Positions 1 through 64,000 of a stretch of 64,000 nt of DNA are shown piece by piece; position 1 is the stretch's first letter; each line of letters starts with the position of its first letter. This DNA comes from a virus (taxonomy: Duplodnaviria > Caudoviricetes), in the IMG/VR virus record IMGVR_UViG_2671180089_000001, positions 32,001 through 96,000 of that record; one strand, given 5' to 3'. The translations under genes were made by a program, and so were the position numbers. The notes below the pieces were generated by a model that worked only from the letters and a program-made list of their open reading frames with translations, had not been told where the DNA came from and made no database searches.

Positions 1-1
1 A

Positions 2-250
2 ACGATCTGGGGGATGGGCATCCGCCTGCACGGGTTCGGCTTCAAAAAGACCGGCCTGCGACGCGTCGCCCACCAGCTCTACAGCAGCGACTCCATGGCC
101 TGGTCGTACAACGCCGTGAACCGGGCCCCGATGCCCGAATGCGTCGGCAAGCACGTCCACTGCGGCAACTGCCCGAAGTACGCCATCGCCTGGCGTAACG
201 CGCTCCTCAACTCCCTGCCGGACGACCCGCAGCTCCTGCTCGCCGCCTGA
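2..250 (+). CDS. DpdA / queuine tRNA-ribosyltransferase-like deazapurine DNA-modification protein, C-terminal part (5' truncated)
   Basis: LHGFGFK...SSDSMAWS (TGT-barrel LHxxG...SxDS motif) followed by a C..HxxCxNC zinc motif. The frame is open to the window edge. Confidence 0.7.
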   Translation, partial: TIWGMGIRLHGFGFKKTGLRRVAHQLYSSDSMAWSYNAVNRAPMPECVGKHVHCGNCPKYAIAWRNALLNSLPDDPQLLLAA

Positions 251-342
251 CCTCGGCAGGCCCCTGGGGCGCCCCGCACGGGCGCCCCGCCCCCCTTCGG
301 GCCGGAGAGCACCGGCCCCAACCACGAAATGAGGAACCCCCG

Positions 343-693
343 ATGACCGCCACGCGCATCTACGGCACCTGGACCACCAAGGTGAATCTGTACTCCACCG
401 GCCCCGACGCCGACGTCGACGCCGTGGTCGACGGTGGCGCCCCGGACTGGCGCGCGATGCTCGCCGACACCGGCGCCCTGGACCGCATGAAGGCCGAGTA
501 CCGCGCCGCCATCGACGCGGCCCTCCCCGGTGACGTCGCCCTGTGCGGTGAGCAGTTCTTCGGGCCGGCCGAGCCCGAGGCCGGCGAGTTCGACGGCTAC
601 CCCGTAGACGAATACGGGGCACTGGACTTCGCCGCCATGGTCGAGGAGATCGACCTCGCCGCGATCGTCGACCGGCACGACCCGGACGCGTAG
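343..693 (+). CDS. hypothetical protein
   Basis: 116 aa, GAGGAA RBS, high GC3 codon usage. Confidence 0.8.
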   Translation: MTATRIYGTWTTKVNLYSTGPDADVDAVVDGGAPDWRAMLADTGALDRMKAEYRAAIDAALPGDVALCGEQFFGPAEPEAGEFDGYPVDEYGALDFAAMVEEIDLAAIVDRHDPDA

Positions 694-808
694 CAGCTCC
701 CCACCGGGCCCCTCTGGGCCTGCCCCGCCCCCGTTCTGACACAGCCTGCCGCGGCGTGACGTTCCTCCATGCGCCCGGCGACACCGCAACGCCCCTGAAA
801 GGACACCG

Positions 809-1321
809 ATGGACCCCGTCGTCTTCACCGCGAAGGACATCAGCACCCTGCGCCAGGCCGCCCGGTTCCTACGCGCAATGGAATTGCAGCTCCCGGCCAC
901 CTCGCACGACATGACGCACACGGGCGTTCTCACGTCCGCGTTGTGGCTCGACCACCAGGCCGACGAGCTGGTCGCCGCGCCGCAGCCCGCGTCCCGGGAG
1001 ACGCGCCGCCCGATCTTCAACCACCTCGTTGCCCCCGCGGCCGGCGGGCCCGTGCTCCACGTCCAGGCAAAGGCGCTGCTCGACGAGCACGAGGCCGCCG
1101 TGCGGGCCGAGGCGCTCGCCGACCCGGAGGCCGTACGCGCCGCCGTGGCCCGCCTGAACCAGGTCGACACGGCCGCCGAGGACGACACGGCGCACCGCTG
1201 CACGCTGCCGCCCACCCGCCGCCTGCCGTGCGGCTGCTGCCCGCACGCGCTCTGCGAGGACTGCGAGCGGTGCGGCCACACGTGCACGTGCAGTCGCGCC
1301 CCCGAGGCCATGGAGAAGTAG
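809..1321 (+). CDS. hypothetical protein with Cys/His-rich C-terminus
   Basis: AAAGGA RBS; C-terminal CGCC.H..CEDCERCGHTCTC. Confidence 0.75.
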   Translation: MDPVVFTAKDISTLRQAARFLRAMELQLPATSHDMTHTGVLTSALWLDHQADELVAAPQPASRETRRPIFNHLVAPAAGGPVLHVQAKALLDEHEAAVRAEALADPEAVRAAVARLNQVDTAAEDDTAHRCTLPPTRRLPCGCCPHALCEDCERCGHTCTCSRAPEAMEK

Positions 1322-1392
1322 CCCACCGGCCGGGCGCCGCCACACACCCGGCTCCCGTCCCACCACACCGTTCCGCCGGCAGGAGATGCGAG

Positions 1393-1695
1393 ATGACGCC
1401 ATATGAACGCCTCATGGCCGAGGCCATCCCTACTGGCAGATTCGGTGACCCTGTCGGCGAGACCCGCCCTCAACGCCCTCTGATGACAACGCAGGACCAG
1501 CAGGCCGCGCGCCGCGCCGCCTTGGCCGAGGCCCAATCCGACTGGCGTCTGCCGGATGCCGCCTCCCAGCGCAAGCGCGCCCGGTCCGCCGCGGTGGCGC
1601 TCGAACGGTCCGCCGAGCGGGCCCGGGCGCGCAAGGAGTCCCGCCCGCGTCACCTGCGCATCGTGCCCGACCCGAACGACACCCAAGCCGCTTGA
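1393..1695 (+). CDS. hypothetical protein (MTPYERLMAEAIPTG...)
   Basis: AGGAG RBS before ATG 1393; 3' part of track ORF 943..1695. Confidence 0.7.
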   Translation: MTPYERLMAEAIPTGRFGDPVGETRPQRPLMTTQDQQAARRAALAEAQSDWRLPDAASQRKRARSAAVALERSAERARARKESRPRHLRIVPDPNDTQAA

Positions 1696-1722
1696 CCATC
1701 ACACGCCCAGAGAGGCACCGCC

Positions 1723-1860
1723 ATGCGCTGGAACGTCACGCCCCGCCGCAGCAAGCCGAACAGCGGCCGCTGGAGGGCCGACCGCACCGAGTACGCCCGC
1801 CGCCGGCCGTGGCCGCTCGAGCTGCCCGGTCTGTCCGTCCCCCGCCCCGCCTGCGCCTGA
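1723..1860 (+). CDS. small hypothetical protein (45 aa, MRWNVTPRRSKPNSG...)
   Basis: AGAGG RBS, fills the gap in a co-directional run; not in the ORF track. Confidence 0.45.
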   Translation: MRWNVTPRRSKPNSGRWRADRTEYARRRPWPLELPGLSVPRPACA

Positions 1861-1896
1861 CCGTCCGCCTGATTACCACCGCACTAGGAGAAGCCC

Positions 1897-2535
1897 ATGC
1901 CCAGCACCACCCCGGCCGAGCCCAGCCGGCTGATCTACCCGTACGGCTACGTCGACGGCCAGAACCACCGCCTGCTCCTGCGCACCGCGGTCGATGGGAA
2001 CGGGCAGCCGTACGTGTGGGTGGAGGCCGAGAACCTCGCGGCCGGAGGCGACACCGCGGCCGTGTGGCTGTCGCTCGAGCAGGCCGCCAGCCTCCGCGCC
2101 GCCCTCGGCGAGGGCCAGGCGCACCACGTCACCGACTACACGGGCGACACCCTGACCGTGCTGCCGGGCAGTGCGTGGACCACCTTCGAGGTATCCCGGC
2201 AGGCGAACGACGACGACGAGGCCGCCGCGGTGCGCGTCGTCGTCCTCACCGGCCGGCTCCCGGAGCTGCGCGAGGCGCTCGCCATGACCGCGCAGTTCGC
2301 GCAGCAGCGCATAGCCGCAGGCGAGCAGAAGCCGCACGTGCTCACCCCGGCCGAGCACGACCGGGCGTGGCACGCAATCGAGGGCGCCGCGGGGGAGCCT
2401 GGGGCCGACCCGGGCACGATCCTGCGGGCCGTCCTCGGCGCGCTGCAGATCCTGCCGCCCAGCGCCGAGGACTGGCAGGCCGCCCGCGAGGACCTGCACC
2501 GCCGCGTGGGCAGGAGGTCGCCCGATGGCCAGTAA
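1897..2535 (+). CDS. hypothetical protein
   Basis: AGGAGA RBS, 212 aa, typical codon bias. Confidence 0.8.
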   Translation: MPSTTPAEPSRLIYPYGYVDGQNHRLLLRTAVDGNGQPYVWVEAENLAAGGDTAAVWLSLEQAASLRAALGEGQAHHVTDYTGDTLTVLPGSAWTTFEVSRQANDDDEAAAVRVVVLTGRLPELREALAMTAQFAQQRIAAGEQKPHVLTPAEHDRAWHAIEGAAGEPGADPGTILRAVLGALQILPPSAEDWQAAREDLHRRVGRRSPDGQ

Positions 2536-2570
2536 GGCAGTCGAGGGCGGGTACGGCAGGAGGCAGCGCC

Positions 2571-3113
2571 GTGGGTGACTGGTTCGGCGTCGGCTTGACC
2601 GACTACTACGACCCGGGCGACTGCCACACCGGCGACGTCTGGCACACCCCCGGGACGCCCGTACGCGCTGATGACGACTTCGTCTTCTTCTTCGACGAGC
2701 TCGGCCGCCGGCAGCCGGTGGAGCACTGGTCGGACCTGCTCTTTCAGTCGACTTGGTGGCAGGACGCCGAGCGGAGCATCTGGCGCCTGGACGAGCTCGA
2801 CGAGATGCGGTGCAGCCGGATCTACGGGTTCGCGGCCCGGCGCGAGGAGGAGACCGGCACGCTCCTCGCCTGGGAGGCGACTCGCGGGCCGGTGCCGAAC
2901 GGGGACGTGGCGTTCGACGCGTACGACCGTGGTCTGGGGCAGCTCCTGGACATGGTCGGTGAGCACGGGTGGATTCACCGCACTGAGCTGATGGTCGCCC
3001 TGCAGCGCCGCATGCGCGGGTGGCCCGCGATCGAGGGGACGTGCTTCTGCGGCTACCCCGTCGCCGAGGGCTGGGACCACGGCGCGTGCCACGCCGGAAT
3101 GGAGATCGCCTGA
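2571..3113 (+). CDS. hypothetical protein
   Basis: AGGAGG RBS before GTG 2571; 3' part of track ORF 1692..3113. Confidence 0.75.
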   Translation: MGDWFGVGLTDYYDPGDCHTGDVWHTPGTPVRADDDFVFFFDELGRRQPVEHWSDLLFQSTWWQDAERSIWRLDELDEMRCSRIYGFAARREEETGTLLAWEATRGPVPNGDVAFDAYDRGLGQLLDMVGEHGWIHRTELMVALQRRMRGWPAIEGTCFCGYPVAEGWDHGACHAGMEIA

Positions 3114-3162
3114 CAGCTGGCAACTCGGTGAACTGCCGTATGCTGCACACCAGTTTCATGCG

Positions 3163-3201
3163 CACGGAGGCCCGGCCACCAACATTGGCCGGGCCTCCGT
3201 G
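3163..3201. terminator. bidirectional stem-loop terminator
   Basis: 16-bp perfect stem cacggaggcccggcca/tggccgggcctccgtg between convergent genes. Confidence 0.8.
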
Positions 3202-3219
3202 TTATGCGGACGCTGAGCG

Positions 3220-4158
3220 CTACTTGAGCGCCTCTCTGGCGGCCTTCCTGGTGGCCTTCTCCGCCTCCTGCATCCGCTCGAGGACCGCGTCGTAAACGGT
3301 GGTGTCCTCCGGGTCGGCGAACGCCTCCATGAGCCGAAGGGTCACCTCCGAGCGGGAGATCCGGGGACGGTTGAGGGCGTCTGCGATCTTGATGGCGGTC
3401 CTGTCGACGGCCCGGGTCACCGCGGGCGGGATCGCGCGGGAGACCGGCGGCTGGATCTCCTCGACGAGCACGCCCTTGATGGTCTTCGCCAGGGCGTCGA
3501 CGTCCTCGTCCTCGTCGAGCTTGAGGTCGCCCGGCAGCATCTTGACGGTGTTGCGGAGCCGCTCGGCGGTGACCTGGTCCGGGCCCCAGGAGTCGGCGAC
3601 CAGGACGTACACCGCGACGGCCGCGTTCAGATTGAAGGCGTTTTTGACCGGGACGATCTCACGGACCTGACCGGGGTTGACGTCGTAGCTGCGAGCGGCG
3701 AGGACTTCTCCGATCGCCCAGCCGGCGCGCAGCTTGCTGCACTTGCCAACTGAGATGCCTTTCTCCAGGGGCGCCCACTCCTCGATGGTGCGGTAGGTCC
3801 GCTCCGGCTCTAGCTTGTGTGGGGTGTCCCGAAACAGCTTGCCAGTGGCGATGGTGTCGAGGGCTTTGCCCTGGATGAACCAGGCTGTGTTGCCCAGGTC
3901 GACGCCCTCGAGGCACTCCTCGTACCGCGTCCGTTCCTCGTCGGTGAGCGCGCCCTCCCCGGCGGGCTCGACCGGGTCGGGGATCTTGTGGAGGCCAGGT
4001 CGGGCCTCCTCGACGGCGGTTTCGACGGCCTTCTCTATGGTCGCCTGGCGGTCCGCTTCGACGGCCTTGGAGCCCTCGGCCAACTTGCCTTTGCCGCGGC
4101 GCCGGGCCGAGCCCCAGCTCGCGTCTTGCGCCCACGCCTCCTTCTTGTCGTCGCTCAC
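3220..4158 (-). CDS. putative partition protein, ParA partner (atypical ParB-like)
   Basis: GTG start overlaps the parA stop (GTGA coupling); 312 aa; no canonical GxxRxxA motif seen. Confidence 0.65.
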   Translation of the reverse strand: MSDDKKEAWAQDASWGSARRRGKGKLAEGSKAVEADRQATIEKAVETAVEEARPGLHKIPDPVEPAGEGALTDEERTRYEECLEGVDLGNTAWFIQGKALDTIATGKLFRDTPHKLEPERTYRTIEEWAPLEKGISVGKCSKLRAGWAIGEVLAARSYDVNPGQVREIVPVKNAFNLNAAVAVYVLVADSWGPDQVTAERLRNTVKMLPGDLKLDEDEDVDALAKTIKGVLVEEIQPPVSRAIPPAVTRAVDRTAIKIADALNRPRISRSEVTLRLMEAFADPEDTTVYDAVLERMQEAEKATRKAAREALK

Positions 4159-4994
4159 GCGGCATCCACCAGCCCGGCCTTGACCGCGATCGTGCGGAAG
4201 AACTCGGCGGTGTCCGACTTCGGCCGGTACATCTGGACCGGCTTGCCCTCGGCCTCTGCTTCGCCCAGGTCGGCGCCGCGGAACGGAATCTCGACGAGGG
4301 GCGCCAGGTCGGGGTGGCTGCGGAGCTGCTTCAGGATCACCTTGTTGTACTCCCCGCGCCCGTACAGGGCGAGGCTGATAACCATGCCGAGTTCGTGGAA
4401 GTCGTCGCGCTCGAGTTCTTCCATGATGCCCTCGTGCTGGTCGAGCTGGGAGCCGACAGCCTTCATCGCCCACTTGTGGGTATTGGCCATCATGAGGGCG
4501 CCGTGTGCCGCAGCGGTAATCGAGCTGGTGTCCGTGTCGATGGCCGGTCGGGTGTCGATCAGGATGTAGTCGTACTCGCCCTCGAAGTGGGCGAGCATCT
4601 TCCTGTGCGCGTGGAGCGCGTTGCCTCGCTCGCGCAGGCGCGCGGGGAGGAACGTCAGGTCGAGGCTGGACGGCAGGACGTGAATCAGCTCGAACGGCTT
4701 GGCGACCAGCGGGTGCGGGTCGAGACCCTTCAAGAGGCAGTCGGTCTGTGTGGGGCCCTCGTCCTCGTCGAGTCCGTCGAGCTTGAACCCGTCGGTGAGG
4801 TTCATGGACGGGTCGCCGTCCACGATCAGGACTCGCATGCCGTAGGAGGCGAGCGCGCCGGCGAGGTTCATGGTGGTCGTCGTCTTGCCGACGCCGCCCT
4901 TCTGGTTGCACATCGCGATGATGCGCGTCATCGTCGCGGGTCCGGTGAAGGGCCCGTAGCGGAGCCGTTCAATCTCGGCTGCTGATGTCGTCAT
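4155..4994 (-). CDS. parA: ParA family partition ATPase
   Basis: NQKGGVGKTT deviant Walker A, VLIVDGDP, YDYILIDT. Confidence 0.95.
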   Translation of the reverse strand: MTTSAAEIERLRYGPFTGPATMTRIIAMCNQKGGVGKTTTTMNLAGALASYGMRVLIVDGDPSMNLTDGFKLDGLDEDEGPTQTDCLLKGLDPHPLVAKPFELIHVLPSSLDLTFLPARLRERGNALHAHRKMLAHFEGEYDYILIDTRPAIDTDTSSITAAAHGALMMANTHKWAMKAVGSQLDQHEGIMEELERDDFHELGMVISLALYGRGEYNKVILKQLRSHPDLAPLVEIPFRGADLGEAEAEGKPVQMYRPKSDTAEFFRTIAVKAGLVDAA

Positions 4995-5068
4995 GAGAGG
5001 GACGATAGTCAGACCGTCGCCATGTTTCGGGCAGTGAGCCCGTATAGGTACCGGCGGCGGCACGTGAT

Positions 5069-5099
5069 AGGGCCCCGAACGTCACCCGTACGGGGCCCT
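5069..5099. terminator. stem-loop downstream of the prenyltransferase operon
   Basis: agggccccg ... cggggccct inverted repeat. Confidence 0.5.
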
Positions 5100-5105
5100 G
5101 GAGAA

Positions 5106-5133
5106 TTGCCCAATTGGGCAAGAATGATCTTGG
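5106..5133 (+). repeat. palindromic 28-bp motif, copy 1 (candidate parS / par operator)
   Basis: TTGCCCAATTGGGCAA palindrome plus GAATGATCTTGG, upstream of parA; recurs at 44537 and 52202. Confidence 0.75.
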
Positions 5134-5874
5134 TTACCTGCCGAAGGTGCGGCGCTGCGCGGCGTGGACGGCGAGCGCCTCCTCGAGGGCCTGTCCGTCG
5201 TAGTCGGGCCAGTGCCGGTCCTCGAAGTGCAGCGTGGCGTCCGCGGCCTGGTAGAGCAGGAAGCCGGACAGGCGGCGCTCTCCGCTGCTGCGGATGATGA
5301 GTTCGGGGTCGGGCAGGCCTGCGGTGGAGAGGAAGTCGTCCAAGGGCAGCTCCTGGCGCCCGTCGTAGTTGGGGGCGGTCAGGGACCGGGCGACGGCCTG
5401 GCGGACGTCGGCGCGGCCGTCGTAGCCGATGCCCAGGCAGACGGTCATGCCCTGGCGGTCGGCCGTGAGTCGTTCTGTCCGCTCGATCGCGGCCAGGAGC
5501 CGGCCGGGGACGAGGTAGAGGCCGGAGAGCTGGGAGAGAACTCGGACGGGGCCGGTGGAGACGGCCGCCTCAGTGTCGAGCAGGTCGACCAGCACATCGG
5601 TGAGGGCCTTGACCTGGGCTTCGGGGCGACCGAAGTTCCGCTCGGACATCAGGAAGACGGAGGCGGCCCCGACGCCGAGGGCGCGGCAGTGTTCGAGGAT
5701 CTGGTGGACGACGGCCGTGCCCTGCCGGTAGCCCTCTTCGACGGTGAGGCCGTGGGCGGTGGCCCAGCGGCGGTTGCCGTCGGCGATGAAGCCGATGTGG
5801 CGGGGGACGTCGAGGCGGTCAACGGCGGGCGCGGGAGCGGGAAGCGTCTGCATGGGCCGGAGGAGTACAGGCAT
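5134..5874 (-). CDS. cis-prenyltransferase (UppS-like polyprenyl diphosphate synthase)
   Basis: PRHIGFIADGNRRWA, SERNFGR, DPELIIRSSGERRLSGFLLYQ, WPDY motifs. Confidence 0.93.
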   Translation of the reverse strand: MPVLLRPMQTLPAPAPAVDRLDVPRHIGFIADGNRRWATAHGLTVEEGYRQGTAVVHQILEHCRALGVGAASVFLMSERNFGRPEAQVKALTDVLVDLLDTEAAVSTGPVRVLSQLSGLYLVPGRLLAAIERTERLTADRQGMTVCLGIGYDGRADVRQAVARSLTAPNYDGRQELPLDDFLSTAGLPDPELIIRSSGERRLSGFLLYQAADATLHFEDRHWPDYDGQALEEALAVHAAQRRTFGR

Positions 5875-5887
5875 GGCGGTCTTTACG

Positions 5888-6505
5888 TCATCCGGTGAGC
5901 GCGGCGAAGACCGCACCGGCGGTTGCGGTGCCCGCGGCGGCGCCGGCGATTGTCTGGGCGAGGGTGTGGTCGCGCAGGGAAATACGGGACCAGGCGATGA
6001 CGGCGACGAGCGGGTAGGCGAGCCAGACGAGCGGCCCCCAGGTGAGGGCGAGCATCGCCAGGGCGCCGCCGGCGACCGCGGTGTGCACGCTGATTTTCCA
6101 GAGCGCGGTGACCGGCAGTAGGACCGCGAGGGTGGCGAGCATCGCGACGACCAGGGCGACCATGTCGGTCGGGGCGTCGAGCCAGAGCATGCCGCCGATG
6201 CCGAGGCCGACCAACGCCATGATCACGGGGATGAGGATCATCCGGCGCTGTCGCTGCCCGATGTGCCGGTCGGCCCACATGCCCTTGCGCATGCCGTACT
6301 TGATGAAGGCCATGGGCAGGACCGCGGCGAACACGATGGCCTCGAGCGCCCAGAGCGCCCCGGTGATCGGGTTGTTCTGGGCCAGGCCGACGCCGAGGCT
6401 CACCCCGATGATGACGTTGCGCGGCTCCATTCCGTCGGTGATGAGGCGGGCCGCGCGGTTCTCCTCGCGGGCCGGGGTAGGAGCGGCGGTCGTGGTGCTG
6501 GTCAT
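5888..6505 (-). CDS. PAP2-like phosphatase-family membrane protein
   Basis: Multiple TM segments; WKISVH and WSRISLRDHT (C2/C3-like PAP2 motifs). Confidence 0.7.
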   Translation of the reverse strand: MTSTTTAAPTPAREENRAARLITDGMEPRNVIIGVSLGVGLAQNNPITGALWALEAIVFAAVLPMAFIKYGMRKGMWADRHIGQRQRRMILIPVIMALVGLGIGGMLWLDAPTDMVALVVAMLATLAVLLPVTALWKISVHTAVAGGALAMLALTWGPLVWLAYPLVAVIAWSRISLRDHTLAQTIAGAAAGTATAGAVFAALTG

Positions 6506-7788
6506 ACGGCGACTTCCTGGGGAGCTTGCCGGCCGGAGAGCTCGGCGGCCGCTTCGGCGAGGCTGGGCGAGGTGTAGTGGTGAGCGACCCGGGCGAGCCA
6601 TGCTGCGTTCGCCAACAGGTCGTTGTGCATGGGCATCTGGGAGCCGGCCGCGTACGTGGCGGGCTCCTCGCCCTCGACCGCCTTCCTGCGGGCGACGCGC
6701 AGGGTGATGGCCTCCCGGGCGGCGCGGGCGTCGTCGCCGCGCAGGCCTGCGCTGTGGGCGATGTCGAGGGCCTGGCGGTGGACGTCCTGGCTGATCCAGG
6801 GCAGGAGGGTGAACCACGCGTCGGAAATGTCGACGACGCGCTTGTCGAGCCGGTCGTACAGGTCGCGGGCCCGGCGCCGTTCCTCGCGCGGCGAGTCGGT
6901 CTCCTGAAGGCGGCGCAGGATGACGTCCGATGGGAGGACGGAGACGAGTTCCTCCCACAGCGGGCGCAGGGCGAGCAGGCCGTGGCGGTGCTGGAGCGCG
7001 CGGATGAGTAGCTCGGCGGCGCGTACGGAGCTGCCGATGATGACCAGGAGGATTGTCACCATCTGGAGCAGGGATCCGCCGCGGTGGAACTCGCCCTCGC
7101 TGAGGGGGAACGTCCAGTCGGTGAAGCCGCAGACCAGGAACGAGAGCCGGTAGACGGGGTAGAAGGTGCCTGTCCCGGCCCCCGCGGCCATCAGGCGCAT
7201 GCACAGCCGCAGAAGCCGGTCGTCGGTGCGCCGAGCAACAGTGAGGCAGAGCAGCGCCGAGGGGGCCAGGGCCGCACCCATGGTCAGCAGGTACAGCGCC
7301 AGGTGCACCGTGCCGGCAACGTTGCCGTACTGGGCGCTCGCGAAGTCGGCGGATCCGTCGGGGGCGATGACGGAGGGGGAGGAGAACGGGAAGACAAGGG
7401 AGGCCGCGATGCTGGTTCCGAGCAGGAAGACCATGCGGGGTTTGAAGGAGACCCAGCGGCGCCAGGCCGGTTCCTCCTCCAGGGGTGGTACGACCGACTC
7501 GACCCATCCCACCAGGAGAATGCAGGCGACCATCACGGCCAGGTGCTTGGGGAGCACCGCGGCGTCGTGAAGGCCGGTGTGCTGGTTCAGGAAGTCCTCG
7601 ATGAACGACAGGCGCAGCGTGGCGCCGGCCGCGAGGGCGGCAAAGGTCGCAAGGATCGCCCGCTTCCCGCTCGTCCGTGCCGTGTCGCGATCCTGCTTGC
7701 GGTCGCGGATCTCCTGATAGGTGCGGATGCCGACCACCAGCCAGAGCGGGATGGTGGTGAACAAGTCAATGACGTCGTCGGTAGGCAC
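6502..7788 (-). CDS. MAB_1171c-family membrane protein (about 7 TM plus C-terminal DUF6545-like domain)
   Basis: TM N-terminal half, then LRPLWEEL...LDKRVVDISDA...AAWLARVA; downstream of an XRE/peptidase pair. Confidence 0.8.
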   Translation of the reverse strand: MPTDDVIDLFTTIPLWLVVGIRTYQEIRDRKQDRDTARTSGKRAILATFAALAAGATLRLSFIEDFLNQHTGLHDAAVLPKHLAVMVACILLVGWVESVVPPLEEEPAWRRWVSFKPRMVFLLGTSIAASLVFPFSSPSVIAPDGSADFASAQYGNVAGTVHLALYLLTMGAALAPSALLCLTVARRTDDRLLRLCMRLMAAGAGTGTFYPVYRLSFLVCGFTDWTFPLSEGEFHRGGSLLQMVTILLVIIGSSVRAAELLIRALQHRHGLLALRPLWEELVSVLPSDVILRRLQETDSPREERRRARDLYDRLDKRVVDISDAWFTLLPWISQDVHRQALDIAHSAGLRGDDARAAREAITLRVARRKAVEGEEPATYAAGSQMPMHNDLLANAAWLARVAHHYTSPSLAEAAAELSGRQAPQEVAV

Positions 7789-7813
7789 GGGGGCTCTCAG
7801 CGGCAGGTGGGGG

Positions 7814-8347
7814 TCACAGGCTGTGGTGCAGCCGGTCGACCAAGGGGTCGTGGTGGCGGGTGTCGCGGGCCTGCTCGGCAGCCTGCCGGCGCAGCAGGTA
7901 GGCGAACCCTTCAGCCTCATTCTCGATCCGGACGTACTCGGGATCCTGGGGCCCCTCGTGCGAACGGGCCCGGCCGAACAGACAGCCGTCGAGGAAGTCG
8001 GGGCCGAGGAACTCGTACGGCTTCGGCTTGACGGGCAGGAGGAGCGGCTTGTGGCCCATCTCCTGGTGGCCCCACTCGTGGCCGAGGTTGTGCACCGCGG
8101 CGGAGCCCGTGAGGGCAGCGTCCACCCAGACGGCGTCCGGGCCGTCGCCAGGGCGTTGGACCCACAAGGCGTTCGCATGCAGGCCGGGGATGGGTGAGGG
8201 CCCGCGCAGCAGCTCCAGAAGGCGTCCGTAGCGGAGCTGGTAGCGCTCCTGCATCAACGCGAACAGCGTGTCGAACGTCAGCGGGGACGGGAGGGTGACG
8301 GCGGCAAGGGCCTGGCGGATCTTGCGGTCATGGGCGGATTGGATCAC
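7814..8347 (-). CDS. ImmA/IrrE-like HEXXH metallopeptidase-domain protein
   Basis: HNLGHEWGH and ENEAEGFA motifs. Confidence 0.8.
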   Translation of the reverse strand: MIQSAHDRKIRQALAAVTLPSPLTFDTLFALMQERYQLRYGRLLELLRGPSPIPGLHANALWVQRPGDGPDAVWVDAALTGSAAVHNLGHEWGHQEMGHKPLLLPVKPKPYEFLGPDFLDGCLFGRARSHEGPQDPEYVRIENEAEGFAYLLRRQAAEQARDTRHHDPLVDRLHHSL

Positions 8348-8388
8348 CGGATTTGGACACCTGCAGGGGGACTAGTCGGTGGACGGGA

Positions 8389-8901
8389 CTACTGGAAAGG
8401 GCCGGTCTCGCTCTCCATCGCCTCGAGCTGCGCGAGCTGCTCGGCGTACCGGGCGACACGCGCCTGCCCGGCAGGGGACAGCCTGCGGGTTGTCCGGGCA
8501 AGGACACGAATCTCCGGAGGCTCCGGATCTTCGCTCTGCGTTGGACGTCTGGCGTCGAGGAAGCGTTGCACTTCCTCCACCACCTTCCTGGATGTCTCGC
8601 TGCCCGTGGCTTTGAAGACGTCCAGGGGGAGGCCGAAGAAGTCGGCGAGTATGGACGCCACCTCGATCCCGGGGTTCTTCACGGTGCCGTTGCGGAGCCG
8701 GCGGATGTGCTCATTCGTGATGGTTCCGGCCCCGAACTTCTTGTTGATCGCGTCGGCGATCTCCGTGTTCGTGGGCTCGATGAACTCACCGGGTCTGGTC
8801 GGGTCCTCCTTGGCCTGGGCCTTGAGAAGAAGGCCGAGCACGTCCTGGAACGTGTGGACCTGCGCGCTGGCAGCGTCCTGGGCATGGGGGTCTGCAGTCA
8901 C
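8389..8901 (-). CDS. XRE-family (EspR-like) HTH transcriptional regulator
   Basis: TNTEIADAI...ITNEHIRRLRNGTVKNPGIEVASILADFFG. Confidence 0.88.
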   Translation of the reverse strand: MTADPHAQDAASAQVHTFQDVLGLLLKAQAKEDPTRPGEFIEPTNTEIADAINKKFGAGTITNEHIRRLRNGTVKNPGIEVASILADFFGLPLDVFKATGSETSRKVVEEVQRFLDARRPTQSEDPEPPEIRVLARTTRRLSPAGQARVARYAEQLAQLEAMESETGPFQ

Positions 8902-9227
8902 GGTGGAGTGATCTTCCTTGGCGGGATGGTGATGGCCTCACCCTAACTGTCATCCACCGATCGTTTGATGGAACACAAGTTTCAACCACAGATTGTTTGA
9001 CGTTTCACCCTTCGACCATCTTTGATGGTTCGCGAAACAGCGCGCTCGGCCGGTTACCGGCCGTGCGCACCCGTGCAGTCATCGCCACAGGTCGCGCCCA
9101 GGAAGGCATCTCGTGCTACCGCACCCCTCGTATCGCTCCGTGCGCCTCATCAAGCGCATGATTCCGCCGCTCTGACCTCTGCACACGCTAGCCGGTTTCG
9201 AACTAGCATTCGAAAACGTGCTACCTG

Positions 9228-9710
9228 ATGGAACGGACCATCGTGACGATCTCCGACGCCGCCCCCCACAACTGGCCTCCGCGCGCCCTCATGGGGGAGG
9301 GAGGTGCCGCCCTCCTGCTTGGCGTTGAGAACTCCGTCGACTTCGTCATCGGTCCCGACGTCGCGCCGATCGAGGCCATGGAACGCGCTTACGCCACGGC
9401 GGCGCTGCTCCTGCCTCGGCTCCTCAAGGGCGCGCCTTATGCCGACCGGACGGGCGACGAGGTCCAGGCCGTGCTCCAAGAGCTGGTAGACGTGACCGCC
9501 CGGCACTGCGCCGGCGCCGGTCTGGTAGCCCGGATCGCGTATGACGGCGGTGACGTCACGGTGTCGGTCGGGGACATGACCGGCGCGCTGCCTGCGCCCG
9601 AGGTCGAACCGGGGCTGTATCTGGTGTACCGCCTGGCCTCCGACGTGGGTCAGCACGTCGGCGACCATGGCGGCTGGGTCACCTGGGCTTCCGTTCCTTG
9701 TTCACGCTGA
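9228..9710 (+). CDS. degenerate HATPase_c / anti-sigma-factor-like ATP-binding protein
   Basis: LQELVDVTARH (N-box-like), VSVGD, GLYLVYRLA..VG....GGWVTWA resemble small Streptomyces HATPase proteins. Confidence 0.55.
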   Translation: MERTIVTISDAAPHNWPPRALMGEGGAALLLGVENSVDFVIGPDVAPIEAMERAYATAALLLPRLLKGAPYADRTGDEVQAVLQELVDVTARHCAGAGLVARIAYDGGDVTVSVGDMTGALPAPEVEPGLYLVYRLASDVGQHVGDHGGWVTWASVPCSR

Positions 9711-9984
9711 GCAGCCCATCGTGCCCCGGTTAAACCTCAGCCACCGAAAGCCCGCCACGACGCGCCGGTAGGTGAGTGCTTTGGCGCGCGTGGCCAGTTC
9801 AACCCCCTCCGGTATCAGCCACTCCATTACTGCTTCACGGCCTCGGCCACAGACGTCCGGCACGGTCGCATGTGGCCGCGCCACCCACCCCGAGGACCGG
9901 AGCGCTTGCGCGAGGACCGCAGGGCCACCCGTACGGCGGCGCGGTCGACCGCGGGCGCCAGCCTCTTACAGATAGCAGCAGCCC

Positions 9985-10150
9985 TCTGACCTGCGAAAAC
10001 GTGATCGATCTATTCCTCTTGCGTGAATAGATCGTCTGGCAAACAGGGGCGTTGTATTCCGCCTAGCGGCATAGATCGTGTGCGTCAAGGGTATTGCCGC
10101 GACACGCGAATAGAACTCTGCAAAAGTTGCGTCCTGTGCTAAGTTTTGCA
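9985..10150. promoter_or_regulatory. AT-rich region with inverted repeat; candidate origin / rep promoter
   Basis: Visibly lower GC; cgatctattc (10006-10015) / gaatagatcg (10025-10034) IR; third atagatcg at 10071; lies upstream of RepL-like genes. Confidence 0.45.
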
Positions 10151-10179
10151 CTCCCAGGACGGAGGAAGGAGCAGGTCAA

Positions 10180-10728
10180 GTGCCTACACCTGCAAGGCGC
10201 TCAGCAGCAGTAACACCGCCGCTGACGGCCCGGCAGCGTCTTGCCCCCGTACCGCCTTCAGCGCCGTCGGACGACGTGCTGCGCGACATGGTCAAGGCGC
10301 TCGACAAAGTCGCGACCAACGGCGGGCTTATCAGCTCGGATCCGCCGAAGCGGCCGTACCAGTTCGCCAGCGGCCAGCACATCAGTCTCGACACTGACCT
10401 CCAGGCGAACCTTTGGCAGTTTGGTCTGTCGCCCATGGCCCGTGACCTGCTGGACCACATGGCCACCCACCATGACGACCGGGGCGAGTTGCTGACCACG
10501 CAGAAGAAGCTCGCGACGCACTTCGGGTGCTCGCAACCGAAGGTCAGCAAAGCCCTTACTCAACTCGATAAGCTGCATTTTGCCTGGAAGGTTCGCCGGG
10601 GGGTGCTGCAGGTGAACCCCACATACGCTTACCGGTGGGGCAGCAGGAAGCAGCGCGCCCTGATCGCACAACTCGGAGCGAAGTTCCTCCGGGAGCGCAC
10701 CATCGTGATTCCAGAGGCCGGGAGGTAG
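10180..10728 (+). CDS. RepL-like winged-helix replication/maintenance protein
   Basis: TQKKLATHFGCSQPKVSKALTQL HTH followed by LQVNPTYAYR. Confidence 0.65.
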   Translation: MPTPARRSAAVTPPLTARQRLAPVPPSAPSDDVLRDMVKALDKVATNGGLISSDPPKRPYQFASGQHISLDTDLQANLWQFGLSPMARDLLDHMATHHDDRGELLTTQKKLATHFGCSQPKVSKALTQLDKLHFAWKVRRGVLQVNPTYAYRWGSRKQRALIAQLGAKFLRERTIVIPEAGR

Positions 10729-10730
10729 TT

Positions 10731-11195
10731 GTGAGCACCGCGCTTGTCCGCAACCCCGATATGTTCGAGCGACTGCCTGACGCGAGTCTGGGCAAGACAG
10801 CCCGGGATGTCTTCGACATCCTCCAGGCTCGCCAGGAGCCGGCTGGCCTCGTCCGCATCTCACAGAAGCAGATCGCGGAGCGCCTGGGCATCACAGTGCC
10901 GTCAGTCTCCCGTGCCATAGGAGAGCTCAAGGACCGCGGGCTCGTCCACCCCCGGACCGTGCACGGCAAGGTCCAGATTCACCCACTGTTCGCGGCGTAC
11001 GAGTCGATGGCGCACATGGTGAACCATCTCAAGGAGGAGGGGACGCACCTATGGCCCCTGACCTTCCCCGGCAGGATGGTGCAGCTTCCGTCTGGAAATG
11101 ACCCGCGCGCGGGCACGTCCTTCGATCCGGACCCAGATGGAGGGGAGCCGGCGCCGCTGCCCGACGCAAAGCCTCCCCTGCGAATCGCAAGCTGA
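10731..11195 (+). CDS. winged-helix DNA-binding protein, paralogous to the upstream RepL-like gene
   Basis: SQKQIAERLGITVPSVSRAIGELKDRGLV...QIHPLFA; GGAGG RBS. Confidence 0.75.
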   Translation: MSTALVRNPDMFERLPDASLGKTARDVFDILQARQEPAGLVRISQKQIAERLGITVPSVSRAIGELKDRGLVHPRTVHGKVQIHPLFAAYESMAHMVNHLKEEGTHLWPLTFPGRMVQLPSGNDPRAGTSFDPDPDGGEPAPLPDAKPPLRIAS

Positions 11196-11213
11196 CCGGT
11201 CCGCACTTGTAGA

Positions 11214-11245
11214 AGGGGCGTCAACCTGGCCCGGTTGACGCCCCT
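11214..11245. terminator. stem-loop terminator
   Basis: aggggcgtcaac / gttgacgcccct 12-bp stem between convergent genes. Confidence 0.75.
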
Positions 11246-11334
11246 CTTAGCTACCCTGATTCCTCGCCGGAGCCAGGTACTGCTTGGTCCCGAGAATACA
11301 GGCTCCGGACCAGGCCCGGGCCGCCGTCACCTCG

Positions 11335-11856
11335 TCAGCCGGGTCGGCGCAGCCTGCTCGCCGTGCCGGCGACGGTCTCGGCGTCGTCCCGGTTCTCGTA
11401 CCAGGAGACCGGCAAGTTGTGTTCCTCGGTGTCGACGACGGCGAACGGCTGCAGGCGGCCGTGCAGGACGACGTTGTCGTAGGGCCGGTACTCGACGCCG
11501 AAGCGTTCGGCCGGCTCGCCGTCGCGGCCGCCGAGGTTCGCCAGGCGCTCGAGGATCCGGGACACGTCCACCCCGGTCGGCGAAGTGGGGCGCGGGCGCC
11601 GACGCCCCGGGGGTTCCGGCAGGTCGTCGGGTTTGACCCCCAGGTCCTGCAGGGCCTGGGGGAGGTAGCCCAGGTGCCGGGCGACGATGTAGTCGTTCTG
11701 CTCCTGGAGCGTCCCGAGCTCGCGGTTGCCCAGGCGGACGTAGAGGGCGAGCAGCTCCTCGAGGGCCGCGGCCGCGGCACGCTCGTCGCGTCCGGCACGA
11801 GCCGTACGGATCTGCTCGGTCAGCGGGCCGGCGACAGCGGCGAACGAGTCAGACAC
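11335..11856 (-). CDS. hypothetical protein
   Basis: GGAG RBS before GTG; 173 aa. Confidence 0.7.
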   Translation of the reverse strand: MSDSFAAVAGPLTEQIRTARAGRDERAAAAALEELLALYVRLGNRELGTLQEQNDYIVARHLGYLPQALQDLGVKPDDLPEPPGRRRPRPTSPTGVDVSRILERLANLGGRDGEPAERFGVEYRPYDNVVLHGRLQPFAVVDTEEHNLPVSWYENRDDAETVAGTASRLRRPG

Positions 11857-11921
11857 GAAGTGGCTCCTACCCACGTCGGGAGGTACGGACGCGCCACGCT
11901 ACTACCCACCCCGATGGTTCC

Positions 11922-12029
11922 GGATAACGGGCCAGGGCGCCCCCCTCTCCTAGGTGCTTTTCGCGCGCGCAGCCCACGCGCCTCGCGGCGCGGCTGGCAA
12001 GGAGGGAGGGGCGCCCTGGCCCGTTATCC
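11922..12029. repeat. long inverted repeat / structured intergenic element
   Basis: 22-bp perfect arms ggataacgggccagggcgcccc / ggggcgccctggcccgttatcc enclosing a further hairpin. Confidence 0.75.
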
Positions 12030-12039
12030 AATTGATCAG

Positions 12040-12312
12040 TCAGGCGAGGGTCGCGGCCGGCGTGCGCAGCTCCTCGACGACCCGCATCACGTAGAACCCG
12101 AGCCGATCGGGCTCCCGTCTCGTACGCAGGAGACCACGGCGCCGGCCGGTGCGGATGACCAGCCGCAACGTTTCACGAGGTAGCCCCACGTCTTCCACAT
12201 GCGCAGCCGCAGCCGCGGCCGGGATCCACTCCTCGTACGGGAATCTCATCAGGGCCGCGTAGAAGTTGACCGTGTCGGCGGCCGCAGGCGCGGGCGAGGC
12301 GTGCGAGGACAT
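12040..12312 (-). CDS. hypothetical protein (possible small winged helix)
   Basis: AAGGAG RBS, 90 aa. Confidence 0.65.
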   Translation of the reverse strand: MSSHASPAPAAADTVNFYAALMRFPYEEWIPAAAAAAHVEDVGLPRETLRLVIRTGRRRGLLRTRREPDRLGFYVMRVVEELRTPAATLA

Positions 12313-12562
12313 CGCGGGGTGCTCCTTCTCTTCGGGTTGGGCGCCCGCCGAGTTGCTCTCCCGACGCTCGCCTGCAAGGCGGAGATTACAGTAAGCCCAG
12401 GGAAATCTGCCATGGGGCCTCCGACCGGTGACTGGTACAACTTGGCCGGTTATGCTTCCCTCGCGCCACGCGGAAGACGATCCTCCTTTTCCCCGGTTGG
12501 GGGTTCTGGTCCATCGGGCCCGCCAGGGGGCGCTCAGACGGCATATGGGGGGACATCACGCC

Positions 12563-13243
12563 GTGACGGACAGCATCGCAAGCATTGACCAGCTCATCGC
12601 ACGAGCAGCCGCCGGTGGCTCAGACGCGCCGGAGGCCATGAGCGCCTTCTACGCGCGTCTCAACACCACGGTCTACAACTGGGTCCGCCAGTACGTGCGC
12701 GACCCGCACAAGGCCGAGGACCTCGCGCAAGAAGTTTGGATCAAAGTGGCTCAAAACGTGGGCCGTTACCGCCCGGGGACGAACCTCCTGGGCTGGCTGA
12801 TGACCATCACGCGGAACACCGCGGTCGACCACCTGCGCAAGGAACAGCGTCGCCCCACCGAAGTGCTCCAGCCTGATCACCTGCAGCTCGACCGGCCGCG
12901 GCCGGGCCTCTCCGTTCACGAGCAGACCGAGCGCCGGCAGCTCGCGACGGCCATGGTCCAGCGGATGAACGAGCTCAAGCCCGATCAGCGCACTTGCCTG
13001 CGGCTGCGTTTCTACGACGGCCTCAGTCCGGCGCATACTGCGGAGCTCATGGGCAAGACTGAGGGCGCGGTGCGCACCCTGACGGTACGGTCGTTGCGAC
13101 GGCTGGCCCAGGTGCTCCCGGAAGGGGACTCTTCCGCCGATCTGGTGGAGGAGCTGTTGAAGCTCGCGGCAGGCAGAGGAAAAGTTCACGGTGTTCGGGT
13201 CCAGACTTCACAGGAGAGGGCGCCCCATGTTGCAACGCGCTGA
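12563..13243 (+). CDS. ECF RNA polymerase sigma factor, BldN-like
   Basis: Region 2 AEDLAQEVW...GWLMTITRN; region 4 LKPDQRTCLRLRFYDGLS...TAELMGKTEGAVRTLTVRSLRRLAQVLP. Confidence 0.9.
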   Translation: MTDSIASIDQLIARAAAGGSDAPEAMSAFYARLNTTVYNWVRQYVRDPHKAEDLAQEVWIKVAQNVGRYRPGTNLLGWLMTITRNTAVDHLRKEQRRPTEVLQPDHLQLDRPRPGLSVHEQTERRQLATAMVQRMNELKPDQRTCLRLRFYDGLSPAHTAELMGKTEGAVRTLTVRSLRRLAQVLPEGDSSADLVEELLKLAAGRGKVHGVRVQTSQERAPHVATR

Positions 13244-13616
13244 CAGGGGAGCGGAGCGCCTCGAGCGTGCGCTCGAGGGCGGCCCGATCCCACACGACTC
13301 CGACACCCGCCGCGCCCTGGCGGCCGCAGGCGGCCTGACGCCGGGCCACGGGCGCAACCCTGCCCGCGTCCAGCAGACGCACGACGTGATGATGGCGGCC
13401 TTCATGCGGACCTTGAATCCGTCTGAGGCCCGCGACGACGCCGGCACCGACGACGGCCTGGAGGAGATGGAGCTCCACCGCACGGAAATCACGCTCCCCG
13501 ACGGCGGCCAGCTCGTGGTGTCCGACCTCGAGCAAATCACCCCCGAGCGGCTGGAAGAGGCCGCGCAGATGGCCGCCGAGATACTCGCGCGTAGGGCGAA
13601 GGACCACCACAGTTGA
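13227..13616 (+). CDS. putative anti-sigma factor (resembles the RsbN N-terminal domain)
   Basis: Overlaps the sigma gene; AGGAG RBS; helical N-terminus RGAERLERALE...RALAAAGGL. Confidence 0.5.
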   Translation: MLQRADRGAERLERALEGGPIPHDSDTRRALAAAGGLTPGHGRNPARVQQTHDVMMAAFMRTLNPSEARDDAGTDDGLEEMELHRTEITLPDGGQLVVSDLEQITPERLEEAAQMAAEILARRAKDHHS

Positions 13617-15175
13617 GCAGCCCTACCGACAAGCTCGACATCGTCGTGGGGGAATTCCCCACCGATGCGATGCTGTGCAATCTCAACGGCGTGCGCACCC
13701 TGTTCCTGGGGGTGGACCAGACGTTCGGCCGGGCCGTGAGCAACGTGCGCAACGTACTGCCGGGCATCACCGTCGAGGCCGCCGAACGGATGGTTCGCGA
13801 GCAGGCCCCGGAGCTACGGGACTTCGACGAGCTGCTCGGGCGGACCGATCCCGTCCCGCCCAGCGTTGAGGGGCCCGCCGCCGCCCTGGTGGACGACGCC
13901 GTCAGGGAGCAGCTCCCGCGCGGTGCCGCCAAGCGTCGCCGGAGGGCTGTCCTCGTCGCCGCGCTGCTGCCCGCCCTCGCTGCAAGCTGGGCGGTAGGCC
14001 GGTACACGAACATCGACGACGCCACATCGACGACCGCAGCCAGCGCGCCGGACGCCTCACCGAGTCTGGCTGATGCCGACGTGGTGAAGGCACCCTTCGC
14101 CGACCCCCAATTCAAGTGGTTCAGCGGGTCGAGCGAGATCGTGTGCGACCCGATAAACGCACTTGAGGCGGAGTGCACCGACTCCGACGGCATAGTGATG
14201 GCGACGAAGGCCGCGACCGGTCCGGACTCGACGATCTTCACGTTCTCGTACGGCAGCGAACGCATCGGCCTGCGGATCTTCTACGACGCCAAGTACGCGG
14301 CAACCTGGGCTAAGCAAGACGGCTCCCGAGAGCTGTACCCGAACATGCGGACCCACGACCGGTACATCCTGTGGGGCACGGACCCCGACCGGATCAGGGA
14401 GTACAACGACCTCCTGGAGGACGCGGACAAGACGTCCGGGCCGACCGCGATGGGCGGCGCCACGCCGCTGCCGCCGCGGCTGGCCGCGCTCACGCTGGGC
14501 ACGCTCGGACTGGACGACCACGAGGTGACGCAGATCATCGCCGCCCCCCAGGCGGCGCCGACTGACACTCCCACCCTGCTCGCCGCCCGCCTGGTGCTGG
14601 GTCTGGACAGCACACCCACCTGGCCCGAGCCGGGCGACGACGACATCGTGGCACTCGCGGCCGGGATCGAGCCGAACCCGCCGACCACGTCTCCCTCCGG
14701 AGGCGGCACGTCCATGGTGGTGCCGGTCGTCGAGCCGGACGTATCCGTCACGCCCACGGCGTCGGCGGGCGGTTCGGAAACGGACACCACGCCTTCCGGC
14801 GGAGGGACAGGGACGTCCCCGACGTCGCCTCCGGTGACCGATCCGACGCCGAACGATCCCGAGCCGTCCACCCCCACCACGCCGACTCCACCCCCGGTGA
14901 CGGACCCGACGCCGAGTGGCCCCAAGACGACGCCTCCGGTGACGGACCCGACGCCGAGTGTTCCCAAGCCGACACCGCCGGCCACCGAGCAGCCGCCGCC
15001 GGCCGAGGAGACTCCGCCGCCCGTGGAGGAGACTCCGCCGCCTGTCGAAACCCCGGCGCCGCCAGTGGAGGAGACTCCGCCCACGGGGCAGGACGGAACC
15101 ATTCCGGCCGGGCCGGAGGAGAGCGGGGACGACCTGCTGATCCTGGACTCAGCCTGGACCGTCTCAGCCGCATGA
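13613..15175 (+). CDS. single-pass membrane protein with Pro/Thr-rich C-terminal repeats
   Basis: KRRRRAVLVAALLPALAASWAV TM segment; PPVTDPTP and PPVEETP repeats; start overlaps the upstream stop. Confidence 0.8.
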   Translation: MSSPTDKLDIVVGEFPTDAMLCNLNGVRTLFLGVDQTFGRAVSNVRNVLPGITVEAAERMVREQAPELRDFDELLGRTDPVPPSVEGPAAALVDDAVREQLPRGAAKRRRRAVLVAALLPALAASWAVGRYTNIDDATSTTAASAPDASPSLADADVVKAPFADPQFKWFSGSSEIVCDPINALEAECTDSDGIVMATKAATGPDSTIFTFSYGSERIGLRIFYDAKYAATWAKQDGSRELYPNMRTHDRYILWGTDPDRIREYNDLLEDADKTSGPTAMGGATPLPPRLAALTLGTLGLDDHEVTQIIAAPQAAPTDTPTLLAARLVLGLDSTPTWPEPGDDDIVALAAGIEPNPPTTSPSGGGTSMVVPVVEPDVSVTPTASAGGSETDTTPSGGGTGTSPTSPPVTDPTPNDPEPSTPTTPTPPPVTDPTPSGPKTTPPVTDPTPSVPKPTPPATEQPPPAEETPPPVEETPPPVETPAPPVEETPPTGQDGTIPAGPEESGDDLLILDSAWTVSAA

Positions 15176-15180
15176 GACAA

Positions 15181-15216
15181 GCGAAGGGCCCCGGACATCA
15201 GTCCGGGGCCCTTCGC
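15181..15216. terminator. bidirectional terminator
   Basis: 16-bp perfect stem gcgaagggccccggac / gtccggggcccttcgc between convergent genes. Confidence 0.85.
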
Positions 15217-15226
15217 GTGCCTGGTG

Positions 15227-15676
15227 TCAGAACGGCGGCTCTTGGGTCGCCCACGGATCGTCGACGGTCGGCCCCTGTGCGGCGGCCGCGGCCGGGCGCT
15301 GCCCACCGCCGCCCGTCGTCTTGGTGACCCGGGCCGTGGCGTTGCGCAGGCTCGGGCCGACCTCCTCAACGTCGAGTTCGTACACGGTGCGCTTGACGCC
15401 CTCACGGTCCTCGTAGGAGCGCTGCTTGAGGCGCCCCTGGACGATGACCCGCATGCCCCGCTGGAGGGACTCGGCCACGTTCTCGGCCGCCTGCCGCCAG
15501 ACCGAGCAGGTGAGGAACAGGCCTTCGCCGTCCTTCCATTCGTTGGTCTGCCGGTCGAAGGTGCGCGGGGTCGAGGCGACGCGGAACTTGGCCACCGCGG
15601 CGCCGGAGGGAGTGAAGCGGAGTTCGGGGTCGTCAACCAGGTTGCCTACGACGGTGATAACGGTCTCGCCTGCCAC
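15227..15676 (-). CDS. ssb: single-stranded DNA-binding protein
   Basis: [38 protein letters not shown] ... DDPW..EPPF, actinobacterial SSB. Confidence 0.97.
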
Positions 15677-15734
15677 GGACGGGCCTTTCGAGAATCGGGG
15701 GCCGGCCCGCGGGCGCGGGCCAGCCGGGAAGGGG

Positions 15735-16787
15735 TCAGGAAAACAGGAGCTTCCAGGTCAGCGGGCCGGGGATGCCGTCGGCGTCGCCCTTGAGGGAGGC
15801 ATGCGCGAGCTGGAAGTCGCGGACGTTCTTCCGATCCGAGTCCGACCACTTCGGCCCCGGGCCCGAGGTGTAGTGCTTGCCGTAGCCCTTCCGGACGAGC
15901 TGCTGTCCGAGCAGGGTGATGGACGCATTGCTCTTGCCAGGGCCGAACTTGCCGACGCCGGGGAACGGCGGGGCCGGCTTCGCCGTGACCTTGCCCGGCA
16001 GGGTGCCCAGAAGCTCCTTGAGGGAGGTCACGCCCGGGACGCCATCCGCGTCCGCACCGCTGTAGCCGAGGGACTCCTGATAGTCCTGGTAGTTCCTCGT
16101 GTCCGCGTCAGTCCACGTCGGACCCGGGCCCGACGTGTAGTGCTTGCCGAACCCCTTCTTCACCAGGGCCCGGCCGACCTTGGTTACGTGGTCGCCCTTG
16201 GCGCCGTAGCCGTACGTCAGGTCGCTGATGGTGACCTGGGCACGGGAGACCTCGGAGCCGCCACTCGGAAGGGAGCCGCCCGGGTTCGGGGCCGCCTCGT
16301 AGTTCCCGGCCGGCATGCCCGCCTTGACCCAGGCGTACAGCTTGGTGCCGGGGCAGGCGGTCGCGAAGCCGTCCCGGTGGCCGCGCTTGGCCAGGGTGCG
16401 GCCGGTCTTCTTGCCTGCCTCCTCGTACAGCGCGCGGCATGCGGCCAGGGCCTTCGCGCTGGGCTCCTGGTCGCCGCCGATGGCGAACTGGACGCCGATG
16501 CCAGTGGTGTTGTGGTCGGGACAGTGGGCGCCCTGCAGGCCCCAGCCACGGCCCTCGTAGATGTTGCCGGCCTGGTCGATGACGAAGTTGTAGCCGACGC
16601 CGCTCCAGCCGTTGCCCAGGTGCTCCGCCTCGATGGCGCGCATGATCGCGTACCCGGTGCGGGTGATGTGGTGGGCTCCGTCGTAGTGGACGTAGAACTC
16701 GGTGCGCTTGGACAGCGGGACGGATGCCGGGGTGCCGTTCCACGGCTTCGCGCCCCAGGTGGCGCGGGAGATGATCTTTAGAGTCAT
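15735..16787 (-). CDS. endolysin: PGRP/Amidase_2 N-acetylmuramoyl-L-alanine amidase with two cell-wall-binding repeats
   Basis: [24 protein letters not shown]...GAH, GHRD...TACPG; two [10 protein letters not shown] repeats. Confidence 0.93.
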
Positions 16788-16823
16788 GGGGTGGTGCCCT
16801 CCACTTGTTGATCGGTGGAGGGC

Positions 16824-16852
16824 ACCGTGCAGGGCGCGGCCGGTTAACGTCG
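16824..16852 (-). promoter_or_regulatory. late promoter motif (endolysin)
   Basis: CGACGTTA-N15-CACGGT. Confidence 0.7.
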
Positions 16853-16868
16853 CGCGCTGCCGGGAGGA

Positions 16869-17513
16869 CTACTCGTCGACGACCTCGGCGTCGACGACGG
16901 AGCCGTCCTCGAGCTCCGGCGGGTACTCAACAGAGAACAGGCTGCGGTCCAGGCGCTCGGCGAGCGCGGACAGGTCAACGGCCTGATCGTCGGGGCCGGC
17001 GGCGAGGTCGCCCAGGCCGGTGATCTCGACGGCCACGATCGCGTCCTTGCCGTAGTGCTCGCGGTGCTGCCGCTCCAGGTACCAGGCATCGGCGCGCCAG
17101 TCGGGCGACGTGCGGTCCTCCACCGTCTCCTCGACGATCTCGCCGGTCACGGAGTCGCGGAACTTCCTGGTGGTGACCTTGGTGACGATGCCGCCGTCAG
17201 CGACCCGCCGGATGTTCATCATGGCGCGCGCGGCCGCCGTGGCGCGGGCGGTGCGGACCTTCTCGTACAGGGCCGCGTACTCCTCCTCGGCCGGGTCCGG
17301 CTTCTCGCCTGCCTCACGGGCCTCGACCTCGACGCGGCCGCGGGCCATCCACGCCAGGAAGCTCGAACGGGAAACCCCGGCCATCTCGGCGGCCAGCTCG
17401 ACGGCAACGCCGGTACGCGACGCGCCGACGAGGCGCGCCTCGACGTCGTCGGAGAGCAGGCGTGGCCGACCGCTGCGACCTTCGGGCCGGCGTGCCTTGC
17501 GTCGGATGGACAT
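16869..17513 (-). CDS. probable terminase small subunit (HTH)
   Basis: GRPRLL...AAEMAGVSRSSFLAWM...DWRADAWYLER pattern typical of phage TerS-like proteins. Confidence 0.6.
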   Translation of the reverse strand: MSIRRKARRPEGRSGRPRLLSDDVEARLVGASRTGVAVELAAEMAGVSRSSFLAWMARGRVEVEAREAGEKPDPAEEEYAALYEKVRTARATAAARAMMNIRRVADGGIVTKVTTRKFRDSVTGEIVEETVEDRTSPDWRADAWYLERQHREHYGKDAIVAVEITGLGDLAAGPDDQAVDLSALAERLDRSLFSVEYPPELEDGSVVDAEVVDE

Positions 17514-17533
17514 GGTGTTCCTCGGAGGACGGG

Positions 17534-18169
17534 TCAGCGGCTGGACGTGAACATGTGCCCGCAGGCCGGGCAGGTGGCGTGCGGGGAGCGGCCCTCGTCG
17601 TCGGGGCTGAGGTCGCCGTCGCGTTCGCCGTCGTCGGGAAGGTGCAGCAGGGGCGTCTCGTCCTCGCGGCCGCCGCCGGGCAGGGTCTCGGGGTCGACCT
17701 GGCCGAGCAGCTTGTCGATCTCGTCGTGGGGGATGGCCAGGGAATCGAACAGCTCCGCGTCGCCGGTGGCCAGGTCCTCGAGGACCTCGGCAAGCTCGCG
17801 CGGATCCCATCCGCCCTCGCCGGGGAGCCGGTTGAGCTTGATGGCCAGGGCCTCGGCCTCGGCGTCGTTCTTCGAGGACCAGCCGCGCAGTACGGGGACA
17901 AGCCAGCCGCCGTCCTCGTCGATGACGATGCCGCTGGGTGCGCGCATCCCGCGGGACTGCATCTCGATCAGGGACTCACGGCGGCCGTGGCCGTGGAGAG
18001 TCTTCCGGGTGCGCTCGTCGACGACCGGGATCTCCACCAGGCCGTGCATGTCGATCGACGCGATCATGAGCTCGAGCTCGTGCCGCTTCGGGTTTCGGTC
18101 CGCCGGCATCAGGTCGGTCAGCGGCACGTAGGCGATGAAGCGCGGCGGCCTGGCGATCGTCTCGGTCAC
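17534..18169 (-). CDS. ParB/Srx N-terminal-domain protein with C-terminal zinc ribbon
   Basis: RNPKRH...IASIDMHG...PVVDE....LHGHGRRES; CPACGH. Confidence 0.8.
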   Translation of the reverse strand: MTETIARPPRFIAYVPLTDLMPADRNPKRHELELMIASIDMHGLVEIPVVDERTRKTLHGHGRRESLIEMQSRGMRAPSGIVIDEDGGWLVPVLRGWSSKNDAEAEALAIKLNRLPGEGGWDPRELAEVLEDLATGDAELFDSLAIPHDEIDKLLGQVDPETLPGGGREDETPLLHLPDDGERDGDLSPDDEGRSPHATCPACGHMFTSSR

Positions 18170-18220
18170 GGCTGGTGCGGTCCTCTCCCATGCGTCGATG
18201 TCCCGACGGCGGGGGAGGGC

Positions 18221-18296
18221 TGCGAGCCCGCGGACTTCAACCGCGGCGCCCCGCCTCGCAAGCAGGGCGATGCCGTCATGGCCGACCCCCACCCGC
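18221..18296 (-). ncRNA. tRNA-like structured element (degenerate)
   Basis: 5-bp stem with 7-nt loop CCTGC-TTGCGAG-GCGGG, 4-nt linker, 5-bp stem with 7-nt loop CGCGG-TTGAAGT-CCGCG; weak acceptor and D arms. Confidence 0.35.
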
Positions 18297-18387
18297 CACC
18301 GGGCCGCCTCCGCCCTCGTTCCGGTTGGGGCGGAGCCGGGGCCCCGCCGCTACCGGTGACGTCGCCGGGCGCTGCAGAACCGCGAGG

Positions 18388-18415
18388 AACGTAGAGGGGC
18401 GCGCCGCTTGTGTCG
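18388..18415 (-). promoter_or_regulatory. late promoter motif
   Basis: CGACACAA-N14-TACGTT. Confidence 0.6.
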
Positions 18416-18599
18416 CGTGCTCCACAAAGCATTTCCCTGGGTGTACTATTCGGAGTGGCTGGGAGAGCAACCCAGCTACCTGGGCCTAGGTGTAACAAAT
18501 TTCGGCCGGTGACGTACCTCCATACGACGCCCCGAAGACACCCCGCCCGGGACAACCCGAATCCTGGGCCTGGCGTCCGGGGAAGAGAGGAACACCGAG

Positions 18600-19202
18600 A
18601 TGTCGAACGACGTCGCCGACGACACCCAGGCCGAGGAGCCCATCGGCGTCCCGCTGTCCACCCTCGCGCTGGTCGGGGCACTTGCCCGCGCGATGGAGGA
18701 CCACCAGCGGGAAGTCATCAAACCTCGGAAGGACGCCCCGCGCGACCCCCTCGTCGAGGACTTCCTGGCGACGAAGAAGCCGGAACTCGTCGTCGAGATC
18801 GACGGCGAGAAGGTGGGCCACTACAAGGTCAACGTCACCAGGGACCGGTTCGAGGTCGCCGACGACTCAGCGTTCGAGGCGTACGCGGAGGAGAAGGGCG
18901 AGATTGACATCGTCATCGTCCCGAAGCCCGCGTTCGTGGATGCAGTTCTTGCACATGCGCAGCGTGACCCTGAGACGGGCACCATCTTCGATTCGCGGTC
19001 CGGCGAGGTCATCCCGGGTCTCCAGTTCGTGTCGGGCGGGAAGCCCACCGGCACCGTCACCTGGACTTGGAACAGGTTCAAGGGGCGCCCGATCGGTAAG
19101 GGCGTACTTCTGGCCGCGTACAAGCGCGGTCGGCTCGACGAGTTCCTCAAGGAGACGCCGGAGCTGTTGCCCAAGGCACAGCCCGGCGCGCGCGACGAGT
19201 GA
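18600..19202 (+). CDS. hypothetical phage protein
   Basis: GAGGAA RBS, 200 aa; first gene of the early block. Confidence 0.8.
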   Translation: MSNDVADDTQAEEPIGVPLSTLALVGALARAMEDHQREVIKPRKDAPRDPLVEDFLATKKPELVVEIDGEKVGHYKVNVTRDRFEVADDSAFEAYAEEKGEIDIVIVPKPAFVDAVLAHAQRDPETGTIFDSRSGEVIPGLQFVSGGKPTGTVTWTWNRFKGRPIGKGVLLAAYKRGRLDEFLKETPELLPKAQPGARDE

Positions 19203-19261
19203 CACCGACCGCTTGGGCCCGGCCCCCTGCGGCCGGGCCCCTCTCCCTGGGGACCAGCACC

Positions 19262-19540
19262 ATGACCGCCACCGCGACCGCCGCCCGGAAGCTCTCCGAC
19301 CGCGCGCACCGCATCGTCTTCGAACTCGCCCTGCACGGCGGTGAGTGGGTCGACGTCACCGACATCTACACCCGCCTTGGGCTGACCTCGCACCAGGTGC
19401 GCAGCGCCCTGAACGAACTGATCTACGCGGGCATGGCCGAGAGGGAACGGCGCCCGGTGGCCTCCGAAACCGGATGCCGCCGCACGCACCGGACCTACTT
19501 CCGCCTGACCGACGAAACCCCGAGCGAGGCCCCTGCATGA
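19262..19540 (+). CDS. small winged-helix DNA-binding protein
   Basis: VTDIYTRLGLTSHQVRSALNELIYAGM. Confidence 0.7.
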   Translation: MTATATAARKLSDRAHRIVFELALHGGEWVDVTDIYTRLGLTSHQVRSALNELIYAGMAERERRPVASETGCRRTHRTYFRLTDETPSEAPA

Positions 19541-20586
19541 GCCGCCTGACCAGCCCCACCGGGGTGCGAGTCAACCGGCGTCCCCGGTTCGTCGCCATCG
19601 ACTCCAAGACGATCCGGGACACCACCATCAGCTACCGCGCGCTGGGGCTGCTCGGCTACATCCTGGACCAGAAGGAGGGGTGGCAGGTCCGATCCGACCA
19701 GCTCTCCAAGGGCGAGGGACGCGAGGGGCGCGGCGCGGTCCGTACGGCGCTGCGCGAGCTCGCCGAGCGCGGCTACTACCGGCTCGAGCGCCGCAGGCTG
19801 CGCACCGGCAAGTGCGTGATGGGCACGGCCGTCTCGGAGTACCCCGTCGAGCAGTGGATCAAGGACCACGAGATTTTCAGCACCGTGTCCGACCCGGCCG
19901 TCCCCGTGGTCGAGCAGGAAGACGGCTCGTTCCTCGTCGAGTACCCCGACGGCACCTTCGGCAGCGACGGGTTCGAGTCGGACCCGTTCGACAACGAGGA
20001 GCCGCCCGCCGATCCCGAGCCGGAGCCGGAGCCGGAGGACAGCGGCGAGGAGGACGAGGACACCGCGGAGGAACCGCCGGCCGAGCCGGAGAAGCCCCCG
20101 GTCCGCCCCCGGCGCACCCGCCGCACCTCGGCGCAGAAGGCGGCCGACGACGAGCAGAAGGCCGCCGAGAAGAAGCAGAAGGACGAGAAGAAGGCCGCCC
20201 TGGACGCCGCCGTCGAGGCGGTCGCGAAGTGGTGGTGGGAGGACGCCGAGAAGCACCTCGGCAAGTACGTCGGGAAGACCAACGGCTACTTGGCCATGCG
20301 CGGCATGGTGAAGAAGGCCCTCGAGGCGGGCTACACCCAACGGCAGTGCGCCGATGCCCTGCGGCACGCACGTAAGCACCTGCCCAGCGCGCAGCAGTGG
20401 CAGACCGCCCTCGGAGTCGCCACGAACCACATCGTCCCGAGCCAGCCCACCGGCCGGATCCCGTACAGCGACAAGGCGACGTGGGGTGCCCAGAACGACG
20501 CCCCGCCGTCCACGCCCGGCGACGCCCCCACCCCGGCCGCTGACGACTCCGACGACGCCACGTTCGGCGTCATCGCACGATCGTAA
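19537..20586 (+). CDS. phage replication initiator (N-terminal HTH replisome organiser)
   Basis: IRDTTISYRALGLLGYIL....GW.....L.....EGRGAVRTALRELAERGY; directly upstream of a DnaC-like loader. Confidence 0.75.
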   Translation: MSRLTSPTGVRVNRRPRFVAIDSKTIRDTTISYRALGLLGYILDQKEGWQVRSDQLSKGEGREGRGAVRTALRELAERGYYRLERRRLRTGKCVMGTAVSEYPVEQWIKDHEIFSTVSDPAVPVVEQEDGSFLVEYPDGTFGSDGFESDPFDNEEPPADPEPEPEPEDSGEEDEDTAEEPPAEPEKPPVRPRRTRRTSAQKAADDEQKAAEKKQKDEKKAALDAAVEAVAKWWWEDAEKHLGKYVGKTNGYLAMRGMVKKALEAGYTQRQCADALRHARKHLPSAQQWQTALGVATNHIVPSQPTGRIPYSDKATWGAQNDAPPSTPGDAPTPAADDSDDATFGVIARS

Positions 20587-20598
20587 GGAGCGCACCCG

Positions 20599-21408
20599 AT
20601 GTCGGCCACCACTCACGCCGCCCCCGCGCGCGGCATGAACGCCCTCGGCGACCTGAGCGAGCACATCGTCCGGGTGCTGCAGAAGAACGGCGCCGACATA
20701 TCCCAGCTCGGCATGCCGCCCCAGCCCGAACCCGAAGACGGGCTCTGGGAGGACGTCTCGGTTCCCCAGGCCCGCGCCCGCCTGAACATGTGGAGGAACA
20801 GCATCTACGACGCAGCCCAGAACGAGTACCTGGCCTTCCGCTTCAGCCACCTTGACGACAACCAGAAGCCGAACACCCTGCGGGGGTGGCTCGACTCCCT
20901 GGTCGAGGCGAAGAAGCTGGATGCCCGCCCGTCGGTCCTCAACATGCTCATCCCGGGGCCCATCGGCAGCGGAAAGAGTGCCGCGGCGTGCGCCCTCGGC
21001 AACGAGGCCGCGGAGCGCGGGCTGTGGGCGCTGTACGTGAAGCACGCGACGTACCTGACGTGGCGTCGCCCCGACTCCGCGCCGCACAACATGAAGGCGT
21101 GGGAGGTCCGAAAGCGGTTCGTCGAGTGTGACCTCCTGGTCCTCGACGAGCTGTGCGGCGAGATGGACGTCACCGCGACCGAGTTCGCCCGGCGGGAGAC
21201 CATCGACCTGATCGACGCCCGTATCTCCGCCGGGCGGCCCACCGCGTACACCACCAACCTGCGCAGCCGCAGGCAGCCGGGAAGCCAGGCCATGGGCGTA
21301 GTCGACATCCTGGGGGAGCGGCTGCTGTCCCGGCTCGAGTCCTCGGCGCACCTGGCGAAGATCGTGGGCCCGGACCGGCGGAAGCCCGTGCAGGCTCTCG
21401 ACTGGTGA
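20599..21408 (+). CDS. DnaC/IstB-like AAA+ helicase loader
   Basis: GPIGSGKS, LLVLDEL, TAYTTNL, GERLLSRL, GPDRR. Confidence 0.9.
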   Translation: MSATTHAAPARGMNALGDLSEHIVRVLQKNGADISQLGMPPQPEPEDGLWEDVSVPQARARLNMWRNSIYDAAQNEYLAFRFSHLDDNQKPNTLRGWLDSLVEAKKLDARPSVLNMLIPGPIGSGKSAAACALGNEAAERGLWALYVKHATYLTWRRPDSAPHNMKAWEVRKRFVECDLLVLDELCGEMDVTATEFARRETIDLIDARISAGRPTAYTTNLRSRRQPGSQAMGVVDILGERLLSRLESSAHLAKIVGPDRRKPVQALDW

Positions 21409-21559
21409 TCCGGGGTCAAACGCCCTGTATGTCGCTGTTGCTGGCGGGGTGTGGGCGTCGGTAAAGGCGCAGGAGGCGGAAGACGCTATATCGTTTGGTC
21501 GACCCGGGAGGCCATGAGCATAAGCCGACCGGGGAGACCCGAACGAGAGGAAAGGTGTC

Positions 21560-22813
21560 TTGAAGCTGCCGTTCACCCGTGCCCGCGAGGGCGACGAACC
21601 GCAGACCCCCGTCGACCACGAGCCGAGCTCCACCGACTCCGCCGATTCCGGCGTCCCTCCGCTCAGTCTCTGGGAGCGCCGCGGTATCAAGCTGACCGCA
21701 CTGGGCGGAGCCGGCGTCGGCGGCCTCGGCTTCTACGCGTCGTTCGACGCCGTGTCCGCCAAGGCCCTGGAGTGGGGCTTTGACGAGCCGTGGGTTCTGC
21801 CCACCGCCATCGACTCCGCCATCCCCGTGTTCACGGGCGCCTACCTGTTCCTCATTCGCATGGACATGCGGCTGTGGTGGGCGCGGCTCGTCCCCTGGGC
21901 GCTGAGCCTGATCACCTGCGCCCTGAACGTCGCGGCCGGTACCTCGCTGTGGTCCAAGGTCGCGCACGGCGCCATGTCCCTGCTGTGGGTCGCCGTCTCC
22001 GAGATCGCCGCGCACACCTACGCCGTGCGGATCGGCGCGGCCACCGGCCGACGCCGCCGCATGGACAAGGTCCGGTGGGCCCGATGGATCCTGGCCCCAC
22101 TGCCCACCTTCCTGCTGTGGCGCCGCATGAAGCTGTGGGAGCTCACGTCGTACGACACGGTCCTCGAGCTCGAACAGGGACGGCTCCTCTACCAGGCAAA
22201 GCTCCGCGCCCGGTTCGGTCGGGCCTGGCGCACGAAGGCGCCCGTCGAGTCCCTGATGCCGCTCCGTCTCGCCCGTACCGGGATCCCGCTGCAGGAGACC
22301 GCCGCGGACGGGCTACGCGCTGCGGGCCTCGAACTGGGCATCTTCGCCCCTCCGGTCGCCCCCGTTGAGGAGCTCCCGGCCCTTCCCACACCCGTGCCGG
22401 CAGCCGCCGTACCTGCGGCGTCCCTGAAGCCGCGCCGGATCACGGCCACCGTCCCCTCACAGCCGGCGAAGGTCCTCAAGCCGGCGCCGACGCCGGAGGA
22501 GCCCACGGCCGCGGCCGCGGAGGAGCCGGGCGAGCCGCAGCCGTATGTGGTCCCGTCGTGGAGCACCGAAGGGGAGCTGCGCGAGATCCTCGTGCAGGTC
22601 ATCGACGGCAAGCACCGCGACGTGTTCGACGGCCCTCTGACCGGTGCTGCGATTGCGGAGGTCCTCGGCCAGAGCGAGGGCAACGGGCGCAAGGTCCGCG
22701 GTCGCATCATCAAGGAGTACGCCGCGCAGAGGGGTGTCCAGATTCCGCCGCGCGCGACCGTCGACGACGTCTTCGCCGCGTTCGACCAGGCGCTGACGGC
22801 AACCGGCTCGTAA
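21560..22813 (+). CDS. DUF2637-family (Spd-like) membrane protein
   Basis: GFYASFDAV...PTAID, four TM helices, RWILAPLPTFLLWRRMKLWE; typical of Streptomyces conjugative elements. Confidence 0.8.
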   Translation: MKLPFTRAREGDEPQTPVDHEPSSTDSADSGVPPLSLWERRGIKLTALGGAGVGGLGFYASFDAVSAKALEWGFDEPWVLPTAIDSAIPVFTGAYLFLIRMDMRLWWARLVPWALSLITCALNVAAGTSLWSKVAHGAMSLLWVAVSEIAAHTYAVRIGAATGRRRRMDKVRWARWILAPLPTFLLWRRMKLWELTSYDTVLELEQGRLLYQAKLRARFGRAWRTKAPVESLMPLRLARTGIPLQETAADGLRAAGLELGIFAPPVAPVEELPALPTPVPAAAVPAASLKPRRITATVPSQPAKVLKPAPTPEEPTAAAAEEPGEPQPYVVPSWSTEGELREILVQVIDGKHRDVFDGPLTGAAIAEVLGQSEGNGRKVRGRIIKEYAAQRGVQIPPRATVDDVFAAFDQALTATGS

Positions 22814-22875
22814 GGCATCCTGCCCCTACCCGTACCGAAGCGGCGGGCCCCCGACCTGGGGTGCCCGCCGCCTGC

Positions 22876-23304
22876 ATGATCGGACCCTTCATGACACCGG
22901 AGATCCTGGCCCGGATCGCCACCGCCCGCGCCGCCCGCGACCTGTCCGACCTCGCCCGGCAGGCAGTCGCCACCACCGCCGAGACCACCAGCCCGGCCGA
23001 GCGCATCCGTCGGGCGCGCGAGCTGCGCGAGCTGACCAATCAGCTCGTCGACCTGGTCGTGCTCGCCGAGTCGTTCGGGGGCGCGTCTTGGGAGGAAATC
23101 ACGGCAGCACTTGGCCGGCGCGACCCGGGCACGGTGCGGAGGGAGTTCGCCGGCGACATCGCCGACTGGGGCGGGAAGTCCGAGGAGGAGCTCGAGCGCG
23201 CGGCCGAGGGGTACGAGGCGCTTGACCAGTGGTACGCGCGGCACCGGGAGGACCAGGACCCCGAGGGTTCAACTCCCGTCGCCGATCTGCTCAACCGGCA
23301 TTGA
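22876..23304 (+). CDS. hypothetical protein (HTH-like, GASWEEITAALG)
   Basis: Coding bias in the 3' part of track ORF 22558..23304; start uncertain. Confidence 0.65.
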   Translation: MIGPFMTPEILARIATARAARDLSDLARQAVATTAETTSPAERIRRARELRELTNQLVDLVVLAESFGGASWEEITAALGRRDPGTVRREFAGDIADWGGKSEEELERAAEGYEALDQWYARHREDQDPEGSTPVADLLNRH

Positions 23305-23424
23305 GCTATCCCGCCGAGCGGGTAGAATAGTAAGCCGATGGCAACGGCGAGAGGCTAACCCCTCTGCCGTTGCATCCTCCGCGGGAGAGCAACCCGGGGA
23401 ACCACGAAGTAGAGGAACAGCCAG

Positions 23425-25194
23425 ATGCCTGGTATCACCGCGCCTCAGCGCGCCCGCACGTCCCGCCGACCGACTGGCCTGCCGAACCCGCCGATGATCC
23501 TTATCGCGGGCCCGGAGAAGACCGGCAAGAGCCGCGTTGCGGCTGAGGGCACCGCCTCCGAGCTGGTCGGGATGACGTACTGGATCGAGATCGGCGGCTC
23601 CGAGGGCACGGCCGACTACTACGGTCGGATCCCCGGGGCCAACTACGAGATCGTGTCCCACAATGGCAGCTACCAGGACATCCTCGACGCCGTTCGGTGG
23701 GCCGTCGCGCAGCCGCCTGCCGTCGAGGGCAAGCGGAACATGATCGTGGTCGACAACGTGTCCGTGCTGTGGGACATGCTCAGCGACGAGCAGGCCCTCT
23801 ACGCCCGGTGGCGCGCGGAGAGGAAGGCGCAGGAGCAGCGCCGCCGCGGCCCGAACCCGGACCTTCCCGTCACGGTGGACCCCGACCTGTGGAACCGGGC
23901 GAAGGACCGATGGGGAGAGATCCTCTGGCTTCTGCGTCGGCACTCCGGCCCCACGATCCTGCTCGCCCGCCAGGAACTCGTCACCGCGTTCGAGAACGAC
24001 AAGCCGACCCGGGACAAGACCCGCAAGACCAAGGCCGAGAAGAACCTCCCGGCGTCCGTTGACGCCATCGTTGAACTTCACGCGCTGGGGGAGGCGTACC
24101 TGACCGGCGTGCGCACCCTGCACTGGGAAGTCACGCCCGGACAGAGCGAGCGGTTCGAGAATTTCAGTATCGACACCCTGCTCCGCCGCATGGGCTTTCA
24201 GGAGGCCGCGGCCGCCCGACAGGTCACCGAGACGCGGCCGCACGCGTACCTGGACGAGCAGCAGGTGCAGCGGGAGCAGCAGCAGCGCCCCCAGCAGCAG
24301 CGACAGCAGCGGCCCGACCAACGGCAGGGGCAGGGGCCCGCCCGGCAGGACGAGCGGCCGAAGCTGACCGGCGACCAGGCCGTCGAGCTGATCCGTAAGG
24401 CGCTCGCCGACGAGAACAACCCGGAGGCCGCGCTGCACAACATCCGGGAACAGTGGGGCATGGTCACCCTGCGGCAGATCCAGACCCGCACAGAGGCCTG
24501 GGGCGGGATGAACGCGGACGACCTGATCACCCGCTCCCTCGCATACGCCAAGGGCCGCGCCGAACAGAAGCGGCAGCAGGGAACCGGGAGCGCCGGGCAG
24601 GCCCCGTCCGCGCAGCCGAGCACGGCTCCGAGTGCGCCTCCGGAGCAAACTCCGACCGCATCCACGGCCACGCCCCCGGCCCAAGGCCAGGGCCAGGGCC
24701 AGCCGGAGGGTGCCCGCGAGCACCAGACGCACGAGGACCTCGAGCCGCCGGCCGATGACAACGCACCCCCGCCGCCGCCGGACCCCCAGTTCGACGACGA
24801 GCCCCCGGTCGACGAGCGCCCGGAGGAGGTCAGCGAGGCCGAGGAGCCCCAGGCGGCCCCCTCCGCACCGGCAGCCGCCGCGGCGCCTCGGGCAACGCGC
24901 CAGACGCGCGGCGAAAAGCTGGCACTCAAGGCGCTGAACGCCGAGGCAGTCGTCCAGGCCCGGATCAAGATGATGACGGTGGGTGAGCACCTCGGGCCTA
25001 TCTCCGAGGCGGGCGACCCGCCCATGACCGTGCTCCGGGACTACCTCCAGCAGCACCGGCCCGTGATCATCGCCCAGCTCGAGCAGGAGGGGCAGACGGA
25101 GCTCGCCGCCTACTACCGGAAGGCGCCGACCGTCGATCCTCAGATTCAGCAGAGGTTCGCTCAGTACTTCGAGGGCGCGCCCGCCGGGAAGTGA
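23425..25194 (+). CDS. AAA_24/Sak4-like recombination ATPase with long low-complexity C-terminus
   Basis: ILIAGPEKTGKS, MIVVDN; Gln/Pro-rich tail. Confidence 0.7.
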   Translation: MPGITAPQRARTSRRPTGLPNPPMILIAGPEKTGKSRVAAEGTASELVGMTYWIEIGGSEGTADYYGRIPGANYEIVSHNGSYQDILDAVRWAVAQPPAVEGKRNMIVVDNVSVLWDMLSDEQALYARWRAERKAQEQRRRGPNPDLPVTVDPDLWNRAKDRWGEILWLLRRHSGPTILLARQELVTAFENDKPTRDKTRKTKAEKNLPASVDAIVELHALGEAYLTGVRTLHWEVTPGQSERFENFSIDTLLRRMGFQEAAAARQVTETRPHAYLDEQQVQREQQQRPQQQRQQRPDQRQGQGPARQDERPKLTGDQAVELIRKALADENNPEAALHNIREQWGMVTLRQIQTRTEAWGGMNADDLITRSLAYAKGRAEQKRQQGTGSAGQAPSAQPSTAPSAPPEQTPTASTATPPAQGQGQGQPEGAREHQTHEDLEPPADDNAPPPPPDPQFDDEPPVDERPEEVSEAEEPQAAPSAPAAAAAPRATRQTRGEKLALKALNAEAVVQARIKMMTVGEHLGPISEAGDPPMTVLRDYLQQHRPVIIAQLEQEGQTELAAYYRKAPTVDPQIQQRFAQYFEGAPAGK

Positions 25195-25199
25195 CGTGA

Positions 25200-25950
25200 G
25201 GTGATGCGCGCCCGGCCCCCTTCGGGCGCGCGCCTCCGCCGCTCCGCTCCTCCGCGCTTTCATCACCTCACGTCACCTCGGCACGGCACGGCGCGCCCGC
25301 CCTCCCCCGTGCGCGCGCTCTGGTGATCGCGCGTCCAGTCCGGGACCGCGCTGCTCCGCGCCCGCGCCGTACCTACCGGCGCGCCCGGGCGCGCGCGTTC
25401 GGGCGCGCTCGGCATCGAGGCGCGCCCGAACGCGCGCGCCGCGCGCCGGCCGTGTGGAGCGCGCCTCCACGCGCGCGCTCAGGCGCGCCGGGCGCGCGCC
25501 GTGCCCGCGCCGATCCGGGCGCGCCCTCCGTAGATCGCGCGCGCCCGGATCGCATGGACCGCGCGCCCGCGCCGAGCCTCCCGCGCTCAGGCGCGCCCGC
25601 AGCAGCGCGCCATGGCGCGCACCGTTGACCTGCCCTTTTACAGGGCGCGCCGCGCGCCTGGCCGTCGCGCGCCACGATGGGCGCGGCCTCCTGGATATCG
25701 TCGGCCACGCGCGCCGGCCGTGTGGAGCGCGCCGCGCGGCGCGGTGATCGCTTCTCAACGGCGCGCGCCCGGCGGCGCGGATGACCAGGCGGGTGCGCGC
25801 CGACCGGCCGATCGCGCGCGCAGGGCCGCGCCCCAGGAACGCGCGCCGCCGCGCCCTCGGGCGCACCCCGGACACGACGAAGGGCGCGCCATCGGGCGCG
25901 CCCTTCGGGGAGGAACGGTCAGCCGGTGGCGCGCCCTATCGCGCGCCCTG
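25200..25950. repeat. GCGCGC-rich noncoding tract with internal direct repeats
   Basis: About 30 GCGCGC tracts (hand count); gcgcgccggccgtgtggagcgcgcc occurs at about 25441 and 25709. Confidence 0.8.
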
Positions 25951-26757
25951 CCGGGCCGCACGGCGGACCGCACGCCGCGCCCTGCGCTCCTCCGCGGCCT
26001 TCTCAAGCGCGCCGCCGCGCTCCTGGCGCAGCAGCTCCATCAGCTCCTCGGGGTGCCGCTCGCCGAGGACCTTGAGCGCCTGAAGCCGAACGTTCGGTTC
26101 GCTCGGCATCCGGCCCTGGCGCGCCTCCCCGTACTGGACGGAGTAGCGCAGGTACGCGGCCTCGGACTCCACGCGCCGGCGGAAGTTCTCGACCCGGCGC
26201 TCCTGTGCGTTGCCGCTCTCGCCCGCGGGCGGCTCGGGCATGAAGCGGGCCGGCTCCTCGATCATGAGGCGGCACAGACGCGCCACTCTCCCGGCTACTC
26301 TCGGTGAGCGGAAAGCAAGGGCCTCGACATGCGGGGACGTCGGGGCGGGCACTGGCTCGTCGAGGACGAAACCTGTCCACCGGTCCGCGAACGAGTCGTC
26401 ACCGAGGGCGGCCAGTTCCTTCGCGTGGTCGTGGGCCAGGTCGTCGACGACGTCCTCGAACGGCGGCATCGCTGCCTTGATCGTCTCTCGCCACGGCGCG
26501 ATGCGGGCCTGCTGCTGCTTCCTGGTCTCGCCCTCCCGGATGGGGTTGTAGGCCTTCGCCCGCTGCACGGCGGTTCGGAGCGCCTGGAGAGTGCGAGGGG
26601 CGAGACGGGGATCGTGAAGGGCGGCGCCCTGGGTCTCGCGCGGCGCGCGCCTGTTGGTGCCACCGGTGACGTACTGGACGACGGTGTCCGTGAAGGCGTC
26701 GGGGCTCATCTCGGACAAACGCTTGATCTCCGCCGCAACCTGTCGGGCATCGGCCAT
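25936..26757 (-). CDS. hypothetical protein
   Basis: GGAGGAA RBS before ATG 26757; 273 aa. Confidence 0.8.
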   Translation of the reverse strand: MADARQVAAEIKRLSEMSPDAFTDTVVQYVTGGTNRRAPRETQGAALHDPRLAPRTLQALRTAVQRAKAYNPIREGETRKQQQARIAPWRETIKAAMPPFEDVVDDLAHDHAKELAALGDDSFADRWTGFVLDEPVPAPTSPHVEALAFRSPRVAGRVARLCRLMIEEPARFMPEPPAGESGNAQERRVENFRRRVESEAAYLRYSVQYGEARQGRMPSEPNVRLQALKVLGERHPEELMELLRQERGGALEKAAEERRARRAVRRAARQGAR

Positions 26758-27103
26758 GTACGTGTTCCTCCGCTTCGGGTGTGACCCGTGCTCTCGGGCC
26801 CTGGTGTCGTACTGCCTGCTGAGACACAACGAGGTGACCGCACTGGGCGCGGAGATGCGTGTGCCGGATCTTCGTAGGAGCATCCACTCCCCGGCCCCGA
26901 GTGCTCTACACACACCCGGTTACTCGATTCGCTATGGCCAGGTAACCAACGGGCGAGAGGAACACCCCAGCTCTTGCGAGCGGCGTGGTCTTGAGCCCAT
27001 GAACCCTGAACCGGAACCTCGAACGCATTCTTCGCGGCCGCGGTACGGCCACCTCGTTGCAGATGGTACCCGTCGGCCGGGGGCCAGCCGTGCCCTGTGG
27101 GCC

Positions 27104-27427
27104 CTAGTCGGCCTGCTGGGGCGTCTTCTTCGTGGTGAGACTCTCGATGATCGGGGCGAGCTTGCTGGGCTTCCACACGAGGTCGTAGCTCGTCTGGGAG
27201 GCAGCGAGCACGGCGAGGATGGTGACCGTGGTCAGCTTGCCGTGCTGGAACTGGTCCCAGCCGCCGTCCGCGGCCACGGCGACGACGCCGGCGACGAGCG
27301 CGGCTAGGACCGCAATGACCTTCTTGTACTTCGCCGACCAGGCGGGGCGCTGCACAACCGCGGTGAGCAGCGGAAGCACAGCGCCGACCTGGCCGCCGGT
27401 GGAGAGAGCGTCAAGCGTTGCAGACAT
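27104..27427 (-). CDS. holin
   Basis: 107 aa, 2-3 TM, LPLLTAVVQRPAWS...K...A, YDLVWKP. Confidence 0.75.
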   Translation of the reverse strand: MSATLDALSTGGQVGAVLPLLTAVVQRPAWSAKYKKVIAVLAALVAGVVAVAADGGWDQFQHGKLTTVTILAVLAASQTSYDLVWKPSKLAPIIESLTTKKTPQQAD

Positions 27428-27465
27428 GGGTGTTGCCCTTCATGCGTGGGGTGCGTGTCGGGCGG

Positions 27466-27494
27466 ACTGTGCGCGCGGGCGGCCCCTTGCGTCG
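27466..27494 (-). promoter_or_regulatory. late promoter motif (holin)
   Basis: CGACGCAA-N15-CACAGT. Confidence 0.7.
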
Positions 27495-27503
27495 CGTGCT
27501 GGC

Positions 27504-27932
27504 TCAGCCGTCAGGCCGGTTGGCCAGGTCCTCGGCGATCTCTCCCGGCGGAGCGGGGACGGGCCGCTCGTAAAGCCTCGCGACCAGGGCGCGGAGCTGG
27601 TGGATGTAGTCGACGGCCGCAGCCTTCCACCGTCTCCACTGCCGTTGCTCCTCCTCCAGGCGCTCGACCCTGTTCTCCAGGGTGGTCACGCGCTCGAGCG
27701 TCTTCGCGTTTGTCTCGCGCTGCTGCTCGAGGAGCTGGGTGAAACCGTTGGTCACGGTCTGGACGGAGGTGACGAAGGTGGTGGCCTCCGCGGTCTCCGC
27801 ATCGGTGTCGTTCTTCTGTCTGTTCTGGCGGTACACCATCCAGGCCGCGCCCAGCACGCCCACCGTGCTGAATGCTGGGCTGAGGACAGGCGCCAGAGAG
27901 ACGAGCCACTCCATGAGCGCCTCCTCGGTCAT
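27504..27932 (-). CDS. lysis-cassette membrane protein (1 TM plus coiled coil)
   Basis: N-terminal TM, coiled coil, YIHQLR...PVPAPP; typical actinophage lysis-region gene. Confidence 0.75.
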   Translation of the reverse strand: MTEEALMEWLVSLAPVLSPAFSTVGVLGAAWMVYRQNRQKNDTDAETAEATTFVTSVQTVTNGFTQLLEQQRETNAKTLERVTTLENRVERLEEEQRQWRRWKAAAVDYIHQLRALVARLYERPVPAPPGEIAEDLANRPDG

Positions 27933-27994
27933 CGGTCGTCAGTAGGGATGCGCGGGAGCCGGGGCCCGAAAGCCCGCGGCTCCCCGCAGCCGGA

Positions 27995-28023
27995 AAGCTG
28001 CACCATGCGAGGGGCTTATGTCG
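27995..28023 (-). promoter_or_regulatory. late promoter motif
   Basis: CGACATAA-N15-CAGCTT, followed by a GC hairpin at 27950-27988. Confidence 0.65.
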
Positions 28024-28399
28024 TTGCGTTCATCGTCTCGGCGGTCGGCGCGGGCCCGACGCCGGCGACGGCGTTCCATCCCGCACGCACTGCCTCGAGG
28101 ATCTGCTCGTCGGAGATCGCTGCGGCCATGGTTGCGGTATCGGTTGAGCTGGCGGCCGCCGCGGCGGCGAGCAGCGTTGGGGAGACGACGAGGCCGACCA
28201 TCATGGAGGCGGCTTGTGCCTCCGAGGGGCTGAGTACGGTCTTCGCCAAGTTCCAGCGCAGCGGGTAACCGGGCGACGTCGACGCCTCAACGAACACTTC
28301 CTGCGCGATGACGGCGATGGCCATGCGGACGCGTGGCAGTAAAGACGCCTCGGAGGCCAGGGCGCACATCGTGGTCAAGGACAGGGGTAGAGCGGGCAT
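28016..28399 (-). CDS. hypothetical tail-region protein containing a TTA codon
   Basis: GAGGAAG RBS; in-frame TTA at 28340-28342. Confidence 0.75.
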   Translation of the reverse strand: MPALPLSLTTMCALASEASLLPRVRMAIAVIAQEVFVEASTSPGYPLRWNLAKTVLSPSEAQAASMMVGLVVSPTLLAAAAAASSTDTATMAAAISDEQILEAVRAGWNAVAGVGPAPTAETMNATT

Positions 28400-28411
28400 C
28401 GCGGGGCTTCC

Positions 28412-31400
28412 TCACTTGGTGTAGGTGACGCGGAGCTTGGGGGGGTTGGTCTGGCCGTAGCCGCGGGCGCGGCCGTAGTACGTCGACGACGTGGAATTCG
28501 GGTCCAGCGCGATACCGCGCCACTTCGTACTGTCGAAAACGCTGGTGATATCGACCCACTTGCCTTCATTGCGGGCCCACGAGATCGTCTTGCCTTCACT
28601 GTCGGAGGAGAACGTTGCCGGCCGCGAGGCGTGGCTGTGGGCCTTGATCACGGCCTTGCCGCCCGCGTTCGCGTACCAGTGATCGAAGTAGAGGTAGACC
28701 TCGGCCTTGTTGATCGTCGCGCCCGACAGGTCGGAGGACAGGCTCGACGGGAAGCCGATCAGTGAGGCTTGCGTGCCGTTCGTCGACGAGTAGTAGCCCT
28801 GGTAGCAGGAGTTCTTGTAGTACGAGTTGTAGGAGCCGCGGCCCGCGTATGAGCCGGACCAGGAACACGCATACGTCTTGGTGACCTTCTTCGGGGTCGG
28901 CGCGGTGGTGCCGCCGCCGTCGTTGTAGCCACCGGTCTCGGGGATGTACGGGCCGATGTCCTCGATGTAGAAGTAGCCGCGCGAGTTCACAGCGCCATAC
29001 ATCTCGCATGTCTGCCCCGACGGACCGAGCGAGTTCATGAACGTGATCAGGAACCGGTGCGTACCGGCGCCGAGACTGGGGCCGGATTCGATGTGCTCCA
29101 GCCAGCTCGTGAAGCTGTTGCCGACAGGCATGGGTGCGACGGAGATGTATTTCTGCGTCGAATTGATCGTAGGCGTACCGGTTCCGCCGTCACGAAGGCG
29201 CAGTTGCAGCTCTCCACCGCCCGCGGACGGGTTCGCGCGGGCGGAGAACACGAACCGGTACATACGCGTTTCGTCGATGTCGGCGGCCAGCTCCACGAAA
29301 CCCATCTCGGTGCCGGATGCTGTGCGGGTGGTGATCTGGTAATCGATGGCCTGGATGCCGCGCGGAACGAGGTTCAGGTATTCCGAGAGGTCCGCTCCGC
29401 CGATGGTGAGGGTGTCGGCGACGGCCAGGCGCTGGAAGCCGGCGGCGCCGTCCTGGTCGATGGTGGCCACGGGCACGCCGTCGGTGCTGAGCGTCAGGTA
29501 GTTCGGGCGGCCGGTGACGAGCGCGACCGCTTCCTCTCCTGCGTCGTCGTAGAGCTGCAGACCCATCGGGGAGATCTCGGCGCGCTGCCCGGCGAAGCCG
29601 GAGGCGGTCACGTACCGGGCCTCGGCGTTGTCCCATGTCACCGTGCCCGCAGTGGAAGAGACCGACTTGAGGCGCACAACCACCTGCGTGGTGTTCGCCG
29701 GGGCCGCGACGCTGGCGACTCCGGCAATCCGCGTCCATGCCTCCTTCACAGTGGCGCCCGAGCCGGAGGTGATGACGGCGACGCCGAGCGAGGTACCGGC
29801 GGCGTTGCGCCACTCGGCGTAGATGCTGACCCGGTCGCCGGCCCAGTCCGCGGAGGCGAGGTAGTCGACGGCGAGGTACATCTTCTGGCCGGGGACCGCG
29901 GGAATGGGCCCGACCAGGTACATCTCTAGGGACGACGCCGCGTTGTTGCGCAGGGCCTGAGCGGTGCCGTTGCCGCCTGCGACGACGGACCAGGCGGTGT
30001 TGCCCGCGACCCGCTGCGCGGTCACGGCCCCCTCGAAGGAGGGGTCGGCAATGAGGTTGCCGTCGGTGCCGAGCGACAGCCGGTCCGCGGTCAGGGAGCC
30101 CGCCTTGATGTGCGTGGCGTCGATGACCCCGGCCGCGATCTTCGTGGCGGTCACCGAGTTCACGGCCAGCTTGTCCGCGGTCACGGACAGAGCGGCGATC
30201 TTGTCCGCGGTGATCGCCAACGCCGCGATCTTTTCGGCGGTCACGCCCAGGGCCATGAGCTTGTCCGTGGTGATCGCCCCGGCGAGAATCTTCGGCGCGG
30301 TGACCGAACCGTCGGCGATCTGCACCCCTGCCACCACCGGGCGCACGGCCGCATTGTCGAAGCGGACCGCGCCGAGCGTTGTCCCCGCCGACTCAAGGCG
30401 GATCCTCGCGTTCGCGGCCAGCGCGGGCGCCGTCACCGTCGCGGTCATCCGCGTCCACGTCTCCCGCGCCGGCGTACTCGTCAGCGCCTTCCCGAAGGTG
30501 AGGCGAGTCCCGGCCGCGTCATCCCACCGCGCCTGCAAGTTGATCTCGGTGCCGTTCCAGTCGCTGGACACCCAGTAGTCGACAGCCAGGTACAGCTGGT
30601 CGCCCGGCAGCACGGGCACGTTGGTGACAGGCACCTGGAAGGTGGAGGGGGCGGCGGCAACGCAGTCGATTTTGATGCTGGCCGGCGACCCGTTGCCCAT
30701 CGTCTTGTCCTGCGACGCGTAGGCGATCCCGGCGACCTGCGCGGCTGTGTAGGCGCCCTCGAACGACGGGTCGGACAGCAGGTTGGAGCCGCCGATTATC
30801 GTCAGCTTCTCTGCCGTCACGGACCCTGCTGCGATCTCGCGGGCCGTGACGGCGTCTGTCGCGATCTTTCCTGCGACGACCGCGTTCGCGGCGATCGCTG
30901 GTCCTGTCACCGCGTTCTCGGCGAGCTTCCCGACCTTGACGGCGTTGTCGGCGAGTTTCTCGGTGAGGATTGCGCCATCGGCAAGTGCAGTCGTCCCGAC
31001 CGCGCCGAGTGCGATCTTCGCCTCCGTGACAGCGTTCTCGGCGAGCTTGACCTCGGTGACGATCCCGTCGATGAGGTCCTGCTCCACGGCCTGGCGCGGC
31101 TTGCCCGCCACAGCCACTGAGGGAGCGCCGGTCAGGCCCGCGGTGCTGAGGGCGATCAGGCGCACCCAGCGCTCCTCGTAGCCCTCTACCGCGACGGTGA
31201 CGCTTCCGCCGGTGACGTCGGTGATGGCCGCGGCCAGGGTGACGGGCTCGGGGGTGAAGTCGGCGGCCGGGCCCAGGTGGACCTGCAGCGCGGCGAAGTC
31301 GGTGGGCGGCGCGTTGGAGTCGTCCCACCAGCCGTCCCAGGTGACGACCAGGCCGGCCAGTGCGGGGGCCACAAGGGGGGCGCCGGGCGTGGGCGGCGGG

Positions 31401-31624
31401 ACGGCGGCCGCGGGCTCCGGCACCAGCGCGATACCGCCGTCCGGCTGCACGCCCACCGACCCGGCGAGCGTGCCGTCCTCGGTGTAGATGTCGAGGGTGC
31501 CGCCCTCGATGCTGGTGTACGCGGCCTTGGACGTGCGCTCGAGGTCCCGGAGGCGCCGGTCATAGTCCGCCAGGAGCGCGGCGAAGCGCTTGGCGTCTGA
31601 CTGATCGTCCAGGAAGTTGACCAT
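28412..31624 (-). CDS. tail fibre / receptor-binding protein
   Basis: 10-aa (A/G)xVTAxKI repeats; two NL(L/I)xDPSFEG carbohydrate-binding-like modules; located after the tail tip genes. Confidence 0.85.
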   Translation of the reverse strand: MVNFLDDQSDAKRFAALLADYDRRLRDLERTSKAAYTSIEGGTLDIYTEDGTLAGSVGVQPDGGIALVPEPAAAVPPPTPGAPLVAPALAGLVVTWDGWWDDSNAPPTDFAALQVHLGPAADFTPEPVTLAAAITDVTGGSVTVAVEGYEERWVRLIALSTAGLTGAPSVAVAGKPRQAVEQDLIDGIVTEVKLAENAVTEAKIALGAVGTTALADGAILTEKLADNAVKVGKLAENAVTGPAIAANAVVAGKIATDAVTAREIAAGSVTAEKLTIIGGSNLLSDPSFEGAYTAAQVAGIAYASQDKTMGNGSPASIKIDCVAAAPSTFQVPVTNVPVLPGDQLYLAVDYWVSSDWNGTEINLQARWDDAAGTRLTFGKALTSTPARETWTRMTATVTAPALAANARIRLESAGTTLGAVRFDNAAVRPVVAGVQIADGSVTAPKILAGAITTDKLMALGVTAEKIAALAITADKIAALSVTADKLAVNSVTATKIAAGVIDATHIKAGSLTADRLSLGTDGNLIADPSFEGAVTAQRVAGNTAWSVVAGGNGTAQALRNNAASSLEMYLVGPIPAVPGQKMYLAVDYLASADWAGDRVSIYAEWRNAAGTSLGVAVITSGSGATVKEAWTRIAGVASVAAPANTTQVVVRLKSVSSTAGTVTWDNAEARYVTASGFAGQRAEISPMGLQLYDDAGEEAVALVTGRPNYLTLSTDGVPVATIDQDGAAGFQRLAVADTLTIGGADLSEYLNLVPRGIQAIDYQITTRTASGTEMGFVELAADIDETRMYRFVFSARANPSAGGGELQLRLRDGGTGTPTINSTQKYISVAPMPVGNSFTSWLEHIESGPSLGAGTHRFLITFMNSLGPSGQTCEMYGAVNSRGYFYIEDIGPYIPETGGYNDGGGTTAPTPKKVTKTYACSWSGSYAGRGSYNSYYKNSCYQGYYSSTNGTQASLIGFPSSLSSDLSGATINKAEVYLYFDHWYANAGGKAVIKAHSHASRPATFSSDSEGKTISWARNEGKWVDITSVFDSTKWRGIALDPNSTSSTYYGRARGYGQTNPPKLRVTYTK

Positions 31625-31632
31625 GGCGCGGG

Positions 31633-31661
31633 ATGGTCAACGGCCCGGGTGGTTAGTGTCG
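31633..31661 (-). promoter_or_regulatory. late promoter motif (near-leaderless)
   Basis: CGACACTA-N15-GACCAT, 8 nt before the ATG. Confidence 0.7.
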
Positions 31662-31669
31662 CGTCCTGG

Positions 31670-32884
31670 TTAGTAGTGGAAGCTGTCGGACCGTTTTAGG
31701 GCCAGGGTGATGAAGCCGTCGGCGCTGATCTCGTCACTGATGATGCGGTGCCACACATCGACGTCGCCGACCCACGGCACGTGCACCTGGACGCGGATGT
31801 CGTCGCCGAGGGCCCAGGAACCGAACTTGGCGTTGGGGTGGTCGACGATCTGTATGGCGGGGATCTGCAGGGCGGCGGTGCGGCCGGCGAGTTCCTGCTG
31901 ACCGCGCTTGCGCAGCGCCGTGGCGGAGGACAGCTTTTTGTCCGTCACCGTTGCCACCCGGCGCATGCGCCGGTTCGCCCAGGTTGCAATGTCGCTGACC
32001 TGGGCGCGCTTCATCTTGTGGCCCTCGCCCTTGCCCAAGACCATGACCTCGTTGGCGTAGTCGCCGCCCATCCCTTCCGGCTTGGCGATGGCGACGATGT
32101 TCTCCCCCTGCGCGAACCGGAGATCGGTGCGCTTCCGGCCGAGACGGGGAGTCCCCAGTCTCAGCCGGTGGGTGATGTTGTTGCTCGTCGAGTTCTCCCA
32201 GGCGTGCGTCTCGATCCAGTCGAACATGTACTGATTGACCAGGGTGTCGAGGGTCTGGCCGCAGTCGGGGTTATCCCACCAGGCGAGTTCCCATGGGTCC
32301 TCACCGTCGGCCGTTCCGAGCAGTTCCCCCTTGTTGTGGGTGTCAATGTCCAGGCCGATGTTCCCGAGGGGCTTGCCCTGGACGTGCGCCCAGATTCTGC
32401 GGAAGGCGTCGTAGACGTCGATCCGTGGGCCGGCGTACGGCTTCGGCGGCGCGGGGACCTTCTTCTTCGGTTTCGATCCGTCGATGTACCCGTCATGATT
32501 CTTGTCTTTTCCGGCATACGGATCTTTCGGGGTGATCTTCATACCGGAGATGATGTAGTTCTCAAACGGGATGCCGTGCGCGTACGTCGAGAACCCCTCG
32601 CAGGACACCGTGGCCTGCGCCCCGTCGTACGCGGTCTTGGTGACGATGCCTCCCCACCGGATCGCTCCGTCGATCTCGAGGTACAACTTCGTTCCCCACT
32701 CCTGCAGGATGGGGTCTCCGTCCGCGCCGATCATCCGGGCGTACTCCGGATCGATGGTCCCGACCATGGCGCCTGGACCCGACAGGTCCCGCTTCGGGTT
32801 CGAGGACAGCGTGAACGGCACCTGCCAGTCCAGAACGGTCTCTGTGAGCGCGCTCTGCGCGATGAATCGCCAACCGACCGGCAC
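31670..32884 (-). CDS. minor tail protein (Gp37-like / baseplate hub)
   Basis: LSGPG, IRWGGI, RLGRKRTDLRFAQGENI, ANEV..LGKGEG. Confidence 0.8.
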   Translation of the reverse strand: MPVGWRFIAQSALTETVLDWQVPFTLSSNPKRDLSGPGAMVGTIDPEYARMIGADGDPILQEWGTKLYLEIDGAIRWGGIVTKTAYDGAQATVSCEGFSTYAHGIPFENYIISGMKITPKDPYAGKDKNHDGYIDGSKPKKKVPAPPKPYAGPRIDVYDAFRRIWAHVQGKPLGNIGLDIDTHNKGELLGTADGEDPWELAWWDNPDCGQTLDTLVNQYMFDWIETHAWENSTSNNITHRLRLGTPRLGRKRTDLRFAQGENIVAIAKPEGMGGDYANEVMVLGKGEGHKMKRAQVSDIATWANRRMRRVATVTDKKLSSATALRKRGQQELAGRTAALQIPAIQIVDHPNAKFGSWALGDDIRVQVHVPWVGDVDVWHRIISDEISADGFITLALKRSDSFHY

Positions 32885-32887
32885 GGC

Positions 32888-33865
32888 TTACACCTCCTCC
32901 TCGTCCGGGCTCTCGACGAACTCGACGTCCGCGACGATGGAGGTGCCGACGTCGACGGAGACGTCGCCGGTCTCGGTCTTGTACATGTACGTCTGCACGG
33001 ACAGGGTCTGCGTCGTTCCGCGCAGCGCGCTGGACATGGCGAAGTTGTCGGCGAGGACGATCGTGGAGCGGCGGGTGTTGTTGCCGGAGTCGTCGTCGAT
33101 GTACGTGTCCTGACCCAGGAGGGTGCTGCCCCACTTAGTTTGCATCCGGGCGTAGACGTCGGACTTCGTCATGCGGAAGCCGGCGAAGGTCACCACGAGC
33201 TTGGCCCGGGTCGCCCAGGACGGCACGTCAATGTCCCAGGACGCGGCCGACGGCCAGTTGTGCCACTTATTGTCGCTGTAGGACAGCGTCGACAAGGCGC
33301 CAGGGAACGCGGTGTAGAGGCGCCGGTCGCGGCGGGGGCTCACCATGTCCCGCAGGTCCTTGATCATGCTCTGGGTGATCGACGAGGTGTTCGCGGGGAT
33401 GTCGATGCGGCCCAGCGTGATCGCCGAGTCGTTCGGGCGGACCTGCCTGACGTCGGTGACCGTCTTCGCGACTCCGGAGATGATCCGCGTAAAGATGTAC
33501 GGCCCGACCACGGGGTCAGACGGGTTCGGCCACGTCTCCCCGTACGAGTACGGGTTCTCGATCCGGGCCACGACCAGGTCGGAGCGCGCGGACGTCCCGG
33601 TCGCAGCGACGTTGACCGTGTCCGTCGCGGGCAGTCGTCCCGCGTACGCCTGGTACGTCGACCCGGTGGCCCGGTTGATGATCGCGCAGGCCCCGGGGCG
33701 TACCTGGATCTTGGCGGCCGGCGACGACAACGCCTTCACCGCCAGGTCCCCGGAGCCGACCACACCCTGCGCGCCGCCGAACGCCGCGTACGCCAGAAGG
33801 CGCGCCACCTCGGAGCTGTGCTCGGCGCTGCCCTCGGTGAACCACGGCACGCTGTCCCACGCCAT
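32888..33865 (-). CDS. minor tail protein
   Basis: GDLAVKA...V.PG, RSDLVVARIENP, ITQSMIKDLR; actinophage minor tail pattern. Confidence 0.8.
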   Translation of the reverse strand: MAWDSVPWFTEGSAEHSSEVARLLAYAAFGGAQGVVGSGDLAVKALSSPAAKIQVRPGACAIINRATGSTYQAYAGRLPATDTVNVAATGTSARSDLVVARIENPYSYGETWPNPSDPVVGPYIFTRIISGVAKTVTDVRQVRPNDSAITLGRIDIPANTSSITQSMIKDLRDMVSPRRDRRLYTAFPGALSTLSYSDNKWHNWPSAASWDIDVPSWATRAKLVVTFAGFRMTKSDVYARMQTKWGSTLLGQDTYIDDDSGNNTRRSTIVLADNFAMSSALRGTTQTLSVQTYMYKTETGDVSVDVGTSIVADVEFVESPDEEEV

Positions 33866-33900
33866 CTCGTATCTCCTCTGCTGGTCCTGGTGGACAGCGG

Positions 33901-33929
33901 AGGATCACGGGCCCGGAGCGCTAACGTCG
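33901..33929 (-). promoter_or_regulatory. late promoter motif
   Basis: CGACGTTA-N15-GATCCT. Confidence 0.7.
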
Positions 33930-33939
33930 CGTCCTGGCC

Positions 33940-34878
33940 TTACAGGTAGGCGTAGGCGTTGCGCCAGGCCACGGTCATGGACGCCGTGGCGGTTGCGTCG
34001 GTACCGCGGAGCACGAAGTCCTGGCGGCCGGGCGGGATGAGGAGGTCCTCGAGCAGCGGCGAGGACCTGGTTATGAGACCGGCCACGCTGCCACTGCCCC
34101 GCAGGACCGTACGGGCCCAGGGCCGCGGGTCGATGGTGACCTTCTCGCCGACGGCAAGCGTCAGGTTCAGGCCGAGTTTCCACTTGCCGACCAGTTCGCA
34201 CACCGGCTGGGAGATCGGGCCCGTGATGGTGATGACCGGCCAGGCCGGGCGGTTGCCGCCCACGGTGATCTCGCCGGGGACGCGGACGGCGCCCTCGCCG
34301 ATCATCGAGATTGGGGCCTTGAGTGGCCCCCTGATGCCGCGGTGCGGGGGTGGGGCCATGTCGACGCGCACGCTCTGTTCGACGTCGTCGAAGCTGCCGG
34401 TGTGCGCTGTGGCGAATGTGGCGACGACGGGCGTGTATCCCAGCCTCGTCAGCTTCGACGCGGCCTTCGCGCACTGCCGGGGCCGCCCGTACCAGCGCCG
34501 CGCCCGTCCGCCCTGTGTCGTCGACAGCACGGCGGGCGTGGCCATGCGGTCGCGGACCGCCCTCGCGTCCCATGCCTGCTTCATGACCGACACCGCGTCC
34601 AGGTTCGCCCCATGCCGCTCGAGCAGTGTGTCGCCGTCATCAACGGTGTCAACTCCAACCTCGAACGTGATGGTGGCGCCCGTGGTGTAGTCCTGGCCGT
34701 GCCGAATGCCGTCCTCCCGCGGGAGCGGGGTGTCGCCGGCCGTGATGTCGGTGTCCTTCACCTCGAAGTCGTCGAGCAGGTAGTAGCCCGTCCGCACGGT
34801 CCCAAAGGTGAAGGCGGCGCCCGGGTGCACCCCGTTTGCGCTGTACGTCAGCTTGAATTCGCCCTCAGCCAGAGGCAT
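33940..34878 (-). CDS. distal tail protein (Dit-like)
   Basis: Directly after the tape measure gene; PVITITGPI..P, IDPRPW, WRNAY. Confidence 0.8.
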   Translation of the reverse strand: MPLAEGEFKLTYSANGVHPGAAFTFGTVRTGYYLLDDFEVKDTDITAGDTPLPREDGIRHGQDYTTGATITFEVGVDTVDDGDTLLERHGANLDAVSVMKQAWDARAVRDRMATPAVLSTTQGGRARRWYGRPRQCAKAASKLTRLGYTPVVATFATAHTGSFDDVEQSVRVDMAPPPHRGIRGPLKAPISMIGEGAVRVPGEITVGGNRPAWPVITITGPISQPVCELVGKWKLGLNLTLAVGEKVTIDPRPWARTVLRGSGSVAGLITRSSPLLEDLLIPPGRQDFVLRGTDATATASMTVAWRNAYAYL

Positions 34879-37800
34879 ACGCACCTCCCAGTTTGATCCG
34901 CCGCAGTTCGAACATTGCGTCGCTCAGGGCCTGGCCCGCGCTGGTGGGAGCGCTGGTCATGTTCAGGTTCAGGTCGCCGCCGACGAGCGGGGTGGACGCC
35001 GGCGCCGTGGTCGCGCGGGGCCTGGTCGTGCTCGCGCTCGAACTGCGCACGCCGCCGGCCGCGTACTGGCGGAGAGCGCCCTGGGCGAAGTACACGACCT
35101 GGCCGCCGAACATCTGCGCCACGCGCTGGAGGATGGCCTCGCTGCGCCTGCGCTTGCCGGGGGCCAGCGGGATATAGGCCTCCCCCTGAGTCTCCGGCTC
35201 ATTCCACACGCGGATCTCGCCCGGCCGCCCAATCTGCGCAATGTGCCGCTCGGCGCCGGCCGCGAACGCCTTGATCCTGTTGGTGGCAGCCCGGATGCCG
35301 CCGTTGGCGTACTGAACGATGCCGCCGTCCGCGTGGGTGCGGACCACGGACGGCTTGCCGGATTCGCTGTACTTGACGGTGACGTGCACGGTCTTACCGG
35401 TGAGCCCGTTGATGGCGCCCTGGATGCGCTTCACGTTGGCCAGCGGCGTCCCCGTGGGAGCCGTGATTCGGACCGTCTTGCCGTTCGAGCCGTCAACGGT
35501 CTTGATCTTGTATCCGAGGTCTTTCAACGCCTGCTGGGCGACCTTCGTCGGCGCCTTGACGTCGATGGACTTGCCCTTGGGCAGGCCCGCCACCTTCTCC
35601 TGGACGTTCTTCAGGTCGCCCGCGGCCTGCTTGATGATGGCCTGGACGGTGACCTTCTTCTTGTCCGGGGCTCTGGCGATGTCCTCGGCCAGAGCGGAGA
35701 TGTTGACGCGTGCGCTGCCGGTCGGAGCGGTGACCGACACCTTCTTGCTGCCGGGAATCCGCCGCACGGTGAAGCCCAGCGCCTCGATTTGCTCGCGCGC
35801 ACCGATGGTGGGGGCGGTGATTTGGATGGACTTCCCCGGCTTGATGCTTTCGAGATCGCCGCGCAGACTGAGGAGCTCTGCCGTCGCCTTCGGGATGCCA
35901 ACGGCGGTGATGAGCGTGGTGACGGTGTCCGGGACGAACCCCATCTGATCGGCGAGCGCCTTGGCCTGCGTCGTCGGGATTCCCATGTCGGTGGCAAGCT
36001 GGATGGCCTTGGCGCGGGCCCGCTCCATTGCCTCCTGGCCCTTGTCCATGGCGTCGGACATGGGCATCAGGCCCTGTTCCCCGGCCTCCCTTGCCCGGGT
36101 GGCGACGGCGAGCATGCCGTCGCGGAGCTGGGTGAGCTGGGTGTTGAGGGACTGGCCGTTCTTCGTCGCGGTGTTGACCAGGTGGTCGCTGCCGACGAGC
36201 GCCTTGCCCCAGCCGTCTGCCTTCGCGATGTTCGACTTCATCGTGTCGTCGATCTGAAGCATCACGGCGTTGAGCTGGGCTTCGGCGTCGTGGAAGGACT
36301 CGGTGTTCCCGTTGAGGGCCTCCAGCGCGCGCTTGAGGGCATTGACCCGCTCGTCTGCGGACTTCGTCTTGTCGCCGAAGGTCTGGACGGCGGCGCCGAG
36401 GCGGTCGTACGCGGTGTTACCCGTGGTGCCGGAGTTGTTGATGGCGTCGGCGAGTGCTTTGTGTTTCTTCGCCGCGTCCTGGAGCTCGCCCTTTACGGCG
36501 CCGAGGGCGTCCTTCGCGCGGATGGCAGCGAGGCCCTCGTCGTCCCATCCTTGTGAGACGCCCGCACTCGTCGTAATCCATTCCTCGTGGCCGTCGGCCG
36601 TCGCCTGGAGCTCTTTCTGCAGCGCCCCGAGGCTTTTCCCTTGACCGAGGTAGGCGTTCGTCAGCTCCCCAAGGCTGACGCCCGCCTCAGACATCACGTC
36701 GACGAGCTTGCCCTTGCCGTCGGCGAGCTCCGTGTCCTGGAGGAGCTGCGCGGCCTGGGCGCGCACGTTCGCGTCGATCGCGCCGCCGGAGGCGACCAGG
36801 GCGTCCGTCAGTGACTTGACGCGCTCCTGGTGGGCCTGGGTGGCGCGGGCCGCGTCTTCCTGCCGGGAGGCGAGGAGACCGAGTCCGATGGTGACGCCGG
36901 CGAGCGCGATACCGAGGGGGCCGCCGAGTGCCGAGGTGATGCCTCCGATGGCTCGTGAAGCGACGCGGTTGGCCGCGCCGATCCCGCGCATAGCGCCGGT
37001 GAACCGGTTCCCGGATGCTGCGGCACCGGAGTAGGCGAGGCTCATCCGCTGCCACATGGTGACCTGCGGGCCGAGGACGCCGGGGCCCAGCGTGCCGCGC
37101 ATCGTGTTTCCGAGGCCGCGTACGGATGTGCCCGCGGCCGTGACGGACGTGCCGAAGGAGCGCAGCATGGTTCCGACGGCCGTAACGACCTTGAGGGCGA
37201 GCATCGTGCCCAAGAAGGTCGCCAGGACGGTGTTCGCCCCCGGGATGATGCCCATCAACGTGTTGAAGACGTTCAGCAGACCGTTGAAGGCCATGAGCAG
37301 GACGCCGAGCCCGGACCCGGCCGACGACAGGTTGCCGATCGCGGTGGCGATGTTCGAGATCACCGAGATGACTGCCGGGCCGACGGTCTGGCCGAGGGCC
37401 TCGAAGAAGGTGCCCAGCGCGGGCATCAGTTCGGTGCGGATCTGCCGTACGAGGTCGGTGATCCCGCCGTCCTTCATGGTCCTGCCGAGACCACGCATCA
37501 TGTCGCCGAACAACATGTTGACTTCGTGGAAGGCGGGAGCAGCGTCGGAGAAGAACTGCTTCATTGACTTCTGGCCGGCGCCGGAGTTCGCCCAGCGCTG
37601 GAATCGGAGCATGCTGCCCTCGAGGCCGTCGAGCAGGGCGTTACCGGTGTCCATCGCGGCCTTGCCGACACCGCCGAGGCCCTTGATCAGGCCGACGCTG
37701 GTCCGGCCGAGCTGCGCGGCCTTGTCCCCTGCGTGGTCGAGGAATTGGGCGAGGCTTCCGGTCTCCCGGCCCGCCTTCACGGAGGCGCGCCACCACTGGG

Positions 37801-38923
37801 TCATCCGCTCGCCGCCCTGGGCGACGCGCTCGGCGAACGGCCCGCTCGCCACCAGGAAGTCCTTCGTGACGGACCCCATGTTCGCCAGGCTGTCCGTCAG
37901 GTGCCCGACGACCCGCGAGTTCGTCGACGCGATGGTCTTGAAGTCCTTGCGGAACGGACCCGTCTGCATGGCCTTGGCGCCACGTTCTGCCAGGGTGCCC
38001 ATCTGCTTGGCGGAGTCGCCGAGGGCGTCCTTGAGGAGCGGGAAAACGGACTTCGCCAGGGGCTTGATGTCGTCGGCGACCTTGGAGAAGAACCGCTCGC
38101 TGACCGACATGCGGACCTTGCTCCAGGCCCCTTGCAGCGACGAGACGGCCTTGACCGCCTTACGGGCCGACGGGGAAAGCTTGTCGAGCGCCTCCTTGAG
38201 CTTTTCCTGCTGCGCCTTGGTGACCTTGCCGTCCGCGGCGAGCATCTGTGCTGCGGCGTTCGTCTGCTTGAGCGCCTCGCCGAATCCGGAGAACGCGATC
38301 TTCGTGCCGATCGCTGCGGTGCCCGCCGCGGCGATCAGGCCGGGTATGGCGCCGAGGACACCGACTGCGGGTGCAGCAGAAGAGACGAGCGCGGTCAGGC
38401 CGGCGCCGTACTGGCCGATGAGTGCGACTGCGGGCTGGAGCAGAGAGACGATGGCGCCGATGCCGAGCATCCGCAGACTGCGGCCGCGGCCGCGGCCGCG
38501 GCCCGGCATCCGCATGTTGACGGGGACGTTGACCGGATTGCGGTCGGCCTCGCCCTGAGCGTTGGTGATGAGTCCGCGGAGGCGGGTGAGGAGGCCTCCG
38601 CCGCCGTTGGCGTCGCTGTCCCCGTCTGGGCGGATGGGGATGTTCAGGTCGGTGTCGTCGATGCGGCGCCGGATGCCGGCGAGGGTGGTGCGGAACCTGT
38701 CCTCGTCGATCTCGACGCGGATTTTCGCGGTGACGCCCTTGGACGCCTCCTTGACCGCTTCCTTGAGCCGTCGTTTCAGGCCCTTGGAGTTGACCTCGAC
38801 CTTGATCTTGGCGGCCAGGCCCTCGGCGGCCGTCTCGACGGCCGTACGCAGCCGTTCAGCGAACCCCGAAAGGTCGGCGACGACCGGCACGTCGAGGCGG
38901 CCGGCCTGCAGGCCCTCAGCCAC
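34865..38923 (-). CDS. tail tape measure protein
   Basis: 1352 aa Ala/Gly-rich helical protein after the tail chaperones; C-terminal HADGG...EPETQGEAYIPL. Confidence 0.92.
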   Translation of the reverse strand: MAEGLQAGRLDVPVVADLSGFAERLRTAVETAAEGLAAKIKVEVNSKGLKRRLKEAVKEASKGVTAKIRVEIDEDRFRTTLAGIRRRIDDTDLNIPIRPDGDSDANGGGGLLTRLRGLITNAQGEADRNPVNVPVNMRMPGRGRGRGRSLRMLGIGAIVSLLQPAVALIGQYGAGLTALVSSAAPAVGVLGAIPGLIAAAGTAAIGTKIAFSGFGEALKQTNAAAQMLAADGKVTKAQQEKLKEALDKLSPSARKAVKAVSSLQGAWSKVRMSVSERFFSKVADDIKPLAKSVFPLLKDALGDSAKQMGTLAERGAKAMQTGPFRKDFKTIASTNSRVVGHLTDSLANMGSVTKDFLVASGPFAERVAQGGERMTQWWRASVKAGRETGSLAQFLDHAGDKAAQLGRTSVGLIKGLGGVGKAAMDTGNALLDGLEGSMLRFQRWANSGAGQKSMKQFFSDAAPAFHEVNMLFGDMMRGLGRTMKDGGITDLVRQIRTELMPALGTFFEALGQTVGPAVISVISNIATAIGNLSSAGSGLGVLLMAFNGLLNVFNTLMGIIPGANTVLATFLGTMLALKVVTAVGTMLRSFGTSVTAAGTSVRGLGNTMRGTLGPGVLGPQVTMWQRMSLAYSGAAASGNRFTGAMRGIGAANRVASRAIGGITSALGGPLGIALAGVTIGLGLLASRQEDAARATQAHQERVKSLTDALVASGGAIDANVRAQAAQLLQDTELADGKGKLVDVMSEAGVSLGELTNAYLGQGKSLGALQKELQATADGHEEWITTSAGVSQGWDDEGLAAIRAKDALGAVKGELQDAAKKHKALADAINNSGTTGNTAYDRLGAAVQTFGDKTKSADERVNALKRALEALNGNTESFHDAEAQLNAVMLQIDDTMKSNIAKADGWGKALVGSDHLVNTATKNGQSLNTQLTQLRDGMLAVATRAREAGEQGLMPMSDAMDKGQEAMERARAKAIQLATDMGIPTTQAKALADQMGFVPDTVTTLITAVGIPKATAELLSLRGDLESIKPGKSIQITAPTIGAREQIEALGFTVRRIPGSKKVSVTAPTGSARVNISALAEDIARAPDKKKVTVQAIIKQAAGDLKNVQEKVAGLPKGKSIDVKAPTKVAQQALKDLGYKIKTVDGSNGKTVRITAPTGTPLANVKRIQGAINGLTGKTVHVTVKYSESGKPSVVRTHADGGIVQYANGGIRAATNRIKAFAAGAERHIAQIGRPGEIRVWNEPETQGEAYIPLAPGKRRRSEAILQRVAQMFGGQVVYFAQGALRQYAAGGVRSSSASTTRPRATTAPASTPLVGGDLNLNMTSAPTSAGQALSDAMFELRRIKLGGAYASG

Positions 38924-39362
38924 TTCGGACCATTCCTCTCTGCATGGCGGCGGCGAGCATCTGGCGGTGGCCGCTCATGCGGGGTGCCTGCGGTTCCGGG
39001 GCGGACTGCGACGGCCGGGGCGGTGTGCCGGGGCCGCTGCGCGTCGTGGCGTCGGAGCGCGGCGGGCGAACGATGGTTGTCGGCTCCTCGCGCCGCTTGT
39101 CGGCGGCCAGGAGCCCGATCTCCTCGACGGCGAGAGCCAGGAGCTCGAGGACCTTGGTCCAGCCACCGAGAGGGGCTGAACGGACCCGGGAGTCGTCTGG
39201 CAGGCCATCGACGAGGGAGATCAGTCGCCGGAGTCCAAGGAATCCGGGTTGTCCGGGACGAAGCCAGATACGTCGGGCGTCGACTCGGTGGAAGCGGGAG
39301 AGGTCGGACTCGACGTCTGCGAATCGTTCGCGGACGAGTCGGCCGACCGAAAGAGCTTTCCC
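38916..39362 (-). CDS. tail assembly chaperone gpT-like extension (made by -1 frameshift)
   Basis: The -1 frame GKALSVGRLVRERFADVESDL... is entered at GGGAAAG and runs to the tape measure start. Confidence 0.85.
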   Translation of the reverse strand, partial: GKALSVGRLVRERFADVESDLSRFHRVDARRIWLRPGQPGFLGLRRLISLVDGLPDDSRVRSAPLGGWTKVLELLALAVEEIGLLAADKRREEPTTIVRPPRSDATTRSGPGTPPRPSQSAPEPQAPRMSGHRQMLAAAMQRGMVRSG

Positions 39363-39751
39363 AGCTCGACCCCGTAGACCTTGATGAGGCCGGTGGTCAG
39401 CCGGACGTAGTCGCCGATGGAAGGGCGCTTCTCGAGGAATCCCTCGTGCTGCTCGACCAGGAGGATCGCGTAGGTCTGCCGGATCGCGGCGAGGAACTTC
39501 CGCGGGAGGGTCGGGCGTCGGAACAGGGCGGTGACGACCTCGGCGACGCCGGCGTCGCCGTCGGCCGATTCGATGACTTCGCCGAGGAGTTCGACCAGGC
39601 CGAGCTCGTCCGACAGGATCGGATCGAGGGCCTCGGCGGGCAGTTCCGCCGGGAAGATGAACTGCTCTCCGCCGAACTTGACCGGGATGCCGTCGGGGTA
39701 CAGAACCTCGCGGCGCTCGGCGTCCAGGTCGATGACGAACGACGTGTCCAT
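39221..39751 (-). CDS. tail assembly chaperone gpG-like
   Basis: Lies between major tail and tape measure genes; contains G GGA AAG. Confidence 0.85.
   Translation of the reverse strand: MDTSFVIDLDAERREVLYPDGIPVKFGGEQFIFPAELPAEALDPILSDELGLVELLGEVIESADGDAGVAEVVTALFRRPTLPRKFLAAIRQTYAILLVEQHEGFLEKRPSIGDYVRLTTGLIKVYGVELGKLFRSADSSANDSQTSSPTSPASTESTPDVSGFVPDNPDSLDSGD
39356..39362 (-). other. programmed -1 frameshift slippery site GGGAAAG
   Basis: CTG GGA AAG in frame; the same heptamer as lambda G/GT. Confidence 0.88.
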
Positions 39752-39806
39752 GTGCGTGACCTCTTCGTGGGTGCGTAGCTGGGTTGCCGGGTGTGGCAGC
39801 GCGCGG

Positions 39807-39835
39807 ACAGTGGCAGCGCTGCACGGCTTGTGTCG
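39807..39835 (-). promoter_or_regulatory. late promoter motif
   Basis: CGACACAA-N15-CACTGT. Confidence 0.7.
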
Positions 39836-39890
39836 CGCCGTGCGGCCGCCCCCGCCTGAGCAGGGCGAAGAGGGCGGCCGCAGGGCTGGG

Positions 39891-40724
39891 TCACGCGTAG
39901 GTGAAACCGCCGGTCTTGGTGACGTCGCCACCCGCGGAGACGACGACGACGTCCTTCGCACCGGTCGTACCGACCGGGGAGATCACGGACAGCTCGGTGT
40001 CGTTCTTGAGGATCAGACCGGTGCCGGCCGTGGTGCCGAACTTCACGGCGGTCACGCTGCCGAGGTCGGTACCGGTGATCGTCACGGCGGTGCCGCCGGC
40101 GATCGGGCCGCCCGAGGGCGAGATGGTGGCGATCGTCGGCTCCGGAGGCTGGAACGCCGGGTCGTCGGTCAGGACGTACCAGGCATCGGTGTCGTCGCCA
40201 CCCTGGACGGCCAGGCGTAGCGGCAGGACGCTCTCCTTGGTCTTGGCGAGCTCCTTGGAAACGCCTTCCATCTGCATCGTGCGAGGAATGACGTAGCGGT
40301 AGTGCTTGCCACCGTCGATCACCTCGATGCACCCGGCGATCTCCGTGCGGCCGCCGATCCGGGGCGGAGCGAATCGGTAATGCTTCCCGCCTCCTGCGGC
40401 CGGGGTAACGGCCGTGATGCTGCCGCCGCCGTACACCGCCTTGAAGTTGCGGACGGACCACTGCTGCAGGTCCACCTCGACGGTTGCCGCGTCGGTCGTC
40501 TGGAACGTCCGGGTCGGGTACGAGGACTGGGCGCTGCGGACCTGCTCGAAGTTCGGCTCGGAGTTGAATTTGAGGCTGTCCTCAGTGAACAAGCCGACCG
40601 TGTACCAGCCTTCGGGCATGGCCACGGTGGCGTCGGCCGGGGCGACGGTCCCGACGGGAGCCAGCCACATGCGGCTGAGCTGAGGGATGAGAATCTCGTT
40701 GTTGTTCGTGGTCTCGCCAGCCAT
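39891..40724 (-). CDS. major tail protein with C-terminal IPT/TIG Ig-like domain
   Basis: WLAPVGT..P, VGLFTED; PTIATISPSGGPIAGGTAVTITG...GFTYA. Confidence 0.88.
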   Translation of the reverse strand: MAGETTNNNEILIPQLSRMWLAPVGTVAPADATVAMPEGWYTVGLFTEDSLKFNSEPNFEQVRSAQSSYPTRTFQTTDAATVEVDLQQWSVRNFKAVYGGGSITAVTPAAGGGKHYRFAPPRIGGRTEIAGCIEVIDGGKHYRYVIPRTMQMEGVSKELAKTKESVLPLRLAVQGGDDTDAWYVLTDDPAFQPPEPTIATISPSGGPIAGGTAVTITGTDLGSVTAVKFGTTAGTGLILKNDTELSVISPVGTTGAKDVVVVSAGGDVTKTGGFTYA

Positions 40725-40763
40725 GGCGGGCTTCTCCTTGGTGTCCGGTGGTGGGGCGCGGAC

Positions 40764-40792
40764 ACCTTGGAGAGCCGAAGTGGTTAACGTCG
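40764..40792 (-). promoter_or_regulatory. late promoter motif (major tail)
   Basis: CGACGTTA-N15-CAAGGT. Confidence 0.7.
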
Positions 40793-40797
40793 CGTCG

Positions 40798-41223
40798 TCA
40801 CGGATGCACGGTGACGGAGAGGTTCATGACCCACCTGGGTTGGCCATCGACGAGGGGCGACCACACGAGTAGCCCGGACGGCTTGATGCCGCTGAGGACC
40901 GGCTGGCCGGGGACGTGGGGCGCCTCCCCGAGCTGCTGGGCGGCCTGGGCGCAGCGCAGCAGGATCTTCCGCAGCTCGGCCTTGCCCGGCCATCCGCCGG
41001 GGTCGCCGTACGCCTCGAGCGTCACCTCCGGGGAGATCGCCCAGTTCATGTCCCGCAGGTCCCCGCCGGGGCCGTGGTCGATGCGCAGGTGCGGCCAGGG
41101 AGCCTCTGCGATCCCGGATACCCGGCCGGGGCCGCCGAGCGCGTCGGCGACCTCCGGGTGTTCCAGCAGCCAGACACGGAGCGCGGAGACCGGATCCGCG
41201 TCCGCCACGGTGGGCTCGCTCAT
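40798..41223 (-). CDS. tail terminator-like protein
   Basis: Size and position directly upstream of the major tail gene. Confidence 0.6.
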   Translation of the reverse strand: MSEPTVADADPVSALRVWLLEHPEVADALGGPGRVSGIAEAPWPHLRIDHGPGGDLRDMNWAISPEVTLEAYGDPGGWPGKAELRKILLRCAQAAQQLGEAPHVPGQPVLSGIKPSGLLVWSPLVDGQPRWVMNLSVTVHP

Positions 41224-41504
41224 CAGGCCGGGGTGGCGTAGCCCTGGCCACGCAGCCGGCGGGCGTAGTCCGGGGAGACGAGGAGCTTGGCGCCCGGCGG
41301 GTAGTTCGTGCCGTCGATGGTGTGGTGGTGGGCCAAGATGACCGCGACCGGGTCGACTCCCACGGGCAGGGCGGGGCCGACGACGTCCGGGGCGGGAGCC
41401 GTCTTACGGGCGGGGCGGGCCGGGGCGGTCTCGGTGACGGCCTCGGCGGTTTCCTCCGCCGCGGTGTCTGCGGCGGGCTTCTTGGTGGTGGGGTTCGTAG
41501 CCAT
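41223..41504 (-). CDS. small virion-associated hypothetical protein
   Basis: ATG 7 nt after the promoter -10; YPPGAKL.V....ARRL...GYA. Confidence 0.7.
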   Translation of the reverse strand: MATNPTTKKPAADTAAEETAEAVTETAPARPARKTAPAPDVVGPALPVGVDPVAVILAHHHTIDGTNYPPGAKLLVSPDYARRLRGQGYATPA

Positions 41505-41511
41505 GCCGCGC

Positions 41512-41540
41512 ACTGTGCGCGCCGAACGCGGCTTGTGTCG
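41512..41540 (-). promoter_or_regulatory. late promoter motif (leaderless)
   Basis: CGACACAA-N15-CACAGT-N7-ATG. Confidence 0.75.
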
Positions 41541-41545
41541 CGCCG

Positions 41546-42082
41546 TCAGCGCCGCGCGGCGACGATACCGGCCGCGCGGGACATGAAGTGTGTGCCGTCG
41601 GCCCGCAGATTGCCCGGGTAGACGGTGCCCACCTCGGCCTCGACGACCATGGGTGCCTGGACGGAGACGGTGACGGTGACCCGCTTCCCGGCGATGACCG
41701 GCTGTCCGGTGTTGATGTGTCGGGCGATGCCTTCCGGGTCCTTGTGCGCGCGGCAGCGGCAGTTCTTGAGGTTGGCGATGGCGCGGGAGCTCCTGTCGAG
41801 CGGCTCGAGCATGTACGTCGTGGGGCCGACGCCGCGGTGCACCATGTCCCAGCGCATGGAGTCGATCGCGAACCGCAGGTTCCCGGGGACCTCTTGCCCG
41901 TTGGCGGAGACGTGCGTCGGGCGGACCTTGTCGTCGCCCATGGTTATCCAGCGCTTGGTGGGCGGGGCCAGGCGCTTCGCCTCGATCTCGACCTGGTGGG
42001 CGATGCGCTGTACCGCGGGGGCGAGCATCCGGGCGAGCTGCTGCTCGAGGCCCTGCGCGGGTGTGAACTTCGCTCCGGCCAT
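41546..42082 (-). CDS. neck protein (HK97 gp10-like) with an inserted MuF-like segment
   Basis: EAKRLAP...EVGT...FMSRA frame, containing KRWITMGDDKVRPTH...NCRC. Confidence 0.6.
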   Translation of the reverse strand: MAGAKFTPAQGLEQQLARMLAPAVQRIAHQVEIEAKRLAPPTKRWITMGDDKVRPTHVSANGQEVPGNLRFAIDSMRWDMVHRGVGPTTYMLEPLDRSSRAIANLKNCRCRAHKDPEGIARHINTGQPVIAGKRVTVTVSVQAPMVVEAEVGTVYPGNLRADGTHFMSRAAGIVAARR

Positions 42083-42414
42083 CACGCCACCTCGGGCGGG
42101 TTGAGCGTGCCGACGGCCTGAACGTAGTCGACATCCGGGCAGCCGGGGACGGTGTGGTTGCGGGTGCTCGACAGGGTCCAGGACCGGCCGGTCTCATCGG
42201 AGATGGTGTCGCCGTCCTTGACCGGCCAGGCCTGCGGGTCGAGCCGTACCGACCACGATCCGTCGGGCTGCTCGAGGACCGATCCGGGCCAGGTGCCGCG
42301 CGGGGCCGGCTTCTGGTTCGGGTTCGGTGGGACGGGAACGCCGTTGGCGTCGCGCGCCCAGGGGTGGGCGAGCGCGTACGCCGTGAGCAGCGCGTTCGGC
42401 AGCACGACGGCCAT
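42082..42414 (-). CDS. head-closure / stopper-like protein
   Basis: 110 aa, beta-rich, in the neck position. Confidence 0.6.
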   Translation of the reverse strand: MAVVLPNALLTAYALAHPWARDANGVPVPPNPNQKPAPRGTWPGSVLEQPDGSWSVRLDPQAWPVKDGDTISDETGRSWTLSSTRNHTVPGCPDVDYVQAVGTLNPPEVA

Positions 42415-42432
42415 GGTCGGCAGCTCCCTTCG

Positions 42433-43284
42433 TCAGCGGCCGCGGGCCGAGGAGTACGGCCACGGTGGGCGGGCGGGCCGGGCGAGGGGTTGGAACAGGC
42501 GGCGCTTCCAGCGGGCGAGGCTGGTGAGCTCGGGGAGGGCTCCGGCCTGGCCGGTGGTCGGCGCCGACTCGTAAGAGATCGACTGTCCCTCTGCGCTGAC
42601 GGAGGAGACGCGGCGCCCCTGGGAGCCGACCCCGCCGGGGCGTAGCCGTTCGGACTCGGCGGCGTGTGTGGTCACGTACCGGACGATCGGGTCGACGGCG
42701 GCGCCGTCGAGGCCGACGAGGAAGTCGACGTCGTAGGCGCCATCTGTGCGGACGCGGTAGGTGGAGACCTGGACCAGGTCGTCGACGTCGAACGGCCACA
42801 GGGTGGCGTCCTCGAGCCGGTCGGTCCCGCCGACGTACGGCGTCAGGGCGGTACGGGTGACGAGCTGGGGGACGACGGGCTGGCCCAGGTACCCGACGAC
42901 GTCGGCCTGCGCCTTCCGGATCGCGGTGAGCAGGTCGTCGCGCTGCTCCGCGGTGAGCGGGAGCGGCACGCCGAGTTCCTTGGCGACCGCTTCGGGGGAG
43001 GTGACGAGGCCCAGCCCGAGGGGCAGGTCCAGGCGTACGGACTCGTCCTTGACGGGCTGGGCCCCCTCGCTGGGGGTGAAGGAGACGGTGGCCCAGTAGC
43101 GGCCGGGAGGCACGTCGGGCAGCGTGAACCGGTAGACGCCGGCGCGCAGCCGGGTAGCCGGACCGGCGGCCGCCACGCTGGTGGTGCGGTCCGGACCGTC
43201 GTACAGGGACACGCTGGTGACCTGTCCGCCTGCCGGTTCGGGGTCGTAGTGCGCCCCGCCGTACATGGGCCTGTAGTCGAACAC
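42433..43284 (-). CDS. head-tail adaptor-like protein with N-terminal Ig-like domain
   Basis: AIRKAQADVVGYL, VSSVSAEGQSISY; AAGGAG RBS. Confidence 0.65.
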   Translation of the reverse strand: MFDYRPMYGGAHYDPEPAGGQVTSVSLYDGPDRTTSVAAAGPATRLRAGVYRFTLPDVPPGRYWATVSFTPSEGAQPVKDESVRLDLPLGLGLVTSPEAVAKELGVPLPLTAEQRDDLLTAIRKAQADVVGYLGQPVVPQLVTRTALTPYVGGTDRLEDATLWPFDVDDLVQVSTYRVRTDGAYDVDFLVGLDGAAVDPIVRYVTTHAAESERLRPGGVGSQGRRVSSVSAEGQSISYESAPTTGQAGALPELTSLARWKRRLFQPLARPARPPWPYSSARGR

Positions 43285-43295
43285 CCCGCGGCTCC

Positions 43296-43844
43296 TTACT
43301 TCTCGGCCTGGGCGGCGAGCCGTGCGGCCTGGTCCTGCAGTCGCTCCCTGATGCGCGCGGCGACGCTCTCGGAGACGTGAGCACCCGCGGGCTGCAGGAG
43401 GCGGTGGACGGGGTTGCGGTGCGGCCCGAGGAACGTCTTCTCGACCAGGCGGACGGTGCACACGAGGACGGAGCCGTACTCGGTGAGCGGGACGAACACG
43501 GAGTCGACGTCGGCCGGCGGCTCCTTGGTGGTGTCGTCGATGATGACCTCGGCGAGGTTCTCCTCGTCGGGGATGACCTCGGTGGGCGTGGCGTAGACAG
43601 GGGCCGCGGGCGCCTCCGGGGCCTCTTGGACGGCCGGGGGCTCGAGCGGCGCGGCTTCGGGTGCCTTCGCGGCACTGTCGGCCGGGGCCGTCTCCGACTC
43701 CTCGACGGTCGCCGCGGTGGCGGCCTCAGTAGCGGATTCGTCCGCCGCCGCGGTGCTGGCCGACTCCGCGGCCTCGGTGGTCGCGTCGGAGGCCTCTGCG
43801 GTCTTCGCGGCCGCGGTCTTACGGGTACGGGTGGTGCCTGCCAT
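43296..43844 (-). CDS. hypothetical protein (Ala/Glu/Pro-rich N-terminus)
   Basis: GAGGGAG RBS before ATG 43844. Confidence 0.75.
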   Translation of the reverse strand: MAGTTRTRKTAAAKTAEASDATTEAAESASTAAADESATEAATAATVEESETAPADSAAKAPEAAPLEPPAVQEAPEAPAAPVYATPTEVIPDEENLAEVIIDDTTKEPPADVDSVFVPLTEYGSVLVCTVRLVEKTFLGPHRNPVHRLLQPAGAHVSESVAARIRERLQDQAARLAAQAEK

Positions 43845-43884
43845 GGGTGGCTCCCTCTCGGGGGTTCGTGTCCGGACGGCGCGC

Positions 43885-43913
43885 ACCATGCACACCCGGC
43901 GCCGCTTGTGTCG
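43885..43913 (-). promoter_or_regulatory. late promoter motif
   Basis: CGACACAA-N15-CATGGT. Confidence 0.7.
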
Positions 43914-43986
43914 CGCCCTGCCTCGACCTGGCGGAGCGTGACCCGGGCGGCCCTCAAGCGGTGCGGAGGGACGCCCGGGTCAGGGG

Positions 43987-44448
43987 TCAGGCGTAGGTGA
44001 AGCCGTTGGACTTGGTGACGTTGCCGGTGTCGGCCGCGACGACCACGTTGACGGCCCCCGCGGCGCCCGCCGGGGCCTTCACGCGCAGCTCCGTGTCGGA
44101 GACGCGCTTGAGCTCGGTGCCCGGGGTGGCGCCGAAGTTGACCGCGGTGACGCCGGCGAGGCGAGTGCCCTTGATCGTGACGGTGGTCCCGCCCGCGGCC
44201 GGGCCGGTGGTCGGGCTCACGGTCGCTACGGTCGCTACCGGGGCGTAAAGGCGGTCGATCTCGGACTGGGGGACGATGGTTCCGGCCTGGTAGAGCAGGT
44301 GGAACCGAGAGCCTTCGGCGCGCCCGTCGCCGGGCCCGTACGCCTTGGACTCGTACACGTCCTCGGTGATCCGCATGGGGACGTCCGGGACGGCGGACGC
44401 GGGGAACGCCGACTTCTTGATCAGCGTCCCGTCTTCCTTGTGCAGCAT
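43987..44448 (-). CDS. IPT/TIG Ig-like domain virion protein (possible decoration protein)
   Basis: VSPTTGPAAGGTTVTIKG...GFTYA. Confidence 0.8.
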   Translation of the reverse strand: MLHKEDGTLIKKSAFPASAVPDVPMRITEDVYESKAYGPGDGRAEGSRFHLLYQAGTIVPQSEIDRLYAPVATVATVSPTTGPAAGGTTVTIKGTRLAGVTAVNFGATPGTELKRVSDTELRVKAPAGAAGAVNVVVAADTGNVTKSNGFTYA

Positions 44449-44483
44449 GGGGTTGTTCCCTTCTGGGGTCGGTGGCGCGGCGA

Positions 44484-44512
44484 AGGATGGGGCACGGGGG
44501 CGCCTTGGGTCG
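44484..44512 (-). promoter_or_regulatory. late promoter motif
   Basis: CGACCCAA-N15-CATCCT. Confidence 0.65.
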
Positions 44513-44536
44513 CGTGCTACCGGGGGAAGAGGGGAG

Positions 44537-44563
44537 TTGCCCAATTGGGCAAGAATGATCTTG
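44537..44563 (+). repeat. palindromic motif, copy 2 (candidate parS)
   Basis: ttgcccaattgggcaagaatgatcttg, 27 bp identical to copy 1. Confidence 0.75.
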
Positions 44564-44591
44564 ATGGGGCGGGACTTCCCATGTGGATCAC

Positions 44592-46058
44592 CTAGTCGCG
44601 TCGTATCCGCTGCTCGCACAGCTCCGCGTACTCGGCCTTGGCCTCCACGCCGATGGATTCGCAGCCCTCAAGCCGCGCCGCCTCCAGCGTCGTGCCGGTG
44701 CCGGCGAACGGGTCCAGGACGAGCCCGCCGGGCGCGGTGAGCAGCCGGACCAGCCACCGCATCAGCGCGATCGGCTTCACCGTCGGGTGCGTGGTGCCGT
44801 CCGGCAGACGCGGCCGCTCGCTGGCCGGGGCCTTGGCCTGGTAGCGGAACGCCGGGTAGAACCGGGACGCGCCGCCGGAGTCCGCGCCCCGGACCGGCTT
44901 GCACGCAGCCTGACCCTTGAAGTCGCCGTAGACGTTGCGGAACTTGTCGGCGTTGCGGCGCCGCGGGTTCGCCCCGGAGGTGAGCCGCCCCGACTGACCG
45001 TCCAGCTCGGCGACCGGGCATCCCTCCGCGCAGCCGTCCGCGCAGCCGTCGACGATCCATCCTGCCTCGTCGACGGCCCATGCGTGGGACAGCAGGACGT
45101 TGGTCGGCCAACGCCCCTCCGGGTCGCCGAGCGGGGTCTTGCACGCGGCGGTGTTCATCGCACCGGTGCCGTACGCCAGGACGTTGGAGGCGACCGTACC
45201 TTCGAGGGGCTTCCGCGCCAGGACGATGGGCTCGTGGCCGGGCTTGAGGGCGGTGTTCCAGCCCTCCCAGCGCGCGGCCTCGGCGGTCGCCGGCGTCGTC
45301 ACGTCGAACGTGTCGGACTGGAGCTGTGGGAACACCCCGGAGCCGGCGCGGGTCCGGCGCGCCGTGCCGATGACCTTCCGCTCCTCCCACGCCTCGCCGG
45401 GCGCGTTTTTCCGCCCGTTCAGCTCGTGCACCAGGTCATCGAGCGCGGCCGGGGCCTCGAACCCCATCTCCGCCTTCAGCTGCTCCCACTGCTCCACGGT
45501 CGGCACCGCGGCGGACTGGCGCTGTGTCGTCCAGTGCTGCGCCATGCCGTTGAAGCCGAACAGGGCGTCGATCTGCGGATTCGTCCAGCCAACGGAGTCA
45601 CGGAGCGCCGCGAACTCGGTGGTGAACCGGCGGCGCGCCGGGTGATCGTCGCGGCGTCGGTCGATCAGCTTTCCCACGTCCTGGCCCTTGGGGAAACCGG
45701 TGCCGTACATCCAGTGCAGGGAGTCACGGATCTCGAATCCGGCGTCCTCCACGGCCACGGCCATGCGGTGGTAGGTGCGGGTCGCGCCGAACGCAGCCAG
45801 GTGCCCGCCCGGCTTGAGGACGCGCAGGCACTCCGCCCACAACTCCACGCTGTACGCGATGCCGGAGGAGTCCCACGCCTTACCGAGGAAGCCCAGTTCG
45901 TACGGCGGATCGGTCACGATGACATCCACGGACGAGTCAGGGAGGGTGGGGAGAAAATCGAGGGCATCGGCGCAGTAGACAACGGGCTCAGGGCCCGTCG
46001 TCTCCTCCGCACGGATCGGGGCCTCTCGCCCAGCCGGAGCGAGCTTTGTTGCAACCAC
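44592..46058 (-). CDS. DNA methyltransferase (N4/N6, beta class) with internal XRE-like insertion
   Basis: VTDPPY near the N-terminus; HPTVKP and VLDPFAGTGTT near the C-terminus. Confidence 0.92.
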   Translation of the reverse strand: MVATKLAPAGREAPIRAEETTGPEPVVYCADALDFLPTLPDSSVDVIVTDPPYELGFLGKAWDSSGIAYSVELWAECLRVLKPGGHLAAFGATRTYHRMAVAVEDAGFEIRDSLHWMYGTGFPKGQDVGKLIDRRRDDHPARRRFTTEFAALRDSVGWTNPQIDALFGFNGMAQHWTTQRQSAAVPTVEQWEQLKAEMGFEAPAALDDLVHELNGRKNAPGEAWEERKVIGTARRTRAGSGVFPQLQSDTFDVTTPATAEAARWEGWNTALKPGHEPIVLARKPLEGTVASNVLAYGTGAMNTAACKTPLGDPEGRWPTNVLLSHAWAVDEAGWIVDGCADGCAEGCPVAELDGQSGRLTSGANPRRRNADKFRNVYGDFKGQAACKPVRGADSGGASRFYPAFRYQAKAPASERPRLPDGTTHPTVKPIALMRWLVRLLTAPGGLVLDPFAGTGTTLEAARLEGCESIGVEAKAEYAELCEQRIRRD

Positions 46059-46130
46059 GGGTACGTCCGTTCTGCCCCACGCGCCGGGCCCCCGGCTGGC
46101 GGCCTGCTGAAGACGGTGAGGCGTGCGGGG

Positions 46131-46159
46131 ATGTTGTGAAACTAGTTCCGCTTGCGTCG
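46131..46159 (-). promoter_or_regulatory. late promoter motif (methyltransferase)
   Basis: CGACGCAA-N15-CAACAT. Confidence 0.7.
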
Positions 46160-46162
46160 CGC

Positions 46163-47407
46163 TCAGAGGATCCGCAGGTCGTCCCAGCCGTCCGGGCCGA
46201 CGCTGAACACCATCAGGCCCGAGGAGGAGACCTCGCCGGAGCGGACGGCGTACCAGTCGCTGCCGTTGTCCAGGGTCGGGGCCTGGACCCAGAGCCTGCC
46301 GTTGCCCATCTGCTGCGCTCGGAAGTGGTGAAAGTGGCCTGTGATGAGAATGTCGGCGTCGGCCACGGGCTGCCGGCCGAACGTCTGCCCTCGCCACCAG
46401 TCGCCGGCCTTGTCGGGGCGTGCGTACTGGTGCCCATGGGCCAGGCCCACGATCTTCCCGGCGACGTCGAGCGACACGGTGTCTCGCCACCGCTCCGGCA
46501 TGACGAAACTGACGTGTCCGTACGCGTCCTCGTTGCGGGCGTAGGCGTCGGCGATCTGGGACATGACCTCAATGCCCCAGTCGTCGACGGGCGGCCCGAC
46601 GGCGTCCTTCCCGCGGCGTACGCGGCCGTGGTTGCTGCCGCAGGTCGCTGCGACGACGCGGCCGAACTTCCCGGCGAGGCGGTCGAGGCCCTCGAAGGTG
46701 ATGCGCCGGTGGACGCGGACCATCTCGGTCAGGGTCAGGTCGTTGGTGAACGCCTGCTGCGTCGTGTTCTCGAAGCCCTCGACGCAGTCTCCGGCGTCGG
46801 CCCAGTAGGCGACGGACGGAGCCCTGCCGACGGCCTTGAGGTCGCGGATGTGGTCGTCGAGCCGGTCGAATCGGTCGGCGACCCGGGCGATGAGCTCAGG
46901 GGTGCCGCCGTCGCGGCCCACCTTTCCGGCCTGGGCGTCGGCATAGACCACGATCAGGGCGCGCTCCGCGGTGTCCACGGCTGCGCGGGGCTTGCGACGG
47001 CGGCGCATCGTGTCGCGGACGAGCGCGTCAAGGTCGCCCGCCGACTGCCACGCGGGGGCAGCCGGCTCGATGACGTACCGGCAGCGCCATACCGCGCGGG
47101 TGACGGCGTCGTCGCCCTGGTTGTCGCGGTGCCAGGCAGCCGGGTCGTGCTTCGCCTCGACCAGGCGGACGCGGAAGCCCTCGGGGATGGCGAGCCCCAT
47201 CTCCTCGACGCGCTCGCGCCAGTCGGCCTCTCCCGCGGGCGGCTTGTCGGCGGGCGGGGCGGTGACGACCATCGTCCCGCCCTCGTAGCGGACGCCGGAC
47301 TCCCAGCCGCGGGGCGCGGCCGGGTAGACGCGCTCCGTCTGGGGGGCCTGACTCTGGCCGTGGGGCACAGGCTCGAGGAGCGCCTGCAGCTCGTTGTTCA
47401 GGGTCAT
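46163..47407 (-). CDS. calcineurin-like metallophosphoesterase
   Basis: ADAQAGK, GDCVEG, SNHG, AHGHQ, GHFHH. Confidence 0.85.
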   Translation of the reverse strand: MTLNNELQALLEPVPHGQSQAPQTERVYPAAPRGWESGVRYEGGTMVVTAPPADKPPAGEADWRERVEEMGLAIPEGFRVRLVEAKHDPAAWHRDNQGDDAVTRAVWRCRYVIEPAAPAWQSAGDLDALVRDTMRRRRKPRAAVDTAERALIVVYADAQAGKVGRDGGTPELIARVADRFDRLDDHIRDLKAVGRAPSVAYWADAGDCVEGFENTTQQAFTNDLTLTEMVRVHRRITFEGLDRLAGKFGRVVAATCGSNHGRVRRGKDAVGPPVDDWGIEVMSQIADAYARNEDAYGHVSFVMPERWRDTVSLDVAGKIVGLAHGHQYARPDKAGDWWRGQTFGRQPVADADILITGHFHHFRAQQMGNGRLWVQAPTLDNGSDWYAVRSGEVSSSGLMVFSVGPDGWDDLRIL

Positions 47408-47679
47408 CACTCGCACCGGCATCCGTTCGGCTTCCCGCGGCGCCTGTGCCGGTTGACCGTGTAGGCCGTCACGGGGTCGCCGTAGCGGCTGAGCGTCTCG
47501 GCGATGGCCGTGGCGGAGACGCTGGTCGTGTCCAGCACTGCGCGCAGCGATGCGGCAACGTCGGCGTCTGCTGCTTCCAGGAGGGCACCGACGCTGCAGC
47601 GGGGGCCCCGGTGAGCGGCGGGGGCGCCCGTGAGGGCCTCCAGCTCCTGGGCGAGGCCAATGGGTTGTTTCTCGATCAC
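47407..47679 (-). CDS. small hypothetical protein (HTH / Cys-His)
   Basis: GGAGG RBS; C...VNRHRRR....CRC; stop overlaps the next start. Confidence 0.7.
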   Translation of the reverse strand: MIEKQPIGLAQELEALTGAPAAHRGPRCSVGALLEAADADVAASLRAVLDTTSVSATAIAETLSRYGDPVTAYTVNRHRRRGKPNGCRCE

Positions 47680-47757
47680 CAGCGTCCTCCGTCGTCCTGT
47701 GGTGGTACGTGGGAGGGGGCGCACCCGTGCGGGTGCACCCCCTCACTGCGGCACGGA

Positions 47758-49059
47758 TCAGCCGGCCGGCTGGGTCCAGGTGCCGATGACGAAGGACTCC
47801 GGCCGCGGGACCTCGAGCGCCAGGCGCTCGTCGGCGCGGAAGGTGATCAGGCCCTTCTCGTAGTTCTCCGCGTTCTCCGAGGAGACGGTGACGGAGACGT
47901 TCTCGCGGTCGTGGAGCTGCGCGCCGAGACCGAACGCACCGATGAGGAAGTCGGTGTCAGCCATCGCGGTCGTCTCAACGACGTTGAGGCGCCACACCTT
48001 CTTCTCGGCGCCGATGGCGACGGCGATGGCGACGCGGAAGGCGCCGTTCTTGTCCTCCTCGACCTCGACGTGCTCCCACATCGTGGGCGACAGGACGATG
48101 CCGGTCGGGTCGTACTCGGCGAGCAGGGCCTTCGTGATGCTGCGCCGGATCTGGACGCTGTACTGGTCGGTCGCGATACCGGTGTACTGCTGAACGCCCG
48201 GGGTGTTGTAGATGCCGGTGAGGGACTGGCCGTCGCCGACGGAGTGCAGGAGGTCCCAGTCCTCGGCGTACTTGACGCCCTCCACCATGCGGGTGTTGAT
48301 GAAGGTCTTGAGGCGGGGCTCGTCGGACAGGATGTTCTTGTGCGCGTCGAGCAGGTGGGCGACCTCGGCGACCGGGTACATCACGGGCGTGAGCGTGAGC
48401 TTCGACCGCGGGGCGCGGCCCCAGGTGTCGGTGTCGGCGCCGGTGGCCGGCGACGTGCCGTCCGCGGCGTACCGCTCCTTGACCTGGCGGGCGTTGTTCG
48501 TCCAGCCGGTCTCTCGCGCGCCGTAGAGCACGGCGTTCTTGGTGGTCGACTTCGGGAACAGGTCGCGGATGTGGAACTTCCGGAACGGGCGCTCCGTGAT
48601 GCCCAGGTTCTGCGCGGAGCCCAGGGTCTGGTGGGTCACGGTGCCCGCGGACAGGGAGAAGATGGACTTCCCCTCGATGTCGGCGCGGATGTACGGCTTG
48701 TCACGGAAGTGCTGGGCGGTGGCGCTCTGGAAGGAGCCGGACTCGACGAAGAGGTCGCCGAGGGATTTCTCCTCGACGCCCATGGGGCGCTGGCCGTAGT
48801 GGCTGGCCGCGGCCGGCGCGGACTCCGGGGCCTCGAGGTACTGCTTGATCTCGGTCAGGCCCTGCTCGGCGTCGATGAGGGCCTTGATCTCCTGAGCCTC
48901 GCCGGAGACCTTCCGGAACTCCCGGGCCTGCTCGGTGGAGACGACGAACTGGCCGCCGTCCTCGACCTTGAAGGTCTGGCTGATCCGCTCGGCTTCGGCG
49001 GACTTGACCTGGAGCGCCTTCTGCAGCTCCTCGATACGGCTGGTGGTGGCGGTAGGCAT
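47758..49059 (-). CDS. major capsid protein (HK97 fold)
   Basis: IRDLFP, EDWDLL...GDGQSLTGI, ITFRADERLAL.V.RPESF. Confidence 0.95.
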   Translation of the reverse strand: MPTATTSRIEELQKALQVKSAEAERISQTFKVEDGGQFVVSTEQAREFRKVSGEAQEIKALIDAEQGLTEIKQYLEAPESAPAAASHYGQRPMGVEEKSLGDLFVESGSFQSATAQHFRDKPYIRADIEGKSIFSLSAGTVTHQTLGSAQNLGITERPFRKFHIRDLFPKSTTKNAVLYGARETGWTNNARQVKERYAADGTSPATGADTDTWGRAPRSKLTLTPVMYPVAEVAHLLDAHKNILSDEPRLKTFINTRMVEGVKYAEDWDLLHSVGDGQSLTGIYNTPGVQQYTGIATDQYSVQIRRSITKALLAEYDPTGIVLSPTMWEHVEVEEDKNGAFRVAIAVAIGAEKKVWRLNVVETTAMADTDFLIGAFGLGAQLHDRENVSVTVSSENAENYEKGLITFRADERLALEVPRPESFVIGTWTQPAG

Positions 49060-49141
49060 TTGGGGTGCTCTCCCTGTGCTGGGTGCGGTTGACGTGCGTC
49101 GCTCGCCCGGCCAGCACCGGGACGCCTCAACGCGAGGCGTG

Positions 49142-49170
49142 ATGAAAGAGAAGGAGAGGGGTTAACGTCG
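49142..49170 (-). promoter_or_regulatory. late promoter motif (capsid; deviant -10)
   Basis: CGACGTTA-N15-TTTCAT. Confidence 0.5.
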
Positions 49171-49171
49171 C

Positions 49172-49207
49172 GTGCTGCCCGCTTGGGACGTCAAGAGCGG
49201 GCAGCAC
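49172..49207. terminator. stem-loop after the protease gene
   Basis: gtgctgcccgct / agcgggcagcac stem. Confidence 0.65.
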
Positions 49208-49283
49208 ACGGGGTTTGACCTGCTGCTTTGTTCTCGGAGGTGTGTAGGGCCCGCAGGGAGAGGTGCGGGGTCGGGGATGTAAC

Positions 49284-51209
49284 TCAGCTCCGCATCAGGG
49301 CGAGTGCGGCCTTCACCTCGTCGGGGTCCAGGCGGACGGTGTCCTCCGGCTTTGCCGCCGGTTCGGCGTCCTCTTCCTCGTCGTCGTCCTCGGGGCCGGT
49401 GTTTTCGTCGTCGCCGAAGGTGCTGTCGTCCCAGAGGTCCAGTCCGGCACTGCCGCGGGCCGGGCCGCCCGTGGCCGGGGGTTCCTCCTCGTCGCCGACG
49501 TCGAGGCCCTTCGCGGACAGTGCGGCGATCAGTTCCTGGACCTTGTCGCGGACGTCCTCGAGCTGCTCCGGGCTGGCCGTACTGCTGCTGACACGGGCGG
49601 TCGCGTCGGCGAGTGCTCCGACGGTCGGCTGTACGACGCGGGCGTCGACGTCCTCGTCTGCGGAGGCGGTGCGGGCCGCGCTAGTGCCCTCGGGCACGAC
49701 GATCGTGGCGAGCTCCACGGGCTGCGGCTTGTCGAGGGTGATCTCGCCGGCCGTCACCGTGTACGGGATGGCGTAGTGGCTGCTGCGCCGCTCGTCCTCG
49801 GTGTGCACGGAGACGATGACGCGGTCGGGGTAGGTGCCCTCGATGCAGGTCCAGGTGTTGCCGTCCTGGTCGAGGAGTTCGCGGACGGCGTCGGCAAGAC
49901 GGGCGCGGAACTGCTCCTGCGACTCGGGCAGCGTCTTGGGCGACATCACAGGGGCCTCCAGCGGGGCGGAGTGGCTCTTGGCCTCGGCGACCATGGAGCG
50001 GGCGGATTTGTGCTCGATGCGGGGCAGTGCGCGGGCGGACTTCACAGCGGCGTGCGCGGACTTCTTCTCGCCGCCAAGGGCCTGGTAGCGGCCCATGACT
50101 CCGTCGGCGAACTCCTTGGCCTGGGGCGAGGCCTTCGGGCCAGGGGCTTGGGGGAGGGCGGCGCCGGCCAGGAGAGCCCACGGCGTCTCGCGGCACTCCG
50201 GCCGCAGGAGGGGCATGTCCGGGAGGGCCGTGATCGGCCACCAGGCGGTTACCTCGGTTGCGTCGCCCTGGGGGTCGTCTGGGTTCGTGACTCGGCGCTC
50301 TCCGTGTGGCGCGTTGATCGGCACGGAGTCCTCGGTGGGGACCACGGCGACGTAGCCGCGGTAGATGCCGTTCGGGGCGGTCCAGGAGCCGACGACGCTG
50401 GCCGTTCCCGGCAGGGTCGACCCAGTCTCCTCGGCCCACTCGCGCAGGGCGGCCGCCAGGGGATCCTCGCCGTCCTCGAGGTGCCCTCCGGGGATTTCCC
50501 AGGTGCCTGCCGCGGGGTCCTCATCGTCGAGGGCGCGCTGAATCATGAGCAGTCGGCCGGTGTCGGCGGCCTTCACTGCCAGGCCTGCGACCTTGATGGC
50601 TTCCGCGTTCGGTGTGGTGACGACGTCGATCTCGACGTGGGACGGGGTGGTCTTGTACTCGAGTCCCTCGTATCCGCCGCCGGTGACGGCCGCGGACTTT
50701 ACCTCGAGGGCGCGCGTCAGGGGGTGCGCACCGTGCAGGACGGGCGAGACCTCGAAAAGGTCCAGGTCGTGAATGATCCTGACGCCGTCGCCACGCTTGC
50801 TCGCGCCGGTGTCGGAGACGCGGTAGCCGATGCTGAACGCGGCCTGCTTGTGCTCGTGCCACTGCTTGACCTGCTCGTAGGCGTCTCGGCCCTGACGGGT
50901 GCGCAGGTTGTAGATCACAGTCGCCACGAGGGCGCCGGCTTCGGCGGGCCAGTCGCCGGGGACGTCCCGGAACCGAGGGTCGCCGGGCAGCCATTCCTCG
51001 CACTCGACGACGACGCCGACGGGGTCTTTCCACCCGTGGTGCCACACGGTCTTGACGGGGCGTGCGGCCAGGGTGCGGGCGAAGGCGCCGGGCACGATGA
51101 GGTCGGCGACCTCGTCGACCACGCCGGTGACGGCGTAGATAGCCCGGCTGGTGCCTCGCTGGGAGGTGCGGGGTACGGCGGATCTGGTGGGTGGAGCAGC
51201 GGTCGGCAC
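49284..51209 (-). CDS. HK97-type prohead protease fused to a NUDIX hydrolase and an acidic C-terminal domain
   Basis: DLIVPGAF..TL, WHH....PVG, FSIGY, LFEVSPVLHGA; NUDIX box WEIPGGHLEDGEDPLAAALREWAEETG. Confidence 0.9.
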   Translation of the reverse strand: MPTAAPPTRSAVPRTSQRGTSRAIYAVTGVVDEVADLIVPGAFARTLAARPVKTVWHHGWKDPVGVVVECEEWLPGDPRFRDVPGDWPAEAGALVATVIYNLRTRQGRDAYEQVKQWHEHKQAAFSIGYRVSDTGASKRGDGVRIIHDLDLFEVSPVLHGAHPLTRALEVKSAAVTGGGYEGLEYKTTPSHVEIDVVTTPNAEAIKVAGLAVKAADTGRLLMIQRALDDEDPAAGTWEIPGGHLEDGEDPLAAALREWAEETGSTLPGTASVVGSWTAPNGIYRGYVAVVPTEDSVPINAPHGERRVTNPDDPQGDATEVTAWWPITALPDMPLLRPECRETPWALLAGAALPQAPGPKASPQAKEFADGVMGRYQALGGEKKSAHAAVKSARALPRIEHKSARSMVAEAKSHSAPLEAPVMSPKTLPESQEQFRARLADAVRELLDQDGNTWTCIEGTYPDRVIVSVHTEDERRSSHYAIPYTVTAGEITLDKPQPVELATIVVPEGTSAARTASADEDVDARVVQPTVGALADATARVSSSTASPEQLEDVRDKVQELIAALSAKGLDVGDEEEPPATGGPARGSAGLDLWDDSTFGDDENTGPEDDDEEEDAEPAAKPEDTVRLDPDEVKAALALMRS

Positions 51210-51268
51210 GGCGGGGAACCTCCGGCGGTGGACAGTGGGCCGCCGGGCACCGTGCCGTTCGCGTTGAC

Positions 51269-51487
51269 CTACTGTCCTGCGCTGCCCTCCGCAGGCTGCT
51301 GAGGCCGCGCCTCAGCTTCGGAGCGGGCCATGGACCACCCGCGGTTCCAGTAGCGGTATCCGAACCGCTCCTCGACGCTGCCGTACATGTTGTACGGGCA
51401 GGCGTCGGAGGGGTCTCCGGCCTCGTACGCGGCCTTGCCCTCGTTGAGGCGGTCCTGGAAGTTCTGACGGTCGAGCTGAGTTGCCAC
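51269..51487 (-). CDS. ribosome modulation factor (Rmf)-like small protein
   Basis: EGKAAYEAG.....CPY.......YWNRGW matches the Rmf G..A...G.....CPY......W..GW pattern. Confidence 0.65.
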   Translation of the reverse strand: MATQLDRQNFQDRLNEGKAAYEAGDPSDACPYNMYGSVEERFGYRYWNRGWSMARSEAEARPQQPAEGSAGQ

Positions 51488-51499
51488 GGTCGGATCTCC

Positions 51500-52141
51500 T
51501 TACTGGCCCGCGAACATCGAGTCCTGGACGCCGCGGTCGCCGGCCGGGGGCGGGCCGCTCGGGGCGGCTCCTCCTGGTGCGTTCGCTCGGTCCTCGCCGT
51601 TGCGGTGCGTCTGCGTCATCTGGGCACCGTCAACGTCGGTCGCCCACGCGTCTGGGTCGGTGTAGCGCCACACTTGGCCCGCGCCGTCCCGCACCCACCC
51701 GGTCAGTGTGCCGTCTGCGGCCTTGTCGAGCCAAGCCTGTTCGCCGCTGCTGCCGGTGTACGCGCACCAGGCTTCGGGCCCGTCGGGGTCGGTTTCGTCG
51801 CCCTCGTTGTACTCGTCGCCTGCCCACGGGCGGGAGTCGTCGTCGGGTTGGTCCAGGGCGGCGCTGGGGTCTCCGCCGCCTTCTCCCTCGGGCTGAGCAC
51901 CCGGGTCCGGCGGCGCAGCGGGGTTCTCGCCGAGGTTGTCCGTGGGCGCGGCCGGGGTCGCCGTTGGGTCCTGAGCCAGGTTCTCGTCCAGGTCCTCGGT
52001 CAGCTCGTCGGAGACGCCGGGGGCGACCTCGTCGAGCGGAGCCTCTTCGGTGCCCACGGTCTCCTCGTTCTCGTCGTCTTCCTCCCCGAAAGGCTTGCCG
52101 CCCTGGGGGAGAGCCTTGATGGCGAATCCGTATCTGGTCAC
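51500..52141 (-). CDS. acidic hypothetical protein
   Basis: Leaderless GTG 6 nt after the -10; 213 aa. Confidence 0.75.
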   Translation of the reverse strand: MTRYGFAIKALPQGGKPFGEEDDENEETVGTEEAPLDEVAPGVSDELTEDLDENLAQDPTATPAAPTDNLGENPAAPPDPGAQPEGEGGGDPSAALDQPDDDSRPWAGDEYNEGDETDPDGPEAWCAYTGSSGEQAWLDKAADGTLTGWVRDGAGQVWRYTDPDAWATDVDGAQMTQTHRNGEDRANAPGGAAPSGPPPAGDRGVQDSMFAGQ

Positions 52142-52147
52142 AGGCGG

Positions 52148-52176
52148 AGGATGGGGGCACGGGGTGGCTTATGTCG
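52148..52176 (-). promoter_or_regulatory. late promoter motif (leaderless)
   Basis: CGACATAA-N15-CATCCT-N6-GTG. Confidence 0.75.
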
Positions 52177-52201
52177 CCGCCACCGCCTCACCCCGATCCG
52201 G

Positions 52202-52229
52202 CCAAGATCATTCTTGCCCAATTGGGCAA
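52202..52229 (-). repeat. palindromic motif, copy 3 (candidate parS), inverted orientation
   Basis: Reverse complement is identical to the 28 bp at 5106-5133. Confidence 0.75.
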
Positions 52230-52239
52230 GCGGCCCGGA

Positions 52240-52509
52240 TCAGCTTCCGGGCACGCGCGGTCGCCGCGGAACGGGTCCGCTCGCCTCGATGACGTTCGTG
52301 TACTCGCGGAGCACCGCCAGGACGGACGCGTCGTCGTCCCCAGCAACGGCAGCCAGGGGGCCGGTTGGTGAGAGGGCGACGCGCTCGCCCAGGTGGAGCT
52401 CCACGAGGGCCGCAGCCCGGTACGACCCGACCACCGGGCGGTCGGCCCGCCCGGTGATCTGCACGGTGTAGGTCGCACCGTCGTCGAATGAACCGGTGAC
52501 GGTGAACAC
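52240..52509 (-). CDS. hypothetical protein
   Basis: AAGGAGG...GTG directly after the giant gene. Confidence 0.7.
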   Translation of the reverse strand: MFTVTGSFDDGATYTVQITGRADRPVVGSYRAAALVELHLGERVALSPTGPLAAVAGDDDASVLAVLREYTNVIEASGPVPRRPRVPGS

Positions 52510-52520
52510 TTCCTGCCTCC

Positions 52521-55500
52521 TTACCTGGTGGCCATCAGGCCCAGGAGGAACGCGCGCAAGTCGTCGTCCTGGTACCAATCGCCGTTGAACATCGCCTGCA
52601 CGGACCGAGCGAGGGTGTCACCGGTCTCCGGTTGTGTCTGCTGCCGTCGCAGGAGCCGGTCTATCGCGCTCGGCCGCATCCGGCGTGCGCCGGGCCGGCC
52701 GGTGTGCGTCTGGCCGAACCAGAACGCCCGTTGCGCGGCGTCCAGGTCGCCGAGGTGGCGGGCGAAGTGCTGCGCCAGGGCGTGCCCGGCGGTGCCCAGT
52801 CCCTCGTCGGCGAGGTCGGCGACCGTCACCCGCTGCCCTTCCGGCTCGTAGCGGCCCTGGTTGCCGTTCAGAGCGGTCATGCGACGCGCTTCGGGGGTGT
52901 TGAGCCACGCGCGCGGGATGAGGCGCTGCACGCCCCGTACGGCGCGCTCGGCGTCCGGGTCGGTACCTGGGCCGAACACGATTGCGTTGGCGCCGTCCGG
53001 GCCCATGTCTCGGACGTCGGCCAGTGCGGCGGCCACGGCGTCGGGCACTGCGGCGGCGTACCGGGCCCGCAGGTCCTCGTACTCCCGGCGGGCGGACGCA
53101 AGCTCGCTACGGGCCGCGGTGATCTCGATCTCCAGGTCTTCGTCGTCCGGGATGGTCGCGCCGCTGCGGGCCGCTTGGAGGTTGACCACGCGCCGCTCAC
53201 TGGCCGCAACGTAATCGTCGGCGTGCTGCAGCGTGGCGTGCGGATCGTCGCCGAAGTCGTCACCGAGCACGGCGGACAGACGACGGGTCACGTCCTGGTC
53301 GACGTCGTTGCCGGCTGCCCGCAGCGCCGCCATGTGGCGAAGCGTGGTCAGGCCGGGCCCGCCATCGGCCGCCCTGTCCGGCGCCCACTGGACGCGGTCC
53401 GACCGGTCCGGAAGACGGCCCGCTGCGAGCTGCCCCCACGTCGTCGGACGCCAGAAGGTGACACGGCGCTGCGACTGACCGAACCGGCCAGGCTCCGGCA
53501 TGAGTCCGGCCCAGTGGGAGATCCGCGCGGCCAACGAGTCGCCGTCCGCGTCAGGCAGGTTCACCGCGCGGTGCAGGCGCGCCAGGCGGCGCGACTCCGG
53601 CAACTCCCGGACACGGCGGACCATGCGACCCAGGAACGCACGAAGACGGCGCAGGCGCTCGCGTGAGCTGCGGTACTTCTCGGCGATCTTTCGGGCGCCG
53701 GCCTTCACCAGCTCGGCGAGGCGCTTGGCCATCCGGACCAGGAAGGCGACGATCCGGGCCAGGAGGCCCGGCTGCCGTCCGGCGTCCGGGTTCGCCGCGG
53801 CAACCTGGGCCGCGATCCGGCGGGCGGTCGCCTGCCGAGAGCCGGCCATCTGCTGGGTGAGGATCCGGGCGAGCCGTTCCGCGTCGCCCGGATCCACCCC
53901 GGCGGCCTGGAGCTGCTGCAGGAGAGCGTTCACCGCGTCGTCTGCGTGGCCCGTGACGGCGGTCGTGACGTCCGGGTCGGCGTCCGGGTCCGTCGTCGAC
54001 GGGCGGCCGGCGATCTGGTCCGGAATGAGGCGGAGCAGGTCCCGGGCGCGGGCGGCCAAGTCCTCGTTGCTCTCCCCGTCCAGGGGCTCGAGGTCGTTGA
54101 TGGTCCGCAGGGCCGCGCGCACGGTGTCCGCGTGCGCCTGGTTGCGGGCGTCGCGGAGACGACGCTGGGCGGCCCCCCGGTCCCGCCCGGTGAGGCCCGT
54201 AGCGTCGAGTGCGGCGGAACCGTCGCCGCGGACGGCCTGGCGTGCGTCGCGCAGGGCCTCAGCGGTGAGGCGCTGCGCGATCTGATCCCGCAGGGCATGG
54301 ATGTCGCCGGGGGGCTCCGTACCTGCGATGGCCTCGTCGATGATCCGCGCGGCAAGTGCTCGTCCGTGGTCGCTGACGATCCGGTCGACGTCGCCCTGTG
54401 CGGCCTGGTTGGGGTCGCGGGGTACGCCGGCCGGGGGCAGGGCAGGGGTGGGCCGGTTGCGGTCGTAGACGTTCACGGCGCGGCCGCTGTGCAGACCGAA
54501 GTCGTGCACGTTGCCGTCCTCGTCCATGCCGGTGAGCTGCATCCACCAGCCGTTGCGGTGCGGTTCGCTGATGATGGTGAGCCGCCGGTGGCCGTTGAAC
54601 TGGTAGCCGGTCCGGCTGACCGGCGCGTCGATGACGTCGCCGACCCGAAGGCTTCCCGGGCGGACATGGGCAATGGGCGCCGTGGGCTCGTCGGGTGTAG
54701 CCGCCGGGTCCGGAGTGGTCGGTGCGACGGGAGTGGTCGGCGCGGCGGCGGGGTCGCTGCCCACACGGCGCACCGGGCCGCCAGGGGGGTTGGGCCCGGG
54801 CCCGCCTTCGGCATCCGGCGCGCCGTCGGCGTCGTCGACGTCCGGCGGGTTGACGGGGTCCGGCTCGGCCTCGGGGAGCTGCCATACCGGCATGGCTCCG
54901 TGGACAACTCGGCGGCGCCACTGCTGGTCTTCGTCCTCCAGGAGGAAGCTGCGCACGCCCCCAGGGCCGTTCTCAACGTCGATGACACGGAAGACGCGCA
55001 TCTGGTCGCCTCGGCGCTCGTCGGGCATGGCCACCAGGTCCCCCTCGCCGATCTGCGCGGCGTTCGCCGGGCGGGGCCGGTCGAGGCCCGCCGGAGGGGT
55101 CCGACCGGCGGCGCGGTCGAGGTGGTCCGCGGCCCGCAGCGCAGCGCGGCCCTCGACCGTCGTGGGGTCCGCGGCCGCGCGCAACTGCGCGGCCAAGGCC
55201 GCGGCCTGCTCGCGGGTGACGGGCAGGTCGGCGGTGATCCGTACGGCGGCCTGCTGGGCGTCGGGGTCGTCCTCCGGCCCATCGGCGTGGTCTCCGATGA
55301 GGTTCCGGTCGCTCGAATCGAGGTCCGGGTCGAGGGTCGGGCCGGTCACCGGGTCCACGCGGCGCGGGGCGGGGTGCACGGTCAGATCCTCATCCGGCTC
55401 GGGGGCGTCGTCCGGGCCGAGGTCCGGGGCGCCTCCGTCCGGGCCCTGGGCGCGCGGGAGGATCGCGCGGGCGTCGACGTTGATCTCGCCCATCTCGCCG

Positions 55501-58500
55501 GTGGTGGTGTCGGCGTACTGCAGGGTGACGCGGTCTCCGTCCCGGCTGGGCGGGCTGGTGATCGCAACGGTGGCCAGATGGCCGTCGAGGTCCAGGAGGA
55601 CGACGTCGCCGTCCTTGAGGTCCGCGGCCGCGGGCTCGTCGATGCCGGTCACCGGCGCGGTGTCGGGCGCCTCGTCGCGCACCTCCCCGGTGACACGGAG
55701 GTCCCCGGCGCTGCGGGTGATCGTGCCGTCGGTCGTGGTGATGGTGACGTTGTCGCCGTCGACGTCGTCGACGGGGCCGAGGAGTCCTCCGTCTGTGTCG
55801 CTGACGACGTTCTGGGTCGTCACGCGGTGCCCGTCGGCGGTCCAGCCGTCGGGGCGCTGTCCGTCGGCGACGGACAGGGTGGTGGGCGACAGTGCGGTGT
55901 CGTCGTTGCCGTCGGACCAGTGCACCGACACGGTGGTGTCGGTGGCGCCCGTGACGGTGCCCTCGCGGTCACCGGTCCCCGTGACGGTGCTGCCGGGGAA
56001 CAGGCCGCGGCCGTCGCGGTCCGCCGGGATCTGGTTGGGCAGGTCACCGGAGCGGAGCGCGGCCTGGGCGCCGCTGGCCGGGGAGCCAGGCACGACGTCG
56101 TCCGGTGCTTCCGCGCGTGCCGCGGTGGCGTTGGCGGACGTGTAGACGTTGCCGCTCGCGCCGGTGCCGTCCGAATTCTCCGTGACCCAGGTGCGCCACA
56201 TCTGCTCGGTGCGGCCGCGTCGGGTGACGTCGACCAGTACGGGCGCGGTGTGGACGTAGCCGGCGCGCTGAACCGGCCGACCGCCCTTGGTGGTGCCGCT
56301 CATGCGGACCATGTCGCCCGGCACCAGGTCCTCTACGCGGGCCCAGTGCGCTGGCTGGCCGTCGATCGGCTCGGGGTCCGGTTCGGGCGTGGGCTCGGCC
56401 TGCGGGCGCGGGGTGTCCTCCGGGGCGTTCACCGGCTCGTCCGGCGCCGGGACGGCGGGGGACGGCGCGTTGCTGTCGCCCTGCGGCTCATCGTCGCCGC
56501 GGGGCGGCTGCCGGTCACCATCCGGATCGTTGCCGTGGGGCCGCTGACGGTCGCTCTCCGGATCTCCGAGGCCGTCGAGGAGTCGTCCGGCCCAGTAGGA
56601 GCGGTTCTTGAGTCGGCTGCGCTGTCGCTCTGTTCTCCTGGTGGCGGGCAGGAGATCATGCAGCCGTGCGAAGTCGTCGCGGGCCTGCACCAGGTCGTCC
56701 CGCAGGTTCCCGCTCGGGGACCGATGGTCGCGGAAGGCGTCTAGCAAGGCGGACAGCCGGTCGTGCCGGTCGCGTACCTCGGGGTTATCGAGGAGCGACT
56801 CCGGCAGCTCCCACATCCTGTCTGCCAGGTGCGCAGTAACCGTGCGCCAGACGTCCTCACTCGGGTTCGTGGGGTCCACGGGGCCGTCCCTCAGGGCGCG
56901 AACGACGAGGTTCGCGATGGCCGTGTCACGGCTCTCGGAACGGCTGCTCTGGTCGTTGTCCGGGCCGAAGAACGGTCGTGCGTGCCATACCGAATTCCGG
57001 TTGGGATCCGACCGGTAAACGTTGGAGATGTGGCCAATCTGCTGGCCATCGAGCCACACGGTCTCGCCGTCGCCGACAGGGCGCAGCTCGGCCCGGTCGG
57101 CGAACTCCCGCATTTTGTCGTGGCCGCCGAACCGGAACGTGGCGGCTTCCGCGCTCTCAACATCCCCGGACGGTGCGGGGGCGACGTCGTCGGCCGTGAA
57201 GGTGACCGTGTCTTCGGAATCTCCGGCTTCGTCCGCGCGGCGCTGCTCCTCCTCGTGAAGGTCGCGGGCAGTACGTTCGTTATCGCGGCGCGACTGCTTG
57301 AACTGGTTGAAGGTGAGGCGGCCGCCGTTCGCGTCGAACCAGTCCTGCAGTTCTTCGCTCGCGACGTCCTTCCACCGATCGAACTGGGACATGCTCCCGC
57401 CAGAGAACAGCTCCCGCTCGTCGATCGGTCCGGCCTCGTGCTGTCGGCGGAAGAAGTACCCGTTGGTGGCGGCGATAGCAGCCAGGTAGCGGGCCTCGTC
57501 GATGTCCGCGAACTCGGCGCGCAGGGCACGGTCGGCTTCCCGCTGCCGGTACTGCGTGTACGTGAGCCGGCCGTTTCCGGGGGTCTCGTCGTCGCCGTCG
57601 AACCAGTGGTTCAGTTCCGGCGAGGCGAGTTCCTTCGCACGCTTGTTGCTGTACTTGCCGCCGGAGAACAGGGTCCGCGGGTCGATGCCTTGGGCCTCGG
57701 CCTCGGGGCTGAGCATGCGCCCGCCGGTGGCCTGCATGGCTGCCTGGAAACGCTCCTCGTCGAGGGCGTCGAACTCTCGGCGCAGACCTCCGGGGGTAAC
57801 CGGAGCGGGCTGCGTGACGTCCGTGTCACCGAAGCCGAGCGCCTCGTCCATCAGGCGGCCCTCGCGCTCCGCCTCGTCGGCGTTCGCCGGGGGTGTCTCG
57901 GGCACCGCAGCGCGGATCCGCTCGTCGACGTAGCCATCGCGGCGGTCCATCTCCGCCATGACGCGAAGCTCGTCCTCCGGGCCCAGACCCTGCACGTACG
58001 CGGCCTCGAGCTGGGAGTCGTCCAGGGTGGTGAGGTCCTCGGGCAGGGCAAAGGCACCTGCCCGTTCCTGGTCGTAGTCGTCCTGTACCGCGCGGAGCGC
58101 CTGGGGCAGGTTCCGGCCCTCCCCGTCACGCCAGGCGGCGACACTGGCCGATCGGCCGCCCTCCACGTCCCAGTCGAAGGGGTCGCCGTTGCGGTCGGTG
58201 AGCTCCTCGAAACGTCCGGCGAGTGCCCGCGCCTCCTCGGGGTCATCGGAGGTCAGGGTGATGCCAGGCAGGTTCGTTCCGTTGCGGGCCTGGGCGAAGC
58301 GCCACACGGTGTTGCCGTCGTCCTGCCGCTCCGGGTAGGTCGCCAAGCCGCCATTGGGCGACAGGGCGAGGCCTTCCCTGTCTGCCAGGGCAGACAGGTG
58401 GGCACGACGCTCGGGGGTGTCCTCGCCAGGGGTGAGGCCGTCGCCGGTACGCCACGCGTTGCGCAGGGAGTCCACGTCGCGGTGACGGGCGCGGGGACGC

Positions 58501-61500
58501 GGGGAGCGGCCGCGGCCGTTCGCGGCGTCGCCGTCTCCGTGACCACCGTTTCCGTCGCCACCGTCTCCGCCTCCGGCGCCGTCCGGGGCGTTGAAGTCGG
58601 GCAGGCGCAGGCGCGGCAGTCCCGGTCCACCCGGTCCGCCCGGTCCGCCCCCGCCGGGTCCTCCGTTGCCGCCCCTGCGGTTACGGCGGCGCCGACGCCG
58701 GCGGCGCCGCTCGTCCTCGCTCTCCTCGTCCCCCTCGTCGGTGTCGTCCTCGTCCTCGGGGACGTCCTGGTCGTCGTCTCCGCCTTCGGGGCCGTCGGCG
58801 TCGTCGCCCTGGTCGCCGTTCGAGTCGCCGCCGTCGCCCGGTGCCCCGGGCGCGCCCGCCCCTCCGGTGTCGGGTTCGCCGTCGGGGTCGGTGGCATCTC
58901 CGTCCGGATCCGCGTCACGGCGCTGACGGCGGCTTTCCTCGTCGCCCTGGCGCTGCGCGTCCTCGCCCTGGTCGTCCTCGCCCTCCGGGGCCTGGTCCTC
59001 GTCCTGGCCGTTCTGCTGGTCGTCGTCCTCGCTGTCCGGGGTGCTGGTCGTATCGTTCCGGTCACTGTTGGACTCGCCGTCGGGGCCGTTGCCGTCGTCG
59101 TCCTGGCGCTCGTCGTCGCCGAGGCGTTCGTCGCGGTCGTCCTGCTCGCCGCGCGCGATGCGGGCCGCGCGTCGGAACCGATCGGCTGCAAGCTCGCCCT
59201 GCGGCCCGGCGAGCTCGTACTGCTCGGCGAGCGCGTCCATGCGGTCAGCGACGTCGCGGAGCTCCGCGTCCCGGTCGTCGGCCGAGTCGGCGCGGCCCAG
59301 GCGGTCGTCGAGCTCCTGCATCTCCGGCAGCGAGTCGCCGCCCACGGCGTTCATGCCCTCGCCGAACAGACCCCTGGCACGGTGGGCACGGTCCTCGTCG
59401 GGAGCGCTCGGCGCGTCCGGGGTCGGGGCGTCCGGGTCCGGCGCGTCCGGGCCGTTGGTGTCCCCGCCGGTGTTCTGAAAGTCCGGATACCGAAGGTCGC
59501 GTTCGGCCTTCATCCGGGCTGCGGTGGCCCAGGACCTGGTTCTGCGCGTCTCGTACGGCAGCTCAAGGTCCGGGTCGTCGAACTGGCTCTCCAGCCACGC
59601 GGCCTCGTCACGGATCTGGCGGAGGTCACCCTGCAGATCGTCCGTCTCACCCCGGCTGACGCGCTGGATGAGGTCCTGCAGACGCTGGATGCGCTCCGGG
59701 TCCTGGAGGCCTTCCCTGCGCTGCAGGGTGGCGACGTCGTCGCCGATGTCGGCCATGCGAGTTCGAAGTTCGTGTCGCCACGCCGGGGTCGGCTCGGGAC
59801 GCGTGCGGTCGTTGGCCCAGGCGAAGGTGTCGCCGGGGTGGCTCAGGAAGACAGGGCTGATGCTGGAGCGGGAGCCGTCGAGGTTGGAGACGGACAGGAC
59901 CATCGTCCCGTTGTCGTTCCGGTTCACGCTGTTCACGCGGACCGGCTGCCTCCAGCCGACGGGGTAAGGGCGGCCGTTGCCGTCCTGCCTGGTGACCGGC
60001 ACGCGGATGATGTCGTTCTCAGCCACGTCGCCACGATCGCCGAGGGCCCATCCTTCGGGGGCCGCGCTGCGGGCCCGCTCCCGCCGGGCGTCCTCGTCGG
60101 CGTTCTCGCGGCGGACGTCGCGGTTGCGGACGAGCGCGGCCACGGCCTCCGCGCGGCTCGGGTAGTGGTCGGGGGAACCCTGGCCGTCAGCGTTGGTGTA
60201 CCGCCACTTGCGGGCGAGCTGGCCGACGGTGCCGGCGTCCTTGCCGTCGACGGTCACCGGGTATGCGCCGTCCTCGTTTCGCTTGCCGATCTCGGCGCGC
60301 GCGAGTGCTTCGGTGCGCTCCTGCTTCTTCTTCTCCTTCTCCTCTCGGTCTCGGCGGGTGTTGTCGCGGTTGCGCTGTTCCTCGTTCAGTACGTGGCGGC
60401 GGTTGGCGACAGGGGAGAGCGCGACCACGGCATTGCCCTGGATGCGTGGTCCTTCCCCGTTGCTGGAGACGTGCCGGCTCTGCCACGCCTGCAGTTCCTC
60501 GAGTTCCTCCTTGATGTCGTCGTCGGTCATGTCCGCCGGCGACGTCTCACGGATGGGGGCGTCGGGCGCGGTACGGGGCGCCTCCGGCGCGCTTGAGGCG
60601 TCGGGAGCGCCCGGGGCGGCCGCGGCTTCGGGACTCTCGGGGGTAGGAGCGACTTCGGGGCTGTCCGGGGCGCCGTGGGCGAAGAGGTCCGGCGTGCCAA
60701 GCTCGTCGTCCGGCCGGGGCCGGTTCTGATCTTGGTGCGCGGTCGGGCGTTCGTCCTGCCCGAAGTCGTCCGGGCGCATCTGGCGCCAGTCCATGCCACC
60801 ACCGGCCTCGGAGCGGTCCGGCTCCGGCACGGTGCCGGGCTTGGACGCTCCGAACGTGGCGTCGGTCCGGGGCACATCGAGCTCGACGTCCTCGCCGTCA
60901 CGGCTGCCGGTGATGTGGAGATGGCCCATGTCACCGCGGCGGATCTCGGAGACCTGGAGCGGCTCCGACCAGCCGGTCACGGTGCGAACGCGGGCGCCCT
61001 CCAGGCGTCCGAGCTCGGGCACGCGGATGGTGTCGCCCGGCTGGACGTCGTCCCATGCCGAGTGTTTCCAGTCCTCCCCGGCACGCTGGTTCCGCCGGTC
61101 GGTGAGCTTGTTGAGGGCGGTGATGGCGGCTGCGCGGCTCGTGTACTTCTCGCTGGTCGGGGTGCGTCCGTCGCGGTCGACGAACACCCACTTCCCCTTC
61201 GTGTCCTTGTAGACGGCGCCGATGAGCGTGCCGTCGCGGCCCTGGACCTGTTCACCCTTGAGGCGGGCGAGGCGGGCGGGGTCGCGGACGAGACCGGCTC
61301 GCTCACGGCGGCTTACCTCGTCGCGGTGACGGGCGAAAGTCCGCTCGGACTGGGCATCGTTCAGGGCACGGATACGGGCGGTGACCTGGCGGCGCACGGC
61401 GCGGGCCGCCGGGTCGTTGCCCTCGGGCAGGGTGGCGCCGCGCAGGTGGGCGAGCTCCGCGGTGATCTGCTCGTCCCGCATGCTCTTGGGGTCGTCGGCA

Positions 61501-64000
61501 CCCGGGCGGGGCGTGCCGTCGTCGGCCGGGGCGTCGAACATCGTGCGGATCTCGCCGCCGCGGCGGCGGGCGAGGACGCTGTCGTACGGCGTGGAACCGC
61601 GGCTTTGCAGGCGAAGGTTCTTCGGCCCGATCGAGTCGACCGTGTCCCACTGGTGGCCGGTCCACACCTCGTCGCCGGGCTGAAAGTCCGTGGTGGCCCA
61701 GGTACCGGCCGGCGCGTAGTGCCGGTCCTTGAGCCGCTCGAGCTGCTCCGGGGTCAGCTCCGGCTTCTCGGAGTCGTCCTGCGGCGCGTGGTAGTCGAGA
61801 CCCTGACGGTCAAGCCACTCCTTGAGCTGACGCACCTTGTCCTCACGGCGTGACAGCGTCATGTTGCTGGGCAGGTAGAAGAACCGCGGCTGGCTCCTGT
61901 CCCTGCTGGCCTTGAACCCGAGGCGGCGCAGCACCGCGAACTCTTCGTCGCTGACCGTGCCGTTCGGTGTGGGGAAGCGGACGGTAGTGCCGGTGCCGCT
62001 GTGGTCGATCTGGACCTGGTCCGGGGTCGGTGCCGAGGCGGGGGACGGTTCCTCTTCCGGCCCGTTCTGGTCTGGCGCGTTCGTGTCCCGGTCGTTCGGA
62101 GCGTCCGGTGCCGGGGTGTCGGCCTCCGGGGTGTCCGGCGCTGACGGCTCGCTGTCCGCCGTGTTCGCGGACGGGCTGTCGCCCTCCGGCACCTCGGGTG
62201 CGTCCTCGGCAGGGTGCAGGACACGAAGTTCCTTATCCGGCGCGAGGAAGTGCTCCCCTCCGTCCTCGTCGACGACGCGAATACGGCCCCGCGAGGTCCG
62301 CAGCGGCGGCTCCTTCACTGTGTGCGTACGCCCGTCGGTGTCGACGAACCGGTCCCCGACTTGGAAGTCGGCCGGCTTGCGGGACTGCACGGGACGCAGC
62401 TTGCTGGTGTCGCGGCCCTCAGCGGCAGCGAACATGTCCGGCGTGCCGAAGGCATCGTCGGCCTGGTCGTCCGGGTTGTCCGGATCGGCTACGAATCGCT
62501 GTTGCTCGTCCGGGCTGACGTCGAACAGGCCGCCGGGCTCCTCGGCAGGTTCCTTCGGCTTGGGCTTCGGCTCCTGCTTCGGCGTACGGCCGGCGCGGCG
62601 AGCCTCCTCCGCCTCGAGGACTCGCAGGCGGGTGCGATCAACGCCGGACAGGTCGCCGCCGTTCGCCATCTCCCGCTCCATCAGGGAAACGATCTCGTCG
62701 CGGATCTCGTCGTCGTTCATGGCTGACGGGGCCTTGGCGGCGCGGGCTGCGGCCGCGGGCGCGTTGACCTCATCAGGGCTCAAGATGACCCCACCGTCGT
62801 CGCCCTGTCCGCTGGGCTTCGCGCCAGGGGCGTCAGCGGGCGGCGAGTCCACGTCGCCCCTGCTGTTGTCGGGAGCATTCGCGTCTGGGGCGTCGGCGCG
62901 CCTCTCCTCGCGGTTGCGCTGCAGCGTTGCCGCAGCCTCATCGACGCGCTTGGTGTAGTTGTTGTACGCCCGGATTTCCTTCGGGTTGGACTCCTGCCCT
63001 TCGCCTCCCGCAAGCGTCCACGCCCACTCGAGGAGCGCGCGGTGCGTCTCGATCGGCGCGGTCACCTTGAGCGTGCCGTTACGACGCCTTGTGGCCTCGG
63101 TGAGGGCCTTCCGCGTATCCGGGTCCTCCATGGCCGCGGTCTCGTCGACGCTCAGAAAGTCGGCGAGAGCTTCCGGCATGGTCAGCGTGACAAGGCCCTC
63201 AGGGTCGTCCCAGTTATGCCTCAGCGGCTCATCGGACGGGTCCTGGTCCGCGGGATGGTTCACGTCCGGGGCCTCGGGCTTCGGCGCGTTCGCCTCCGCC
63301 TCCCACTCCTGGCGGGTCCGCTTGATGACGGTCTGGATGTTCTCGCCCTTGGCAGAGCGCCAGGTGCTGGCAGTTTCGTCGAGATCGGGTGCGGAGAAGT
63401 CGAATCCGCCGTCCGTGCTGGGGGATCCGCCGGTGTTGCGGTTGAGCTGCCGGGCGAACTCGCGGGCTTCGTCCGGGGTGGCAAAGTCGCCGGCCGCGTC
63501 CATGCGCTGTCCGGTGCCGGTGGCAGTGAGGTACCAGCGGCCGGTGGAGTCGTCCTGGAGGGCGATCAGGCGACTGTCGTGGGTGACCTCGAGGTGGTCG
63601 TCGTCGCCCGCAACGGACCGCAGGAACTGCGCCATCTGTGGCTTCTGGCCGGGCCGGTCGGCGAGGTCGAGGAAGTGCTGGCGGACCGCAGCGGTGTCAC
63701 GGAACCGGCCAGGACCGTGGCGCCGGTTGGGCAGAGCGCGCACGTTGACGGGCAGCTTGCCGTCCTCGGGCTCGTCCCGGTCGTCGTCGTCCTCGGGCCC
63801 GGCGGGGTCGTCGTCGTCCCCGATCGGGCGGCCGCGGTCGTCGGCGTCGTGCGGGTCGTTAGGGGTGTCCGGGTCGCCGTCGTCGTCCCGGGCAACGCCG
63901 TTGCCGCGCCGCGGGTCGCTGACCCGCTTCTCGTCCTCCTCCTGGACCTTGTTCTCGCTGTCGGTCGGTGCGGAGCCGTCCGGCCGGGCCACCATGGACA
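52521..64000 (-). CDS. giant (>3824 aa) multidomain phage protein, probably virion-associated / polyvalent; likely 5' truncated
   Basis: Uninterrupted ORF open to the window edge; repeated small domains separated by acidic/Pro linkers; sits at the start of the head module. Confidence 0.85.
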   Translation of the reverse strand, partial: SMVARPDGSAPTDSENKVQEEDEKRVSDPRRGNGVARDDDGDPDTPNDPHDADDRGRPIGDDDDPAGPEDDDDRDEPEDGKLPVNVRALPNRRHGPGRFRDTAAVRQHFLDLADRPGQKPQMAQFLRSVAGDDDHLEVTHDSRLIALQDDSTGRWYLTATGTGQRMDAAGDFATPDEAREFARQLNRNTGGSPSTDGGFDFSAPDLDETASTWRSAKGENIQTVIKRTRQEWEAEANAPKPEAPDVNHPADQDPSDEPLRHNWDDPEGLVTLTMPEALADFLSVDETAAMEDPDTRKALTEATRRRNGTLKVTAPIETHRALLEWAWTLAGGEGQESNPKEIRAYNNYTKRVDEAAATLQRNREERRADAPDANAPDNSRGDVDSPPADAPGAKPSGQGDDGGVILSPDEVNAPAAAARAAKAPSAMNDDEIRDEIVSLMEREMANGGDLSGVDRTRLRVLEAEEARRAGRTPKQEPKPKPKEPAEEPGGLFDVSPDEQQRFVADPDNPDDQADDAFGTPDMFAAAEGRDTSKLRPVQSRKPADFQVGDRFVDTDGRTHTVKEPPLRTSRGRIRVVDEDGGEHFLAPDKELRVLHPAEDAPEVPEGDSPSANTADSEPSAPDTPEADTPAPDAPNDRDTNAPDQNGPEEEPSPASAPTPDQVQIDHSGTGTTVRFPTPNGTVSDEEFAVLRRLGFKASRDRSQPRFFYLPSNMTLSRREDKVRQLKEWLDRQGLDYHAPQDDSEKPELTPEQLERLKDRHYAPAGTWATTDFQPGDEVWTGHQWDTVDSIGPKNLRLQSRGSTPYDSVLARRRGGEIRTMFDAPADDGTPRPGADDPKSMRDEQITAELAHLRGATLPEGNDPAARAVRRQVTARIRALNDAQSERTFARHRDEVSRRERAGLVRDPARLARLKGEQVQGRDGTLIGAVYKDTKGKWVFVDRDGRTPTSEKYTSRAAAITALNKLTDRRNQRAGEDWKHSAWDDVQPGDTIRVPELGRLEGARVRTVTGWSEPLQVSEIRRGDMGHLHITGSRDGEDVELDVPRTDATFGASKPGTVPEPDRSEAGGGMDWRQMRPDDFGQDERPTAHQDQNRPRPDDELGTPDLFAHGAPDSPEVAPTPESPEAAAAPGAPDASSAPEAPRTAPDAPIRETSPADMTDDDIKEELEELQAWQSRHVSSNGEGPRIQGNAVVALSPVANRRHVLNEEQRNRDNTRRDREEKEKKKQERTEALARAEIGKRNEDGAYPVTVDGKDAGTVGQLARKWRYTNADGQGSPDHYPSRAEAVAALVRNRDVRRENADEDARRERARSAAPEGWALGDRGDVAENDIIRVPVTRQDGNGRPYPVGWRQPVRVNSVNRNDNGTMVLSVSNLDGSRSSISPVFLSHPGDTFAWANDRTRPEPTPAWRHELRTRMADIGDDVATLQRREGLQDPERIQRLQDLIQRVSRGETDDLQGDLRQIRDEAAWLESQFDDPDLELPYETRRTRSWATAARMKAERDLRYPDFQNTGGDTNGPDAPDPDAPTPDAPSAPDEDRAHRARGLFGEGMNAVGGDSLPEMQELDDRLGRADSADDRDAELRDVADRMDALAEQYELAGPQGELAADRFRRAARIARGEQDDRDERLGDDERQDDDGNGPDGESNSDRNDTTSTPDSEDDDQQNGQDEDQAPEGEDDQGEDAQRQGDEESRRQRRDADPDGDATDPDGEPDTGGAGAPGAPGDGGDSNGDQGDDADGPEGGDDDQDVPEDEDDTDEGDEESEDERRRRRRRRRNRRGGNGGPGGGGPGGPGGPGLPRLRLPDFNAPDGAGGGDGGDGNGGHGDGDAANGRGRSPRPRARHRDVDSLRNAWRTGDGLTPGEDTPERRAHLSALADREGLALSPNGGLATYPERQDDGNTVWRFAQARNGTNLPGITLTSDDPEEARALAGRFEELTDRNGDPFDWDVEGGRSASVAAWRDGEGRNLPQALRAVQDDYDQERAGAFALPEDLTTLDDSQLEAAYVQGLGPEDELRVMAEMDRRDGYVDERIRAAVPETPPANADEAEREGRLMDEALGFGDTDVTQPAPVTPGGLRREFDALDEERFQAAMQATGGRMLSPEAEAQGIDPRTLFSGGKYSNKRAKELASPELNHWFDGDDETPGNGRLTYTQYRQREADRALRAEFADIDEARYLAAIAATNGYFFRRQHEAGPIDERELFSGGSMSQFDRWKDVASEELQDWFDANGGRLTFNQFKQSRRDNERTARDLHEEEQRRADEAGDSEDTVTFTADDVAPAPSGDVESAEAATFRFGGHDKMREFADRAELRPVGDGETVWLDGQQIGHISNVYRSDPNRNSVWHARPFFGPDNDQSSRSESRDTAIANLVVRALRDGPVDPTNPSEDVWRTVTAHLADRMWELPESLLDNPEVRDRHDRLSALLDAFRDHRSPSGNLRDDLVQARDDFARLHDLLPATRRTERQRSRLKNRSYWAGRLLDGLGDPESDRQRPHGNDPDGDRQPPRGDDEPQGDSNAPSPAVPAPDEPVNAPEDTPRPQAEPTPEPDPEPIDGQPAHWARVEDLVPGDMVRMSGTTKGGRPVQRAGYVHTAPVLVDVTRRGRTEQMWRTWVTENSDGTGASGNVYTSANATAARAEAPDDVVPGSPASGAQAALRSGDLPNQIPADRDGRGLFPGSTVTGTGDREGTVTGATDTTVSVHWSDGNDDTALSPTTLSVADGQRPDGWTADGHRVTTQNVVSDTDGGLLGPVDDVDGDNVTITTTDGTITRSAGDLRVTGEVRDEAPDTAPVTGIDEPAAADLKDGDVVLLDLDGHLATVAITSPPSRDGDRVTLQYADTTTGEMGEINVDARAILPRAQGPDGGAPDLGPDDAPEPDEDLTVHPAPRRVDPVTGPTLDPDLDSSDRNLIGDHADGPEDDPDAQQAAVRITADLPVTREQAAALAAQLRAAADPTTVEGRAALRAADHLDRAAGRTPPAGLDRPRPANAAQIGEGDLVAMPDERRGDQMRVFRVIDVENGPGGVRSFLLEDEDQQWRRRVVHGAMPVWQLPEAEPDPVNPPDVDDADGAPDAEGGPGPNPPGGPVRRVGSDPAAAPTTPVAPTTPDPAATPDEPTAPIAHVRPGSLRVGDVIDAPVSRTGYQFNGHRRLTIISEPHRNGWWMQLTGMDEDGNVHDFGLHSGRAVNVYDRNRPTPALPPAGVPRDPNQAAQGDVDRIVSDHGRALAARIIDEAIAGTEPPGDIHALRDQIAQRLTAEALRDARQAVRGDGSAALDATGLTGRDRGAAQRRLRDARNQAHADTVRAALRTINDLEPLDGESNEDLAARARDLLRLIPDQIAGRPSTTDPDADPDVTTAVTGHADDAVNALLQQLQAAGVDPGDAERLARILTQQMAGSRQATARRIAAQVAAANPDAGRQPGLLARIVAFLVRMAKRLAELVKAGARKIAEKYRSSRERLRRLRAFLGRMVRRVRELPESRRLARLHRAVNLPDADGDSLAARISHWAGLMPEPGRFGQSQRRVTFWRPTTWGQLAAGRLPDRSDRVQWAPDRAADGGPGLTTLRHMAALRAAGNDVDQDVTRRLSAVLGDDFGDDPHATLQHADDYVAASERRVVNLQAARSGATIPDDEDLEIEITAARSELASARREYEDLRARYAAAVPDAVAAALADVRDMGPDGANAIVFGPGTDPDAERAVRGVQRLIPRAWLNTPEARRMTALNGNQGRYEPEGQRVTVADLADEGLGTAGHALAQHFARHLGDLDAAQRAFWFGQTHTGRPGARRMRPSAIDRLLRRQQTQPETGDTLARSVQAMFNGDWYQDDDLRAFLLGLMATR

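Follow-up and report, generated by a model that had tools for sequence, protein, structure and literature searches.

A BldN-related ECF sigma factor, a soluble RsbN-like protein and a membrane protein encoded together by a relative of Streptomyces phage Gilgamesh

An element of 126 kb, related to Streptomyces phage Gilgamesh, encodes an ECF sigma factor of 226 amino acids (aa), an overlapping 129-aa protein and a coupled 520-aa membrane protein. The three genes occupy positions 12563-15175 of the 64,000-nucleotide stretch of DNA analysed here (the window), as a sequence-only reading had described. In the explanation that we favour, and that we hold as a whole with slightly more confidence than doubt, the three genes make up an operon in a temperate 126-kb Streptomyces phage of the Gilgamesh type that can be carried as a plasmid. 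Its sigma would be, on sequence grounds, a phage-lineage ECF sigma distantly related to BldN, and would serve as a late-gene sigma held by a soluble anti-sigma of the RsbN type. Most likely, the pair formed by the sigma and the 129-aa protein switches on phage late genes rather than reprogramming the host. The features of the locus are as follows.

12428..12456, plus strand: putative host-type (sigma-70/HrdB-like) operon promoter; GTGACT, 17-nt spacer, TATGCT
12470..12486, plus strand: GCGGAAGACGATCCTCC, an invariant stretch of 17 nt in what is presumably the 5' leader of the sigma gene; identical in 10/10 elements
12563..13243, plus strand: ECF sigma gene; region 2 at about residues 30-97, region 4 at about 131-181, conserved C-terminal extension 187-226
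13227..13616, plus strand: gene for the 129-aa soluble protein; RsbN-like helices 4-16, 25-33 and 45-63, β-hairpin 84-100, helix 106-126
13613..15175, plus strand: gene for the 520-aa single-pass membrane protein; folded domains, Pro/Thr-rich tail, C-terminal DDLLILDSAWTV motif

The sigma gene starts with GTG, with GGGGGGA just upstream, and both this start and the ribosome-binding site are kept in all ten aligned elements. The ATG of the 129-aa gene (13227) lies 17 nt ahead of the sigma stop (13243), and the TTG start of the 520-aa gene (13613) overlaps the stop of the 129-aa gene (TTGA). The order and overlaps of the trio, including the 17-nt overlap between the sigma and 129-aa genes, are conserved in nine of nine related loci. 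Genes 92, 91 and 90 of Gilgamesh (MN234216) form the same trio with identical order and overlaps, at 82%, 78% and 57-58% protein identity; the Gilgamesh record annotates gene 92 as 'RNA polymerase sigma factor' and genes 91 and 90 as hypothetical proteins. The locus lies between the early genes and the SSB/lysin genes of the phage. A reading of the trio as a defence system was rejected for want of any PADLOC match.

In an alignment of ten elements, the GTGAC and TATGCT blocks of the putative operon promoter are invariant or nearly so within variable flanks, and by sequence 12428..12456 may function as a host-type promoter. A strict sigma-70 and terminator scan of 12250-15400 returned no sites and did not call this one. 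The downstream element GCGGAAGACGATCCTCC holds a CCUCC able to pair with the GGGGGG ribosome-binding site; the pairing forms in 5 of 10 single-sequence folds, and the consensus fold of the leader RNA has no covariation.

The sigma is found on three complete Streptomyces plasmid records of 125-130 kb, and the one record checked is circular and bears the same trio. By hand count, about 33 of 85 close clusters are on contigs of 110-136 kb. Gilgamesh, which grows on S. lividans, has genes for ParA, ParB and two tyrosine integrases. The window itself comes from a record classed as linear.

The sigma is an ECF (group 4) member of the sigma-70 family: regions 2 (Sigma70_r2, 71.1 bits) and 4 (Sigma70_r4_2, 45 bits) are recognized by Pfam, region 3 is absent, and the family model TIGR02937 scores 99.8 bits against a cut-off of 42.9. 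The sequence-only reading had called its region 4 BldN-like; the region-4 string that it quoted is in the translation, and the closest solved structure in a PDB sequence search is a BldN chain (6dxo_A, E 3.5e-21, 79.1 bits; runner-up 53.7 bits), with 28 of 59 region 4 residues identical by our own count. Among host proteins, too, BldN is the nearest relative (E 1e-29, 37% identity over 189 aa). An element-encoded, BldN-related sigma is thus borne out.

The same reading had also seen in the locus a captured developmental switch, which the evidence does not support. On the BldN family model TIGR02952, an equivalog, the sigma scores 98.8 bits, below the cut-off of 206.45. In all five Streptomyces genomes that carry the element, its sigma ranks second on this model (95.5-101.1 bits), behind true BldN (259.6-263.5 bits); the other matches listed reach at most 78.9. 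In a phylogenetic tree the element sigmas form a clade of their own (support 100/99) that is not sister to BldN, although one joint clade of the two was not rejected (AU p 0.188). The published standard for BldN orthology is well over 50% identity together with local synteny (PMC4255298); the element sigma has 37% identity, a phage gene neighbourhood and a separate clade. From the identity, the family score and the tree, it is not a captured BldN orthologue, and recent capture of host bldN was rejected on the first and last of these.

The two sigmas have in common an ECF architecture with regions 2 and 4 only and an RsbN-type gene directly downstream. They differ in their recognition helices, in a conserved C-terminal extension of about 40 residues that BldN lacks, and in setting, host bldN adjoining a phosphatase gene. 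They also differ at the N terminus, where region 2 begins near residue 30 of 226 in the element sigma, whereas about 85 residues, missing from the element sigma, precede the conserved core in host BldN open reading frames. BldN is made as a proprotein, and this N-terminal extension would be its cleaved pro-region.

RsbN, the BldN-specific anti-sigma, is the founding member of a structural class and a DUF5667 membrane protein. It has a cytoplasmic N-terminal part followed by one membrane helix (PMC6101532). The 129-aa protein has no Pfam match, no predicted membrane helix and no DUF5667, and belongs to a family of free-standing proteins of about 130 aa (53 representatives, nearly all 97-144 aa). 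Its AF2 model places three helices within residues 4-63. The similarity to RsbN escapes BLASTP; a shallow 26-row alignment gave no match in hhalign against 5 RsbN sequences, and none again against 41 full-length ones. It appears only with a deeper, 34-row family profile, which aligns with 41 RsbN N-termini at a score of 25.5 (P 0.0013, with a probability of only 18%), pairing residues 12-70 with RsbN 13-85 co-linearly and helix for helix. The reversed control scores 9.0, and none of 100 column shuffles (maximum 16.2) or 100 block shuffles (maximum 21.5) reaches 25.5. The likeness is confined, as the sequence-only reading had said, to the cytoplasmic N-terminal anti-sigma part of RsbN, and is seen with the deeper profile, not pairwise.

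Run against 401 actinomycete genomes, the family profile matched nine, one of which is the element itself. In seven of the other eight matches, the profile falls on the N terminus of the gene that comes immediately after a BldN-family sigma gene (184.5-219.8 bits for the sigma, four of the seven above the cut-off), and DUF5667 is present in all six of these downstream genes that were tested, as it is in RsbN. The genomes in which it thus finds RsbN orthologues next to bldN measure 3.0-4.0 Mb, a size suggestive of genera other than Streptomyces. The 2018 structure paper describes RsbN homologues as confined to Streptomyces and always membrane-bound.

Residues F14, L50 and L70 of RsbN are essential by mutagenesis (PMC6101532); they align with L12, L37 and M55 of the 129-aa protein, hydrophobic positions that are invariant or at least 90% conserved in the family. 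The salt bridge that RsbN R67 makes with BldN E11/D20 has no counterpart here: R67 aligns with H52, which is not conserved, and E11/D20 align with G19/A31. Like RsbN, the 129-aa gene is directly downstream of its sigma (nine of nine loci), and in the weak profile match its N-terminal ~65 residues run co-linearly with the three BldN-binding helices. Unlike RsbN, the protein is soluble, without a membrane helix or an extracytoplasmic DUF5667, and carries a C-terminal β-hairpin and helix domain unrelated to RsbN. Neither the 129-aa nor the 520-aa protein had a match below E 0.45 among PDB sequences, and Pfam, NCBIfam, PHROGs and PADLOC assigned neither to a family (sole loose match DUF7744, E 0.2). 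The fold search with the 129-aa model found no fold match (best Z 4.3), and scans of viral contigs with the protein and with a remote family member found none.

The 520-aa protein has one predicted membrane helix (residues 104-131) between a cytoplasmic α/β domain (8-74), predicted as β-β-β-α-α, and an extracytoplasmic α/β domain (about 167-330) with two invariant Cys, followed by the Pro/Thr-rich tail and a conserved C-terminal DDLLILDSAWTV motif. The description of a coupled single-pass Pro-rich protein is upheld. The further suggestion that the anti-sigma may be split into soluble and membrane parts draws on the architecture but is not supported at the sequence level, as only the membrane helices of the 520-aa protein and RsbN align (E 0.09), with no other similarity. 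For the 520-aa protein Foldseek gave no match at E ≤ 0.001. The best Z in a VIA fold search with it is 4.4; many of the matches, over residues 167-280, are START/Bet v 1-like lipid-binding domains, which is a weak lead only. An ESM Atlas search named no family (best feature score 0.78).

We consider it unlikely that the 129-aa protein is not an inhibitor, being instead a co-factor or chaperone of the sigma or an unrelated protein, with the true anti-sigma residing in the cytoplasmic domain of the membrane protein or in the C-terminal extension of the sigma. Such a reading would draw on the conservation of that extension, on the weakness of the RsbN similarity, and on the anti-sigma-like topology of the 520-aa protein, in which about 100 cytoplasmic residues and then one membrane helix match the RsbN layout. 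However, the cytoplasmic domain is predicted as β-β-β-α-α, not as a helical anti-sigma domain, the resemblance of the 520-aa protein to RsbN stops at the membrane helix, and it is the 129-aa profile that retrieves true RsbN orthologues.

A motif, GCGACGTTAAC-N16-(G/C)(G/A)T(G/C), precedes lysin, capsid, tail, portal-operon and giant-protein genes. The sites listed in the window are the following.

16823..16853, minus strand: candidate cognate promoter of lysin A; GCGACGTTAAC, 16 nt, GGTG
31632..31662, minus strand: variant site before the 1070-aa gene; GCGACACTAAC, 16 nt, CATC, 7 nt, ATG
33900..33930, minus strand: variant site before the 325-aa gene; GCGACGTTAGC, 16 nt, CCTC
40763..40793, minus strand: site before the 277-aa gene (after the tail terminator in Gilgamesh); GCGACGTTAAC, 16 nt, GGTG
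49141..49171, minus strand: site before the major capsid protein gene; GCGACGTTAAC, 16 nt, CATC

Allowing at most one mismatch, a scan of the window found five matches where 0.74 are expected, a number reached in none of 100 shuffles. Each of the seven sites that we take as promoters lies between genes and faces the same way as late genes. Gilgamesh has the motif at syntenic positions, with five exact copies before the capsid gene, gene 64, gene 71 and the ParB/small-terminase and lysin genes; the site before ParB/small terminase is degenerate in the phage studied here. In five host genomes (~45 Mb), 16 of 18 exact copies are on the element contig, in each genome on one strand, and two are elsewhere. 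Whole-genome dyad counts made without gene masking were swamped by codon bias.

We compared 29 element sites, which are orthologous copies in about nine site classes and so are not independent. A T stands 19 nt past the -35 block in 28 of the 29, and the -10 block, which is short, varies from site to site (GGTG 16, CATC 4, GGTC 2, CATA 2 and five others once each). A start codon follows the -10 block by 6-7 nt in nine of the 29, consistent with leaderless transcripts, and the CATC-7 nt-ATG geometry at 31632..31662 suggests that the transcript of the 1070-aa gene is leaderless. The BldN promoter is CGTAAC-N16-CGTTGA (PMC2375139), and a CGTAAC-N17-CGTTG site is present in four of four host bldN-rsbN spacers. 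The candidate phage promoter is similar to it, not identical; TAAC, the 16-nt spacer and a (C/G)GT-type -10 block are common to both.

The GCGACGTTAAC block could also be bound by a different phage regulator, acting as activator or antiterminator, with the sigma controlling a different and smaller gene set. At 11 bp the conserved block is longer than ECF -35 elements typically are, one of the many helix-turn-helix proteins that the phage encodes could bind it, and sigma and motif are tied together by inference alone. But the motif, which is asymmetric, always points the same way as the gene downstream of it, and both the T at fixed spacing and the spacing of start codons from the -10 block argue for a promoter. 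Moreover, the motif resembles the promoter of the sigma's closest relative, and no second sigma is encoded, this one being the only sigma-70-family gene above threshold in the 126-kb record. We hold a separate regulator to be improbable.

We return to the explanation that we favour, a late-gene sigma under a soluble anti-sigma, in which we infer the assignment of sigma to motif, the binding of sigma by anti-sigma and the role of the 520-aa protein. Host RNA polymerase would probably read the sigma gene from the conserved host-type promoter, and the sigma would direct core RNA polymerase to the late promoters. The 129-aa protein would be the cognate anti-sigma, its N-terminal three helices being probably homologous to the RsbN anti-sigma domain; its coupling to the phage sigma in nine of nine loci points to that sigma as its target. 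It would clamp regions 2 and 4 as RsbN clamps BldN, leaving late genes silent in the carrier state or delayed in infection. Most likely, the 520-aa protein would tether or release the anti-sigma by way of the additional C-terminal domain of the 129-aa protein. [quoted passage not shown] As in those phages, the sigma would bring host core RNA polymerase to phage-specific promoters before structural and lysis genes; here, in contrast, it is a true ECF factor, next to a gene for an anti-sigma-like protein and accompanied by a membrane protein, in what is probably a temperate phage-plasmid. Of the roles that the sequence-only reading had offered, timing of phage genes fits best, since an element-specific ECF-type promoter motif precedes the late genes; for altered host differentiation we found no direct support.

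Interference with host development appears quite improbable. In that case the sigma would fire host BldN-type promoters (chaplins, rodlins, bldM, rsbN), or the RsbN-like protein would bind host BldN, blocking aerial growth and favouring phage spread. Plaque spread in S. venezuelae is limited by BldN-dependent development (PMC10117723), BldN is the sigma's closest host relative, the candidate phage promoter and the BldN promoter have TAAC-N16-sGT in common, and the 129-aa protein is probably homologous to the BldN-binding part of RsbN. However, identity to BldN is just 37% with a different recognition helix, the full 11-mer is nearly missing from host chromosomes (2 of 18 copies off the element), and the 129-aa gene is translationally coupled to the phage sigma. 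A more elaborate scheme, in which a BldN/RsbN-derived pair was rebuilt in Streptomyces phage-plasmids as a membrane-gated switch, its free anti-sigma docking on a separate new-fold sensor until an envelope or developmental cue frees the sigma to fire lysis and virion genes, and its soluble RsbN-like protein cross-inhibiting host BldN and so blocking the aerial development that contains phage spread, we also regard as a long shot.

The 129-aa proteins would represent a second form of the RsbN class, in which a domain of the RsbN kind stands by itself as a protein family and, in a widespread probable phage-plasmid, partners a BldN-related sigma. The locus offers a testable regulon, made up of a sigma with its candidate anti-sigma and some seven candidate promoters of defined geometry. 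Should the pair prove orthogonal to host sigmas, it could be used to switch expression in Streptomyces. Given the likeness of the candidate promoter to the BldN promoter, possible cross-talk of phage late transcription with Streptomyces development can be tested directly.

The three-gene arrangement claimed at window 12563–15175 is present, with all genes on the same strand and overlapping:

Sigma gene (ECF sigma, 226 aa): 12563 onward, plus strand, GTG start
129-aa gene: ATG at 13227, same strand, starting 17 nt before the sigma stop
520-aa membrane protein gene: TTG at 13613, same strand, overlapping the stop of the 129-aa gene

Order and overlaps are conserved in 9 of 9 related loci. The 129-aa and 520-aa proteins have no family match in Pfam, NCBIfam, PHROG or PADLOC, and a search of a literature collection, main articles only, listed no publication on this trio. 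Neighbours on the opposite strand encode SSB, lysin A amidase, small terminase and a ParB-like protein. Upstream, two overlapping winged-helix genes (10180–11195), with weak RepL and replication-initiator-like matches, may be part of a replication or immunity region.

The virus record containing the window is 126,324 bp long (estimated completeness 97%). Among 50,697 phage records, its sole cultured relative is Streptomyces phage Gilgamesh (129 kb), in which genes 92, 91 and 90 are the counterpart of the trio. In a large protein collection, about 85 sigma clusters reach at least 54% identity, after which there is a drop to 37% or less; apart from phage Gilgamesh itself, all named clusters are from Streptomyces. 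Counted by hand, about 33 of these 85 clusters are on contigs of 110–136 kb and 17 on contigs above 150 kb. The sigma is also present on three complete Streptomyces plasmid records of 125–130 kb, and the one checked is circular and contains the trio. Because of these plasmid records, the contig sizes and the ParA, ParB, FtsK-like protein and two tyrosine integrases of Gilgamesh, the family looks like one of temperate phage-plasmids. On the related plasmid CP108533.1, a gene annotated as a PemK/MazF toxin, with a small gene upstream of it (2895–3439 of locus L101), lies near the sigma operon, which fits plasmid-style maintenance.

The sigma has Sigma70_r2 and Sigma70_r4_2 domains (Pfam) and passes a generic ECF model (99.8 bits versus a 42.9 cut-off). 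The closeness to BldN proposed by the sequence-only reading holds in part: the best solved-structure match is BldN of the RsbN–BldN complex (6dxo_A, 79.1 bits; runner-up 53.7), and identity to BldN of one element-carrying host is 37%, but the sigma scores 98.8 bits, missing the BldN family cut-off of 206.45. In 5 of 5 element-carrying hosts the element sigma ranks second among the matches to the BldN model (95.5–101.1 bits), behind true BldN (259.6–263.5 bits) and ahead of the other matches listed (at most 78.9 bits). A tree of 50 rows puts the element sigmas (100/99) and BldN (100/100) in separate clades that are not sisters, both inside a weakly supported group (92/64); a single joint clade costs 11.07 log-likelihood units (AU p 0.188) and is neither rejected nor demonstrated. 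The long N-terminal extension of the host BldN ORFs is absent from the element sigma, which instead has a conserved C-terminal extension of about 40 residues. On these comparisons, the element sigma is BldN-like in relative terms, yet not a BldN family member.

Neither pairwise and PDB sequence searches nor a shallow-profile comparison matched the 129-aa protein to RsbN. A full HMMER scan gave 53 representative relatives, nearly all of 97–144 aa and matching end to end; of ten remote members examined, one falls in a cluster that bears the name Tenggerimyces flavus. The resemblance to the RsbN N-terminus emerged with a 34-row profile built from these relatives: against 41 RsbN N-termini, hhalign gave a single co-linear match (residues 12–70 to RsbN 13–85; score 25.5, P 0.0013, probability 18%), above the reversed control (9.0) and all 200 shuffles (columns, 0/100, maximum 16.2; blocks, 0/100, maximum 21.5). 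The same profile matched 9 of 401 sampled actinomycete genomes at E ≤ 1e-4, one being the element itself. Each of the other eight matches is at the N-terminal segment of a long ORF; seven are directly downstream of a BldN-family sigma (184.5–219.8 bits; four above the cut-off), and all six bldN-adjacent matches tested carry DUF5667, as RsbN does. By position and domain content, these are RsbN orthologues. Conserved L12, L37 and M55 of the 129-aa protein align with RsbN F14, L50 and L70, which are proven to be essential for binding (PMC6101532); the RsbN Arg67 salt bridge is not retained. In the AF2 model (pLDDT 72.7, pTM 0.30), three N-terminal helices precede a hairpin and a further helix. 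[quoted passage not shown] That rsbN adjoins most bldN orthologues was noted earlier (2013 review), and a 2018 structure paper stated that RsbN homologues occur only in Streptomyces. We also observe bldN–rsbN pairs, preceded by the same phosphatase-like gene, in small actinomycete genomes (L175–L181, 3.0–4.0 Mb) that by their size may belong to genera other than Streptomyces.

The third protein is, as described earlier, single-pass and Pro-rich. The AF2 model (residues 1–355, pLDDT 73.5) has a confident cytoplasmic β-β-β-α-α domain (residues 8–74), a single predicted membrane helix (104–131) and a confident extracytoplasmic α/β domain; this outer domain contains two invariant cysteines, and a variable Pro-rich tail leads to a conserved C-terminal motif. 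A fold search found no clear relative (best Z 4.4), the weak matches including many START-like lipid-binding domains. The protein parallels the RsbN layout minus the anti-sigma domain, a likeness of architecture only, sequence similarity being confined to the membrane helix.

In 10 aligned elements, the region before the sigma gene has GTGAC(T/G), a 17-nt spacer and TATGCT in common, and after these comes a leader element:

Leader element GCGGAAGACGATCCTCC: 12470–12486, 17 nt, upstream of the sigma gene, invariant in 10/10 elements

In 5 of the 10 single-sequence folds its CCUCC pairs with GGGGGG, the ribosome-binding site, with no covariation for this pairing in the aligned elements; the leader element may occlude that site. 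A second recurrent intergenic motif (seven clear copies) reads ATTTCCCTTGGTGTACTATTC towards the gene, followed by a conserved leader that contains GGAGAG:

ATTTCCCTTGGTGTACTATTC copies in the window: 12384–12406 and about 18418–18438, minus strand
ATTTCCCTTGGTGTACTATTC copies outside the window: genome 6315, 15112, 22016, 22110 and 31292

These head divergent operons that are probably early; the copy at 12384–12406 is directed at a leftward 90-aa gene (12040–12312), not at sigma.

When the full phage sequence was searched for motifs, GCGACGTTAAC emerged ahead of late genes on the minus strand, at seven sites of which two are variants:

Minus strand: before the lysin A gene
Minus strand: before the 1070-aa gene
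Minus strand: before the 325-aa gene
Minus strand: before the 277-aa gene, which comes after the tail terminator in Gilgamesh
Minus strand: before the major capsid gene
Minus strand: before the 3914-aa giant gene
Minus strand: before the portal operon

The 3914-aa ORF (minus strand, 52521–64000, continuing to genome 96265) corresponds by synteny to the hypothetical 4624-aa gene 48 of Gilgamesh; it appears to begin, leaderless, directly after its motif site. The lysin A leader contains an inverted repeat, GGTGCCCTCCAC ... GTGGAGGGCACC (16787–16830, minus strand), that begins at the putative −10 block and spans the GGAGGG ribosome-binding site. After the motif site at 40763–40793 there is a comparable repeat, GGTGTCCG ... 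CGGACACC.

With at most one mismatch, the window holds five motif matches versus 0.74 expected, a number attained in 0 of 100 shuffles. Gilgamesh has five exact copies at syntenic positions. Of the 18 exact copies in the genomes of five hosts (about 45 Mb), 16 are on the element contig. The lysin site is conserved, with variable spacer, in 7 of 8 loci reaching the lysin gene; the remaining locus, L008, has no pattern match. Geometry was compared over 29 element sites, which form about 9 orthologous classes. The 4-mer located 16 nt past the block is GGTG in 16 of them, CATC in 4, GGTC in 2 and CATA in 2, with five further 4-mers occurring at one site apiece; T is the third base in 28. A start codon follows the 4-mer by 6–7 nt in 9 of the 29, as would be expected for leaderless transcripts. 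PMC2375139 gives the BldN promoter as CGTAAC-N16-CGTTGA, and CGTAAC-N17-CGTTG occurs in 4 of 4 host bldN–rsbN spacers; these mark the phage motif as a predicted ECF promoter that resembles the BldN type but has an extended −35 block of its own. Two plus-strand intergenic sites outside the window (genome 114206 and 116503; CGTAAC-N17-CGTTCG and CGTAAC-N17-CGTACT) point in the same direction as the genes downstream and are closer to the host BldN consensus; they are not significant, about 0.7 being expected by chance among 12 CGTAAC copies.

The sigma gene is the only sigma-70-family gene above threshold in the record, and we infer that the motif is a candidate cognate promoter recognised by this sigma. 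The element sigma would probably act at this motif, upstream of the late genes.

Follow-up and report, generated by a model that had tools for sequence, protein, structure and literature searches.

Repeated bipartite promoters of a Streptomyces phage-plasmid and a candidate ECF-type sigma factor of the element that may read them

The Streptomyces phage-plasmid analyzed here carries a family of bipartite promoters which is specific to this phage and phage-plasmid, with 15 members in the window and 26 in the whole element, and from sequence comparisons we consider it reasonably likely that they are late promoters dependent on, and read by, the ECF-type sigma factor that the element itself encodes. 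The window is a stretch of 64,000 nucleotides corresponding to bases 32001-96000 of a virus record of 126,324 bases (IMG/VR IMGVR_UViG_2671180089_000001), and coordinates refer to it unless otherwise stated (Table 1). The sites are real promoters of fixed geometry, repeated before morphogenesis, lysis and packaging genes; we infer the identity of their reader, the sigma factor as opposed to another protein encoded by the element, and their temporal class.

A reading of the window from sequence only had described a minus-strand motif upstream of about 14 late transcription units. Its strict form, CGACRYWA-N15-NANNNT, matches the window 11 times, always on the minus strand and always at a coordinate named in that reading (11 of 14), which is far above the chance level obtained with 100 dinucleotide shuffles of the window (mean 0.28, maximum 2). 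The motif is real, and every one of the 14 minus-strand sites proves to be a member when strict, matrix or half-matrix scoring is applied. Across the whole 126-kb element, a 46-nt weight matrix identified 26 sites with at least 20 bits, whereas 30 shuffles averaged 0.63 sites above 14 bits and never exceeded 3, and 25 of the 26 are intergenic, in an element whose intergenic share is 13.3% by our own gene calls. A plus-strand copy proposed at 10100-10128 scored -9.8 bits and does not belong to the family; nor is the motif limited to late genes or to the interval 16824-52176, as sites were also found beyond both.

The consensus A-N5-CGAC-RY-WA-RC-N13-CANNNT-sCGC has an information content of about 26 bits and an almost invariant spacing, identical in 25 of 27 box/-10 pairs and shorter by one base in the other two. 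Its upstream block, A-N5-CGAC-RY-WA-RC, spans approximately -41 to -26 and thereby covers the -35 position, and is separated by a 13-nt spacer from CANNNT-sCGC, which forms the -10 region. In a logo built from 415 variants, relatives included, both blocks are strong and the spacer is uninformative. The conserved letters of the box are G, A and C followed later by W and A; family-wide, position 4 is A (38%) or G (55%) and position 5 is C (63%) or T (32%). W6 and A7 are followed by A (42%) or G (57%) and then by C (84%), and 17 nt further on by G (63%) and T (100%), with a strong C-A four bases before the T. The first position of the -10 hexamer is C in 90% of the sites and T in 6%.

Table 1. 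Members of the promoter family and features of the sigma factor locus in the window
Feature	Position	Strand	Associated gene	Evidence and remarks
Host-type promoter candidate of sigma gene, GTGACT-N17-TATGCT	12428..12456	+	sigma gene 12563-13243	both hexamers kept in 8/8 aligned relatives, most columns invariant
ECF-type sigma factor gene, proposed reader of the promoters	12563..13243	+		Pfam, NCBIfam, PHROG
Two genes (129 aa and 520 aa), family unassigned	13227..15175	+		overlap and follow the sigma gene
Promoter	16820..16858	-	lysin (amidase) gene 15735-16787	strict match; 35.3 bits; start codon 36 nt after -10; Amidase_2 domain
Promoter variant, spacer shorter by one base	18384..18421	-	17534-18169 and 16869-17513	box half-matrix 22.2 bits (full-strength); -10 TACGTT
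Promoter, deviant box AGAGGCTAAC	23344..23382	+	23425-25194, 46 nt downstream	28.9 bits; box C at 23350
Promoter	27462..27500	-	27104-27427	strict match; 31.0 bits
Promoter	27991..28029	-	27504-27914	strict match; 24.2 bits
Promoter, leaderless	31629..31667	-	28412-31624, 1070-aa tail fiber-like	ATG 8 nt after -10; strict and matrix match; PHROG tail protein matches
Promoter	33897..33935	-	minor tail gene 32888-33865	strict and matrix match; PHROG
Promoter	39803..39841	-	39221-39751 (Gilgamesh counterpart: tail assembly chaperone) and tape measure gene	strict and matrix match
Promoter	40760..40798	-	39891-40724	strict and matrix match; box kept in orthologous intergenic regions
Promoter, leaderless	41508..41546	-	41223-41504	ATG 7 nt after -10; upstream stop codon ends at position -6; strict and matrix match
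Promoter	43881..43919	-	43296-43844	strict match; 40.4 bits
Promoter, box CGACCC	44480..44518	-	43987-44448	31.0 bits
Promoter	46127..46165	-	DNA methyltransferase-like gene 44592-46058	strict and matrix match
Promoter, deviant -10 TTTCAT	49138..49176	-	major capsid gene 47758-49059	82-nt conserved leader; 25.5 bits
Promoter, leaderless	52144..52182	-	51500-52141	GTG 6 nt after -10; strict and matrix match

A co-oriented gene start lies 6-82 nt after the -10 at 24 of the 26 sites according to automatic gene calls, and at the other two (genome positions 96283 and 99423), where the caller chose an ATG inside CATGGT, an in-frame ATG or GTG is found 7 nt after the -10; for random oriented positions, the chance of such a start is about 4.8%. 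Among 399 distinct site variants from relatives, in which a start codon was counted only if it opened at least 90 codons, such an ATG or GTG lies at 6-8 nt from the -10 in 116 (at exactly 7 nt in 92), at 0-5 nt in only 2 and at 9-15 nt in 6. This peak indicates that the sites are promoters, many of them leaderless, and transcription is predicted to start about 7 nt after the T of the -10. The three leaderless cases noticed previously were confirmed (31633, 8 nt; 41512, 7 nt; 52148, 6 nt), three further ones lie outside the window, and about a quarter of the promoters of the element are leaderless. Oriented binding sites for a protein could also appear as many oriented copies in short intergenic gaps, whether as packaging or partition sites or as the 'stoperators' of repressors known from Cluster A mycobacteriophages, and in the plasmid state the box could additionally act as an operator. 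Nevertheless, the presence of a second block, with a -10-like A...T at fixed spacing, and the sharp peak of start codons 7 nt downstream, which fits promoters and not operators, make it very improbable that these sites are something other than promoters.

It had also been proposed that morphogenesis and lysis are split into many small units in place of one long late operon. The repetition of promoters was borne out and the insulation of the units was not: 12 of the 26 promoters start no more than 14 nt from the stop codon of a co-directional upstream gene, and in neither of the two stretches scanned did terminator-like hairpins exceed the number expected from shuffles, with none found on the minus strand of 34901-54800. 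Given this adjacency to stop codons and the lack of terminators, the promoters look like serial internal ones which would boost co-directional arrays repeatedly from within, and not like the heads of insulated operons. For the two genes downstream of the shorter-spaced variant, gene order and the annotation of Gilgamesh suggest a ParB-like protein (17534-18169) and the small terminase subunit (16869-17513). A scan for the sigma-70 consensus returned 0-1 matches per region, the chance level, and a search of the window against Rfam returned no family. The folding of the capsid-gene leader was no better than that of shuffles (z = -0.36), and the part of the giant ORF located in the window had no Pfam match.

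The element belongs to a large family of phage-plasmids that occupy contigs of 125-135 kb in many genomes of Streptomyces and Kitasatospora, and the motif is maintained within this family. Gilgamesh has 24 sites in equivalent places, and in two distant 130-kb plasmids, 43 kb of each contained 9 and 10 sites, respectively, that score above 10 bits. When the orthologous region preceding the capsid gene was compared in four diverged relatives, no block beyond the leader other than the box proved conserved. The strict pattern matches 37 times in five host genomes (40.7 Mb), each time on the element's own 125-131-kb contig (reversed control, 0), and with a looser pattern 44 of 45 matches are on that contig (reversed control, 2). 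Outside the family, no site was found in 50 kb of an unrelated Micromonospora plasmid with a 32%-identical ECF sigma. Gordonia phage GMA6, which beyond the family is the closest relative by capsid, has none above 8 bits in 38.5 kb and is missing from the 30 phage records that match the element sigma. Viral contigs of 50-75 kb with multiple motifs were considered as a second, independent phage family and rejected, as they are 39-58% complete fragments whose capsid protein is 87-92% identical; being fragments of the same family, they provide no independent test of co-occurrence.

The motif had been attributed to the host activators WhiA and WhiB, which would co-activate the promoters with HrdB and couple virion production to sporulation. 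According to PMC10243135, WhiA/WhiB promoters have a distinct -35, bound by sigma region 4 and WhiB, and the GACAC motif is located upstream of it, in either orientation and at a spacing that varies. In contrast, the CGAC box of the phage-plasmid covers -35 to -26, starting 23 nt before the -10 hexamer, and is thus itself the -35, with one orientation and one spacing. GACAC is present in 9 of the 26 sites and the other 17 boxes differ, and the likeness to the WhiA motif can be traced to GACA, which is also the final four bases of the TTGACA -35 consensus (same source). The two systems do have in common the letters GACA(C), the host genus Streptomyces and a leaderless example, since sepX, a target promoter of WhiA/WhiB, is leaderless as well (PMC10243135). 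Considering, however, that the composite motif has no copies on host chromosomes (outside the element in the five genomes lie none of the 37 strict matches and 1 of the 45 looser ones, a count that concerns the composite motif and not bare GACAC) and that no WhiB-family gene was found in the element, control by WhiA and WhiB is hardly credible, and the tempting link between phage production and sporulation was removed as unsupported. The evidence favors instead the fallback offered by the sequence-only reading, a phage-encoded factor, and the element does contain a gene for an ECF-type sigma.

The product of this sigma gene contains sigma regions 2 and 4 only (Sigma70_r2, 6.7e-20; Sigma70_r4_2, 8.4e-12; Sigma70_ECF), reaches 99 bits with TIGR02937 (cut-off 42.9) and 4.8e-31 with the PHROG sigma factor family, and is 82% identical to Gilgamesh gp92, annotated as 'RNA polymerase sigma factor'. 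Its best NCBIfam subfamily or equivalog model is the BldN family (TIGR02952; 98 bits, below the cut-off of 206.45), and among solved structures the closest is that of an ECF sigma, PDB entry 6dxo (3.5e-21). Such a likeness to BldN renders conceivable a host sigma of similar specificity, for instance the developmental ECF sigma BldN itself, in which case late expression would follow the host program; we regard this as improbable, because a regulon of the host would be expected to have motif copies on the chromosome, and the off-element matches in the five genomes are on a par with the reversed-pattern control. All 8 relatives examined among plasmids and phages carry the sigma gene. So do 3 of 5 viral contigs that are fragments, and the two contigs lacking it may simply miss that part, given that the fragments are 39-58% complete. 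Among the loci retrieved with the sigma, 7 are close family loci and the remainder carry unrelated ECF sigmas.

The two genes that overlap and follow the sigma gene encode proteins with no Pfam, NCBIfam or PHROG match, and no anti-sigma domain adjoining the sigma gene was recognizable with these collections. The order sigma, small ORF, large ORF and SSB is kept in distant relatives at 3 of 4 loci, the fourth locus ending before the SSB gene. Upstream of the sigma gene the matrix found no late-type motif, and a conserved host-type promoter candidate is located there (Table 1). In the cascade that we propose, a host sigma would make the phage sigma from GTGACT-N17-TATGCT, and host core RNA polymerase carrying the phage sigma would then read the late promoters, switching on capsid, tail, lysis and terminase genes together with a set of small genes.

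Several observations support a reading by the phage sigma. The -10 of the late motif is unlike the host type, with C and not T in first place, and the other conserved promoter-like elements have T at this position (TACTAT, 8 copies; TATGCT before the sigma gene). ECF promoters generally follow the layout AAC-N16-CGT, to which the WA-A/G-C core with GT 17 nt on may correspond, next to the additional C-A ahead of the T. Other observations argue against it. The A and the T that are best conserved in the -10 stand four bases apart and resemble the A-11/T-7 pair of primary sigmas; according to PMC6101532, ECF sigmas flip one base only. In our own judgement, the 16-bp upstream block is also longer than would be expected if it were bound by sigma region 4 and nothing else. 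Autoregulation is usual, albeit not universal, among ECF sigma genes, and the absence of a late motif upstream of the sigma gene departs from this habit. Moreover, the sigmas of the close and the distant subgroup share only about 36% identity and the motif is the same, so that the DNA-reading residues would need to be conserved; an R-x-L-x-x-R-x-L helix is kept in region 4, but it is typical of ECF sigmas in general. The co-occurrence of sigma and motif is likewise confounded, since all elements with the motif form one phage family with many other genes in common.

A rival that we find rather unlikely is an activator: HrdB would read the CANNNT -10, an element-encoded activator or 'appropriator' bound to the CGAC box would replace -35 recognition, and the ECF sigma would serve other genes. 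The spacing of A and T in the -10 is that of primary-sigma promoters, the 16-bp box is centered near -30, the element encodes several helix-turn-helix proteins, and an element-specific motif suits any element-encoded factor. A comparable arrangement exists in the middle promoters of T4, in which the MotA box operates with an AsiA-remodelled sigma-70 and, as here, the place of the -35 is taken by a conserved box centered near -30, whose distance to a -10 containing A and T is fixed. However, the -10 of the phage-plasmid disfavors the T preferred by primary sigmas, and its C at 90% of the sites is contrary to HrdB and to the T kept in the other promoter-like elements. When 72 upstream regions without the late motif were read by eye, no second bipartite motif that could mark a regulon of the sigma's own was noticed, and the sole other repeated element lacks a -35 at promoter distance. 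In addition, Gilgamesh gp87, a candidate regulator adjoining the lysin gene, has no counterpart at that position in the element.

A reading by the phage sigma has precedents in Salmonella phage 7-11 and phiEco32, whose sigma factors (gp47 and gp36, respectively) join the host core polymerase; the bipartite promoter GTAAtg-N16-aCTA precedes late genes in eight copies and early genes use the host primary sigma, according to PMC8948821 and PMC12276001. Both there and here a phage sigma gene is accompanied by a repeated, conserved promoter before late genes, a likeness of function, predicted in our case from sequence. The sigmas themselves showed no sequence similarity, as both phages are missing from the 30 phage records that the element sigma matches (tblastn, E<=1e-3). 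The phage-plasmid differs in its high-GC actinomycete host, in being also a plasmid, in an unlike consensus, and in having approximately three times as many promoters, of which about a quarter are leaderless. Compared with cellular ECF (group 4) regulons, the element has in common a sigma with regions 2 and 4 only and a stringent two-block promoter with a rigid spacer and about 26 bits; its -35 core, WA-A/G-C, bears some resemblance to the AAC core. In contrast to such regulons, the sigma gene lacks its own promoter type and a recognizable adjoining anti-sigma domain, the -10 is A-N3-T plus CGC, and the regulon is a virion and lysis program.

More speculatively, and with considerable doubt, the choice between plasmid maintenance and virion production might be made by a sigma switch, in place of a classical repressor that controls a single late operon. 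A sigma resembling BldN, made from a host-type promoter, would be gated by the two co-transcribed proteins, acting as a new anti-sigma module, and would fire some 26 promoters, a quarter of them leaderless, in structural, lysis and packaging genes; as the sigma resembles a developmental host sigma, such a gate could sense developmental signals of the host. Should the link to the sigma be true, a phage of actinomycetes would encode a sigma factor whose regulon is defined, and this would explain how a large phage-plasmid family silences its virion genes and then switches them on jointly. Our literature search found no such sigma regulon described in phages of Streptomyces, and Gilgamesh was not covered at all. 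With a length of about 40 bp the promoters are compact, many are leaderless, and they are orthogonal to the host, which has no copies in 40.7 Mb; in combination with the sigma, they might be used as an orthogonal expression switch in Streptomyces engineering.

The plus-strand site at 23344..23382 was absent from the sites listed in the sequence-only reading, and the same deviant site is kept in Gilgamesh at 74782.

A strict pattern for the two-block late motif, a CGAC box followed at fixed spacing by a CANNNT -10, gave 11 matches in the window, every one on the minus strand, against 0.28 expected, and a 46-nt weight matrix built on these matches and then iterated retrieved 26 sites across the whole element compared with 0.63 in shuffled sequence. 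All 14 minus-strand sites listed in the sequence-only reading belong to this family, the one at 18388 with a spacer shorter by one base, and a plus-strand site at 23350, absent from that list, is added. The plus-strand copy proposed at 10100 is a non-member (-9.8 bits), sitting among ATAGATCG-like repeats upstream of RepL-like genes. The motif is present in the interval to which it had been assigned but is not confined there, reaching well beyond (see table). In a logo of 415 distinct site variants from the element, the related Streptomyces phage Gilgamesh and fetched relatives, partly circular since the variants were matrix-selected, and numbered from the C of CGAC as 0, an A at -6 (85%) and C-G at -2/-1 precede the core C0 G1 A2 C3, with G, A and C at or near 100%; R4 Y5 W6 A7 (99%) R8 C9, a spacer of near-zero information, the -10 block C23 (90%) A24 (94%) N N g T28 (100%) and s C30 g C32 follow. 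The spacing between box and -10 was identical in 25 of 27 pairs.

The claim that these sites are promoters is borne out by their surroundings: 25 of the 26 fall within intergenic DNA, which makes up 13% of the element, all are directed at a gene start 6-82 nt downstream, and in six the start codon lies 6-8 nt past the -10. Relatives supply 399 variants for which enough downstream sequence is available; these are orthologues of some two dozen promoters and hence not independent events. A start codon (ATG or GTG) with an open frame of at least 90 codons occurs at 6-8 nt in 116 of them and at exactly 7 nt in 92; such starts are nearly absent from 0-5 and 9-20 nt, a further mode lies at 30-41 nt, and the start-codon distance is retained across diverged genomes. 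Leaderless mRNAs with 5' ends about 7 nt past the -10 would produce such a sharp 7-nt peak, and the context of the sites speaks for their being promoters, a family with unusually many members and a large leaderless share. Twelve of the 26 begin no more than 14 nt from the preceding co-directional gene's stop codon, leaving no space for a terminator, and in six of these that stop codon ends in the A at -6. In 34901-54800 a terminator scan found four hairpin-plus-T sites, every one plus-strand (8.1 in shuffles), and in 15000-34900 nine, two of them on the minus strand (5.9 in shuffles), a weak test because T-tracts are frequently missing from Streptomyces terminators. The arrangement resembles a series of boosters spaced along co-directional arrays.

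Conservation extends across the family. Gilgamesh carries 24 sites at equivalent positions, and two distant plasmids, which have only the capsid region in common with the element (about 75% nucleotide identity), hold, within 43 kb each, 9 and 10 sites that exceed 10 bits. When the region upstream of the capsid gene was aligned for four diverged members, with the motif left out of consideration, the box was the sole block of conservation preceding a strongly conserved 5' leader. Across these four relatives, which share only about 75% identity in coding DNA, the leader contains long invariant runs, for example 26 bases within CGTCCCGGTGCTGGCCGGGCGAGCGACGCA; its folding is no better than that of shuffles, and Rfam gave no match.

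The sequence-only reading had suggested host WhiA and WhiB as possible activators of these promoters. In the structure paper on WhiA/WhiB with RNA polymerase (PMC10243135), WhiB is bound to sigma region 4 and touches DNA upstream of the -35, with WhiA on a GACAC motif still farther upstream; according to its authors this motif can lie on either strand, its distance to the -35 varies, and GACA equals the last four bases of TTGACA. The box starts 23 nt before the -10 hexamer and so coincides with the -35, with a single orientation and a single spacing; GACAC occurs in only 9 of 26 boxes, and the element lacks a WhiB-family gene. The WhiA interpretation is unsupported on these grounds, and the resemblance to GACAC is best explained by the box being a -35-like element, not a WhiA site. 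A host sigma factor or activator with its own regulon is also disfavoured, since such a regulon should leave chromosomal copies: in five whole genomes that each contain a family member (7.4-9.2 Mb apiece, 40.7 Mb in total), the 37 matches to CGCGACRYWARS-N13-CANNNT fall without exception on a single 125-131-kb contig in each genome, with none elsewhere and none for the reversed control. The looser GACRYWARS-N13-CANNNTSC gave 44 of 45 matches on element contigs and one elsewhere (control, 2). No site was found in 50 kb of a Micromonospora plasmid that is unrelated but encodes a 32%-identical ECF sigma; Gordonia phage GMA6, the nearest capsid relative outside the family, with tightly packed structural genes, lacks a sigma match, and 38.5 kb of it contained no site scoring over 8 bits.

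The candidate reader is an ECF-type sigma, which on a longer 271-aa frame from 12428 matches Sigma70_r2 (6.7e-20), r4_2 (8.4e-12), TIGR02937 (99 bits, cut-off 42.9) and, as best solved relative, 6dxo (3.5e-21), the best specific model, BldN family, staying far under its cut-off (98 vs 206). It is 82% identical to Gilgamesh gp92, 68-78% to homologues in close plasmids and about 36% to those in distant ones. The order sigma, overlapping ORF of about 128 aa, ORF of about 520-600 aa and SSB is retained in three of four fetched loci; the fourth locus has a non-overlapping small ORF and stops before SSB. Neither protein downstream of the sigma has a family match. The region upstream of the sigma gene lacks the late motif; it carries instead GTGACT-N17-TATGCT, conserved in 8 of 8 aligned relatives, most columns being invariant. 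Past region 4.2 the sigma has an extension of about 45 aa (P-x-x-D/S-S ... V-E-x-L-L), conserved even in the 36%-identical relatives, which could be a regulatory tail.

We consider it reasonably probable that the late motif is read by this sigma, because the first -10 position is C in 90% of late sites and T in both the TACTAT of ATTTCCCTTGGTGTACTATTC and the sigma-upstream TATGCT, as in host promoters; the rigidity of the two-block layout, the WA-A/G-C core and a distribution specific to the element point the same way. An activator encoded by the element and acting together with HrdB, much as MotA/AsiA do in T4, seems to us rather unlikely, yet it is a serious rival because several points speak against the sigma. 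The evidence is co-occurrence inside one phage family, the motif has stayed the same despite divergence of the sigma to 36% identity, the upstream block is long, and the sigma gene is not autoregulated. In addition, the A-N3-T of the -10 looks like the primary-sigma pattern; ECF sigmas are said (PMC6101532) to flip one base. Phage-sigma-dependent late promoters are the best reading of the family. The closest system in logic is Salmonella phage 7-11, with sigma-70 early promoters and eight bipartite late promoters (GTAAtg-N16-aCTA) read by host core polymerase with phage sigma gp47 (PMC8948821); phiEco32 gp36, with its helper gp79, is a related system (PMC12276001). No sequence similarity of gp47 or gp36 to the element sigma was detected, and the analogy is one of 'works like', not 'member of'.

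The element record comprises 126,324 bases with 70% G+C and is estimated to be 97% complete; the window covers its bases 32001-96000. A 13-kb stretch shows 84% identity with Gilgamesh and 75-82% with parts of 114-133-kb Streptomyces plasmids. Gilgamesh, a 129-kb phage isolated on S. lividans, has annotated ParA/ParB-like proteins, integrases, both terminase subunits (large and small) and an 'RNA polymerase sigma factor'. Gene content and this relatedness indicate that the element is a siphovirus-type phage or phage-plasmid of Streptomyces. Some family members may be integrated, since several strict matches lie on very large, not plasmid-sized, contigs (loci L042, L063 and L066 on one 1.59-Mb Streptomyces contig, L074 on an 873-kb contig). 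Gilgamesh has two tyrosine integrase genes.

Features of the element, in window or whole-record (genome) coordinates
Feature	Coordinates	Strand	Remarks
Late-motif sites beyond the assigned interval	genome 4394-18295, 96283, 99423		
Late-motif sites beyond the assigned interval	genome 24322, 115815, 124456	plus	
ATAGATCG-like repeats	window 10000-10115	plus	several
Winged-helix or RepL-like genes	window 10276-10728, 10731-11195		two, small
ECF-type sigma gene	window 12563-13243	plus	226 aa
Sigma C-terminal extension	window 13080-13240		
ATTTCCCTTGGTGTACTATTC copy	window 18431-18451	plus	
ATTTCCCTTGGTGTACTATTC copies	genome 6322, 15119, 20053, 22023 (-), 22103, 26907, 31285 (+)		
Hairpin-AACCAACGAAGnGAGGAAC leaders	genome 17407, 18850, 21973 (-); 22189, 24375, 31335 (+)		all outside window
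Major capsid gene leader	window 49060-49135	minus	82 nt
Major capsid protein gene	window	minus	
Prohead protease fused to NUDIX domain	window 49284-51209	minus	single ORF, Peptidase_S78 and NUDIX hydrolase domains
Tape measure protein gene	window	minus	
Minor tail and tail-fibre protein genes	window	minus	
Exonuclease-like protein gene	window	minus	
DNA methyltransferase gene	window	minus	
Giant ORF	window 52521-64000, on to about 64247	minus	about 3,900 aa, structural arm

A second conserved element, the 21-nt ATTTCCCTTGGTGTACTATTC, has eight copies here and eight in Gilgamesh (up to four mismatches), upstream of non-structural genes; with TACTAT as a host-like -10 hexamer, it is probably an early promoter, perhaps accompanied by an operator. 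Its window copy lies back-to-back with a late-type site at 18415. Several small genes are preceded by a conserved 5' leader in which a short GC hairpin (GGNGG-agagca-CCNCC type) is followed by AACCAACGAAGnGAGGAAC and the start codon, which recalls the start-associated sequences of Cluster K mycobacteriophages. The ATAGATCG-like repeats, upstream of the two RepL-like genes, look like operators or iterons of a plasmid replication or control region. In distant plasmids the gene at the position of the protease-NUDIX ORF is annotated as 2'-5' RNA ligase family. The giant ORF starts leaderless from the strongest promoter (42.7 bits), and its in-window part has no Pfam match; its counterpart in Gilgamesh is a hypothetical protein of 4,624 aa, and those in distant plasmids exceed 5,200 aa and are annotated as DEAD/DEAH helicase family.
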